Below, piece by piece: positions 1 through 32,000 of a stretch of DNA of 32,000 nt. Location: positions 1,140,001 to 1,172,000 of the forward strand of contig NC_015067.1 of the NCBI RefSeq assembly GCF_000196555.1, written 5' to 3'. Source of the stretch: Bifidobacterium longum subsp. longum JCM 1217 (GTDB lineage: Bacteria; Actinomycetota; Actinomycetes; Actinomycetales; Bifidobacteriaceae). A program made the translations under genes and the position numbers. The notes under the pieces were generated by a model. It searched no databases. It saw nothing but the letters and a program-made list of their open reading frames with translations, and was not told the origin of the DNA. Position 1 is the stretch's first letter; the number at the start of each line of letters is the position of its first letter.

Positions 1-1
1 C

Positions 2-862
2 ACCACGGGCGTCACCGGCCAGAACGTGACCATCGCCCGAAACGGGTTCACCCGCCCCGGCTACACGTTCACCGGCTGGGCCAGGGACAGGCGCACGAAT
101 CCGAGCCTCCAGTCCGGAGGCCGGTACACGCTCACTCCCGGCACCACGACACTGTGGGCCCAATGGAAGGCCGACCCGGCGCACCTGATCTACAACGCAA
201 ACACCGGCTCCACCAGCCAGACCCGCAGGACGGACGGCGTGGTCGACCAGACGCTCACCGTCATCGCCAACCCGTTCACCCGCCCCGGCTACACGTTCAC
301 CGGCTGGAACACGCAGGCCGACGGCAGGGGCAGGGCGTACACGGCGGGCAACGGGTTCAGACTGGTCGCCGATCCGAAGAGCAACCCGGTCAACACGAGC
401 GTCCTGTACGCGCAGTGGAGGATCAACCGGGTCACCCTGAAGTTCAATCCGAACGGGGGAACCGGCGGATACCCGGACATCACCATCGACGCGTTCACGA
501 CGGTCACCATCCCGGCCGACGCGAAGGAGCCCAAGGTGCAAAGGCCCGGCTTCCGGTTCACCGGCTGGGCCATGAAACCCACGCCCGGCGCCGGTGACAC
601 GATCCTCAGCCCCGGCAAGGGCACGGTCAGCATACCCGACCGGGGCAGCATCACCGTGTACGCGCAATGGGCGCCGGCCATGACCACGCTCCCGTTCACC
701 GGCGGCCACGCCCAGGTGCCGACCATCGGCCTGTACGCGGGCCTCGCGTTCATGATCCTCGCCATGGGCGGGCTCATGCCCGTGATCCGGCTGCGCATGG
801 CCGCGGCCCGCAGGGGACGCCACGCCGGCGGCACGGGCACGGCCGGAAGGCATGCCAGGTGA
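2..862 (+). CDS. LPXTG-anchored surface protein, C-terminal part (5' end lies outside the window); Listeria-Bacteroides (Flg_new-type) repeats
   Basis: The frame is open from the window edge. There are three modules of the form F(T/R)RPGY(T/R)FTGW...LYAQW. An identical 34-nt DNA repeat occurs at 46-79 and 274-307. The C-terminus is LPFTGG, then a hydrophobic stretch, then a basic tail (RLRMAAARRGR), which is a sortase sorting signal. Confidence 0.8.
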   Translation, partial: TTGVTGQNVTIARNGFTRPGYTFTGWARDRRTNPSLQSGGRYTLTPGTTTLWAQWKADPAHLIYNANTGSTSQTRRTDGVVDQTLTVIANPFTRPGYTFTGWNTQADGRGRAYTAGNGFRLVADPKSNPVNTSVLYAQWRINRVTLKFNPNGGTGGYPDITIDAFTTVTIPADAKEPKVQRPGFRFTGWAMKPTPGAGDTILSPGKGTVSIPDRGSITVYAQWAPAMTTLPFTGGHAQVPTIGLYAGLAFMILAMGGLMPVIRLRMAAARRGRHAGGTGTAGRHAR

Positions 863-864
863 GT

Positions 865-1827
865 ATGGGCACGGCCGCACCCGACGTGTGGGAGACCATC
901 GCGGAAGCCGTCCGCGACCGGCGGGACCGTGACAGGCGGGCCCGCCGGCTCCTCGCCCGCAGCCGCATGTACGCGGCCGCGGCCCTCGCCTGCCTGATCG
1001 TCGGCGGCATCCTCATCTGCATGCCGCGGATCCAGCAGCTGATCGGGGACCGGACCGTCGACCGGCAGGCGCGCGGCGTCAGCCAATCCGCGGCCATGTT
1101 CCCCTCATCCAGCCGCCAGGACGCGATCCGCAGCGCCGTCGCATACAACGAACGGCTCTACCGGAGCGGGCAGCCCCAGATCGGCGAACCCGTGTTCGAC
1201 GGCAAGACCAAGGGAAACTTCGAGGGCGACGACGAATACCGGCGCCAACTGTCCGTCAACGGGTTGGACGCGATGGGTGAACTGCTGATTCCGAAAATCA
1301 GCGTGGATCTGCCTATCATGCACGGCGCGAGCCAGGATGTGCTCGAACATGCTGCGGGTCATCTGGCCGGCACGAGTCTGCCTGTCGGAGGCAGGAGCAC
1401 TCGTGCCGTGATTACCGGGCATTCGAACCTGAGGGGGGCGACCCTGTTCACCCGGCTCGGGGAACTCGATGAGGGGGACCCGTTCTATATCAAGGTCATG
1501 GGCAACACGCTCGCCTACCGGGTCAACGACATCCGCATTGTCAGCCCCACGGACACGAAGGCGTTGAAGATCCGGAAAGGACGGGACGAAGTCACGCTGC
1601 TGACCTGCACCGGGCAGGGCAACACGCTCCGTCTCCTCGTCACCGGGGAACGCAACAGCATGCCCGACCAGGCCCCATTGCCCGGCGATGCGCCGAGCGA
1701 CACGAAACAGGCGATCGTCATCTCGCTGATCGTCATGGCCGGCGTGCTGATCAGCGGGTTCGCGGCCTGCCGCAGCCGGGATGTGTTCGGCCGGCATGTT
1801 GGAGGTCATGGGAACGGACGTCGATAG
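865..1827 (+). CDS. Sortase, class C-like architecture (N- and C-terminal TM segments)
   Basis: Motifs VITGHSNL (catalytic His), TLLTCTG (TLxTC catalytic Cys) and RLLVTGE (Arg). Hydrophobic segments are present at both ends. The ATG at 865 (or GTG at 859) overlaps or abuts the upstream TGA at 860-862, suggesting translational coupling. Confidence 0.85.
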   Translation: MGTAAPDVWETIAEAVRDRRDRDRRARRLLARSRMYAAAALACLIVGGILICMPRIQQLIGDRTVDRQARGVSQSAAMFPSSSRQDAIRSAVAYNERLYRSGQPQIGEPVFDGKTKGNFEGDDEYRRQLSVNGLDAMGELLIPKISVDLPIMHGASQDVLEHAAGHLAGTSLPVGGRSTRAVITGHSNLRGATLFTRLGELDEGDPFYIKVMGNTLAYRVNDIRIVSPTDTKALKIRKGRDEVTLLTCTGQGNTLRLLVTGERNSMPDQAPLPGDAPSDTKQAIVISLIVMAGVLISGFAACRSRDVFGRHVGGHGNGRR

Positions 1828-1840
1828 CCGTCCCATACGG

Positions 1841-1895
1841 ATCAAGGACCCGTCTCATCCGTGATGTTGCTTCGCGGATGAGACGGGTCCTTGAT
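1841..1895. terminator. Perfect 21-bp inverted repeat (13-nt loop) between convergent genes; probable bidirectional terminator
   Basis: atcaaggacccgtctcatccg (1841-1861) is the exact reverse complement of cggatgagacgggtccttgat (1875-1895). It lies between the sortase stop (1827) and the stop of the minus-strand surface protein gene (1918). Confidence 0.6.
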
Positions 1896-1917
1896 GTTCC
1901 CGGCGGATTGGAATCCG

Positions 1918-4839
1918 TCAGTCGTTCACATGCCATCCGTCCGCATGCTTGGCGGCACGCACCCTCACGAGCACGCAGCCGGCGCCCGCGATGGTCATGA
2001 TCGCCGCCAGCGTGGCGATTGCGGTGGTGTCCGATCCGGTGGAGGCCAGACCGTCGCCGGTCACGCCTGCGGCCTGCTTCCTGGCCTGTTCGGCCTTCTG
2101 CTTCTTGGCTTCGGCATCCTTCTTGGCCTGGTCGGCCTTCTTCTGGGCTTCCTGCTGCTTCTTGGCTTCCTCCTCGGCCTTCTTCTGGGCTTCGGCTTCG
2201 GCCTGCTTGGCGGCGGCGAGCTCCTTGTCGGACGCCTGCTTGTCGGCGAGCTTGGCGTCATAGTCGGCCTTGGCGTTGGCGTATGCCTTGTCGGCCTCAT
2301 CCTTGGCCTTGTTCGCCGCGTCCAGCTTGGACTGAGCTTCCGTCAGCTTCGCGTTCGCCTTCTTGAGGTTCTCCTCGGCGTTCTGCAGACGCTTGATGGT
2401 GTTCTGGGCGTCGTGGAGCTTGCCGGTGGCCGTGTTGAGGTCGTCCTTCGCCTTCGCGTATGCGGCCTTGGCGTCGGCGATGGCCTCGTCGGCGGCCTTG
2501 ACCTGCTTGTCGGCGGCTTCAACCTTCGCGTCGGAAACGGTCTTGGCGTCGAGCGCGGCCTGCTTGGCCTTCTCGGCCTCGGCCTTCGCGGTCTTGGCGG
2601 CGGCCAGGTCGGCTGCGGCCTTCGTCTTGTCCGTGTTGGCCTGCTTGATCGCGGCTTCCGCATCCGTCTTGTTCCTGGCGGCGGTTTGGGCCAGCTTGTC
2701 GGCGGTATCGATCTTCGCCTGTGCGGCGGCGACCGCCGTGTTCGCCTTGTCCACTGCCGTCTGGGCTGCGGTCTGGGCGTCGGTGGCGGTGGCGGCTGCG
2801 GTCTGGGCTTCCTTGGTGGCCTGCTGGGCGGCGGAGTACGCTTCGTTCTTCGCCGTCTGATCCTTCCTGGCTTCCTCCAACGCCTTGGCCTTGTCCTCGT
2901 TCGCCTTCACGGCCTCGTCATACGCTTTCTGCGCCTCGTCGGCGGCAGCCTGCAAATCCTTGGCCTTCTGAGCGGCCTGCTGGGCCTTGTCGGCGGCCTT
3001 TTGCGCGGACTGCTGGGCGGCGGCCAGCGCCTTGGCCGCGGCGGAGGCGTCCTGTGCGGCCTGCTTGCTCTTGGACAATGCGGCCTGCCAGTTCGCGTCC
3101 GCGTTGGTCAGCGAATCACGCCATGCGGTCAGATCCGCCAGATACGCGTCCACGTCCATGACACGCCCCGACTGGTCGGGGGCCGCGTACTGGAACGTCT
3201 GCCCGTGCGTGGTCCCGTAGCCGAGCGTCCCGTTCTGGCTGATCGCGAAACCGGTGACCGCGTAGCTCTTGTTGACGACATTCAGATAATGGCCGGTCTC
3301 GCCCACCGCGTTCCCGTCCTTGTCCTGGCCGTCGAGCACGCCGTCGGTCATGTCCTTCTCGTAATTGGCCTTCTCGGTCGTGTACCAGCCGTCGAACGGG
3401 TCCTTGTAACCCCAGGCCATGTTCTCGCCGACGTCGAACTGGCCGGAATGGCCGATGTTGTCGTCGGACCAGTCGACGTTCGCCATGCTCATCGCCATGA
3501 GCGTGTCCGACACCTTCAACGGCGCCAATCCCTCCTTGGCGCGAAGCTGGTTCGCCTCCTTGATATACGAGAGCGCGGCGATCATGTTGTCGAGGCTGGT
3601 CGCATCGCCCTTCGCCCCGTTCTGGATGCTGGACAGGTAGAGGGTCGTGTCCTTGTCGGTGAGGACCTTGACCGCGTCCGACGCGTTCCGGTCGCCGAAG
3701 TAGGCGACCGCACCCTGCGAGAGCTTCGACTGCGCGTCCGCCGCGACCTGCTTCAGCCGGTCGGCCTCGGCCTTCGCCTGTTCGGCGGCCTGCCGTTTCG
3801 CCGTGGCGTTGGAAGAGGAGTCGGACACCGTCTTGTCCGCGTCCTTCCGCGCCTGTTCCGCCTTCCGCTGGGCGGCCGCGGCATCGGCTGCGGCCTTCTT
3901 CGCCGCTTCGAGCTTCGCGGCCAGGTCGGAAAGACCTCCATCATCCTTGGACAATTGCTCGACCTTGGCATCGGCCTTCCGCTTGGCTTCAAGCGCCTTG
4001 GCCTCGGCCTGCTCGGCCGCGGCCAGCTTGGCCTGCGCGGCGTTCACCGCCTCGTCGGCCTTCGTCTTGTCGCCGGTCGCCGTGGCCTGCTGCTGCTTGG
4101 CCGCGGCCAGCTCCTTCTCGGCGGCCGCCTTGTCGCTCGCGGCCTGCTTCGCGTCCGCGTCGGCCCGGTCGGCCTTCTTCTGCGCATCACTGATGGCGGT
4201 ATCCGCCTGATCGGCCTTCTTCTGCGCGTCCGTGGTCTGCTTGTCGGCCGCGTCGATATCGGTCTGGGCCTTGTCGGCGTCCTGCTGATGGGAGGCGGAT
4301 TCGGCCGTGGCCTCATCCTTCGCGGTCTGTGCGGTCTGCTTGTCGGCTTCTGCCTTCGACTGGTTGTCGGATGCCTGTTGCATGGCCTTGTTGGCGTCGT
4401 TGATGGCGTTGGACGCGGCGTTCGCGGCCTGCTGGGCGGCGGCGATCTTGTCGGCCGTGTCGGTCGCATCCTGTGCGGCCTGCTGCTGGGCCTTGCTGGC
4501 ATCGTCATAATTCTTCTGGGCCTGCTGCTGGCCGTTCGCGGCTGTCTGCTGCTGGGCGGCGGCGGCGTCGAGGTTCCGCTTGGCGGTGTCCAACGCGGCT
4601 GCGGCGGCGTCGGCCTTCGCCTGCGCCTCGGTCACGCCGGTAGGCGCGGCCTGCGCGATCGCCTGATTGGCGTCCGCCGTGCTTTGTCGGGCCTGCGCGA
4701 CACTGTCCTGCGCCTGCGCGATCGCCTGACCGGCCTGATCCGTGGTCGTGGTCTCGTCGGCCATGGCGACCGCGGGGGCGGCGAGCGTGGCGAGCGTGGC
4801 CGTCGCGGCCACCGCGACTGATGTGAGTTTGCGTGACAT
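1918..4839 (-). CDS. Large secreted coiled-coil surface protein with a central CAP/SCP (PR-1-like) domain and an LASTG sorting signal
   Basis: Signal peptide MSRKLTSVAVAATATLATLAAPAVAMA. Long Ala/Lys/Gln/Asp-rich heptad-like regions flank a globular segment (about 3190-3715) carrying CAP-like strings: NQLRAKEGLAPLKVSDTL, GENMAWGY, GHYLNVV, GQTFQY. The C-terminus is LASTG, then a hydrophobic stretch, then RVRAAKH. SD gaaagga lies before the ATG. Confidence 0.8.
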   Translation of the reverse strand: MSRKLTSVAVAATATLATLAAPAVAMADETTTTDQAGQAIAQAQDSVAQARQSTADANQAIAQAAPTGVTEAQAKADAAAAALDTAKRNLDAAAAQQQTAANGQQQAQKNYDDASKAQQQAAQDATDTADKIAAAQQAANAASNAINDANKAMQQASDNQSKAEADKQTAQTAKDEATAESASHQQDADKAQTDIDAADKQTTDAQKKADQADTAISDAQKKADRADADAKQAASDKAAAEKELAAAKQQQATATGDKTKADEAVNAAQAKLAAAEQAEAKALEAKRKADAKVEQLSKDDGGLSDLAAKLEAAKKAAADAAAAQRKAEQARKDADKTVSDSSSNATAKRQAAEQAKAEADRLKQVAADAQSKLSQGAVAYFGDRNASDAVKVLTDKDTTLYLSSIQNGAKGDATSLDNMIAALSYIKEANQLRAKEGLAPLKVSDTLMAMSMANVDWSDDNIGHSGQFDVGENMAWGYKDPFDGWYTTEKANYEKDMTDGVLDGQDKDGNAVGETGHYLNVVNKSYAVTGFAISQNGTLGYGTTHGQTFQYAAPDQSGRVMDVDAYLADLTAWRDSLTNADANWQAALSKSKQAAQDASAAAKALAAAQQSAQKAADKAQQAAQKAKDLQAAADEAQKAYDEAVKANEDKAKALEEARKDQTAKNEAYSAAQQATKEAQTAAATATDAQTAAQTAVDKANTAVAAAQAKIDTADKLAQTAARNKTDAEAAIKQANTDKTKAAADLAAAKTAKAEAEKAKQAALDAKTVSDAKVEAADKQVKAADEAIADAKAAYAKAKDDLNTATGKLHDAQNTIKRLQNAEENLKKANAKLTEAQSKLDAANKAKDEADKAYANAKADYDAKLADKQASDKELAAAKQAEAEAQKKAEEEAKKQQEAQKKADQAKKDAEAKKQKAEQARKQAAGVTGDGLASTGSDTTAIATLAAIMTIAGAGCVLVRVRAAKHADGWHVND

Positions 4840-4950
4840 GTTCGAATCCTTTCTTCCGGGACTTCCTCATCCAACCCTCCATCATAGGAAAGAGTGGACC
4901 ATATCCGACGGTCCCGTCTCATCATGCGACGCACGGACCCGCCGGCATGC

Positions 4951-4964
4951 CCCGTATGCGTCCC
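4951..4964 (-). promoter_or_regulatory. Copy of the recurrent GGGACGCATA-type motif upstream of the surface protein gene
   Basis: The minus strand reads gggacgcaTACGGG, about 110 nt upstream of the ATG at 4839, which has its own SD. Confidence 0.35.
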
Positions 4965-5084
4965 GGGCGCATCCGCCATGACATCGCGGACCGGGCGATC
5001 CCCGACCCGTTCCCATGGGCGTATGCGGACCATCATCGACATGAATGCGGCGTACAGGCCGCTCCCGCCGCCCGTACGCCTTCC

Positions 5085-5354
5085 CTAGTCGAGCACCCAA
5101 TCATCGTCGTCCGGGTCCGCGGCGACGTTCACCGTCGTATCCCCGTCCGCGTCCGACGATTGGTCGACGACGCCCACCTGCTTCGGTTTGGCCGGCAGCA
5201 GATCCGACCAGTCGACCGGCGTCGCGTCCGGCACGCCCGCCATGCGGGCCCGCACGTCCGCGTTCGGACCGCACCACCAGCATTGCACCATCTGCAGGCC
5301 GCGCCCCATGCGCTCGTACACGCCCCTGCCTTTCGGCATGCCGCCCGAATCCAT
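5085..5354 (-). CDS. Displaced C-terminal segment of the FtsK/SpoIIIE-like gene (different frame from 5101-8382)
   Basis: It translates to ...GGMPKGRGVYERMGRGLQMVQCWW...DPDDDDWVLD, which reads like real protein. The overlapping tail of the main ORF is Arg/Gly-rich nonsense. Removing one G from the G7 run at 5374-5380 joins the two frames. Confidence 0.6.
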   Translation of the reverse strand: MDSGGMPKGRGVYERMGRGLQMVQCWWCGPNADVRARMAGVPDATPVDWSDLLPAKPKQVGVVDQSSDADGDTTVNVAADPDDDDWVLD

Positions 5355-8300
5355 GGCCTGACGGATCAGCCGGCCCCCCCTCCCTCTCGTTCCGCGCGCT
5401 CACGTTCCCCCTCACGTCGCCCGCGCCGACGAACAGGCGGCCCATCTGGCTCTTCGCCAGCCCCGCGTCCGGCAAAGCGTCCATGCTCTCCGCCTTCATC
5501 ATCTGCGAGCCCAGGATCATCGTGATCCCCTGGGAGCGATGCTGGGTGAGGATATGGCTCACCGACGCGCCGATCCGGCGTTTCAGCCGGTCGCGCCACG
5601 CGTCCATCATGATCATGTTGTCCACATCCGGGTCGCCCGTCGGATTCCGTTTCACGCCCTTCGACAGTTCCAGGAGGCTCACGAACTCGTCCAGGAACAC
5701 GATGATGCGCGGCGGGCGGATGCCGGCCGGCAGCATGTCGATGTTCTCCGCCCCATGCTCCTTCTGCAATGCGAGCCGGCGCCGCCCCTCACGGTCGATC
5801 CAGTCGAGCATGGCCGCGCACTCGTCCAACCCGGTCGCGAACCCGGACAGTTTGCCTTTCACGGGCGCGAAATCGTTGCCCGACTTCACCGGATCGCCGA
5901 CGAACGCCTGCCAGCCGTGCAACAGGGCGGCGTTCACCAGGGTGACGGCCGCGCTCGTCTTGCCGCTCATCGTCTGCCCGGTGATCAGCAGATGCGCCGT
6001 GTCATGAGGGTCGAACAGGACCGTGCGCCCGTCGTCGCCGACCGCGAACGGCAGGCCCGTCGAATCCGGGTCCGCGCCCATGAGCCGCCAGTCCGCCATG
6101 ACCCGTTCCGGCAGCGGATCCATGCGTGACAGGAGGAGCGTGAGCGGCGCATCTCCCCTGACGCGGCGCGCGTACATGAACCCGCCGGTCGCGCGGAACG
6201 CGTCCAGACGGCCCATCGCGCCCTCCACGCCCAGGCCGGCCGGCAGGGCGAACGACGCCTTGACGAGCCGGCCGCCCCCGTCCTCGACGCGCAGCGTGGT
6301 CACGGGACGCCCGTCCGCGCCCGTCGCCTTGGACGCGGCCCACGCCTCGTCCAGGCGCAGCCTGATCATCCGGTCCATGTCCCGGCGGGAACGCCAGTCG
6401 CGCGCGTCCATGCTCGGCACGCCGCCCGCCCACAGGATCGCATGCCCCTGGTCGCGCCACTCCCACAGCGTCTCGTCCGCACCCATCGCGCTTTTCAGAC
6501 GTTCCTGCACGCGACGCAGATCCGACGCGGTCAGCCCGCCCTCCAGGCGGATCGGGATACGCCATGCGCTGTTCGCGCCCACGCCCAACTGGCTTGCGGC
6601 CCCGACCGTGGGCGGCGTCTTCAGGGCGAGCGCGCACGCGTGCGACACGATGACGCGCGCCAGGAGGCTGCGCGCCCTCGAATCGCCGGTCAGGGCGCGC
6701 AGCGTGTCCGGCATCCCCCGGTTGTCGTCCGTGTTGGGCGCGTGCACGAACTGGAGGAGCCGGGAGCGGGGCCGGTCTCCTTCCAGCCAGGGCAGGAAGT
6801 CCGCGATCGGGCTTTCCGAGAACGCGCCGCGCAGGTTCGAACGCATGTAGTCGGCGGCCGTGTACGCGCGGCCTATCGCCATCGCGTACGATGTGATCCG
6901 CCAGCCGGCCGGATCGGCGATGATTTCCGTGTTGTCGTGGAAGATCGTTTCGGGGGCGGGCAGTTTCACGGGTTCCAGGCCGCCCGACATGATCGATTTC
7001 AACCGTTTGTCCTCGCCGATCAGCCGCATGTAGCGGACCGGATCGTCATGGCGGCGGGTCAGCGTGTCGGACATGAGCGGCCGCATCGTCTCCACGTCCC
7101 ATTCATAGGAGTCCCAGTCCGCGTCCACGCTCACCCAGCCGTGCCCGCCGCCCGGATCCGCGGTCACCAGTATGTTCTCCGTGTTCATCCAGTCGCCGAA
7201 CGCGCCGGGCGCGGCCCCCTTCAGCCAGTCGCGGGAGATCATGTCCCAGTCGGCGTTCGACCCGTCGATGCGGAACGAGCGGACCGCGGGCCTGCCGTCC
7301 CGGGACGCGACGATCCTCACGTCCGTGACGCGTCCGGGGAACGCGCCGTACATGGCGCCCATGCGCGTCTCGTCGACCATGAGGCGCGCTTCGAGCATCG
7401 TCCGGTCGGCGAGCAGGTCCGCCGGGTCGGGCGCGTCCGCGGGGCAGACGGCGACCGTGACCCGCGTCCTGTCGCGCCCCATGAACGCGAAGCCCGCAAG
7501 CATGCCGTCCGCCTGGGTGACGGGCGTGAACGTCTTCATGGTCGAATCGTTCGCCCATTGGACGGCGTTCGACACGTCCAGTTGGAAGACGCGCGACCCG
7601 TCCGCGCCGACACGCGTGTCGTGCGCGCCGCCGGGCAGCGCGTCGAACGGCGGCTTGTTCAGGCCCGCGATCCACCGGCCGACCATGAGGCGGCTCTCAT
7701 AATCCGTATGGAAGCGTTTCCGGTTCGCCCGCCATGCGGGCCACATGGGGGCGGCGGCGCCCAGGCACATGAGCATGGGCATGGGCCACCAGACGCCCGT
7801 CCACGCGGATTGGAGGACGCCGAGAACGAGTCCCGCGCCCAGTCCCGTGAGTATCCACGGCAGCCGTTTCCTCGCCCATCTGACGCGCATGCGCCGCATG
7901 TTCGAATCCAGGCCGCGCACGGTGCAGGTCATGTCGCGGCGCTGCTGGCCGACGCCCATGACGGCCAGCCAGCAGGCCAGCATGTCCGCGCCCGCCATGA
8001 TCGGACGCCACGTGCCGGACGCGGACGATATCCACCCGTAGTCGAGGCATGCGATCGCCATGGCGGGCATCGCGTCCGCATACAGGGGAGACAGCCCGCC
8101 GTCGAGCCAACGGGAGGCGCGACGCCATGACGCCTCCATGCGCCGCTCCCTCTCGTCCCCGGGCGCCGGCCGGCCGTCCAGACCCTTGCCGGACAGGACG
8201 GGACGCCGGGCCGTCAGACGGGCCGCCAGCCAGCCCAGACACCAGACGGTCATGCCCGGCAGACGGAACGCGGTCAGCATGAGCGCGACGACGAGCGTGA

Positions 8301-8382
8301 GGACACGGACGAACGCGTGCGGGCTGGACGGTTCGTCCCGTTTCGTTTTCGGCCGCGACCGGCCGTTCCGACGGTATGCCAT
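5101..8382 (-). CDS. Membrane-anchored FtsK/SpoIIIE (TcpA/TraB-like) DNA translocase ATPase; the frame is apparently broken near the 3' end
   Basis: Several hydrophobic N-terminal segments. Walker A LLITGQTMSGKTS, Walker B PRIIVFLDEF, then HRSQGITMILGSQ. The last roughly 95 aa of this frame (after ...NEREGG) are low-complexity R/G and probably not genuine. Confidence 0.8.
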   Translation of the reverse strand: MAYRRNGRSRPKTKRDEPSSPHAFVRVLTLVVALMLTAFRLPGMTVWCLGWLAARLTARRPVLSGKGLDGRPAPGDERERRMEASWRRASRWLDGGLSPLYADAMPAMAIACLDYGWISSASGTWRPIMAGADMLACWLAVMGVGQQRRDMTCTVRGLDSNMRRMRVRWARKRLPWILTGLGAGLVLGVLQSAWTGVWWPMPMLMCLGAAAPMWPAWRANRKRFHTDYESRLMVGRWIAGLNKPPFDALPGGAHDTRVGADGSRVFQLDVSNAVQWANDSTMKTFTPVTQADGMLAGFAFMGRDRTRVTVAVCPADAPDPADLLADRTMLEARLMVDETRMGAMYGAFPGRVTDVRIVASRDGRPAVRSFRIDGSNADWDMISRDWLKGAAPGAFGDWMNTENILVTADPGGGHGWVSVDADWDSYEWDVETMRPLMSDTLTRRHDDPVRYMRLIGEDKRLKSIMSGGLEPVKLPAPETIFHDNTEIIADPAGWRITSYAMAIGRAYTAADYMRSNLRGAFSESPIADFLPWLEGDRPRSRLLQFVHAPNTDDNRGMPDTLRALTGDSRARSLLARVIVSHACALALKTPPTVGAASQLGVGANSAWRIPIRLEGGLTASDLRRVQERLKSAMGADETLWEWRDQGHAILWAGGVPSMDARDWRSRRDMDRMIRLRLDEAWAASKATGADGRPVTTLRVEDGGGRLVKASFALPAGLGVEGAMGRLDAFRATGGFMYARRVRGDAPLTLLLSRMDPLPERVMADWRLMGADPDSTGLPFAVGDDGRTVLFDPHDTAHLLITGQTMSGKTSAAVTLVNAALLHGWQAFVGDPVKSGNDFAPVKGKLSGFATGLDECAAMLDWIDREGRRRLALQKEHGAENIDMLPAGIRPPRIIVFLDEFVSLLELSKGVKRNPTGDPDVDNMIMMDAWRDRLKRRIGASVSHILTQHRSQGITMILGSQMMKAESMDALPDAGLAKSQMGRLFVGAGDVRGNVSARNEREGGPADPSGHGFGRHAERQGRVRAHGARPADGAMLVVRSERGRAGPHGGRAGRDAGRLVGSAAGQTEAGGRRRPIVGRGRGYDGERRRGPGRR

Positions 8383-8388
8383 GCGCGC

Positions 8389-8414
8389 CGCCTATGCCGG
8401 CCCGCGCATAGGCG
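8389..8414. promoter_or_regulatory. Divergent pair of the recurrent motif (inverted copies CGCCTATGCC / GCGCATAGGCG)
   Basis: The minus copy reads ccggcaTAGGCG + 6 nt + ATG(8382), with no SD. The plus copy, cgcgcaTAGGCG, lies 31 nt upstream of ATG 8446, which has SD ggaaaggag. Confidence 0.5.
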
Positions 8415-8445
8415 CCCCCGCAGACGACCACGGAAAGGAGCCATC

Positions 8446-9720
8446 ATGGGCGTGGACAGGAACGGGAGGAGCCACAGGCCGAGCGGACTGCCGCAGGGGT
8501 ATGCGGGCACGTTCGACAGGACGGGCGGGGATGCGGGCGGCGACGTGGCCCCGCCCGACCCGCTGATCGCCATGGCGAGCGAAAGCATGCGCATGCGCGC
8601 GCTGACCGACCATACACAGGTGAAAAGCGCGTCGGAGACGCGGGGCCTGCTCGACATGGCCGACCATGTCGAATACGGGCCGGACGGCGCGATCCTGTAC
8701 GACGGGGACGGGAACATCCTGTTCCGTGAGGATCCGTCCGTGCCCGGACTCGACTCGACGGTGATGCGGCACGATCCGAAAACGCAGGCCGCGGTTCGAG
8801 CCGCGTTCCAGGCGGACCTGGGCGAATACCCGGCCGCCGGCCGGCGCGCCCTGATCCGTGCCGCGAACCGGCATGCGAGCGCGTATTCACGGCGCCGCGC
8901 CATCGATTCGAGCCCGAACCGCAGGTATCTGCCCGCATCCACGATCGCGTCGAGCCTCGCCCGGCGTGCCGACCGGGACACGGCGGACCGGATCCTGCGC
9001 GAACTGCACTACGAGGACGCGAACGCGAGCGCGAACGTGATCCGCGCCGGCTACCCGGACGACAAGGCGAGCGCGTTCAAATTCATCAACTACACGAAGA
9101 TCCGACGCGACAAGGACGGCAGGCCGGTGCACGGCGAATGGACCGACCGGGACGGGAAGCGCAAGAGCGGGATCATGCCCGAACCGCGGGGGGCCGCGTC
9201 CCGCGCCTACCTCAGGATGCTGTACCAGCCGACCGACGGCGTCCCCTCGAAGCAGGAGTGCGACCGCATGGCCCACGTGTTCGCCCGCATGGACGATCCG
9301 GACATCCAGGCCAGGGCGTTCTGGAACCTGTGCCACGGCAACGCGAACCCGGACGACCGGTGGGACGACGTGAACTTCGAAATCGGGCTGATCGGCCAGA
9401 AAAGGACGGACAGGGGCGGCGCCGCGCTGCTCGACGCGTACAGTCGGCGCAAAGGCGGTCAGGGCAACGCGGCGCGCATGCTCGCCTACAGGAAATGCAT
9501 GAGCCGTGACGCGGCCGTCCGTTTCCTCGCCATGGACGACATGGACGCGCGGCGCGCGCACACCCAGTACACGCGCCGCCGTCGCAGCAGGACGACGGGG
9601 CTCATGGAGGACGTGAAGCCGAAACGGCTCACCGAGATGCGCGCGTTCATCCACGCGGTCTACCAGATCCCCAACCGTGAGGTCGACGAGTACCGGGCCG
9701 TACGGGACGCGGACGCGTGA
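8446..9720 (+). CDS. Hypothetical protein (424 aa), no family recognised
   Basis: Strong SD ggaaaggag at 8432-8440, 5 nt before the ATG. The part of the track ORF upstream of 8446 overlaps the divergent FtsK-like start and promoter region. Confidence 0.65.
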   Translation: MGVDRNGRSHRPSGLPQGYAGTFDRTGGDAGGDVAPPDPLIAMASESMRMRALTDHTQVKSASETRGLLDMADHVEYGPDGAILYDGDGNILFREDPSVPGLDSTVMRHDPKTQAAVRAAFQADLGEYPAAGRRALIRAANRHASAYSRRRAIDSSPNRRYLPASTIASSLARRADRDTADRILRELHYEDANASANVIRAGYPDDKASAFKFINYTKIRRDKDGRPVHGEWTDRDGKRKSGIMPEPRGAASRAYLRMLYQPTDGVPSKQECDRMAHVFARMDDPDIQARAFWNLCHGNANPDDRWDDVNFEIGLIGQKRTDRGGAALLDAYSRRKGGQGNAARMLAYRKCMSRDAAVRFLAMDDMDARRAHTQYTRRRRSRTTGLMEDVKPKRLTEMRAFIHAVYQIPNREVDEYRAVRDADA

Positions 9721-9736
9721 CGATCAGGGAAGAAAA

Positions 9737-9796
9737 GAGGGGGCCGTCCGGTTCCCGCCTGCCCCGATGGGGTTGCGGGACCGGACGGCCCCTCTT
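9737..9796. terminator. Long GC-rich hairpin between convergent genes
   Basis: gagggggccgtccggt (9737-9752) pairs with accggacggcccctc (9780-9794) with one bulge. Inner pairs are tcccgc/gcggga and cccc/gggg. It lies between stop 9720 (+) and stop 9816 (-). Confidence 0.55.
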
Positions 9797-9815
9797 CCTG
9801 TGCCGGAACGGCCCG

Positions 9816-10109
9816 TCATGCGACGGGTCGGGGTTCGGCGGGCTCCCAGTCCTCGCCGATCTCCTCCTCGTTGACCCAGTCGCGCTCCCACAGGGAGTAG
9901 CCGCCGGCCAGCGCGTATTCCACGCCGGTCAGGCCGTTCAGGTCGGCCACGTGCAACGCGTCCTCCTTGGACGCGCACCATGTGGCGTTCTGCGCGTCCG
10001 GCTCCCATGCGCCGTCCGTGCCGTCAAGGTCGGCGTCGTACAGCCATGCGCCGTCCATATCGCGGCGCACCGCGTATTCGACGCCGCCCTTACCGTTCAA
10101 TCGGACCAT
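9816..10109 (-). CDS. Small acidic hypothetical protein (97 aa) with an internal duplication
   Basis: SD gaaaggaag lies 6 nt before the ATG. There are two related segments, LNGKGGVEYAVRRDMDGAW and LNGLTGVEYALAGGYSLW. The C-terminus is acidic (EEEIGEDWEPAEP). Confidence 0.6.
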   Translation of the reverse strand: MVRLNGKGGVEYAVRRDMDGAWLYDADLDGTDGAWEPDAQNATWCASKEDALHVADLNGLTGVEYALAGGYSLWERDWVNEEEIGEDWEPAEPRPVA

Positions 10110-10154
10110 GTCGTCTTCCTTTCGTCCATGATTGATGCCGTTTTCCGAAGCCCG

Positions 10155-10901
10155 CTATGCGTCCCCGCGCAGCATGCGCGTGGATTCGGCGAGCATGAGG
10201 GCCGCGAGGCGTCCCGCGGCGCGGATGCGTTCCAGCCGGGCGTCCAGCGTCCCCTCCCCGTCCCCGTCATGGTCGAGGATGAGGCGGATCACGCGTTCCA
10301 CGTCGCGGGCGAGCGTGGAGTCCAGCCACGCGAACAGGGCGGCCCGTTCCGGCCGGCCTTCGGCCAGTCCGGGCACGTCGGGCACGATCGGCCCGTACGC
10401 CTTGCGCGCCGCCGCCCATTGGACGCGCAGCAGTTCCAGCGCGATCGGGCGGATGCGTTCCGTATGCCCGTCGGCGAGCAGGCCGGCGCGGGCGAACGTG
10501 AGCGTCAGCTGCGTGAACCCGTATCCGGCGACGTTGAACCCGTGTTCCGACCAGGACGGGTCGTACGGCCTGCGCTCCGCGAGCGTCACCTCCGGCACGG
10601 GCTCCGGCTCGGATGCGGCGGATTCCGGCGCCTGTTCCGGCACGGGTTCCGGCTTCGCCTCCGGATCCGTCGCGGGTTCCGTCCCGGATGCGACGGGTTC
10701 CGGCTTCGGCGTCGGATTCCACGGATCCTCGCCCGGACCCGAACCCATCCACCGGTCCATCGTCTCACGCCCCTGCGGCGTCTCCCACGGATCCGGCGCC
10801 GGGGCGGGCAGGCCCGCGCGAGGACGCGCCACGGCCTCCCCCTCCGGCCCCGAGGGCTTCGCCTCCGCGACGGGGGCGTCCAATCCGAACAGATCAAGCA
10901 T
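10155..10901 (-). CDS. Possible independently expressed in-frame product (MLDLFGLDAP...), nested in the 3' half of the nuclease ORF
   Basis: A motif copy, ggggacgcaTACCGG (10933-10947), and a perfect SD gggaaaggag lie 5 nt upstream of the internal ATG at 10901. This is the same arrangement seen at bona fide gene starts in this window. Confidence 0.35.
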   Translation of the reverse strand: MLDLFGLDAPVAEAKPSGPEGEAVARPRAGLPAPAPDPWETPQGRETMDRWMGSGPGEDPWNPTPKPEPVASGTEPATDPEAKPEPVPEQAPESAASEPEPVPEVTLAERRPYDPSWSEHGFNVAGYGFTQLTLTFARAGLLADGHTERIRPIALELLRVQWAAARKAYGPIVPDVPGLAEGRPERAALFAWLDSTLARDVERVIRLILDHDGDGEGTLDARLERIRAAGRLAALMLAESTRMLRGDA

Positions 10902-11861
10902 GACGGGCTCCTTTCCCACATGATTCCAACCGCCGGTATGCGTCCCCGCGAACCCGACGCGCGGATCGTCCGGACCGACGCTCGACAAGGCGTCCCGCCG
11001 GCCCGACGGTATGATCCGGGCCAGCGGGCAGGCGCGCGCCACCGGACACCAGGCGCACAGGCCCGACGGCCTCAACGGCAGGACGCCGTCCCCGTCCGCG
11101 CCCGTCGCGCGCACAATCCCGTCCCACGCATGATGGAAACGGGACACGGTGTCCGTGCACGCCGCATCCGACAGGTCCGCGGCCGCCCACGCATGATGCT
11201 CCACATACACGTCACGCGCCGCACGCACCTCGCACACGCCGTTCGCCTCCAGCATCAGCCGGTACAGGCGCAGCTGGTCCGCATGCCGCCGGCGGGCGTC
11301 ACGGTACTTCGGCGTGCCGCCCGTCTTCCAATCCACCACCGTGCCGTCCACGTCACGATAGTCCACGGCGCCACGCAACGGGATGCCGTCGACATCCGCC
11401 TCCAGATCCTGCTCCAACGCGGCCGGCTCCAACACGCGGCCCAACGCGTCCGTCAAAACGAACCCCGACAGCTTCGCCGCCGCGGCCCCCACCCAATCAT
11501 CCTGCGTGGCGGGCGAACCGTCCGGCATCGCCACGCCGGGCGGGATCGGCTCATCGCCCCAACCCCGCGCCCTCCACCGCTCGTACTCCACGCCGACGCC
11601 CCTGGCGCACAGGGCCCGCCAATCCGGGGCGACACGATCCGGCGTACGGCAGGCAAGCTCCAACGCGGCGTGCGCGATGCCGCCCAGGACGAGCGGACTG
11701 CCCCACAGACGGGGCTTCGGCATCAGCTTCTCCGCCGCCCAACGCGCCGGGCACGACATCCACTTGTCCAACGCGCTGAACGACGCGTGCGAGGGACGCG
11801 CCAGACGCGCACGGGCGACACCCGCCCCCATATCGAACGTCATCAACAGTTCATCACTCAT
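10155..11861 (-). CDS. Cas4/AddB-like PD-(D/E)XK nuclease with a 4-Cys (Fe-S type) signature, joined in frame to a Pro/Glu-rich linker and an unknown C-terminal domain
   Basis: Nuclease-like strings: SALDKWMSCPARW (N-terminal Cys), GAVDYRDVDGTVVDWKTG (D...D-x-K), ADQLRLY (QxxxY), and CAWCPVARAC (C-x2-C-x5-C). The start is set at MSDELL (ATG 11861) because the 90 nt further upstream contain a terminator and a promoter motif. Confidence 0.7.
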   Translation of the reverse strand: MSDELLMTFDMGAGVARARLARPSHASFSALDKWMSCPARWAAEKLMPKPRLWGSPLVLGGIAHAALELACRTPDRVAPDWRALCARGVGVEYERWRARGWGDEPIPPGVAMPDGSPATQDDWVGAAAAKLSGFVLTDALGRVLEPAALEQDLEADVDGIPLRGAVDYRDVDGTVVDWKTGGTPKYRDARRRHADQLRLYRLMLEANGVCEVRAARDVYVEHHAWAAADLSDAACTDTVSRFHHAWDGIVRATGADGDGVLPLRPSGLCAWCPVARACPLARIIPSGRRDALSSVGPDDPRVGFAGTHTGGWNHVGKEPVMLDLFGLDAPVAEAKPSGPEGEAVARPRAGLPAPAPDPWETPQGRETMDRWMGSGPGEDPWNPTPKPEPVASGTEPATDPEAKPEPVPEQAPESAASEPEPVPEVTLAERRPYDPSWSEHGFNVAGYGFTQLTLTFARAGLLADGHTERIRPIALELLRVQWAAARKAYGPIVPDVPGLAEGRPERAALFAWLDSTLARDVERVIRLILDHDGDGEGTLDARLERIRAAGRLAALMLAESTRMLRGDA

Positions 11862-11866
11862 ACGCG

Positions 11867-11882
11867 CGCTTATGCGTCCCCC
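11867..11882 (-). promoter_or_regulatory. Recurrent motif in -10 position for a leaderless start
   Basis: The minus strand reads gggggacgcaTAAGCG + 5 nt + ATG(11861). No SD. Confidence 0.5.
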
Positions 11883-11883
11883 G

Positions 11884-11911
11884 AAAAAAAACAGGCCGGG
11901 GCCCGCCGGCC
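11884..11911 (-). terminator. Rho-independent terminator (minus strand)
   Basis: The minus strand reads GGCCGG-cgggcc-CCGGCC followed by TG and T8 (plus-strand A8 at 11884-11891). It lies downstream of the 11964-12281 gene. Confidence 0.6.
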
Positions 11912-11963
11912 CCCTCCCGGAAAAGGAAAGGGACGACGGGTCCCGGCCCATGTCGCCGCCGGT

Positions 11964-12281
11964 TCAGGCGGCGAGCCTCCACGCATGGTCCAGGCACTCC
12001 CACAAGGGGCAGTACCGGCGCGACGCCCACTCGAACCCCCTGAACGGGGGGACGGTCAGCCGCGGGTCGATCCGCGCGAGCTCCCTGTCGCACAACGGGA
12101 CGCCCAGACGGCGCAGCCACGGCAGACGCGCCATCGCCGCCCTCACCATGCGCGCGTCATACGAGCCGTCCGCCGACGGCCGGGGCAGCGCATGATGTTC
12201 GGACAGGAGCGGGAGGAACGATTCCGGCACGTCCAAAAGACGCGCCGTCTGGCCCGCGGCCAGCATGCCCGGCATCACCAT
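11964..12281 (-). CDS. Small protein with a putative N-terminal excisionase/MerR-like helix-turn-helix
   Basis: MLAAGQTARLLDVPESFLPLLSEHHALP resembles Xis/AlpA-type HTH openings. Its ATG overlaps the upstream stop (ATGA at 12279-12283). Confidence 0.5.
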   Translation of the reverse strand: MVMPGMLAAGQTARLLDVPESFLPLLSEHHALPRPSADGSYDARMVRAAMARLPWLRRLGVPLCDRELARIDPRLTVPPFRGFEWASRRYCPLWECLDHAWRLAA

Positions 12282-12850
12282 CAGGCCAACCCCCTGACCG
12301 CATCCACATCCAGGCCGGGCGCGGCGGACGCCAGCGCGTACTGCAGGTCGGTGGGCGACGAGCCCGTCGGCTTGACCGAACCCGCCAGATCCGGGTCGAG
12401 CGCGAGCGCGACCCTGGCGGCGCGCCTGACGCCCGCCATGTCCTTCTCCAACGCCTGGCCGACCAGGATCGCGCGTCGCAGCGGATCCGTCTCGTCATGC
12501 CATGCGACAAGCAGGCCGACCGGCGCCGACAGGCCGCCCTTCAACACGGCCAGGGCGAGACGGTCCGCATCGTCCGCGTCCACGTCCGCGGCGGACGCGA
12601 CCACGCGGCGCGTCCGCCCGTCGTCCAGCAGGGCCAGCGCCTCGCGCGCCTGACGCACCCGATCCGCGGTCCACGCGAACGCGGGGCGCGCGCGTTTCGG
12701 ACGCGGCCTCGCCTCCACGGCCTTCGGCTCCGCCGGCCCCGCGTCGGCCTGCGGTTCCGGCGCGGCCGGAACATCCGGCACGGGTTCCGGCACGGGTTCC
12801 GGCTGCGGGTCGAAACCGTTCCAACCCCGATCACCATCGAACATCGACAT
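12281..12850 (-). CDS. Hypothetical protein (189 aa) with a Pro/Glu-rich N-terminus
   Basis: SD gaaggag lies before ATG 12850. A motif copy, cgcgcaTAGGGG (12892-12903), lies upstream. It is translationally coupled to the next gene. Confidence 0.6.
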   Translation of the reverse strand: MSMFDGDRGWNGFDPQPEPVPEPVPDVPAAPEPQADAGPAEPKAVEARPRPKRARPAFAWTADRVRQAREALALLDDGRTRRVVASAADVDADDADRLALAVLKGGLSAPVGLLVAWHDETDPLRRAILVGQALEKDMAGVRRAARVALALDPDLAGSVKPTGSSPTDLQYALASAAPGLDVDAVRGLA

Positions 12851-12958
12851 GCTATTGCTCCTTCAATCCAGGGACGGATATCGTCACGCCGCCCCTATGC
12901 GCGTGCGACGCATCATGCCACGCCCCGTCGAACAGACGGCGGCGCGGCCGGCGGGCGT

Positions 12959-13140
12959 CCGGCGCAAGCCGCGGACGAAAACGAAAAAAAGGAGACAAAG
13001 AAAAGGAAAAAGAGAAAAAGAGCAAAAGAGGAAAACACGATACGACACCATCCCATCAGCCATCGGAAAAGAAAAAAGACAGGACACCGACACCCAGGAA
13101 CACACGCGACGGACATCACACCACAAAACAGCATCACATC
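12959..13140 (+). repeat. Strand-asymmetric, T-depleted A-rich/polypurine tract with three tandem 8-mers
   Basis: There is no T at all in 12959-13040 (82 nt) and only 7 T in 12959-13140. Tandem AAAAAGAG AAAAAGAG CAAAAGAG sits at 13007-13030. The tract lies in the 350-nt divergent intergenic region beside the parA-like gene. Confidence 0.7.
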
Positions 13141-13180
13141 AAGGGGAGGGATCGTTTTTCCTTGCAAAAAACCGGGTTTC

Positions 13181-13195
13181 GGGGGCGCATAGCCG
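13181..13195 (+). promoter_or_regulatory. Recurrent motif in -10 position for a leaderless start
   Basis: gggggcgcaTAGCCG + 6 nt + ATG(13202). No SD. The Walker A motif starts at residue 10, which confirms the start codon. Confidence 0.5.
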
Positions 13196-13201
13196 CCCGC
13201 C

Positions 13202-13993
13202 ATGACTCAGGCGGCTATCACGTTCGTGACCGGCGGATCCGGCGGCATCGGCAAAAGCACCGCCGCCCGCATGCTCGCCCACGCGCTCGGCTCCGCCCGG
13301 CTGCGCACCGCGCTCGTCGACGGCAACCCCGGACAGCAGTCCCAACGCGCCTGGCTGAACGTCCCCGATTCGAAGGCGTTGGAATACGCGTTCGTCGACG
13401 GATTGCAGTCCGCGCTCGTCCGGCCCCGGGACACGGGCGGCATGTTCGCGCTGCTCGCCGGACCCGCCGACCCGCATTCCAGGGACATGACCCACGACTA
13501 CCTGGAAGCGGTCATCGGACTGCGGGCCATGTGCGACATGATCGTCGTGGACGCGGACCGTGTCGACGGGCGCCTGTGGGACGATCCCGCTTCGTTCGCG
13601 GGCGGCGTCATGCGGCCCATGGTCGAGACGGGCGGGGCGCGCATCCTGTTCAGGATCGGCCAGTCCGGCTCGCAGACGGACGACGGGCTCGCCGCATTGG
13701 ACGCGATCCGCCGGCCGGACCGGATCCGCGCGGTGGCGGTCGCGCCTCCCGGCGTGAAGCCGTGGCCGGCCCGCCGCTGGCGGGCATTGCTCGACGGGCT
13801 CGCCGAATACGGGGGCGTGGACGAGTGGGATGAGGCGAGCCGCCGGCTCATCGACTCGCATGCGTGCGGATGGGCGCATGGCATGGAACCGGATTGGCTG
13901 CGCGGCGCATGCATATGGATGGGCGTCGACCCTCATGCATGGAACCCGGCGGAGGGGGGGCGATCATGGCTGCCATGGTCCCGGACGCGATGA
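13202..13993 (+). CDS. ParA/MinD-family (SIMIBI class) P-loop ATPase
   Basis: N-terminal deviant Walker A ITFVTGGSGGIGKSTAARMLA. A hydrophobic strand ending in Asp (MIVVDAD) serves as Walker B. Confidence 0.75.
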   Translation: MTQAAITFVTGGSGGIGKSTAARMLAHALGSARLRTALVDGNPGQQSQRAWLNVPDSKALEYAFVDGLQSALVRPRDTGGMFALLAGPADPHSRDMTHDYLEAVIGLRAMCDMIVVDADRVDGRLWDDPASFAGGVMRPMVETGGARILFRIGQSGSQTDDGLAALDAIRRPDRIRAVAVAPPGVKPWPARRWRALLDGLAEYGGVDEWDEASRRLIDSHACGWAHGMEPDWLRGACIWMGVDPHAWNPAEGGRSWLPWSRTR

Positions 13994-14400
13994 GCGGCGT
14001 CCAGGCGGCGCGGGACGCGAACCTGATACGCGCGGAGGCCTTGGTCGCGGTGCGCGCGAAGGCGGAGCGCGGGGATTTCACGCATGCCCTGTCCGACCTG
14101 CTGCGTGACGCGTTGGGATCGAGGCCGCTGCTGCGCCTGCACATCTGGCGTGTCGAACAGGCCGCGTTCGACAATCGGACGGCGACATGCAAACGGCATG
14201 CGCGCATCGCGGCCGGATGGTGCGGGGTGGACGGGGCGCGCGCCGGATCCCTGACGCTCGCCTGGCTGTTGGACGAGCGGACGGGCGGCGCGAGGCTCGC
14301 CGCATGGCTGCTCGCCATCAGCCTGGACATGCGTGACGCGCATGGCGGGCACGCGTTCCGCCTGTCCGGCCCGGACCCGTTCGCGCATGTACGCTCCTAG
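13966..14400 (+). CDS. Hypothetical protein (144 aa)
   Basis: SD ggaggggggg at 13951-13960, 5 nt before ATG 13966. It overlaps the 3' end of the parA-like gene by 28 nt. Confidence 0.5.
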   Translation: MAAMVPDAMSGVQAARDANLIRAEALVAVRAKAERGDFTHALSDLLRDALGSRPLLRLHIWRVEQAAFDNRTATCKRHARIAAGWCGVDGARAGSLTLAWLLDERTGGARLAAWLLAISLDMRDAHGGHAFRLSGPDPFAHVRS

Positions 14401-15347
14401 TCGCTGATCAGGCGGGCGGCCATGGTGCCGAGCTCCCTGATCACGTCGAATTCGGTGACGTCGTTGGCGGCGGCGACCCGTTGGACGGCGCGTTTCAGGT
14501 CGGGCTGCCAGACGCGCCGCCGGCTGGTCTGGGTCGGCCAGTAGAGGCGGACGGCGTCATGCATGCCGGTCCACGGATGCGGGTCGTGTTCGAGGAGTGG
14601 CGCCATGTCCTGCGGGATGGGGGCGAGCATGAGCATGCACGCGGTGTTCGCGTCGAGCCTGTCGAGCGTATGGTCCCACAGGCCCGCGTCGCGTGCGATC
14701 CGGATCGCGTCCTCGCATGTGCCGTCGGTCACGGCGCGCATCATCTGCTCCCTGATCCGGCCGACGGGGCGCGGCACCCTGAGCGTCGGATCGCGTTCGA
14801 ACGGGGCGGACGCCATGCTGCCGCCGGCCACGCTCGTGCTCGACGCGTCGTCGTACACGGGATTATGCCCGTCCTCGGTCTCGAACGCGCTCGCGCTGGG
14901 CGTCCTGGTTTTGAGCACGCGTTTCGCGTTCCACTGGGCGAGCGGCAGGCTGATGCGCCGAACCCATCCGCAGAAGCTGGTGGGTTCGGTCGGATCCCAC
15001 AGGCCGTTCCAGTTCCATTGCGTGCTTTTCGATTCGACGGGCACGCCCGTGATCTTCTCGAACACGCGGACCGTGACCCAGCGGGTCATGGTGTCCCGCT
15101 GCTCCTCGACCGGGTAGAGGCGTCGCATCTCGCCTTCCACGAGGTCGGTCTGCTGCATCCACGCGGCGGCCAGCATCCGTTCCCGGGATCCGAATTCGAC
15201 GGCCCTGTCGGTCCAGTCGATGCCGCGCACATGCCGGTCGAGCTCCTCCCTGGCGGCCGGATCGTCGGCCAGCCTGTGTTTCGGCTTCCATTCGCCCATC
15301 ATGCGTCCGATCGAGGTCGCGATCCCGTGCCGCGCATCCGCCCCCAT
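14397..15347 (-). CDS. Hypothetical protein (316 aa), no family recognised
   Basis: SD gaaaggagg lies 3 nt before ATG 15347. Only this 3' part of the 1500-aa track ORF reads like protein; the rest is antisense to two well-supported plus-strand genes. Confidence 0.6.
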   Translation of the reverse strand: MGADARHGIATSIGRMMGEWKPKHRLADDPAAREELDRHVRGIDWTDRAVEFGSRERMLAAAWMQQTDLVEGEMRRLYPVEEQRDTMTRWVTVRVFEKITGVPVESKSTQWNWNGLWDPTEPTSFCGWVRRISLPLAQWNAKRVLKTRTPSASAFETEDGHNPVYDDASSTSVAGGSMASAPFERDPTLRVPRPVGRIREQMMRAVTDGTCEDAIRIARDAGLWDHTLDRLDANTACMLMLAPIPQDMAPLLEHDPHPWTGMHDAVRLYWPTQTSRRRVWQPDLKRAVQRVAAANDVTEFDVIRELGTMAARLISD

Positions 15348-15364
15348 CGGCCTCCTTTCACGCG

Positions 15365-15390
15365 CGCGTATGCGTTCCGGGGCATAGGGG
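15365..15390. promoter_or_regulatory. Divergent pair of the recurrent motif
   Basis: The minus copy, ggaacgcaTACGCG, precedes SD and ATG 15347. The plus copy reads ggggcaTAGGGG + 5 nt + ATG 15396. Confidence 0.5.
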
Positions 15391-15395
15391 CGGGC

Positions 15396-17765
15396 ATGTG
15401 GTTCGAACTGGTTCCCGCGCCGCGCGCGGATGAGACGGATGACGATGTGAGGTTCCAGCGTGACGCGAAGGCCATGGCCGACGCGATCGGCTTGTCGTCG
15501 CGTCCCGGATGGCTGGACTGGTGGAGGCATGACGACGGGTGCCGGCTCGTGGCGGCCGGCGAACGCCGGTGGGTGGAGGTGTCCGACCGGTACGGGCAGA
15601 AGGCGGGCGAACTGGTCGCCCGTGCGGCGCACGCGTCGATTCGCGCGTGCGGGCGGCCGGACGTGCTGGACCGTCCCCGCGTGTGGGCGCACGCGTTCGT
15701 CCCGATCAGCGCGTCCCTGGCGCGTACGGCGCGCGACGGGGAGCCGAGCATGGAGCGTCCCCGCCTGGATGCGGGCGAGGACACGGTGATCGTGGTGAAC
15801 GTGCGCCGGCTCGGCTGGGTCGAGTCGGGCCGCCTGTCGGATTGGCTGGGCGACGAGTACAACATGCAGGCGGACACGTCGAAGCTCAGGGGCGAGGGGT
15901 TGGGCGCGTGCCGTGTGATGGCGGGCGGCGCGGATCCGCGCACGGCGATGGATCAGGCGAAGCGGGCGGCGAACGCGTTGAACCTGGGCCTGGTGCCGGG
16001 CCTGTCCGCGCATGTGAGCCGTCCCGGCCTGGGGTTCCTCCTGTGCATGCTCCTCCTGACGGCCGTGTCCGTGCCTGCCGTCCTGCTCCTGCCCGCCGCG
16101 CCCGCCTGGCTCATGACCGTCCCCGCGTTCATGCTCGCCGGGACGGCGGGGGCGGTCGTGCGTTGGCGTCTGCGCCATGATCCCGTGAACGATCTGGCTC
16201 AGAGGCCCCGCCATTACTGGTGGCGTGCGCGCAGACGGTGGGCGCGCGCCGCGGATTTGAAGACCCGGATGGCGGGCGACGATCAGAACGCGGACGGGCC
16301 GGGCCGGAAGCGGCGCGTCCACGCGTACGCGTTCCAACGGTCCACGCTGCCGTTGCCGTGCGGCGCGCTGGCCGCCCTGGCGGTCCCGTCGGGACGGCGC
16401 AACGCGTCGGTGAGCGCGCTGACGGTCATGCCCGACCAGTTGGACGGGTGCGACGGGCCCATACTGGGCGTGGACGCGGAACGGCGCACGGTGCGCATGA
16501 GCGTGGACGCGTTGTACGGCGGCGTGTTCCTCATGGGCGAGCCTGGCGGCGGGAAAAGCAACATGATGCATGGGGTGGCCGGGTGGATGGGCGGCCGGCA
16601 TCGGACGGGCGACGTGCTCGTCGACTTCGAATCGAAGGGCGTGGACGCGCAGCCCGTGCTGAAGCGTCTCATCCCGGGCCTGCTCGTCGTGGACGTGAAC
16701 GATCCGGGCACGCCGATGATCGACCTGCTGGGCGCCGGGTCGAACGTGGAGCGTGCGGGCCGGTTCGCGGATCTCATGCAGGCCGCGTTGGGCGTCCAGC
16801 AGATCGGCCCCCAGTCGCGCATCCAGTTGCGTGACGCGACGTTCGTCGCCCTGGAGGGTCTGGCGGCGGCGGATCTGGGGGCGCGGTGCAACGCGTGCTC
16901 CGTTCCCGTGCCGGATGGCTGGGTCGAATATGCGGCGCGCCTTTTGGGACGTAACGGGGTGATGGATGCGCGCATGCTGGGCCGTGCGAGCGTGTTCGCG
17001 TGCGACACGCGTGGGGTGCGGGACGCGGTGGAGCGATTGCATGGCGGCGTGTCGGACAAGGGGACGCCGAAGATCCGCGACGGGGAGCTTGCCGGCCTGC
17101 TGCGCGCGCCCATGAACAAGATGGACGTGCTCGCGTCCGCGGGCCGCGTGTTCGCGCCGTCCCGGCGCGTCCTGTCCTGGGCGTCCGTGATCCGCCGGTC
17201 CGCGCATGCGGGCGACGTGCGCATCATGGTCAACCTGGGCGCCGCGATCCGGACGGGCGCGGACGGCCGGCATGCGGATCTGCCCGACGGGGCGCGCCGT
17301 CTGATCGGCGCGCTCCTGTTCCGCGGCCTGAAGGACGAGATCGTCGCCTCCTGCGCGGGCTGGCAGGCGCGGGGGCGTGCGGCGCGCATCCTGGTCGACG
17401 AGCTGACGGACGTGCTGGGCGCGGACGGCGACACGGGTGGCGGCAACGCGGACATCCTCGCCTGGCTGCGTGAGAAGGGGCGCGCGTACGGCGTGCAGCT
17501 GGTGGCGGGCACGCAGAACGCGGTCCAGTTGGAGGGCGGGCTGCTCGCCTCGGTGACCGGCCTGATGACGGTCGGCACGTTCGTGTTGCGCGCGGATCTG
17601 ACGGCGGGCCCGTCCGCCGTGGCGGTCGGGTCGGATCCGGCGACGGTGCGCGGCCTGCCGTTGCACACGGTGCTGGTGCGCACGGTCGGCCCTCCCCCGG
17701 ACATGGCGGGCCTGCCTCCCATGATCCTGTCCGTCCCCCATTTCGACGCGGGCGCGCCCGTGTGA
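15396..17765 (+). CDS. TraD/TraG/VirD4-like type IV coupling protein ATPase
   Basis: Two hydrophobic segments (LGFLLCMLLLTAVSVPAVLLL and LMTVPAFMLAGTAGAVV). Walker A FLMGEPGGGKSN, Walker B ARILVDELTD, then REKGRAYGVQLVAGTQNAVQL, which fits the R..G....Q..QL pattern of T4CPs. Confidence 0.75.
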   Translation: MWFELVPAPRADETDDDVRFQRDAKAMADAIGLSSRPGWLDWWRHDDGCRLVAAGERRWVEVSDRYGQKAGELVARAAHASIRACGRPDVLDRPRVWAHAFVPISASLARTARDGEPSMERPRLDAGEDTVIVVNVRRLGWVESGRLSDWLGDEYNMQADTSKLRGEGLGACRVMAGGADPRTAMDQAKRAANALNLGLVPGLSAHVSRPGLGFLLCMLLLTAVSVPAVLLLPAAPAWLMTVPAFMLAGTAGAVVRWRLRHDPVNDLAQRPRHYWWRARRRWARAADLKTRMAGDDQNADGPGRKRRVHAYAFQRSTLPLPCGALAALAVPSGRRNASVSALTVMPDQLDGCDGPILGVDAERRTVRMSVDALYGGVFLMGEPGGGKSNMMHGVAGWMGGRHRTGDVLVDFESKGVDAQPVLKRLIPGLLVVDVNDPGTPMIDLLGAGSNVERAGRFADLMQAALGVQQIGPQSRIQLRDATFVALEGLAAADLGARCNACSVPVPDGWVEYAARLLGRNGVMDARMLGRASVFACDTRGVRDAVERLHGGVSDKGTPKIRDGELAGLLRAPMNKMDVLASAGRVFAPSRRVLSWASVIRRSAHAGDVRIMVNLGAAIRTGADGRHADLPDGARRLIGALLFRGLKDEIVASCAGWQARGRAARILVDELTDVLGADGDTGGGNADILAWLREKGRAYGVQLVAGTQNAVQLEGGLLASVTGLMTVGTFVLRADLTAGPSAVAVGSDPATVRGLPLHTVLVRTVGPPPDMAGLPPMILSVPHFDAGAPV

Positions 17766-17807
17766 CGCATACCCGGGTCGCAAACCGTTGTTTTGTGTGG
17801 AAAGGAC

Positions 17808-18884
17808 ATGATGGTGAGGGTATTGGTCGATGCGAGGGAGTTCGCGAACATGGTCGCGCATGCGGCGCGCGTGCTGGAGCGCGACAACCCGTATGTCGCG
17901 TTGGATGCCGCGGATGACGGCCTGGCGATCGGCGCGGCGGGCGACAGCCAGTGGTCGCATGGCCGTGTGGACGCGACCGTCCTGGAGGCGGGTTCCGCGG
18001 TCGTGTCGGGCCTGTGGCTGAACGCGTTGGCGAACGCGATGCCGTCGGGCGAGATCGGCGTGGAGGCGGATGGCGTGTATCTGACGTTGCGTGGCGGCGA
18101 GGCGTCGCTGCGCATGCGTGTGGGCGATGAGGGGGATCGTCCGGCCGAACCGGCCGCCCCGGAGCGGATGGTGCCCGTGGATGCCGACGCGTACGCCGCG
18201 TTGTGCGGCAGCGTCGCCCCGGAGGCGGGCGGCACGAGGGACCAGCCGGTCCTCGCGTCCGTCAGGTTCGTCGCGGCCGGCGGCCTGCTGACGGCGACGG
18301 CCACGAACCGGTACATGGCCGGCCGCAGGTCCATCCCGGTCGGCGGCGTGCCGGACGGCGAATGGCTGGCGGACGCGGATTGGGTGAAACGCAATGCGAA
18401 GGGGGTGAACGCGATCGGGTTCACGGACCGGATGATGGTTGTGGATACGGGTGGGTTCACGGACGCGATCATGCTGACCGCCGGACAGTATCCGATGGTG
18501 GACCGCCTGTTCGACAGGCCGGGGGATCCGGCGGGCGTGGCGGTCGTGGACAGGCGCGCCCTGATGGATGCGGCGCGCATGCTGAAAAGCGTCTGCTTCG
18601 ACTCGCGCATGGGCATCATCCCGCTGATCCTGGACGAGCGGGACGGGATGCTTCGCGTCCGGTATGCGGGCGACGGGCAGGATGCGGATTCGCAGGGCGT
18701 GCGTCTCCTGGAGGCGGACATCACCGGGGATGTGGACGTGAAACTGAACGCGGATTACCTGCTGACCGTGCTTGCGGGCATGGATGCGGACAGGGTGTCG
18801 GTGGTGAAGACCCGTGAAATGAAGCCCGTCCTGTTCGAACAGGACGATTCCGCGGTGGAGCATTTGGTGATGCCCGTCCGTTAG
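17808..18884 (+). CDS. dnaN: DNA polymerase III beta-subunit (sliding clamp) homologue
   Basis: About 360 aa. The C-terminal signature is LNADYLLTVLAGMDADRVSVVKTREMKPVLFEQDD...HLVMPVR, and there is a TNRYM string. The exact start is ambiguous (ATG 17808 or 17811, or GTG 17814) after ggaaagga at 17799-17806. Confidence 0.75.
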   Translation: MMVRVLVDAREFANMVAHAARVLERDNPYVALDAADDGLAIGAAGDSQWSHGRVDATVLEAGSAVVSGLWLNALANAMPSGEIGVEADGVYLTLRGGEASLRMRVGDEGDRPAEPAAPERMVPVDADAYAALCGSVAPEAGGTRDQPVLASVRFVAAGGLLTATATNRYMAGRRSIPVGGVPDGEWLADADWVKRNAKGVNAIGFTDRMMVVDTGGFTDAIMLTAGQYPMVDRLFDRPGDPAGVAVVDRRALMDAARMLKSVCFDSRMGIIPLILDERDGMLRVRYAGDGQDADSQGVRLLEADITGDVDVKLNADYLLTVLAGMDADRVSVVKTREMKPVLFEQDDSAVEHLVMPVR

Positions 18885-18907
18885 GATTGTCCCCGACATG
18901 CGGGGGA

Positions 18908-18941
18908 AACGGTGTCGCGTCCGGACGGACGCGACACCGTT
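18908..18941 (+). terminator. Perfect 15-bp GC-rich hairpin downstream of the clamp gene
   Basis: aacggtgtcgcgtcc, loop ggac, then ggacgcgacaccgtt. A T-rich stretch (tttgtttt) follows about 10 nt later, so this is not a textbook terminator. Confidence 0.6.
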
Positions 18942-18967
18942 GTAGATGACTTTGTTTTAGCTTGTCG

Positions 18968-20269
18968 CTAGAGCGAAGTCATCTGCATGGCCTCGTTGCC
19001 GAGACCAGCTCCAAGCCTCACGCGGCTCTCGCCGCCGCTTGGTTCGCGTTTCACAGGGGTCGGCATTGTCCGACTGCTGCCGGTCTGTCTTACGTCCCCT
19101 CCACGCGCGTTTAACGTCTCCGGGGCACTCCCGGCGACTTGGATGTTGATGGCCGCGTTCAGATCGCGGTCGATGACAAGCCCGCACTCCTCGCAATGGT
19201 AGACGCGCTCGGACAGGGACAGTTTGGCTTTCACCGTCCCGCAGCTCGAGCATGTCTTGCTGCTTGGATACCAGCGGTCGATGACGTGGAGCCTCGCGCC
19301 GGCGCGTGCGGTCTTGTAGGTCAGTAGACGTCGGAACTCCGCGAACGCGGCGTCCTGAATCGATTGGGCGAGCCCGTGGTTCTTGACCATGCCCGCCACG
19401 TTCAAGTCCTCGATGCCGATGTCCGCGTAGGCATGGGCGAGCATGGTGGTGGTCTTGTCCAGTAGGTCGCGGCGTAGGTCCGCCACGCGGGCGTGCAGAC
19501 GCGCGACTCTCGTTCTCGCCTTGCGGCGGCGGTTGGAGCCTTTCCGTTTGCGGCTCAGATTCTTCTGTTCCCGCCTCAATCGTCTGAGGTTCGAGTCCAA
19601 CGCGCGTGGATTGCGGATGATGGTGCCGTCTGACAGTGTGGCGAGCTGTTTCACACCCAAATCGATGCCGACACTACCACCTTTCAGCGGCGTGGGCATC
19701 GGACCATCCTTGCGCTCGACGGTCAAACTCGCCATCCAGCGTCCCGCATGCCGGGATACGCTCATGCGCAGTATCTTCGCGCCATCCACCCGCTTGGATA
19801 CGTTCTCCATGCAATGCACGCGGCCTATCTTCGGGAGCCGCAGCGCATAAGGGTCATAGTCAATGAGACCAAACGAACCCGTCGTGTACGCGAAGCGGGG
19901 TGTCGCCCTGTCCTTGGACTTGAATCGGGGGAAGCCGACCCTGCGCCCCTTCCTCAATCCCTTGCGAGACTTCGACCAGTTCGACAGCGCGTCCGCCAAA
20001 GACTTAAGACCAGCGTTGTACGCCTCCTTACTGTTCTTCCGCCACCACGTTTCGCCCGTCACGGCGTTGACGGCGAGCGTGCCCTTGGCCTGATTCCACC
20101 ACCCGCGCAGCGCGTAGTATGACCATTCCGGCTTCTCCTGCCGTTCAAGCATGTCCTTGACGTGCGCCAGTCCCGCGTTGTACGCGAATCGCGCCGCACC
20201 AGCATGGGACTCCAAGAGTCGTTCCTGCCGTGGCGTCGGGTCGAGCGCCACCTTGACCGCCTCAAGCAT
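18968..20269 (-). CDS. tnpB: TnpB (OrfB) RuvC-type RNA-guided endonuclease
   Basis: OrfB_IS605-type N-terminus (VALDPTPRQERLLESHAGAARFAYNAG). RuvC motifs are GIDLGV, IGIEDLNV and DRDLNAAINI. Zinc finger is CSSCG...CEECG. All catalytic positions appear intact. Confidence 0.9.
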   Translation of the reverse strand: MLEAVKVALDPTPRQERLLESHAGAARFAYNAGLAHVKDMLERQEKPEWSYYALRGWWNQAKGTLAVNAVTGETWWRKNSKEAYNAGLKSLADALSNWSKSRKGLRKGRRVGFPRFKSKDRATPRFAYTTGSFGLIDYDPYALRLPKIGRVHCMENVSKRVDGAKILRMSVSRHAGRWMASLTVERKDGPMPTPLKGGSVGIDLGVKQLATLSDGTIIRNPRALDSNLRRLRREQKNLSRKRKGSNRRRKARTRVARLHARVADLRRDLLDKTTTMLAHAYADIGIEDLNVAGMVKNHGLAQSIQDAAFAEFRRLLTYKTARAGARLHVIDRWYPSSKTCSSCGTVKAKLSLSERVYHCEECGLVIDRDLNAAINIQVAGSAPETLNARGGDVRQTGSSRTMPTPVKREPSGGESRVRLGAGLGNEAMQMTSL

Positions 20270-20483
20270 CGCGTGCCGCCCTCAACGCCGCGTCCGTCTT
20301 GTGCTTGGCGGCACGCCTTCCGTACAGTCTCGCGCAGAACGAGGTCAGCACCTCGGTCATATCGCGCACCAAATCGTCATCCAGTCCCGTGTCATCCACC
20401 ACGATGATTCGGCGTCCCTGCGCCTTCAACGCGCTCTCCACCAAGCCCGCGTTCATACGGGCGAGCCTGTCGCGATGCTCCAC
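20262..20483 (-). pseudogene. tnpA: 5'-truncated IS607-type serine recombinase tnpA (only about the last 75 aa)
   Basis: (LIV)EHRDRLARMNAGLVESALKAQGRRIIVVDD...LTSFCARLYGRRAAKHK matches the C-terminal part of IS607 TnpA. The MerR-like HTH and catalytic Ser region are absent. It overlaps the tnpB start, as is typical for IS607. Confidence 0.7.
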
Positions 20484-20514
20484 GATCAGCCCTTTTTTTG
20501 TCCGGTCCTGGCCG

Positions 20515-21186
20515 TCAGGGGCGCGTGTCGTGCGCGGCGAGCATCCTGTCGGCGAGGCTGTCCCCGGCGTCGCCGAGGGCCTGCGCCCAGCGTCGCCCCA
20601 ACGGCTCCCCGTCGGCCGGCCCGGGCGTGTCCGGTCCCGGTTCCGTATCGTGATCCGTCTCGATGACGGGTCCGGGGTCGTCCGGTCCGGGCGTGATTCC
20701 GGGCGTGGGCTCCGGCGTCGGAGCCGCCGAAGGCCCGGCCGGGTCCGGCGACGCGGCCTCGGCCATGGCCTGCCGGTCGAACGTGCGGCCCGCGGCGAGC
20801 ACGATCATGTGCGTGGTCGCGAGCAGGGCGACCGGCGGCACGGTCATGATGACCGGCGGCACCCAGTCGGGCAGCAGCATCCCGTTGACCCGCACCGGAT
20901 GCGCGTGCAGCGCGTTGCCGGCCAGGCTGATCACGCTGAACAGGACGAGCATGAGCCACGGGTACAGGGTGCCCATGCGCCGCGTCTTGAACGCCCACGC
21001 CGCCCACGTGAACGCGAGCGTCGACCCGTCGATGATGATCGGGAACATCCACGCCAGCGACGCGTTGATCCCGCACGCGAGCCCGACGGCGCGCAACGCG
21101 TCGAAGCTGATGATGAACGCGAGCAGGGCGAGCACGACCGCGACCGTCACGCCCGGCCACATGCGCGCCTCGCGCCCCCCGTTCAC
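20515..21186 (-). CDS. DUF2637-like polytopic membrane protein with a Pro-rich acidic C-terminal tail
   Basis: VVLALLAFIISFDALRAVGLACGINASLAWMFPIIIDGSTLAF is the characteristic DUF2637 core, followed by further TM segments. The GTG start overlaps the upstream TGA (GTGA at 21183-21186). Confidence 0.7.
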   Translation of the reverse strand: MNGGREARMWPGVTVAVVLALLAFIISFDALRAVGLACGINASLAWMFPIIIDGSTLAFTWAAWAFKTRRMGTLYPWLMLVLFSVISLAGNALHAHPVRVNGMLLPDWVPPVIMTVPPVALLATTHMIVLAAGRTFDRQAMAEAASPDPAGPSAAPTPEPTPGITPGPDDPGPVIETDHDTEPGPDTPGPADGEPLGRRWAQALGDAGDSLADRMLAAHDTRP

Positions 21187-21458
21187 ATGGCCTCCGTGAG
21201 TTCCGCCGCCACCCGGTTCAGCAGTCTCGCATGTTTGAGGTCATGGGCCTTCACGCACGTGTCGTACAGGCCGAGCGCCAGGGTGGCCGCATGCGACGGG
21301 TCCGCCGCCCGGGCGACGCGGGCCGGCTCCACGCCCGCCTCTTTGAACAGGTTCAGGGCATGACGCGCCCTCGCCCGGCGTCGATCGTACTCGTTGTCCT
21401 CAAGCCAGGCCTCAATGACGCCGGCCAGGCGGCGCATGTCCTCGATCGTCTCGTCCAT
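21183..21458 (-). CDS. Small hypothetical protein (91 aa)
   Basis: SD gaaagggga lies before ATG 21458, with motif copy gggggacgcaTACAAG upstream. The remainder of the track ORF (to 22157) is antisense to the hydrolase gene. Confidence 0.55.
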   Translation of the reverse strand: MDETIEDMRRLAGVIEAWLEDNEYDRRRARARHALNLFKEAGVEPARVARAADPSHAATLALGLYDTCVKAHDLKHARLLNRVAAELTEAM

Positions 21459-21493
21459 GGGTGGTCCCCTTTCTCGATGGTCAACCGTCCGGC

Positions 21494-21526
21494 CTTGTAT
21501 GCGTCCCCCGGCCCCGCGCATAGCCC
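21494..21526. promoter_or_regulatory. Divergent pair of the recurrent motif
   Basis: The minus copy, gggggacgcaTACAAG (21494-21509), faces gene 21458. The plus copy reads gcgcaTAGCCC (21516-26) + 7 nt + ATG 21534. Confidence 0.5.
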
Positions 21527-21533
21527 GGCATGC

Positions 21534-22829
21534 ATGAAACGTCTCCTGCCCTTCCTGCTCGCCGCCGGCCCGCCGGCGCTCGTCCTGCTGCTCGCGCTCG
21601 CCATGGTGGTCGTGGGCGCGCCCGCGGGCATGACCGCCACCACCATGGCCACCATGGCGGACATGGCCGACTGTACGGACGACACGGACACGACGGCCGC
21701 GGCGGCGACGGGGACGACGGTCACGCCCAACGACGTGGCCGTGTCCCTCGCCAGGGCGTTCGCCAAGGCCGGGTATTCGAGGGCGAGCACGGCGGGCGTG
21801 CTCGGCGTCATCCAGTTCGAATCGGGCATGAACCCCGCGCAGGAGCAGATCGGCGAACCCGATCCCATGCTGCGCGGCTACGGGCTGAACCAGTGGACGC
21901 CGCGAAGCAAGATCCGCGACTGGATGGACGCGAACCACGTGTCGGGCGAGGATTCCGACGCGGACGTGCAGATCCGCATGCTCGTCGCCACCGCGCAGAC
22001 CGATTTCAACAACCATTTCCTCGCCGCCGTCAGGGCCGAGGGGCACGAGCCCACCGACAACGACCTGCACACGTGGTGGCTGAAGGCCGACAATCCCGAG
22101 GATGCGGCCGTCGCCTGGATGGCCGGCTACGGGCGCCCCTACTGGGCGGACCGGCATGAGAAGGAACGCGAGCAGTACGCGCGCTCCTACTACGATTCGA
22201 AGGAGCTCGCCGACATCGACTTCCCGGCCGAATCGAAGCCGGACGGGAAGAAGGACGCCGCCTTCCCGTCGGACACGTCGGACACGGACGCGTCATGCGA
22301 CGCGGATGCGGACGATTCGTCCGACGGGGACGCGAAATACGGGGATGTGGGCGGCGCTCCCACGAACACGCATGACTTCGGCTGGATGTGCGCCACGAAG
22401 CTGAAGATCTGCCATGCCGGGGACATGGGCGCCCCTCCCCTCGACTGGCAGGCCGTGGGCGACTACCAGTGCTACTGGTATTGGCTGGCCCGCTCCTGGC
22501 TGGTGCATGACGGGGACGTCATCAACCCGCACACGGCGAACGGCGGGCAACTGTCCGACTGGGCGGCGGGCACGAAGGGGTGGACGCGTTCCGACGAGCC
22601 CAGGCCGGGCGCGGGCGTCTGCTTCTGGGGCGGCGGCAACAACCACGTCGCGTTCGTGGAGAAGGTGGACAAGGATCCGTCCGGCTGGAAGATCATGATC
22701 AGCGAGGGCAACTTCAACGACGGGGGCGCGGGCCTGTGGACCAGCTACAACGCGCGCTGGCTGACGAAAGGCGAATACGCGGCCGCCTCCGGCAACGGGT
22801 TCTTCTGGAAGGACAGCTGGAAGCTCTAG
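21534..22829 (+). CDS. Secreted two-domain peptidoglycan hydrolase: phage-tail-lysozyme-like N-domain plus CHAP C-domain (conjugation-associated)
   Basis: Signal/TM segment MKRLLPFLLAAGPPALVLLLALAMVVV. Lysozyme-like strings: GVLGVIQFESGMNP...GYGLNQWTPRS. CHAP-like strings: DYQCYWYWLARSW...NNHVAFVEKV...ISEGNFN. Confidence 0.8.
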   Translation: MKRLLPFLLAAGPPALVLLLALAMVVVGAPAGMTATTMATMADMADCTDDTDTTAAAATGTTVTPNDVAVSLARAFAKAGYSRASTAGVLGVIQFESGMNPAQEQIGEPDPMLRGYGLNQWTPRSKIRDWMDANHVSGEDSDADVQIRMLVATAQTDFNNHFLAAVRAEGHEPTDNDLHTWWLKADNPEDAAVAWMAGYGRPYWADRHEKEREQYARSYYDSKELADIDFPAESKPDGKKDAAFPSDTSDTDASCDADADDSSDGDAKYGDVGGAPTNTHDFGWMCATKLKICHAGDMGAPPLDWQAVGDYQCYWYWLARSWLVHDGDVINPHTANGGQLSDWAAGTKGWTRSDEPRPGAGVCFWGGGNNHVAFVEKVDKDPSGWKIMISEGNFNDGGAGLWTSYNARWLTKGEYAAASGNGFFWKDSWKL

Positions 22830-23749
22830 CAGTAGCCCGGGTTCTGGCAGGACTGGCCGTCGCCGACCCGCACGGGGATGCTCCCCCACAGGCTCATGTC
22901 CACGTTTTCGTCGGCCATGAACCGGGTTTCGGGCGGGATGACGGTCAGCCCGTCGCCGGTCAGCGCCCCCCAGTCGGGTTCGCCCCTCACGGGGATGCCG
23001 ACCCTTCCCCGGCCGTTCATCCGGTCGCCGATGCCCGTGTCCCATACGCCGAGCCACGGGTCGATCCACCAGGGGTCGGCCTGCCGGTGGCGGATCCCCG
23101 TGATCCGCCCGTCCCGGACCGTGAGCCTGTCGTCCACCGGATAGTCGATCCAGGTGGGCGTGATCCCCCACCAGTCGTCCACGTGCAACGTGTTCGGGTT
23201 CTGGTTGCCGGCCAGGTACATGAAGCGGACGGTGCCGGTCACGCGTACGCCCGTCCCGTCCGCGGCCGCGTGGGGGCCGTCCGTCCACCGGCTCCCGTAC
23301 CCCCAGGCGATGCGGGCGAGCCATGCGGCCGCGTCGAGCCCGTCCGCGCACCAGGCGCGTTCGCCCGTGTCGCCGACCTGGTCGAGCCGCCGGTAGGCGC
23401 GGCATGCGGGGTTGGCGGCGTGCGGGCCCGCGTCCGCCTGGCGGGCGGGCAGGTTCTCGCCCGTGGCCGGATCGTCCGCGGGCGGCGTGCCGTGCAGTGA
23501 GGCGAGCACGCTTCCCGCGTCCTTTCGCGCGAGCGTGTCGGCGCGGATGGTGCTGTCGGCGCCCCATTCGCGCAGGCGTCTCTCGAACGTCGCGGCGTGT
23601 TCGACGGTCTTCGCGTCGGGCGCGGCCGTCACGGCCTGCGGTTTCGTCCCGGTCTTCCCCGTGTCGGTCTCCTGCCGCGCGCATCCGGCGGCCAGTATGA
23701 CGCCGGCGAGCGTGGCGACGGCTATGAGGGTGCGCGATCGTGGTCTCAT
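22826..23749 (-). CDS. Lipoprotein, function unknown
   Basis: MRPRSRTLIAVATLAGVILAAGC is a signal peptide plus lipobox. The start is leaderless-type (TAGCCT + 6 nt + ATG). Confidence 0.65.
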   Translation of the reverse strand: MRPRSRTLIAVATLAGVILAAGCARQETDTGKTGTKPQAVTAAPDAKTVEHAATFERRLREWGADSTIRADTLARKDAGSVLASLHGTPPADDPATGENLPARQADAGPHAANPACRAYRRLDQVGDTGERAWCADGLDAAAWLARIAWGYGSRWTDGPHAAADGTGVRVTGTVRFMYLAGNQNPNTLHVDDWWGITPTWIDYPVDDRLTVRDGRITGIRHRQADPWWIDPWLGVWDTGIGDRMNGRGRVGIPVRGEPDWGALTGDGLTVIPPETRFMADENVDMSLWGSIPVRVGDGQSCQNPGYC

Positions 23750-23755
23750 GCGCGC

Positions 23756-23775
23756 AGGCTATGCGCGCATAGGCG
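23756..23775. promoter_or_regulatory. Overlapping divergent motif copies that form the perfect palindrome CTATGCGCGCATAG
   Basis: Start codons 23749 (-) and 23782 (+) are only 32 nt apart. Each has TAG(C/G)C(T/G) exactly 6 nt upstream. The palindrome spans 23759-23772. Confidence 0.55.
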
Positions 23776-23781
23776 TCGCAC

Positions 23782-25161
23782 ATGCCGTTCAATCCTTTCG
23801 CCGCCGGTCCCGCCGAACCCGTCGCGGAGCCGTCGCCGGCGGAGCCGGCCGATGGGGGCGCGACGCGGGAATCCGACGTCGACGACGGCTGGTGGGATTT
23901 CGGGAGCGGACCGGATGCGGCGGACGCGACGCCGGACCCCGATCCGGCGGACGCCGCGGCGGACGACGGCCGGCGGGATGCGGACGGGAGGGGCGGGCGA
24001 TCCGAAGACGCGCCCGATCCCATGCCGGACGACGGGGCGGACGACGACTGGTGGGGCATGGCCTCCGATGCGGGAGGGGACGACGCGCCCCCGGCCCGGA
24101 CGGCGCGGGACCCCGCCGGACCCGCCGCCCATGCGGGCGACGACACGGATGCGGACGACGACTGGTGGGGCATGGCCGGCGGGGAGGCCATGCCGGGCCC
24201 GCCGGCCGGGATCCCGGCGCGCACGGGGACGGACGAGACCCCCGGCATGGACGCGGACGACGACTGGTGGGGCATGGCCGGCGGGGACGGGCCGCGATCC
24301 GACGACGCCGATCCGACGCCGCGGCTCGTCAGCGTGCCCGGCACCAGCGTGCGCATCCCCGCGGACTTCGACTGGGGCACCGACACCCCCGCGGCCGGGC
24401 CGGCCGACGGCGTGCGGGAGCCCGCCCCGGCCCCCGCACGCCGGCCCGGCCCGTCGCGCCGCATCCTCATCGCCGCCACGGCCGCCATCCTCGCCCTCGC
24501 CCTCCTGGCGGGCGGCGTCGTCGCGGCGCGCACGCTCATCGCCTCCGACCGGCAGCGGAAGGCCCACGACGAGGCGTGCGCGACGCTCACCGCGCAGGCC
24601 GGAACATGGGACGGGCTCGCACGGCAGGCGAAGACGCTCGGCGTGAAACCCGGCGACGGGCCCGACACGTCCTGCAAGGCGGACACGGACACGCTCAGGG
24701 CCCGGGCCCGCACGCTCAAGGCCCGAGCCCGCACCCTCGCCAGGGCGAACCGGAACGCGCTGGACGCCGCATGGGAAAACCTGTCCGGCCGGATCGCGGC
24801 AAGCCGCAAGAACCATCCGAAGGCCGGCGGGCAGACGCTCGCCGCGCTCGAAACGCTCGCCGAGACCGCGCCCGAGGACGCGGACGGCCTGGCCGCGAAG
24901 GAACGCGAATTCGAACGGCTCGACAAGCAGGCCGGACGGGAGCAGCAGCAGGCCGAACAGGAGGAGAAGGCGGAGGCCGAGGCGCGACAGGAGGCCGAAC
25001 GGGAGGCCGAGGCGCGACGGGAGGCCGAGGCGCAGGACACGCCCCAGACCGCCGCCCCCACGCCGGCGCCCATGCCGCAGACCACCCCCACGCCGGCCCC
25101 GCAGCCCACGCCGACACCCACACCCACACCGGCGCCCGGCAACGCGGACGCCAGCATGTGA
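23782..25161 (+). CDS. Single-pass membrane protein: acidic N-terminal region with four DD(D/G)WW(G/D) repeats, one TM, a coiled coil, and a Pro/Thr-rich tail
   Basis: Repeats are DDGWWDFG and DDDWWGMA(S/G) x3. The 24-nt DNA repeat gacgacgactggtggggcatggcc occurs three times. TM is ILIAATAAILALALLAGGVVAA. The tail reads EQQQAEQEEKAEAEARQEAEREAEARREAEA followed by TPTPAPQPTPTPTPTPAP. Confidence 0.7.
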   Translation: MPFNPFAAGPAEPVAEPSPAEPADGGATRESDVDDGWWDFGSGPDAADATPDPDPADAAADDGRRDADGRGGRSEDAPDPMPDDGADDDWWGMASDAGGDDAPPARTARDPAGPAAHAGDDTDADDDWWGMAGGEAMPGPPAGIPARTGTDETPGMDADDDWWGMAGGDGPRSDDADPTPRLVSVPGTSVRIPADFDWGTDTPAAGPADGVREPAPAPARRPGPSRRILIAATAAILALALLAGGVVAARTLIASDRQRKAHDEACATLTAQAGTWDGLARQAKTLGVKPGDGPDTSCKADTDTLRARARTLKARARTLARANRNALDAAWENLSGRIAASRKNHPKAGGQTLAALETLAETAPEDADGLAAKEREFERLDKQAGREQQQAEQEEKAEAEARQEAEREAEARREAEAQDTPQTAAPTPAPMPQTTPTPAPQPTPTPTPTPAPGNADASM

Positions 25162-25171
25162 CGCATACCCG
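25160..25171 (+). promoter_or_regulatory. Recurrent motif in -10 position for a leaderless start
   Basis: gacgcaTACCCG + 5 nt + ATG(25177). It overlaps the stop codon of the upstream gene. Confidence 0.45.
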
Positions 25172-25176
25172 ACCCC

Positions 25177-25437
25177 ATGAACGACGCATACGAACGACTC
25201 ACCATCGGCCAGGCGCAGACCCTGGCCCGCATCATCGACGGCCTGCGCGACCACGGGTTCGACCCCGACGGGCAGGGCATCCACACGCCCAACCTGCACG
25301 TCGAACCCGGGGACGGGACACGCGTCAACTGGTGGCTCGACGGCGACACGGCGTTCGCCAACGGCAGCATGGACGCGCAGGGGCACGGCGTATGGTGGAC
25401 GCGCCGCGCCTACGCGCCCACCCTGCGACGCTCCTAA
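25177..25437 (+). CDS. Small hypothetical protein (86 aa)
   Basis: An ORF with a motif-positioned start. Its stop overlaps the stop of the convergent VirB4-like gene. Confidence 0.5.
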   Translation: MNDAYERLTIGQAQTLARIIDGLRDHGFDPDGQGIHTPNLHVEPGDGTRVNWWLDGDTAFANGSMDAQGHGVWWTRRAYAPTLRRS

Positions 25438-28400
25438 TCCAGGGAACCGTCGACGCGCACCACCACCGGGATCGCGCTCGCCGCATCCCCCACCTGCAGG
25501 TAGGCGACCGACCCGCGCAGCAGCCCGCCCGTCTCCGGATCCCTCAACGGGTACAGGCTCTCCCAGTCCGGGGCCCGGGAATCCGGATCCACATACCTGT
25601 CATGCATCATGCGCGCATGCATGCGCCCGTCCAACGGCTGGTTCGCGAGCCGGCAGGCGGCCTGCGCCTGGCTGTCGCGGCCCGAACCCTCGTTGCGGGC
25701 CCCCACGGCCAGCACGTACACCTTGCCGACGAAATCCTCGATCCCCGCGTCCACGAACTCGTCGGCCTTCTGGGAGAGCATCATCACCATGTAATGCTGG
25801 TCGCGGGCCAGACGGCCCATACGGTCGACGACGCTCCGGCCGAACCGGTCCTGCAGCAGGCTCCACGCCTCGTCGATGACGACGGCCCCGTTGCGGCCGA
25901 TCACCAGGCAGGAGGCGCCCAGCGCGGCCATGCGGCACACCCAGCGCTGCACGTCGGTGGGCGCGCCCTGGATCTCCTTGTCGGTGATCACGTTCAACGA
26001 GCCCGCGCTGATCAGGGTCATGCCCTGGCTCAGGGACAGGCGGCGCCCGCCCGGCTCCGTCCCGTAGATGAGCGGCATCAACGGGTCGTTCTTGACGGCA
26101 CGGTCCAACACGGGCCGGATCCTTTCGACGAGCGGGTCGATGTCCTTCGCCTCCCGCCCCCTATGGGAATACTCCTCCCAGGCGAGGCGCACGCATTCGC
26201 CCAGACAGTCGGCGCCGTGGCGCAAACCGTAGCCGACGATGCTGGACACGCCCATCTCCCAGGCGCGGTCCGGGTTCGCGCCGCCCGTGATCTGGCTGAG
26301 CATCGCGACCGACGTCTGCACGATCGTGTCCGTCATATGCCTGGGGATGCAGCGCAGCGGGTCGAGGATGCCGCGCGCCTCCGGCCGGTCGAGCTTGACG
26401 ACCACGCCGCCGCGTTTCCTCACGAACGGTTCGAAGTCGGATGATTTCGGTTTCGGATCCCAGAAGACGACGGGGATCTGCACGCCGGGATGCTCGGGGT
26501 CGGGCAGACGCCCCCATTGGGCGGCGACATGCAGGCCGAGCCGGGTGTTATGCGTGGGCACGTAGCCGCCGATCAGGTACGTGCGATCGGGGCTGGCAAT
26601 GCTCAGACAACGGTGCGGGCAGTCGGCGATCGGCCGGATGCCTTTCACGTACAGCCATTTCGAGGTCTCACGCAATTCAGTGGGGAGAAGCGCGCGTTTG
26701 CGCGGCAGGGAGAACACGGGCAGGCTTGTGGTGAACGTGAGGCGCAGACGGTCGCGGGTCTCGTGGCGTTCCCCGTCCGCCGTGTATCCGGCCTTCGTGC
26801 GGGTGGCCTCGTGCACGACGACGCCCAGGGAGCGCAGAAGACGGGTCAGCCCGTCGACGATCGGCTTGTGGTCGATGGACTGGGTGAACTCGACGCTCCC
26901 GTTCCGGTCGATGGCGCCGTCCTGGTCGAGCAGGCCTCGCACGAGTTCGAGCCTCTGTTCGACATCGGCATGGAAATAGGGTTCGGGGATGTGCTTGTCG
27001 CCGTAAAGCCCGTTCGCCCGGAGCTGTCGGACAAGGCGTTTCGCGTAGGTCTTCTGCGGGTCGCACGCACTCCGGGTGACCTCGTATCCGGCGGTTCGCA
27101 GACGGTTCTCCAGATGGTCGAGGTCGCCGTTCGACGGGTCGGAAGCGAAGCCGCCGCCGGTCTTCGACCCGTCAGCCAGCCATGCGCCGAGCGTCCACGG
27201 GTCGATGGGCAGGTCCGTGCGGACGCCCTGGACGGGGGCCGTGGCGCGGATCGCCCAGTTCGCCTGCCCGCCGTCGGCGAGCAGCCCCTCGTCGAGCATC
27301 TCGCGGGTGGTGACGGTCTGTTCGCCGTGTCCGGACCCGGGTTCGTCCCGGTACCGCCAGCCGATGCGGTCGGCGAGGCGGGCGAGGGCGAGCGGCGCGG
27401 GCCATGCGACGCGCATGCGACGGGCCGTTCCCGCAGGCTCCGCCCGCGGCCCGTCGTAGGATCTCAGGGCGGACTCGAACGCGCCTTTCGATACGCCGAG
27501 GTCCCCGAACCGTTCCAGGAGCCAAGCCGTGTCGATCGGTTCGGCGGGAGGGTCGGCGATGAGCCCGTCGAGCCTGGCGAGCCGCAGCGCCCTGGCTTCG
27601 ACCCCGAAACCGTTGCCGACGGTGTGCTCCCACCTGTCGCGGATGTGCCCGAGCAGCGGGGCGGGCTCGTAGAAGCGTCCCCCGGGCCTGTTGCGCGCCC
27701 TGCCGGGCTGCATGCGGGAGGGCACGTCGGCGAAGCGGAGCGCGTTCCTCACCCACGTCTCCCCGCCCTTGCCCGCGAACGGCGCGACGAGGGGCCGGAC
27801 CTCGCGCCAGATGCGTTCGCAGTCCCACCATTCGTCCATGCCGTGTCCGGCGGCCATGGCGCGCAGCCGTTCCTGCGCCTTCCGGACCCGTTCGCGGCGT
27901 TCGAGGCTCTTCCGGTGTTTGCCGGTGCGGGCGAAGTTGCGGTCGCGCCATGTCCACGCGCACCATTGATGGTCGCCGCTGGCTTTGATCCTCTGCCCGT
28001 CGGACAGGACGATCTCGTACATGTCGTCGTCACCGATGGGGCTCATGCCGAGAATCGGGTAGGTTTTCCCGTCGCGCGCATAGAGCATGTCGCCGTCCTC
28101 GAGGTCGCGCAACGGCACGAGGCCGCCCTCGGGGAACCTTTTCTGCGGGGGGACGGGGAGAGGCGTGTCGAGGGAAACCGATTTTCCGGATCCTGTGCTG
28201 CCCACGATTATGGAAATCGCTTTCCCGCTGCGTCTGGACGCGGCGAACGGCGAATCGTAGACCGGCTGCCCGTCCGCCTCCGTGACGCCCACGAACGCGC
28301 CCGGCAGGTCGGAGTCCAGGCCGCGCCCCGAATCGTCGCCCGTCATGGAACAGCCCGCGAGCCCGCTGAACGCGAGGATCGGGGCCGGCCAGTACAGGGG

Positions 28401-29582
28401 GGACGGATCGTATTCGATCATGTCGTCGGAACCGATCTGCATGTCCTCGAACGCGGCCTCCTGACGGTCCGGGTTCAACCCGACGTGCCCCGGATAGGGG
28501 ACGCGGTTCGACTGCTCCACGATCATGGGCAGTGCGGCGTGCGCATGCGCCTGGACGAGCGTGGGCCACGGCTTGCCGTCCGCCTGGTATTCGCCGTTCG
28601 CCGCCTCCAGCTCGCGCGCCACGCCCAGGTTCGCCTTGCGGCCGCCCGCCGCCTGCTCGTACGCCTTGTCGAGCACCTTGTCCGCGTCCTTGTCCAATTG
28701 CTCGCGGGTCATCTCCCCCGGTTCGACCAGGCCCTTCACGCTGATCGCGACCGCCCCGCACCGGCTCGCGTCCAGGAGGCCGGCCGCCCAGTCGGAGCCG
28801 GGGGCGGTGTTGTTCTCGCCCTTGAAGGGGAGCACGCCGAGCGTGACCACGGTCAAAGGGTAGGAGCCGGGAATCCTCGCCGACCATTTGCGGCAGTCGT
28901 CGACCTTCTCGCGCATGCGGGCCGCGACGAACGCGGACCGGTAGTCGGGGAACGTGTGCATGTGGTCGTGCTCGACCATGACGGGCAGTCCCTCGGGCTT
29001 GCGGTCGGTGGGCCAGAACGCCATGGCGCGGCGCATCGTCGCGTCGGACGGGATGCGGCAGCCCGCGTCCTCCATGAGGGCGCGCACATCCTCCAGATCG
29101 TGTTCGAACGCGTCGTCGGGCGTCCACCCGTCCTCGTCGGCGACGCCTTTCAGGAACCCTTTCACGCCGCCCTGCCCGCCGCCCGTGTTCAGCCGGACGC
29201 CGAACAGGGTGAACCGGTCGCGCACGGCGAGCCCCTCCTGTTCGGCGGCGAGGCGCAGCCGGTTGTCCGGGTCGAGCGTGGGACTGGGTTCGAAGGGGCG
29301 GGAGCCGCTGACCGCGAGGATGTGGACCCGCCGGTACAGGCCCTTCATGGCCTTGCGTCCGGCGAATGGGACGCGCGGCGTCCGGTCGGCGAGCCCGCCG
29401 AGTATCGACAGCATGGGGCGGGCGGCCTTCAAACGCTCCTCCATGCCGGACGCGTCCGTGACGGACGGCTGGTCGGGCATCCTCATGTACAGCCATGCGG
29501 CGCCGTTGACCGTGCGCACGAACCCGCCGCCCATATGCCGGGCGAACGTGCCCGTCTCCCTGACAATGCGTTTCCTCGTCAT
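25434..29582 (-). CDS. VirB4/TraE-type conjugation (T4SS) ATPase, interrupted by an intein
   Basis: The Walker A motif is split: IIVGSTGSGK | intein | TRLGLHVAAQW. Walker B is GAVVIDEAW, followed by LARDQHYMVMMLSQ. The extein total is about 837 aa, typical for VirB4. The start is leaderless-type (TAGGCG + 6 nt + ATG). Confidence 0.85.
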   Translation of the reverse strand: MTRKRIVRETGTFARHMGGGFVRTVNGAAWLYMRMPDQPSVTDASGMEERLKAARPMLSILGGLADRTPRVPFAGRKAMKGLYRRVHILAVSGSRPFEPSPTLDPDNRLRLAAEQEGLAVRDRFTLFGVRLNTGGGQGGVKGFLKGVADEDGWTPDDAFEHDLEDVRALMEDAGCRIPSDATMRRAMAFWPTDRKPEGLPVMVEHDHMHTFPDYRSAFVAARMREKVDDCRKWSARIPGSYPLTVVTLGVLPFKGENNTAPGSDWAAGLLDASRCGAVAISVKGLVEPGEMTREQLDKDADKVLDKAYEQAAGGRKANLGVARELEAANGEYQADGKPWPTLVQAHAHAALPMIVEQSNRVPYPGHVGLNPDRQEAAFEDMQIGSDDMIEYDPSPLYWPAPILAFSGLAGCSMTGDDSGRGLDSDLPGAFVGVTEADGQPVYDSPFAASRRSGKAISIIVGSTGSGKSVSLDTPLPVPPQKRFPEGGLVPLRDLEDGDMLYARDGKTYPILGMSPIGDDDMYEIVLSDGQRIKASGDHQWCAWTWRDRNFARTGKHRKSLERRERVRKAQERLRAMAAGHGMDEWWDCERIWREVRPLVAPFAGKGGETWVRNALRFADVPSRMQPGRARNRPGGRFYEPAPLLGHIRDRWEHTVGNGFGVEARALRLARLDGLIADPPAEPIDTAWLLERFGDLGVSKGAFESALRSYDGPRAEPAGTARRMRVAWPAPLALARLADRIGWRYRDEPGSGHGEQTVTTREMLDEGLLADGGQANWAIRATAPVQGVRTDLPIDPWTLGAWLADGSKTGGGFASDPSNGDLDHLENRLRTAGYEVTRSACDPQKTYAKRLVRQLRANGLYGDKHIPEPYFHADVEQRLELVRGLLDQDGAIDRNGSVEFTQSIDHKPIVDGLTRLLRSLGVVVHEATRTKAGYTADGERHETRDRLRLTFTTSLPVFSLPRKRALLPTELRETSKWLYVKGIRPIADCPHRCLSIASPDRTYLIGGYVPTHNTRLGLHVAAQWGRLPDPEHPGVQIPVVFWDPKPKSSDFEPFVRKRGGVVVKLDRPEARGILDPLRCIPRHMTDTIVQTSVAMLSQITGGANPDRAWEMGVSSIVGYGLRHGADCLGECVRLAWEEYSHRGREAKDIDPLVERIRPVLDRAVKNDPLMPLIYGTEPGGRRLSLSQGMTLISAGSLNVITDKEIQGAPTDVQRWVCRMAALGASCLVIGRNGAVVIDEAWSLLQDRFGRSVVDRMGRLARDQHYMVMMLSQKADEFVDAGIEDFVGKVYVLAVGARNEGSGRDSQAQAACRLANQPLDGRMHARMMHDRYVDPDSRAPDWESLYPLRDPETGGLLRGSVAYLQVGDAASAIPVVVRVDGSLD
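26547..28181 (-). mobile_element. Intein (545 aa, aa 468-1012 of the ATPase) with a LAGLIDADG homing-endonuclease domain
   Basis: Ser1 begins SVSLDTPLPV...LRDLEDGDMLYARDG (block A). IKASGDHQW is block B. LAGLIDADG motifs are LGAWLADGSKTGG and LVRGLLDQDGAIDRNG. The end is CLSIASPDRTYLIGGYVPTHN followed by +1 Thr. Confidence 0.85.
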
Positions 29583-29588
29583 GCGGCG

Positions 29589-29601
29589 CGCCTATGCGCG
29601 C
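29589..29601 (-). promoter_or_regulatory. Recurrent motif in -10 position for a leaderless start of the VirB4-like gene
   Basis: The minus strand reads gcgcgcaTAGGCG + 6 nt + ATG(29582). It sits in the 31-nt gap after the upstream stop (29614). Confidence 0.5.
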
Positions 29602-29613
29602 GTCGCATGACGG

Positions 29614-30825
29614 TCAGCCGAGCGTGGCGAGGATCGCGCCCAGACCGTCCGGATCCGTCGGATCCGAGCACAGGCGCGCCAGCAGGCCGGCCGCCTCGCG
29701 CATCGCGCGCCGCGCATCCGGCGACCCCGCAGCCAGCAGCCGCAATTGGCGTGGCGTGTAGCCGCCGTGCCGTCGGCGCCGGTAGAGCACGTCCATCGCA
29801 TGCGCGTCCGCGTAGGCGAGCAGCATGTCCACCTGCGCGGACGACAGGCCGTCGCCGAGGCGGGCGAGCGTGGCCGCGCCCGAACCACGTTCGAGGATCA
29901 TGTCGACGCGGCGGGGCGTGAACATCTGCCTTTCGACGCTGAGGGAGAGGCGTTCCAGCAGGCCGGCCGACCCGTGCTCCGCCCAATGGTCGTACAGGGT
30001 TTCGGTCAGGCGTTCGCGGCGCGGATCGTCGTCGGGCATCCAGCCGGACAGGTAGGAGCCGACCATGTCCGGGTCGCCGTGTTCGAGCAGGAGGCGGATG
30101 TCCTTCTCCGTGAGCGTGGGACGGTCCGAACCGTCGCGTGCCGCGGCGTCCGGCGCGTACAGGCTCCAGCACGCCCGGTCGGCCAGGCCGGATTCGGCGA
30201 TCCGGCGCAACAGGGCCGCGTCCGGCCGGCCGTACCGGAGCACGAGCCATGCGGCGTCCGGGCTTCCGGTTTCGAACAGGCGGACGGCGCGGTCGGCGAT
30301 CCAGCCGGGGGCACGGTATTCGAGTTTCGTCAGGACCCCCGGGTCCGTCTCCTTGCCGAACACGTGCAGACGGTCGTCGGGCGTATGGTCCACCAGTTCG
30401 AGGCGCACCGTCGGATCCGGATCGTCCAGGAACGAATCCAGCCGGCCGTCCGTCAGCATGCCCATATGCTTCAACGCGTCCAGACGGATTTTCGGATCCG
30501 GGTCCGCGAGCACGAGGCCGGGTTCATGCGCGGCGAGCGCGCGGCGTATGGCCTTCGGCAGCGGTTCGCCCGCCTCCGCCATGCGTATCGCGTCACGGGC
30601 CGTGTCGCGTCCCATGCCGGTGACGGTCAGGCGGCGCGCGCGCCAGCCTCCGGCCGCATCGTCCACGGCGAAGCAGCCGGTGCGGGCGGCCGCGCGCGCC
30701 GCGTTCGCGCTCGCCGCCTCGAACGAGTTCGGCACGGTCCCGCCCCATCGTTCGCGGGTCTCCGGCTCGCCGTAGTGGGCCATCAGCAGGTTCCATTGGC
30801 TTTCCGACAGTTTCCTAAGGCTCAT
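29614..30825 (-). CDS. HEAT/LRV-like repeat protein, function unknown
   Basis: Repeated (D/S)PDxx(V/I)Rxx(L/A) units: DPDPKIRLDAL, DPDPTVRLELV, SPDAAWLVL, GDPDMVGSYL, SPDARRAMREAA. SD gggaga lies before the ATG. Confidence 0.6.
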   Translation of the reverse strand: MSLRKLSESQWNLLMAHYGEPETRERWGGTVPNSFEAASANAARAAARTGCFAVDDAAGGWRARRLTVTGMGRDTARDAIRMAEAGEPLPKAIRRALAAHEPGLVLADPDPKIRLDALKHMGMLTDGRLDSFLDDPDPTVRLELVDHTPDDRLHVFGKETDPGVLTKLEYRAPGWIADRAVRLFETGSPDAAWLVLRYGRPDAALLRRIAESGLADRACWSLYAPDAAARDGSDRPTLTEKDIRLLLEHGDPDMVGSYLSGWMPDDDPRRERLTETLYDHWAEHGSAGLLERLSLSVERQMFTPRRVDMILERGSGAATLARLGDGLSSAQVDMLLAYADAHAMDVLYRRRRHGGYTPRQLRLLAAGSPDARRAMREAAGLLARLCSDPTDPDGLGAILATLG

Positions 30826-30907
30826 CGTGTTCTCCCGTCATCGCGCCCCGGCATCGTCGCCGCGACGCATGCGTCCCCCCCCCGGCGGACGTTTTTTTCA
30901 GCCCGAT

Positions 30908-31984
<1,077 letters not shown>

Positions 31985-32000
31985 TCAAGTCGGTGTTTCG

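Follow-up and report, generated by a model that had tools for sequence, protein, structure and literature searches.

Leaderless promoters of Actinobacteria and Deinococcus carry a TANNNT -10 box about 6 nt before the AUG. Private sigma factors that read a promoter consensus of their own include T4 gp55, SPO1 gp28 and gp33/34, SigN of B. subtilis pBS32 and the clostridial TcdR group; the late promoters read by T4 gp55 consist of TATAAATA with no -35 element. ECF (group 4) sigma factors are small proteins (∼180–200 aa) that recognise a short -10 element, have no T(-7) pocket and require a -35 element; an example of such a -10 element is CGTATA, used by B. subtilis sigmaW. The -10 consensus of B. 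subtilis sigmaE and sigmaK is CATA---T(A), with T at -7 and a -35 element present.

The window analysed here, a 32,000 nt stretch of the Bifidobacterium longum subsp. longum JCM 1217 chromosome, belongs to a conjugative element of the type IV secretion class. The element has a G+C content of 70% and encodes a VirB4-like AAA_10 ATPase, an FtsK/SpoIIIE-like ATPase, a lysozyme/CHAP hydrolase, ParA, sortase and pilin genes, and a PIF1/AAA_30/UvrD_C relaxase-helicase fragment. This content is held in common with other type IV secretion conjugative elements of Actinobacteria (VirB4/coupling protein/relaxase), whereas a uniform private promoter accompanied by a sigma-like gene falls outside their usual description.

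The motif described below resembles the leaderless promoters of Actinobacteria and Deinococcus in placing T-A at -12/-11 from the A of the ATG, with no Shine-Dalgarno (SD) sequence and with ATG as the only start codon. Host phylum is also shared with the actinobacterial examples, and leaderless transcription start sites (TSSs) have been documented in Bifidobacterium (PMC4782308). The element motif differs in having no T at -7, variable bases after the TA, an upstream GACGC block and a last base that can be G, and in being restricted to one mobile-element family rather than genome-wide. As with the private sigma factors of phages and plasmids, one short non-host consensus marks the genes of an element that also encodes a divergent sigma-like protein, and the signal is, as in T4 late promoters, a lone -10-region block with the -35 absent. 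Here, however, the carrier is a conjugative element of Bifidobacteriaceae with one third of its genes probably leaderless, and the candidate factor, characterised through its sequence and structural models, resembles no sigma family detectably in sequence. CATA at -14 to -11 recalls the B. subtilis sigmaE/sigmaK promoters, but the lack of both T at -7 and a -35 element sets the motif apart from them, and relatedness of the factors is unsupported.

A conserved, oriented motif before every transcription unit

A preliminary description of this DNA had listed 18 copies of a promoter-like motif, each facing the adjacent downstream gene. Every copy was confirmed in position and strand (Table 1). The region from 4.8 to 30.9 kb (4840–30900) contains 18 transcription units, and all of them (18/18) have one copy aimed at them. 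Compared with dinucleotide-preserving shuffles of the window, CGCATA was found 26 times (7.85 ± 2.9 expected), GACGCATR 11 times (3.75 by chance) and SGCATAGSSS 9 times (1.1 predicted); none of 100 shuffles reached the observed count in any of the three cases. A check of density within coding sequence found ∼19 extra GCATA pentamers inside genes, in either orientation and near chance level.

Table 1. Motif copies and the candidate factor gene in the window
Feature	Position	Strand	Context
GACGCATA	4955..4962	-	116 nt upstream of ATG 4839, CAP-domain surface protein of 973 aa; leadered with SD GAAAGGA
(cc)GGCATAG	8393..8397	-	last A 11 nt from ATG 8382, FtsK/SpoIIIE-like ATPase; leaderless geometry
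CGCATAG	8405..8410	+	36 nt upstream of ATG 8446, 424-aa orphan; SD GGAAAGGAG; diverges from 8393 copy
GACGCATA	10156..10163	-	overlaps upstream ORF stop; 47 nt from ATG 10109, 97-aa protein; leadered
GACGCATA	10937..10944	-	within ORF 10155-11861; then SD GGAAAGGAG and in-frame ATG 10901
GACGCATA	11871..11878	-	directly past terminator-like site with T-run; last A 10 nt from ATG 11861, PD-(D/E)XK nuclease gene; leaderless
CGCATAG	12896..12901	-	46 nt from ATG 12850, 189-aa protein, operon with 105-aa gene 11964-12281; SD GAAGGAG
CGCATAG	13186..13191	+	last A 11 nt from ATG 13202, ParA-like, operon with 144-aa gene 13966-14400; leaderless
316-aa orphan	14397..15347	-	candidate divergent sigma-like factor; residues ∼22-150 helical, predicted sigma region 2-like fold
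AACGCATA	15369..15376	-	22 nt from ATG 15347, sigma-like gene; SD GAAAGGAGG
(gg)GGCATAG	15382..15386	+	last A 10 nt from ATG 15396, 789-aa membrane P-loop ATPase; leaderless
GACGCATA	17764..17771	+	overlaps ATPase stop; 37 nt from ATG 17808, beta-clamp-like protein; SD GGAAAGGA
GACGCATA	21498..21505	-	40 nt from ATG 21458, 91-aa gene 21183-21458, then DUF2637 gene 20515-21186; SD GAAAGGGGA
CGCATAG	21517..21522	+	last A 12 nt from ATG 21534, lysozyme/CHAP hydrolase; leaderless
CGCATAG	23760..23765	-	last A 11 nt from ATG 23749, 307-aa lipoprotein-like; half of palindrome CTATGCGCGCATAG
CGCATAG	23766..23771	+	last A 11 nt from ATG 23782, 459-aa protein; second half of palindrome CTATGCGCGCATAG
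GACGCATA	25160..25167	+	overlaps upstream stop; last A 10 nt from ATG 25177, 86-aa protein; leaderless
CGCATAG	29593..29598	-	last A 11 nt from ATG 29582, VirB4-like ATPase with intein; leaderless
variant GACGCATG	30868..30875	-	in palindrome GACGCATGCGTC 30864-30875; ∼43 nt from ATG 30825, 403-aa protein; SD GGGAGAA

The TA-initiated hexamer singled out earlier is not the conserved unit. The four bases after the TA vary, while the block just upstream, CGCAT(A/G) preceded by GA, is conserved as described. Across the family the core is (G)(A)CGCAT(A/G), its last base sometimes being G; in the logo of family sites C-G-C-A-T-A is invariant or nearly so, position -7 reads A2 C8 G24 T4 (T in only 4/38 sites) and no conserved signal appears at -35. 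The label ‘degenerate’ given to the 30868 copy was wrong, as this is a full GACGCATG, a variant that recurs at leaderless spacing in relatives. Copy 21494–21509(-) is real, and its target is the 91-aa gene, which was missing from the earlier gene list, is called in public copies and overlaps the start of the DUF2637 gene. The arrangement of copy 10933–10947(-) with its SD and ATG 10901 is kept at the same place in relatives, which suggests that a promoter within ORF 10155–11861(-) drives expression of a C-terminal product.

Genes with leaderless and leadered geometry

Nine starts (8382, 11861, 13202, 15396, 21534, 23749, 23782, 25177 and 29582) have the last A of GCATA 10–12 nt ahead of the first base of the ATG, and none of them (0/9) has an SD sequence. 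The spacing reported previously, 5–7 nt after the hexamer, is equivalent to these distances of 10, 11 or 12 nt, and the remaining copies do stand farther out, 22–116 nt upstream, with GAAAGGAG-type SDs. The comparison was extended to six diverged loci, from B. myosotis, B. felsineum, B. sp. SO1 and Bombiscardovia coagulans (45% G+C) together with two metagenomic ones, which with the window give 142 called genes. GCATA ends 9–12 nt before the start in 40 of these genes, with a spike at 10–11 nt (35/142), and GACGCATG occupies the leaderless spacing in six more, for a total of 46/142 across the seven loci. All 40 genes of the GCATA class start with ATG, and only one has an SD-like sequence, versus 67 of the 102 other genes. 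The motif stands 13–130 nt upstream in a further 34 genes, where SD-type sites are visible. The spike, the exclusive use of ATG and the depletion of SD sequences together argue for the leaderless reading of these genes. Leaderless initiation is known in the genus, accounting for 15% of TSSs in B. pseudolongum (PMC4782308).

Restriction to the element family

Motif and geometry persist in diverged relatives whose hosts are Bombiscardovia or Bifidobacterium species other than B. longum, over a range of 45–73% G+C, and the motif precedes orthologous and non-orthologous genes alike in elements sharing 42–70% protein identity. Elements of B. canis, B. cuniculi, B. castoris and B. animalis likewise have GCATA at a distance of 11 nt from the ATG of the ATPase gene or of an adjacent gene. 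A distant branch of the family (L022) lacks GCATA; eight exact copies of CCGCNCCATG occur instead, all on the coding strand. Seven of them precede six genes with SDs, at 35–115 nt, and the eighth stands directly past a gene end.

Host genes present a different picture. The motif stands at leaderless spacing before none of the 64 genes of a B. longum megaplasmid, where almost all genes have SD sites and several -10 boxes of the TATACT type are visible upstream, nor before any of ∼13 genes in the flanking chromosome. In B. pseudolongum, promoters identified by TSS mapping consist of a -35 element plus TATAAT (PMC4782308). The earlier suggestion of a non-housekeeping arrangement is therefore upheld: the motif has neither a -35 element nor T at -7, and so does not represent a housekeeping-type promoter, and it is missing from the megaplasmid and flanking chromosomal genes.

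A candidate specificity factor

Two orphan proteins had been put forward as possible readers of the motif. For 8446–9720, searches of Pfam, NCBIfam and PHROGs gave no match. The other, the unannotated 316-aa product of 14397–15347(-), has a homologue in 7/7 loci examined, and its top structural matches are sigma factors. In its full-length AlphaFold model (pLDDT 85.6) the best PDB matches were SigA, sigma32, WhiG, sigma28 and sigmaE, and phage sigma factors made up the top four BFVD matches. The N-domain model (pLDDT 91.6, pTM 0.86) matched sigma region 2 in 27 of 33 PDB hits (target-normalised TM 0.48–0.65), the best being ECF sigma factors, in particular E. coli sigmaE region 2 on the -10 element (PDB 4lup, 2map, 5or5). 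Sigma factors lead three fold searches with this protein, in which the E-values, all 0.4–10, are non-significant.

The helix SFCGWVRRISLPLAQWNAKRVL, with its F..W..RI motif, pairs with region 2.3/2.4 of sigmaE. The best local hhalign alignment joins SFCGWxRRLs..iAk.NarRVL to sigmaE DSAFYTWLYRIAVNTAKNYL, and under relaxed settings the alignment stays colinear as far as region 4.2; the hhalign P values are 0.06–0.1, with a probability of about 1%. Sequence searches of Pfam, NCBIfam, PHROGs and PDB returned no sigma match, and a set of 1.84 billion proteins, searched with a profile, yielded only 36 family members and no known sigma. Unlike ECF sigma factors, the family proteins are 290–320 aa long, have 25 extra residues inserted into the N-domain, match neither Sigma70_r2 nor r4 of Pfam and carry a 135-residue C-terminal part without clear relation to region 4; no clear sigma region 4 domain was seen in the C-terminal half. 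The L022 homologue is about 25% identical, and its region 2.3/2.4-like helix differs strongly in this branch with the other motif. Such co-variation does not single out the 316-aa protein, since all element proteins diverge together.

Promoter model and alternatives

We consider it somewhat probable that the motif is a -35-less promoter private to the element, read by an element-encoded divergent sigma-like factor and giving leaderless mRNAs for about one third of the genes. As the core promoter of the conjugative element in B. longum and its Bifidobacteriaceae relatives, (G)(A)CGCAT(A/G) would span roughly -18 to -11, with transcription starting ∼11 nt past its last base. Where the ATG coincides with the TSS, as proposed for the nine window genes and about one third of the family, the mRNA would begin with AUG and be translated without leader or SD; where the ATG is farther away, the same promoter would yield a leader of 11–105 nt bearing a strong GAAAGGAG site. 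Because the signal is unlike host promoters, private to the element family and altered in the distant branch, its most likely reader is host core RNA polymerase with a specificity subunit encoded by the element. The structural models make the 316-aa protein the best candidate for that subunit, and the motif ahead of its own gene may provide positive feedback. A candidate under the control of its own motif requires a separate trigger, and none was found. Against a sigma-like reader, the closest structural matches are of ECF type and normally -35-dependent, and there is no -35 here. A last motif base that can be G also fits poorly with simple flipping of A(-11) of the kind known for housekeeping sigma.

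The motif could instead be read by host sigmaA, whether on its own, via an unusual extended -10, or helped by a non-sigma activator from the element, the 316-aa protein then being that activator or unrelated. A normal -10 hexamer begins with TA, as found here at -12/-11, actinobacterial leaderless promoters of sigmaA have exactly this spacing to the ATG, housekeeping sigma factors are known to use extended -10 promoters lacking a -35, and no element protein searched has significant sequence evidence of being a sigma factor. We nevertheless regard this reading as unlikely, given that a housekeeping sigma has its second key base in the T at -7, which is so rare here, that the CGC conserved at -16 to -14 mismatches the TGn of an extended -10, and that the final A can be replaced by G in conserved sites. 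Host-type replicons moreover have TATACT-like boxes without the motif (megaplasmid; PMC4782308), and the L022 branch has another motif with no TA. Recognition by a host alternative (ECF-type) sigma of Bifidobacteriaceae, exploited by the element, is very improbable: the -10-like core with its CG-rich block loosely resembles ECF -10 elements and the motif is limited to Bifidobacteriaceae hosts, but the -35 element that ECF sigmas need is missing, the motif precedes none of ∼77 host or megaplasmid genes examined, and L022 carries a different one.

Inverted pairs and palindromes, namely CTATGCGCGCATAG, an exact palindrome that bridges starts 23749 and 23782 as first described (23756–23775), and GACGCATGCGTC (30864–30875), are typical of dimeric regulators, and a single signal at all units would permit a global on/off switch of transfer genes. 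The motif might accordingly be mainly an operator for an element repressor or activator, such as the 105-aa HTH-like protein 11964–12281, overlapping real but weak and unrecognised -10/-35 elements. This is quite doubtful, as most copies are single and asymmetric, every copy is aimed at its gene, and the halves of paired copies lie 0, 8 or 15 nt apart, which fits back-to-back promoters and not one operator. The ATG spacing, constant to ±1 nt in 46 genes, is needed by a leaderless -10 region and superfluous for an operator, and the logo has no further conserved promoter signal nearby. A role in RNA or DNA transfer instead of transcription initiation (a processing site, translation signal or nick site) deserves hardly any weight. 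Copies directly before start codons could host an RNA signal, but half of the copies are 22–116 nt away with a normal SD between, 18 copies on both strands are unlike a transfer origin, and the motif comes with no structure or partner for base pairing.

Several smaller features of the locus were also recorded. GC3 phase analysis agrees with the gene calls, including 14397–15347 on the minus strand, and this candidate gene is itself preceded by the motif. All seven relatives examined carry a beta-clamp gene, which adjoins the ATPase gene in six.

Element Organization and Gene Content

The window, at 70% G+C and flanked by chromosomal DNA of 50–61% G+C, is, as predicted from its domain content, the core of a type IV secretion conjugative element. 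The components expected of such an actinobacterial element (ICE or plasmid) were found, namely a VirB4-type ATPase, a coupling-protein-type ATPase, a relaxase and a cell-wall hydrolase, recognized through AAA_10, FtsK_SpoIIIE, PIF1/AAA_30/UvrD_C_2 and Phage_lysozyme2+CHAP domains, respectively. No integrase was seen in the DNA examined. GC3 phase analysis and public gene calls together fixed the positions of the genes, 14397-15347(-) and 21183-21458(-) among them. Megablast searches with 24 kb of the sequence returned no match among phage records and, among plasmids, an IS607/TnpB insertion as the sole match. An identical 789-aa ATPase occurs on 2.34-Mb chromosomes and in many contigs from gut metagenomes, and the contig collection indexes it in 208 blocks, indicating that the element is common in B. 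longum; strains that carry it include those of CP049767.1 and CP137052.1.

Table. Genes and insertions of the element (window-relative coordinates)
Feature	Position	Strand	Remarks
Sortase and surface proteins	left side of window		
FtsK/SpoIIIE-like ATPase	5101-8382	(-)	
Orphan protein, candidate sigma-like factor	14397-15347	(-)	316 aa
Second membrane P-loop ATPase	15396-17765	(+)	789 aa
Beta sliding-clamp homologue	17808-18884	(+)	
IS607-family TnpB insertion	18968-20269	(-)	OrfB_IS605/Cas12f-like; 62% G+C
Small gene	21183-21458	(-)	91 aa; public gene calls
Lysozyme/CHAP hydrolase	21534-22829	(+)	
VirB4-like AAA_10 ATPase	25434-29582	(-)	intein-like insertion
PIF1/AAA_30/UvrD_C helicase fragment	30908-32000	(-)	kind typical of relaxases
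DUF2637 protein, ParA-like protein, PD-(D/E)XK nuclease			

Several insertions were observed within the element. The TnpB insertion lies between the clamp gene and the DUF2637 operon, is 85–87% identical to copies on Bifidobacterium plasmids and holds no copy of the motif. The VirB4-like ATPase measures 1382 aa versus 839 aa in its orthologue from a relative's locus (L011); the ∼540 extra residues (∼26570-28190(-)) follow the Walker A motif GSTGSGKS, end in THN|T, and carry a LAGLIDADG-like stretch, LGAWLADGSKTGGGF, together with a weak Hom_end match, so the segment is intein-like, with a putative homing endonuclease. In public copies of the element (L019, L020, L021 6542-9918) the PIF1/AAA_30/UvrD_C relaxase-helicase gene is cut to 345–351 aa by IS21 (rve + IstB), and CP049767.1 has the element in two chromosomal parts, at ∼0.19 Mb and ∼1.12 Mb. 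Self-transmission has probably been lost, at least in these copies. The element also extends leftward beyond the window (window 1-1827; a further copy, L016, 13013-22922), with genes for a sortase, a 1700-aa Listeria-Bacteroides-repeat surface protein, a SpaA-type pilin, a 227-aa protein and a Prim-Pol/DUF5906 primase, and with a GCATA copy ∼80 nt upstream of the pilin gene.

Distribution of the Motif within the Window

All 18 copies of the motif, (G)(A)CGCAT(A/G), that the preliminary description had listed between 4951 and 30883 were found in place, each facing the next start codon. Motif strings exceeded their expectation under dinucleotide-preserving shuffles (n = 100), none of which reached the observed counts: CGCATA occurred 26 times against 7.85 expected (sd 2.9), GACGCATR 11 times against 3.75, and SGCATAGSSS 9 times against 1.1. 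About half of the 38 GCATA pentamers (∼19) fall within genes, in either orientation and near chance level, and the remaining ∼19 are intergenic or at gene ends; 17 of these, together with the GACGCATG copy at 30868, constitute the 18 oriented copies. Between 4840 and 30900 there are 18 transcription units, with one oriented copy each.

At the nine starts proposed to be leaderless, the last A of GCATA was confirmed to lie 10, 11 or 12 nt before the A of the ATG, and a Shine-Dalgarno (SD) sequence was absent from all nine. The remaining copies stand, also as described, upstream (22–116 nt) of genes carrying an GAAAGGAG-type SD. Some individual assignments required revision. The copy at 21494-21509 has as its real target the 91-aa gene, which was missing from the earlier list; that at 10933-10947 lies within ORF 10155-11861, before an SD and an in-frame ATG at 10901; and that at 30868, previously regarded as degenerate, is a full GACGCATG within the palindrome GACGCATGCGTC.

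The arrangement nested in the PD-(D/E)XK nuclease gene (full motif, SD and in-frame ATG, 10899-10944(-)) recurs at gene nucleotides 920-963 in four of five orthologues (GGGGACGCATA/G ... GGAAAGGAG ... ATG), with the same placement in the relatives' loci L010, L011 and L013, which suggests a nested promoter for separate expression of the C-terminal 248-aa part. Two copies outside the original list were also noted: CGCATA at 5022-5027(-) (region 5014-5027), just 6 nt upstream of the ATG of a 44-codon ORF in the 4840-5100 spacer, and GCATA at 630-634(+), 33 nt before an ATG at 667 and upstream of the sortase gene. G+C-rich stems followed by T-runs at 11882-11900 and 13160-13180 (ggccccggcctgttttttttc; aaaaaaccgggtttc), directly upstream of motif copies, look like terminators insulating successive units.

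Conservation and Leaderless Geometry in Related Elements

A search for homologues of the 789-aa ATPase returned none outside the Bifidobacteriaceae (distant relatives elsewhere came from a genome scan). Six relatives' loci were fetched, from B. myosotis (70% ATPase protein identity), B. felsineum (65%), B. sp. SO1 (56%), two metagenomic elements (∼48–49%) and Bombiscardovia coagulans (42%), and the motif was present upstream of genes in all six, including the AT-rich locus of the last (45% G+C).

Across the window and these six loci, GCATA ends 9–12 nt before the start of 40 of the 142 called genes, 35 of them at 10–11 nt, and GACGCATG has the same spacing at six further genes. The geometry originally proposed for nine window genes, a hexamer ending 5–7 nt before the ATG, thus extends to 40 (plus six variant) genes in seven loci. 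The two other features expected of leaderless promoters, an AUG start and no SD, were likewise found: every one of the 40 begins with ATG (versus 91 of 102 other genes) and a single one has an SD-like sequence (versus 67 of 102). A further 34 genes have GCATA 13–130 nt upstream, many with visible upstream SD sites. Start assignments are supported by the N-terminal MW of the ATPase, which is kept in five of seven loci. The genome scan, performed with the ATPase alignment, extended the set to B. canis, B. cuniculi and B. castoris, whose ATPase ATG follows GCATA by 11 nt, and to B. animalis, where the 11-nt spacing is seen at the gene next to the ATPase. The distant ATPase relatives in Kocuria, Mobiluncus and Agrococcus did not have the motif above chance.

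Anatomy of the Signal

Alignment of 38 leaderless and 34 leadered sites revealed an invariant or near-invariant C(-16) G C A T A(-11), with G favoured at -10 and a preceding GA mainly in the leadered class (A at -17 in 23 of 34). Positions above 0.35 bit were confined to -18..-7 in the leaderless class, plus the start codon at +1/+2, and the leadered class had at most one marginal extra position (0.46 bit at -25). No information was present from -40 to -26 in either set of sites, i.e. no -35 element. All conserved information therefore resides in one block around -10, the single-block pattern of -35-less promoters of the T4 late or extended -10 type. A TA-initiated hexamer had been proposed as the conserved unit; this view was abandoned because the conserved block ends in TA, with A or G as its last base (A to G in six conserved sites), and position -7 lacks T (A2 C8 G24 T4 among 38 sites). 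The TANNNT hexamer with conserved T at -7 of the actinobacterial leaderless type was accordingly not seen. A sigma-54 type signal (GG-N10-GC) was ruled out by its absence, and to our knowledge promoters of this type are not expected in the phylum. A T7-like promoter starting right after ATA was also rejected, as it would leave SD-less leaders of 9–11 nt and the polymerase gene is absent.

A Candidate Element-encoded Factor

Searches of the window's proteins (Pfam, NCBIfam, PHROGs), with all orphans at lax thresholds, gave no sigma, RNA polymerase or HTH match, in agreement with the initial failure to recognize a sigma factor. Surface proteins and P-loop ATPases account for the large orphans; the idea that one of them might be a single-subunit or two-barrel RNA polymerase was rejected, since the 789-aa and 1093-aa products are P-loop ATPases with Walker A/B motifs and no DxDGD-type motif occurs in plausible context.

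The 316-aa protein, one of two candidates put forward at the outset, has a gene in all seven loci. Its family is tiny, with 22 clusters among 5.8 billion proteins, and a profile search of 1.84 billion representatives found 36 proteins, all members of the family. The protein and 41 family members had no match in Pfam, NCBIfam or PHROGs at E up to 10, including Sigma70 regions 2 and 4; sequence-profile searches of the PDB with 21- and 41-member alignments found no sigma factor and only chance-level matches (UCH-L1 and a TetR); and a scan of the genome collection with the sigma-like alignment gave no confirmed match.

The AlphaFold model (mean pLDDT 85.6) consists of two helical domains joined by a disordered linker. 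Foldseek comparison of the full-length model with the PDB returned mostly sigma factors (SigA, sigma32, WhiG, sigma28, sigmaE) at E-values of 0.4–10, and among predicted viral structures the top four matches were phage sigma factors. TM-scores against whole sigma factors (PDB, BFVD) were 0.15–0.3, low values that are expected if domain orientation differs. Modelled alone, the N-domain (residues 22-150; pLDDT 91.6, pTM 0.86) matched sigma region 2 in 27 of 33 PDB hits (sigmaE, CnrH, AlgU, SigE, sigmaA, sigmaS, WhiG), with target-normalised TM of 0.48–0.65 and weak E-values (1.5–10); 8b3z_D, for example, aligned with an rmsd of 4.1 A over 89 columns. Profile-profile alignment (hhalign) of the family with RpoE was not significant (P 0.06–0.1), a weak test because the RpoE alignment, seeded with E. 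coli RpoE, held only near-identical sequences. The best local, non-significant alignment paired the family's most conserved helix, SFCGWxRRLs..iAk.NarRVL, with DSAFYTWLYRIAVNTAKNYL of sigmaE, the helix that reads the -10 element, and a relaxed alignment, also non-significant, was colinear through sigmaE region 4.2. Taken together, the fold comparisons give moderate support to the 316-aa protein as a predicted, very divergent sigma-like factor, one with no counterpart in sequence profiles.

Host DNA and a Divergent Element Branch

None of the 64 annotated genes in 50 kb of a B. longum megaplasmid has GCATA at leaderless spacing; SD sequences are nearly universal there and TATACT-type -10 boxes occur in several intergenic regions. 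The ∼13 chromosomal genes flanking the element likewise have no motif copy at leaderless spacing. In B. pseudolongum, Cappable-seq identified promoters with -35 and TATAAT boxes and mapped 15% of transcription starts to the start codon itself (PMC4782308), a pattern from which leaderless translation appears normal for the host and the motif promoter does not. Only one motif-like cluster was seen in host DNA: three GGCATA(G/C) within 50 nt in a chromosomal methyltransferase/hflX-like intergenic region (L020 1354-1511), ∼40–90 nt upstream of the methyltransferase start. The cluster may have arisen by chance or may be a motif-related host site.

A distant branch (L022; Logan ERR11534995, 9061-17277) was found through a homologue 25% identical to the 316-aa protein. 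The GCATA motif and leaderless genes are absent from this branch; CCGCNCCATG occurs eight times without mismatch and always on the coding strand: six SD-bearing genes have seven of these copies 35–115 nt upstream, and the remaining copy lies just beyond the end of a gene. The promoter code would thus change with element lineage, and the most conserved helix of the 316-aa family is heavily substituted in the homologue from this branch.

Proposed Mechanism and Alternatives

Recognition of the motif by host sigmaA, alone or together with an activator, is made less likely by the lack of T(-7), by the A/G at the last motif base, by the host-type replicons without the motif and by the different motif of L022. 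The idea that the motif is an operator for a regulator is weakened as well: copies are asymmetric and oriented, their spacing to 46 start codons is held to ±1 nt, and inverted pairs have 0, 8 or 15 nt between halves, a variability more in keeping with back-to-back promoters than with one operator bound by a dimer. The lack of both a -35 element and host sites is evidence against a host ECF sigma, and action at the RNA level or as a transfer origin does not fit, clashing with the leadered class and with copy number.

In the mechanism we propose, host core polymerase carrying the element's sigma-like protein would recognise (G)(A)CGCAT(A/G), placed at ∼-18 to -11, with no contact at -35 and would start transcription ∼11 nt downstream of the motif. 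An ATG at the start position would yield a leaderless transcript, and an ATG farther downstream a short leader with a strong SD. We infer promoter function and start sites from geometry and conservation, and the identity of the factor from fold similarity and co-occurrence. The 316-aa gene itself has the motif upstream, at leadered spacing in the window and at leaderless spacing in five relatives, which would imply positive feedback and a separate trigger.

Phages and a few plasmids are well known to encode private sigma factors that have their own promoters, and Actinobacteria to use leaderless promoters. The literature searched on Bifidobacterium conjugative elements gave no description of this promoter, and searches for the motif string returned unrelated primer sequences only. 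The combination suggested here was not found described in that literature: a conjugative element with one -35-less consensus lacking T(-7) at every unit, a leaderless configuration in about a third of genes conserved from 45 to 73% G+C, and a putative sigma-like family that sequence methods do not detect. Bifidobacterium longum ranks among the major gut commensals and serves as a probiotic chassis. If true, an own promoter code and specificity factor would explain expression or silencing of a 70% G+C element in a 60% G+C host, the joint switching-on of transfer genes, and how leaderless mRNAs spare the need for host-matched ribosome-binding sites; further gains would be a sigma-like family missed by sequence methods and a compact orthogonal promoter/factor pair for Bifidobacterium genetics.

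The beta sliding-clamp homologue, which may serve element replication, occurs in all seven loci, in six of them beside the gene for the 789-aa ATPase. Late transcription in phage T4 relies on gp55 acting together with the sliding clamp gp45; a T4-like link of the clamp to transcription is speculative here. A self-contained phage-like programme, in which a new sigma-like clade reads an 8-bp -35-less promoter and initiation is coupled to the element's beta-clamp, so that genes fire only on replicating or just-transferred DNA and leaderless mRNAs are ready for translation in a new host, strikes us as highly improbable. In L011 one small gene separates the clamp and ATPase genes, and the element has Prim-Pol genes at other sites (L013, L014, L016).

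What the first reader, a model, noticed from the sequence alone, without database searches (positions are those of the whole stretch)
26547..28181. Hint + LAGLIDADG intein inserted exactly in the Walker A P-loop of the VirB4-type conjugation ATPase
The 1382-aa ORF is about 545 aa longer than a VirB4/TraE ATPase should be. Directly after IIVGSTGSGK the sequence switches to S468-VSLDTPLPV...DLEDGDMLYARDG, which resembles intein block A with a Ser1 nucleophile. It continues through IKASGDHQW (block B, S/TxxH) and two LAGLIDADG motifs (LGAWLADGSKTGG and LVRGLLDQDGAIDRNG). It ends in ...TYLIGGYVPTHN1012, followed by T1013. Deleting aa 468-1012 gives GSTGSGK-TRLGLHV, a canonical GxxGxGKT Walker A. 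ATP binding by the T4SS energiser, and therefore transfer of the whole element, would then depend on protein splicing. This is a selfish element nested inside a mobile element. P-loop insertion is an established intein habit. I cannot tell from the sequence alone whether this host protein and insertion site have been catalogued.
Basis: partly seen in the sequence, partly recalled or inferred. Interest (0 to 1): 0.75.

Follow-up and report, generated by a model that had tools for sequence, protein, structure and literature searches.

The report
Class 3 intein splitting VirB4 P-loop

Summary
ORF 25434-29582 (-) encodes 1382 aa, and aa 468-1012 (window 26547-28181) form a 545-aa insert between Lys467 and Thr1013 of the Walker A motif GSTGSGK|T. 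Sixteen intein-free Bifidobacterium/Bombiscardovia homologues (836-864 aa) read GSGK|TR, with a gap that matches the insert exactly.

The insert is an intein. Both ends match mycobacterial DnaB P-loop inteins, the middle matches the PI-SceI endonuclease, and an AF2 model (pLDDT 90) matches PI-SceI and class 3 DnaB inteins. The spliced host models as full-length TrwK/VirB4 (Foldseek E 3e-21).

The mechanism needs revising. Residue 1 is A/R/Q/M/N/G/L in 21 of 22 homologues, and Ala in the 97%-identical cluster representative. His71, Trp73, Cys525, Thr543, His544, Asn545 and Thr+1 are conserved. That is the WCT signature of class 3 inteins, so Cys525 rather than Ser1 is the likely initiating nucleophile.

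Three further points:
- The central region (aa 78-300) has no relatives outside this intein family.
- Intein alleles are mosaic and move independently of the host gene (exteins dS 0.10, intein core 0.92).
- This copy of the element carries IS insertions.

It is a new member of a known kind. K|T P-loop inteins and VirB4 inteins are already catalogued. No paper on a Bifidobacterium example was found.

The parts
25434..29582 (-). Precursor ORF, 1382 aa: VirB4-like (Pfam AAA_10) conjugation ATPase interrupted by an intein. Identical to BAJ66651.1 of B. longum subsp. longum JCM 1217.
28182..29582 (-). N-extein, aa 1-467. It ends in the first seven residues of Walker A, GSTGSGK (28182-28202).
   Evidence: Homologous to the N-terminal part of intein-free homologues. 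The model matches the TrwK/VirB4 N-terminal domain.
26547..28181 (-). Intein, 545 aa (ORF aa 468-1012).
   Evidence: Exact alignment gap in 16 intein-free homologues. PDB sequence hits. AF2 and Foldseek.
27951..28181 (-). N-terminal Hint (splicing) part, intein aa 1-77, blocks A and B. Ser1 is the codon at 28179-28181, His71 (B:10) at 27969-27971 and Trp73 (B:12, the W of WCT) at 27963-27965.
   Evidence: Aligned to Msm/Mch DnaB class 3 inteins, with HQW on HQW. Foldseek rmsd 1.6 A over 76 columns at 30-32% identity to 6bs8/6rix. H71 and W73 are invariant in 37 sequences.
27282..27950 (-). Central, mostly helical region, intein aa 78-300. It is an orphan and is hypervariable between alleles. 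Its function is unknown; a DNA-binding accessory role for the endonuclease is my guess.
   Evidence: phmmer against 1.84 billion representatives gave 4 hits: two in this family, one fragment and one spurious. dS is 0.92 and omega 0.72 against allele P0002. The AF2 model is confident here.
26712..27224 (-). LAGLIDADG homing-endonuclease domain, about intein aa 320-490. Motif 1 is LGAWLADGS (27165-27191, Asp337). Motif 2 is LVRGLLDQDG (26916-26945, Asp421). Lys396 is at 26994-26996.
   Evidence: PI-SceI sequence match over aa 394-474, E 4e-4. Sub-threshold Pfam Hom_end and LAGLIDADG_3. Foldseek matches to PI-SceI, PI-PfuI and I-DmoI. D337, G338, K396, D419, D421 and G422 are invariant. Omega is 0.27 for aa 404-493.
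26547..26669 (-). C-terminal Hint part, intein aa 505-545, blocks F and G. Cys525 (F:4, predicted initiating nucleophile) is at 26607-26609 and Thr543 (G:5) at 26553-26555. His544-Asn545 end the intein.
   Evidence: Aligned to pvRCveV...vPTHN of 6rix/6bs8, so Cys525 corresponds to Msm DnaBi1 Cys118 (PMC6195587, PMC5222942). C525, T543, H544 and N545 are at least 90% conserved.
25434..26546 (-). C-extein, aa 1013-1382, plus the stop codon. Thr1013 (26544-26546) is both the +1 splicing nucleophile and the Walker A Thr. Walker B-like VVIDEAW is at 25863-25883.
   Evidence: Pfam AAA_10 covers aa 1060-1286 of the precursor and spans the junction (aa 457-741) once the intein is removed. The DEAW region aligns to the TrwK Walker B region.

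Best explanation
The segment is a bifunctional intein: a Hint splicing domain, a LAGLIDADG homing endonuclease, and an orphan central region. [quoted passage not shown]

Shown:
- The insertion is exact.
- Intein-free alleles exist.
- The insert has an intein fold.
- The spliced host has a VirB4 fold.
- The WCT set of residues is conserved while residue 1 is not.

Inferred mechanism (class 3 splicing):
1. Cys525 (block F:4), helped by His71, Trp73 and Thr543, attacks the Lys467-Ser468 peptide bond and forms a branched thioester.
2. The N-extein is passed to the side chain of Thr1013.
3. Asn545 cyclises and releases the intein.
4. An O-N shift restores GSTGSGK-T, giving an 837-aa ATPase that can bind ATP.

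The unspliced precursor has a split P-loop and should be inactive, so VirB4 function needs splicing.

At the DNA level the endonuclease would cut intein-free alleles at the P-loop codons and copy the intein in (homing). Near-identical host genes that carry very different, mosaic intein alleles show that the intein or its modules move independently of the host gene.
For: Insertion and intein-free alleles:
- The gap is exact and GK|T is restored in 16 intein-free homologues.
- Intein-free locus L001 (Bifidobacterium sp. SO1) has the same neighbours: PIF1 helicase upstream and DUF2637 downstream.

Intein identity:
- phmmer against PDB matched insert aa 4-75 and 511-545 to mycobacterial DnaB inteins 6rix/6riy/6bs8 (E 1e-5 to 6e-5), and aa 394-474 to PI-SceI (E 4e-4).
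- The AF2 model has pLDDT 90.3.
- Foldseek gave PI-SceI at E 3e-15 (TM 0.61-0.65 on the target), TliVMA, PI-PfuI, class 3 DnaB inteins at rmsd 1.6 A, and I-DmoI.

Class 3:
- Residue 1 is A10/R4/Q3/M/N/G/L/S1 in 22 homologues.
- H71 and W73 are invariant; C525, T543, H544 and N545 are at least 90% conserved.
- The +1 residue is Thr in all.
- The residues correspond to experimentally required His65, Trp67, Cys118, Thr137 and Asn139 of Msm DnaBi1 (PMC6195587, PMC5222942, PMC2807308).
- The nearest relatives outside the family are DnaB P-loop inteins and inteins in phage terminases, a Toprim-domain protein, a PD-(D/E)XK nuclease and a DUF3987 protein. These overlap the hosts reported for class 3 inteins of mycobacteria and their phages: DnaB, terminase and RecB (PMC5050341).

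Host:
- The spliced extein matches Pfam AAA_10 across the junction.
- Its AF2 model (pLDDT 80.6) matches full-length TrwK/VirB4 of R388 (E 3e-21) and then Thermoanaerobacter VirB4.
- The neighbourhood holds an FtsK/SpoIIIE-like ATPase, a lysozyme+CHAP hydrolase, DUF2637, ParA-like and PIF1-like genes, and a protein with a weak PrgA-type surface-exclusion hit.

Mobility:
- The window and P0002 have 98% identical exteins (dS 0.10) but 63% identical inteins. dS is 0.92-1.37 in three intein modules.
- P0003 and P0004 have about 100% identical exteins but 65% identical inteins.
- P0025 has lost the endonuclease domain.
Against: - No experiment shows splicing or endonuclease activity.
- This particular allele does have Ser1, so an N-O acyl shift at Ser1 (class 1-like) cannot be excluded for it. 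[quoted passage not shown]
- Pfam and NCBIfam Hint models did not match, and the endonuclease profile hits are below the curated thresholds.
- The fold evidence rests on AF2 models, and I could not inspect the active-site geometry.
- NCBIfam's VirB4_CagE model scores far below its cut-off (12.8 against 643 bits), so 'VirB4' rests on fold and Pfam AAA_10, not on the curated subfamily.
- This copy of the element carries two IS insertions, one truncating the adjacent PIF1-like helicase gene. Transfer of this copy, and therefore present selection on splicing here, is uncertain.
Confidence: 0.8

Rival explanations
1. It is a canonical class 1 intein. Ser468 (Ser1) starts splicing by an N-O acyl shift, followed by transesterification to Thr+1.
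For: This allele does begin with Ser, and one distant homologue, P0036, also has Ser1. Block B has Ser at B:7 and His at B:10 here. A few WCT inteins with Ser1 or Cys1 were known and mechanistically unresolved in 2010 (PMC2807308).
Against: - 21 of 22 homologous inteins have a non-nucleophilic residue 1, including Ala in the 97%-identical cluster representative.
- Codons 1-3 are a local hotspot of variation inside otherwise 98%-identical DNA.
- Position F:4 is Cys, not the Asp usual in class 1, and the WCT triplet is conserved.
- B:7 is not conserved.
- The closest solved relatives are proven class 3 inteins.
Confidence: 0.1
2. It is a dead or non-splicing relic. The insert is a decayed intein, the interrupted VirB4 gene is functionless, and both sit in a decaying element.
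For: The element copy in the window carries an IS605/IS607-type insertion and a 5'-truncated PIF1-like gene. In chromosome CP049767.1 the element is cut down to a few genes. One homologue, P0025, has lost its endonuclease domain, and P0019 looks frameshifted in the C-extein.
Against: - The ORF is intact over 1382 codons.
- All splicing and endonuclease catalytic residues are kept across homologues down to 33% identity.
- The exteins are under strong purifying selection (omega 0.05-0.15), and so is the endonuclease half aa 404-493 (omega 0.27).
- Intein-containing alleles are the commonest in the database, roughly 3790 against 650 member sequences by my sum.
Confidence: 0.07
3. It is a domesticated regulatory switch. 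This extends the best explanation and does not replace it. Splicing would be conditional, for example blocked by oxidation or metal binding at the catalytic Cys525, so that conjugation is gated after translation in this anaerobe.
For: The related class 3 DnaB P-loop intein is reversibly inhibited by H2O2 through a Cys48-Cys118 disulfide, and by zinc (PMC6195587, PMC7360933). This allele has a second Cys (Cys521) four residues before Cys525, and Cys74 next to Trp73.
Against: Cys521 and Cys74 are not conserved in homologues. The intact endonuclease and the mosaic, horizontally exchanged alleles point to a selfish, mobile lifestyle. There are no experimental data.
Confidence: 0.1

Closest known systems
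Mycobacterial DnaB-b / DnaBi1 class 3 inteins (M. smegmatis 6bs8, M. chimaera 6rix, M. leprae DnaB)
   Same: Same insertion position in a P-loop, after the Walker A Lys and before the Ser/Thr. The flanks are similar too: GxGK|(S/T)xLGL. Same WCT triplet, HQW block B and (R)C(V/L)xV...PTHN blocks F/G. They share 30-32% identity and 1.6 A rmsd over the N-terminal Hint part (PMC6195587, PMC5222942).
   Different: The host is a replicative helicase, not a T4SS ATPase. The solved ones are 139-145-aa mini-inteins without an endonuclease, whereas this one is 545 aa with an apparently intact LAGLIDADG domain and a roughly 220-aa orphan region. The +1 residue is Thr here and Ser there. Residue 1 is Ser in this allele and Ala there.
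Mycobacteriophage Bethlehem DnaB intein (class 3 prototype)
   Same: WCT triplet, Thr+1 and a Ser at B:7 that is not needed. Class 3 inteins are linked to phages and other mobile elements (PMC2807308; PMC5050341).
   Different: It is 341 aa, sits in a phage DnaB-like protein and has a non-nucleophilic residue 1. It has been characterised experimentally, whereas this one has not. No direct alignment was made here.
PI-SceI (yeast VMA1 intein)
   Same: It is the best overall structural match to the model (E 3e-15). The architecture is the same: a Hint domain with an inserted LAGLIDADG endonuclease and extra DNA-recognition parts. The endonuclease sequence matches at E 4e-4.
   Different: It is a class 1 intein (Cys1) in a eukaryotic V-ATPase host, with about 12% identity. 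The central region of the present intein has no counterpart in it.
Catalogued inteins in T4SS components: VirB4/COG3451 inteins (5, in Firmicutes and Proteobacteria) and the Burkholderia vietnamiensis IcmO class 3 intein
   Same: An intein nested in a type IV secretion or conjugation protein of a mobile element (PMC4760082, PMC2807308, PMC5222942).
   Different: Those are in other phyla, and Actinobacteria are not listed for VirB4. Their insertion sites could not be checked because the supplementary tables are not held. The IcmO intein is a mini-intein with Cys+1, and its site is not at a GK|T junction.
Mycobacteriophage terminase TerL1-a inteins
   Same: [quoted passage not shown] Terminase inteins are among the relatives of this intein.
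   Different: The host family and the kind of mobile element differ (phage packaging ATPase).

Membership tests
Intein (Hint-domain protein-splicing element) | An in-frame insert that is absent from orthologues, with the host sequence continuous across the junction | tested here: met
   16 intein-free homologues read GSGK|TR with a gap equal to aa 468-1012. Pfam AAA_10 spans the junction after removal.
Intein (Hint-domain protein-splicing element) | Splicing blocks A, B, F and G and a Hint fold | tested here: met
   PDB sequence hits to DnaB inteins at both ends. Foldseek matches to PI-SceI and the DnaB, gp41-1 and Prp8 inteins. However, no Pfam or NCBIfam Hint profile hit.
Intein (Hint-domain protein-splicing element) | C-terminal His-Asn followed by a Cys/Ser/Thr +1 nucleophile | tested here: met
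   ...VPTHN|T; conserved in the family.
Intein (Hint-domain protein-splicing element) | Protein splicing actually occurs | not testable with these tools
   Needs expression followed by western blot or mass spectrometry.
Class 3 intein | WCT triplet: Trp B:12, Cys F:4, Thr G:5 | tested here: met
   Trp73, Cys525 and Thr543. They align to Trp67, Cys118 and Thr137 of Msm DnaBi1.
Class 3 intein | No Ser/Thr/Cys at intein position 1 | tested here: inconclusive
   This allele has Ser1, so the criterion is not met literally. Of 22 homologues, 21 have A/R/Q/M/N/G/L, and the 97%-identical representative has Ala1. WCT inteins with Ser1 or Cys1 are known (PMC2807308).
Class 3 intein | Thr or Ser at +1 | tested here: met
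   Thr1013; Thr in all family members.
Class 3 intein | Absolute requirement for the block F Cys; branched intermediate at F:4 | not testable with these tools
   Needs C525A and S1A mutants.
LAGLIDADG (DOD) homing endonuclease | Two LAGLIDADG helices with catalytic acidic residues, in a pseudo-dimeric fold | tested here: met
   LGAWLADGS (Asp337) and LVRGLLDQDG (Asp421), invariant in 37 sequences. Foldseek matches to PI-SceI, PI-PfuI and I-DmoI. Pfam Hom_end and LAGLIDADG_3 score only below their cut-offs.
LAGLIDADG (DOD) homing endonuclease | Cleaves the intein-free allele (homing) | not testable with these tools
   Indirect support only: intein alleles are discordant with the exteins.
VirB4-type T4SS ATPase | Two-domain VirB4 fold with a C-terminal RecA-like ATPase carrying Walker A and B | tested here: met
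   Foldseek match to full-length TrwK/VirB4 at E 3e-21 over about 880 columns, then Thermoanaerobacter VirB4. Walker A is restored, and the DEAW region aligns to the TrwK Walker B region.
VirB4-type T4SS ATPase | Match to curated family models | tested here: inconclusive
   Pfam AAA_10 is above its cut-off (29.3-31.6 against 27.5). AAA_10 is used as the VirB4-like marker for actinobacterial ICEs in PMC3218068. NCBIfam VirB4_CagE scores 12.8 against a cut-off of 643, and TcpF 11.6 against 1100.
VirB4-type T4SS ATPase | Encoded with other conjugation genes | tested here: met
   FtsK/SpoIIIE-like ATPase, lysozyme+CHAP hydrolase, DUF2637, ParA-like and PIF1-like genes, and a weak surface-exclusion hit. 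No relaxase was identified.

The most novel reading that the evidence does not exclude
The intein is more than a selfish passenger. As a class 3 intein whose initiating nucleophile is an oxidation- and metal-sensitive internal cysteine, it could act as a post-translational switch that lets the T4SS ATPase mature only under reducing (anaerobic gut) conditions. The fast-evolving, allele-specific orphan central region and the variable endonuclease module could set different homing specificities, or mediate competition between co-resident variants of the element.
Probability: 0.08. Interest if true: 0.7.

Novelty: new member of a known kind. Interest (0 to 1): 0.4.

Why it matters
- Annotation. 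A protein labelled 'hypothetical phage protein' in the type strain of B. longum, and present in hundreds of gut metagenome assemblies, is a VirB4-like conjugation ATPase that must excise a 545-aa intein to regain its ATP-binding loop.
- Nested mobile elements. It is a clean natural case of a mobile element (the intein) inside a mobile element (the ICE) in a key human gut commensal. DNA evidence shows that intein alleles recombine or home independently of their host gene.
- Intein biology. It adds a large, endonuclease-bearing class 3 intein with a Ser1/Ala1 polymorphism between near-identical alleles. That polymorphism is a natural test of whether position 1 matters in class 3 splicing.
- Scope. 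None of this changes current concepts. P-loop K|T inteins, class 3 chemistry and inteins in T4SS ATPases are all established.

Tried and rejected
- Pfam and NCBIfam scans of the insert found no Hint model and only sub-threshold endonuclease models. They cannot be used as positive evidence, and this explains the poor public annotation.
- A profile of intein-free homologues searched against PDB sequences gave only a weak TrwK hit (E 0.14). The fold search was needed.
- The genome-contig scan with the extein profile returned only 5 loci, all intein-free, so it gave no species-wide census.
- The supplementary tables of Novikova et al. are not held, so the insertion sites of the catalogued VirB4 inteins could not be compared.
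- An exhaustive search with the central region (aa 78-300) found no relatives outside the family. The P0130 hit is a eukaryotic mesothelin-like protein and was rejected as spurious.
- Literature searches for intein + Bifidobacterium, B. longum + homing endonuclease, and intein + conjugative + T4SS + P-loop found no description of this intein.
- I considered a prophage context because sources call the protein a 'phage protein'. I rejected it because the genes that could be assigned a family are conjugation-type and none is a phage structural or packaging gene.
- I considered Cys521/Cys525 as a redox pair. I did not adopt it because Cys521 is not conserved.
Full report
**1. The observation**

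The window holds an intact 1382-codon ORF on the minus strand, 25434-29582. Codons 468-1012 correspond exactly to the reported coordinates 26547-28181.
- GSTGSGK at aa 461-467.
- An insert starting SVSLDTPLPVP.
- DHQW at intein aa 70-73.
- LGAWLADGS at aa 331-339 and LVRGLLDQDG at aa 413-422.
- HRCLSI at aa 523-528.
- VPTHN at aa 541-545, followed by Thr1013.

Removing the segment gives GSTGSGK-TRLGLHV, a GxxGxGKT Walker A. Base composition and GC3 of the insert (0.69 and 0.87) are close to those of the flanks (0.69-0.70 and 0.91).

**2. It is an insertion, not a lineage-specific domain**

A search of the protein collection found two kinds of close relatives.
- About 22 clusters are 1279-1469 aa long.
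- 16 clusters are 836-864 aa long. They come from Bifidobacterium sp. SO1, Bombiscardovia coagulans and metagenomes. A genome scan added B. cuniculi, B. canis, B. animalis and B. castoris.

In the alignment the short proteins read G.GK|T(R/Y/T) and have one gap that coincides exactly with aa 468-1012. The intein-free gene of Bifidobacterium sp. SO1 lies in the same gene neighbourhood: a PIF1-like helicase and a small gene upstream, DUF2637 downstream.

With the insert removed, the Pfam AAA_10 match lengthens and crosses the junction. It covers aa 457-741 of the spliced protein, whereas in the precursor it starts only at aa 1060.

**3. The insert is an intein with a homing endonuclease**

Pfam and NCBIfam did not recognise a Hint domain. 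They gave only sub-threshold Hom_end and LAGLIDADG_3 hits. The other evidence is stronger.
- Sequence search against PDB chains matched both ends of the insert (aa 4-75 and 511-545) to the mycobacterial DnaB inteins 6rix, 6riy and 6bs8 (E 1e-5 to 6e-5). It matched aa 394-474 to the PI-SceI endonuclease (E 4e-4).
- An AlphaFold2 model built on 37 aligned sequences is confident (mean pLDDT 90.3).
- Its best structural neighbours are PI-SceI (E 3e-15), the TliVMA, PI-TkoII and PI-PfuI inteins, the class 3 DnaB inteins 6bs8/6rix (rmsd 1.6 A, 30-32% identity over the N-terminal splicing part), and the free-standing LAGLIDADG enzyme I-DmoI.
- Both LAGLIDADG acidic residues (Asp337, Asp421), Lys396 and the neighbouring glycines are invariant in the 37-sequence alignment.

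**4.

Across 22 intein-containing cluster representatives, residue 1 is Ala (10), Arg (4), Gln (3), Met, Asn, Gly, Leu and Ser (1). The representative of the window's own 90% cluster, which is 97% identical, has Ala.

At the DNA level the first three intein codons differ completely between the window and allele P0002 (TCGGTTTCC against CGTATCCAG), inside flanks that are 98% identical. Block B position 7 also varies.

What is conserved is His71 and Trp73 (block B:10 and B:12, invariant), Cys525 (F:4), Thr543 (G:5), His544 and Asn545 (at least 90%), and Thr+1. This is the Trp-Cys-Thr triplet with Thr/Ser+1 that defines class 3 inteins (PMC2807308, PMC5050341).

In the pairwise alignments these residues fall on His65, Trp67, Cys118, Thr137, His138 and Asn139 of the M. 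smegmatis DnaBi1 intein. There Cys118 is the proven initiating nucleophile (PMC6195587, PMC5222942).

I therefore infer the class 3 pathway. Cys525 attacks the Lys467-Ser468 bond, the N-extein passes to Thr1013, Asn545 cyclises, and an O-N shift follows.

Strictly, the criterion 'no nucleophile at position 1' is not met by this allele. WCT inteins beginning with Ser or Cys are known and were left unresolved in PMC2807308. A contribution of Ser1 in this allele therefore cannot be excluded without an S1A and C525A experiment.

**5. The host protein and its setting**

The spliced 837-aa protein was modelled with pLDDT 80.6. Its best structural matches are the full-length TrwK/VirB4 subunits of the R388 type IV secretion system (E 3e-21 to 1e-16, about 880 aligned columns). 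Next come the VirB4 C-terminal domain of Thermoanaerobacter, and only then DndH, HerA, EccC and FtsK.

Pfam AAA_10 is above threshold. The same model has been used as the VirB4-like marker of T4SS-type ICEs in Actinobacteria (PMC3218068). The curated NCBIfam VirB4_CagE and TcpF models are far below their cut-offs. 'VirB4-like' is therefore justified, but membership of those subfamilies is not.

Around the gene lie:
- an FtsK/SpoIIIE-family 1096-aa ATPase, a candidate coupling protein;
- a Phage_lysozyme2+CHAP cell-wall hydrolase;
- DUF2637, ParA-like, PD-(D/E)XK, DnaN-like and PIF1-like genes;
- a CAP-domain protein with a weak SEC10/PgrA surface-exclusion match.

No relaxase was recognised. 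No phage structural or packaging gene was recognised among the ORFs that could be assigned a family, although several large ORFs had no hit at all.

The exact protein is BAJ66651.1 of B. longum subsp. longum JCM 1217, named 'hypothetical phage protein'. UniRef calls it a 'DOD-type homing endonuclease domain-containing protein'. It occurs in 422 blocks of the assembly collection.

**6. Extra findings about the intein**

(a) The central region is an orphan. Intein aa 78-300 is a confidently modelled, mostly helical region between block B and the endonuclease. An exhaustive phmmer search of 1.84 billion representative proteins found only family members, one fragment and one spurious eukaryotic hit. 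It has no detectable relatives outside this family.

(b) Intein alleles are mosaic and do not track the host gene.
- The window and P0002 have exteins that are 98% identical (dS 0.10, omega 0.05-0.15), but inteins that are only 63% identical.
- Three intein modules are very divergent: aa 61-283 (dS 0.92), aa 344-403 (0.92) and aa 494-523 (1.37).
- Modules at 85-98% nucleotide identity lie between them.
- P0003 and P0004, from a cluster with B. breve members, have about 100% identical exteins and 65% identical inteins.
- The intein types pair across the two backgrounds: the window with P0003, and P0002 with P0004.

This pattern requires horizontal replacement or recombination of intein sequence. 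It fits homing.

(c) The endonuclease half aa 404-493 is under purifying selection (omega 0.27).

(d) One homologue, P0025, has lost the endonuclease domain (431-aa intein). This is the usual decay stage of the homing cycle.

(e) Outside the family, the nearest inteins sit at the DnaB P-loop (GxGK|STLGL, compared with GSGK|TRLGL here). Others sit in phage terminases, a Toprim-domain protein, a PD-(D/E)XK nuclease and a DUF3987 protein. This agrees with the proposed phage-linked spread of class 3 inteins (PMC5050341).

**7. Function and caveats**

With the P-loop split by 545 residues, the precursor should not bind ATP. This is an inference, by analogy with P-loop inteins discussed in PMC6195587. 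VirB4 activity then needs splicing.

Whether the whole element's transfer depends on it is plausible but unproven. This copy of the element is probably impaired anyway.
- Window 18942-20482 is a 1.5-kb IS605/IS607-type insertion that is absent from otherwise 99%-identical loci.
- The PIF1-like gene is truncated at its 5' end. The sequence matches a chromosome in which an IS21 element lies directly upstream.

**8. Comparison with what is known, and novelty**

- Insertion between the Walker A Lys and Thr is called the 'classic' P-loop intein site (PMC5050341).
- Class 3 chemistry is well characterised.
- Inteins in VirB4 (five, in Firmicutes and Proteobacteria) and in the T4SS protein IcmO are already listed (PMC4760082, PMC2807308).
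- I found no paper describing an intein in Bifidobacterium or in an actinobacterial VirB4-like ATPase. The searchable library is incomplete, and the relevant supplementary tables were not available.

The finding is therefore a new member of a known kind. Three features would interest specialists: its size, with an orphan region; the natural Ser1/Ala1/Arg1 polymorphism; and clear evidence of allele exchange.

**9. Verdict**

- It is wrong on the nucleophile and splicing class.
- It is somewhat optimistic on novelty.
- Interest is moderate.

Noticed in passing
window 18942-20482: A 1.5-kb insertion relative to the otherwise 98.5-99% identical loci L002/L003. It holds an IS605-family TnpB/OrfB gene (18968-20269, -) and an apparent C-terminal fragment of an IS607-type serine recombinase (20262-20483, -). 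The recombinase call rests on reading the translation; no search was run on it. GC is about 0.62, against about 0.70 in the surroundings.
   Followed up: partly
window 30908-32000: The PIF1-like helicase ORF is 351 aa here but 451 aa in L002/L003. The window diverges from those loci at 31975. It stays 100% identical to chromosome CP049767.1 (L004), where an IS21 element (IstA/IstB) lies directly upstream. The gene is therefore truncated at its 5' end.
   Followed up: partly
window 28173-28181 (intein codons 1-3): The first three intein codons differ completely between near-identical alleles (SVS against RIQ; AVS in the 97%-identical representative). The DNA on either side is 98% identical. [quoted passage not shown]
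   Followed up: partly
window 27282-27950 (intein aa 78-300): The helical central region of the intein has no detectable relatives outside this intein family among 1.84 billion representative proteins. It is the most divergent part between alleles (dS 0.92, omega about 0.7).
   Followed up: yes
window 17766-18884 (+): The element encodes its own DnaN-like sliding-clamp paralogue (TIGR00663 at 49.8 bits, below the cut-off; Pfam DNA_pol3_beta_3 just below threshold).
   Followed up: no
window 23782-25161 (+): A 459-aa ORF with several acidic DDDWWGMA-type repeats, an apparent hydrophobic segment and a Pro/Thr-rich tail. It has no family hit. It corresponds to the 425-aa gene called next to the ATPase gene in L003.
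   Followed up: no
window 1918-4866 (-): A 982-aa CAP-domain protein with a weak, sub-threshold match to the SEC10/PgrA surface-exclusion domain of Gram-positive conjugative plasmids.
   Followed up: no
P0057-P0067 and P0036/P0037 (related proteins, not in the window): A second, more distant AAA_10 ATPase lineage (C-extein TMAAF / TVAAL) also carries a WCT intein ending in PTHN. One member is annotated as from B. longum. In P0036 and P0037, the only full-length members examined, the intein sits at the same GK|T position. P0057-P0067 are partial sequences in which only the C-terminal junction was seen.
   Followed up: no
L004 (CP049767.1) 14149-15700: In this complete B. longum-type chromosome the element ends shortly after the ATPase gene and runs into housekeeping genes (LysM, NrdR). 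The intein-bearing gene there is part of a remnant.
   Followed up: no
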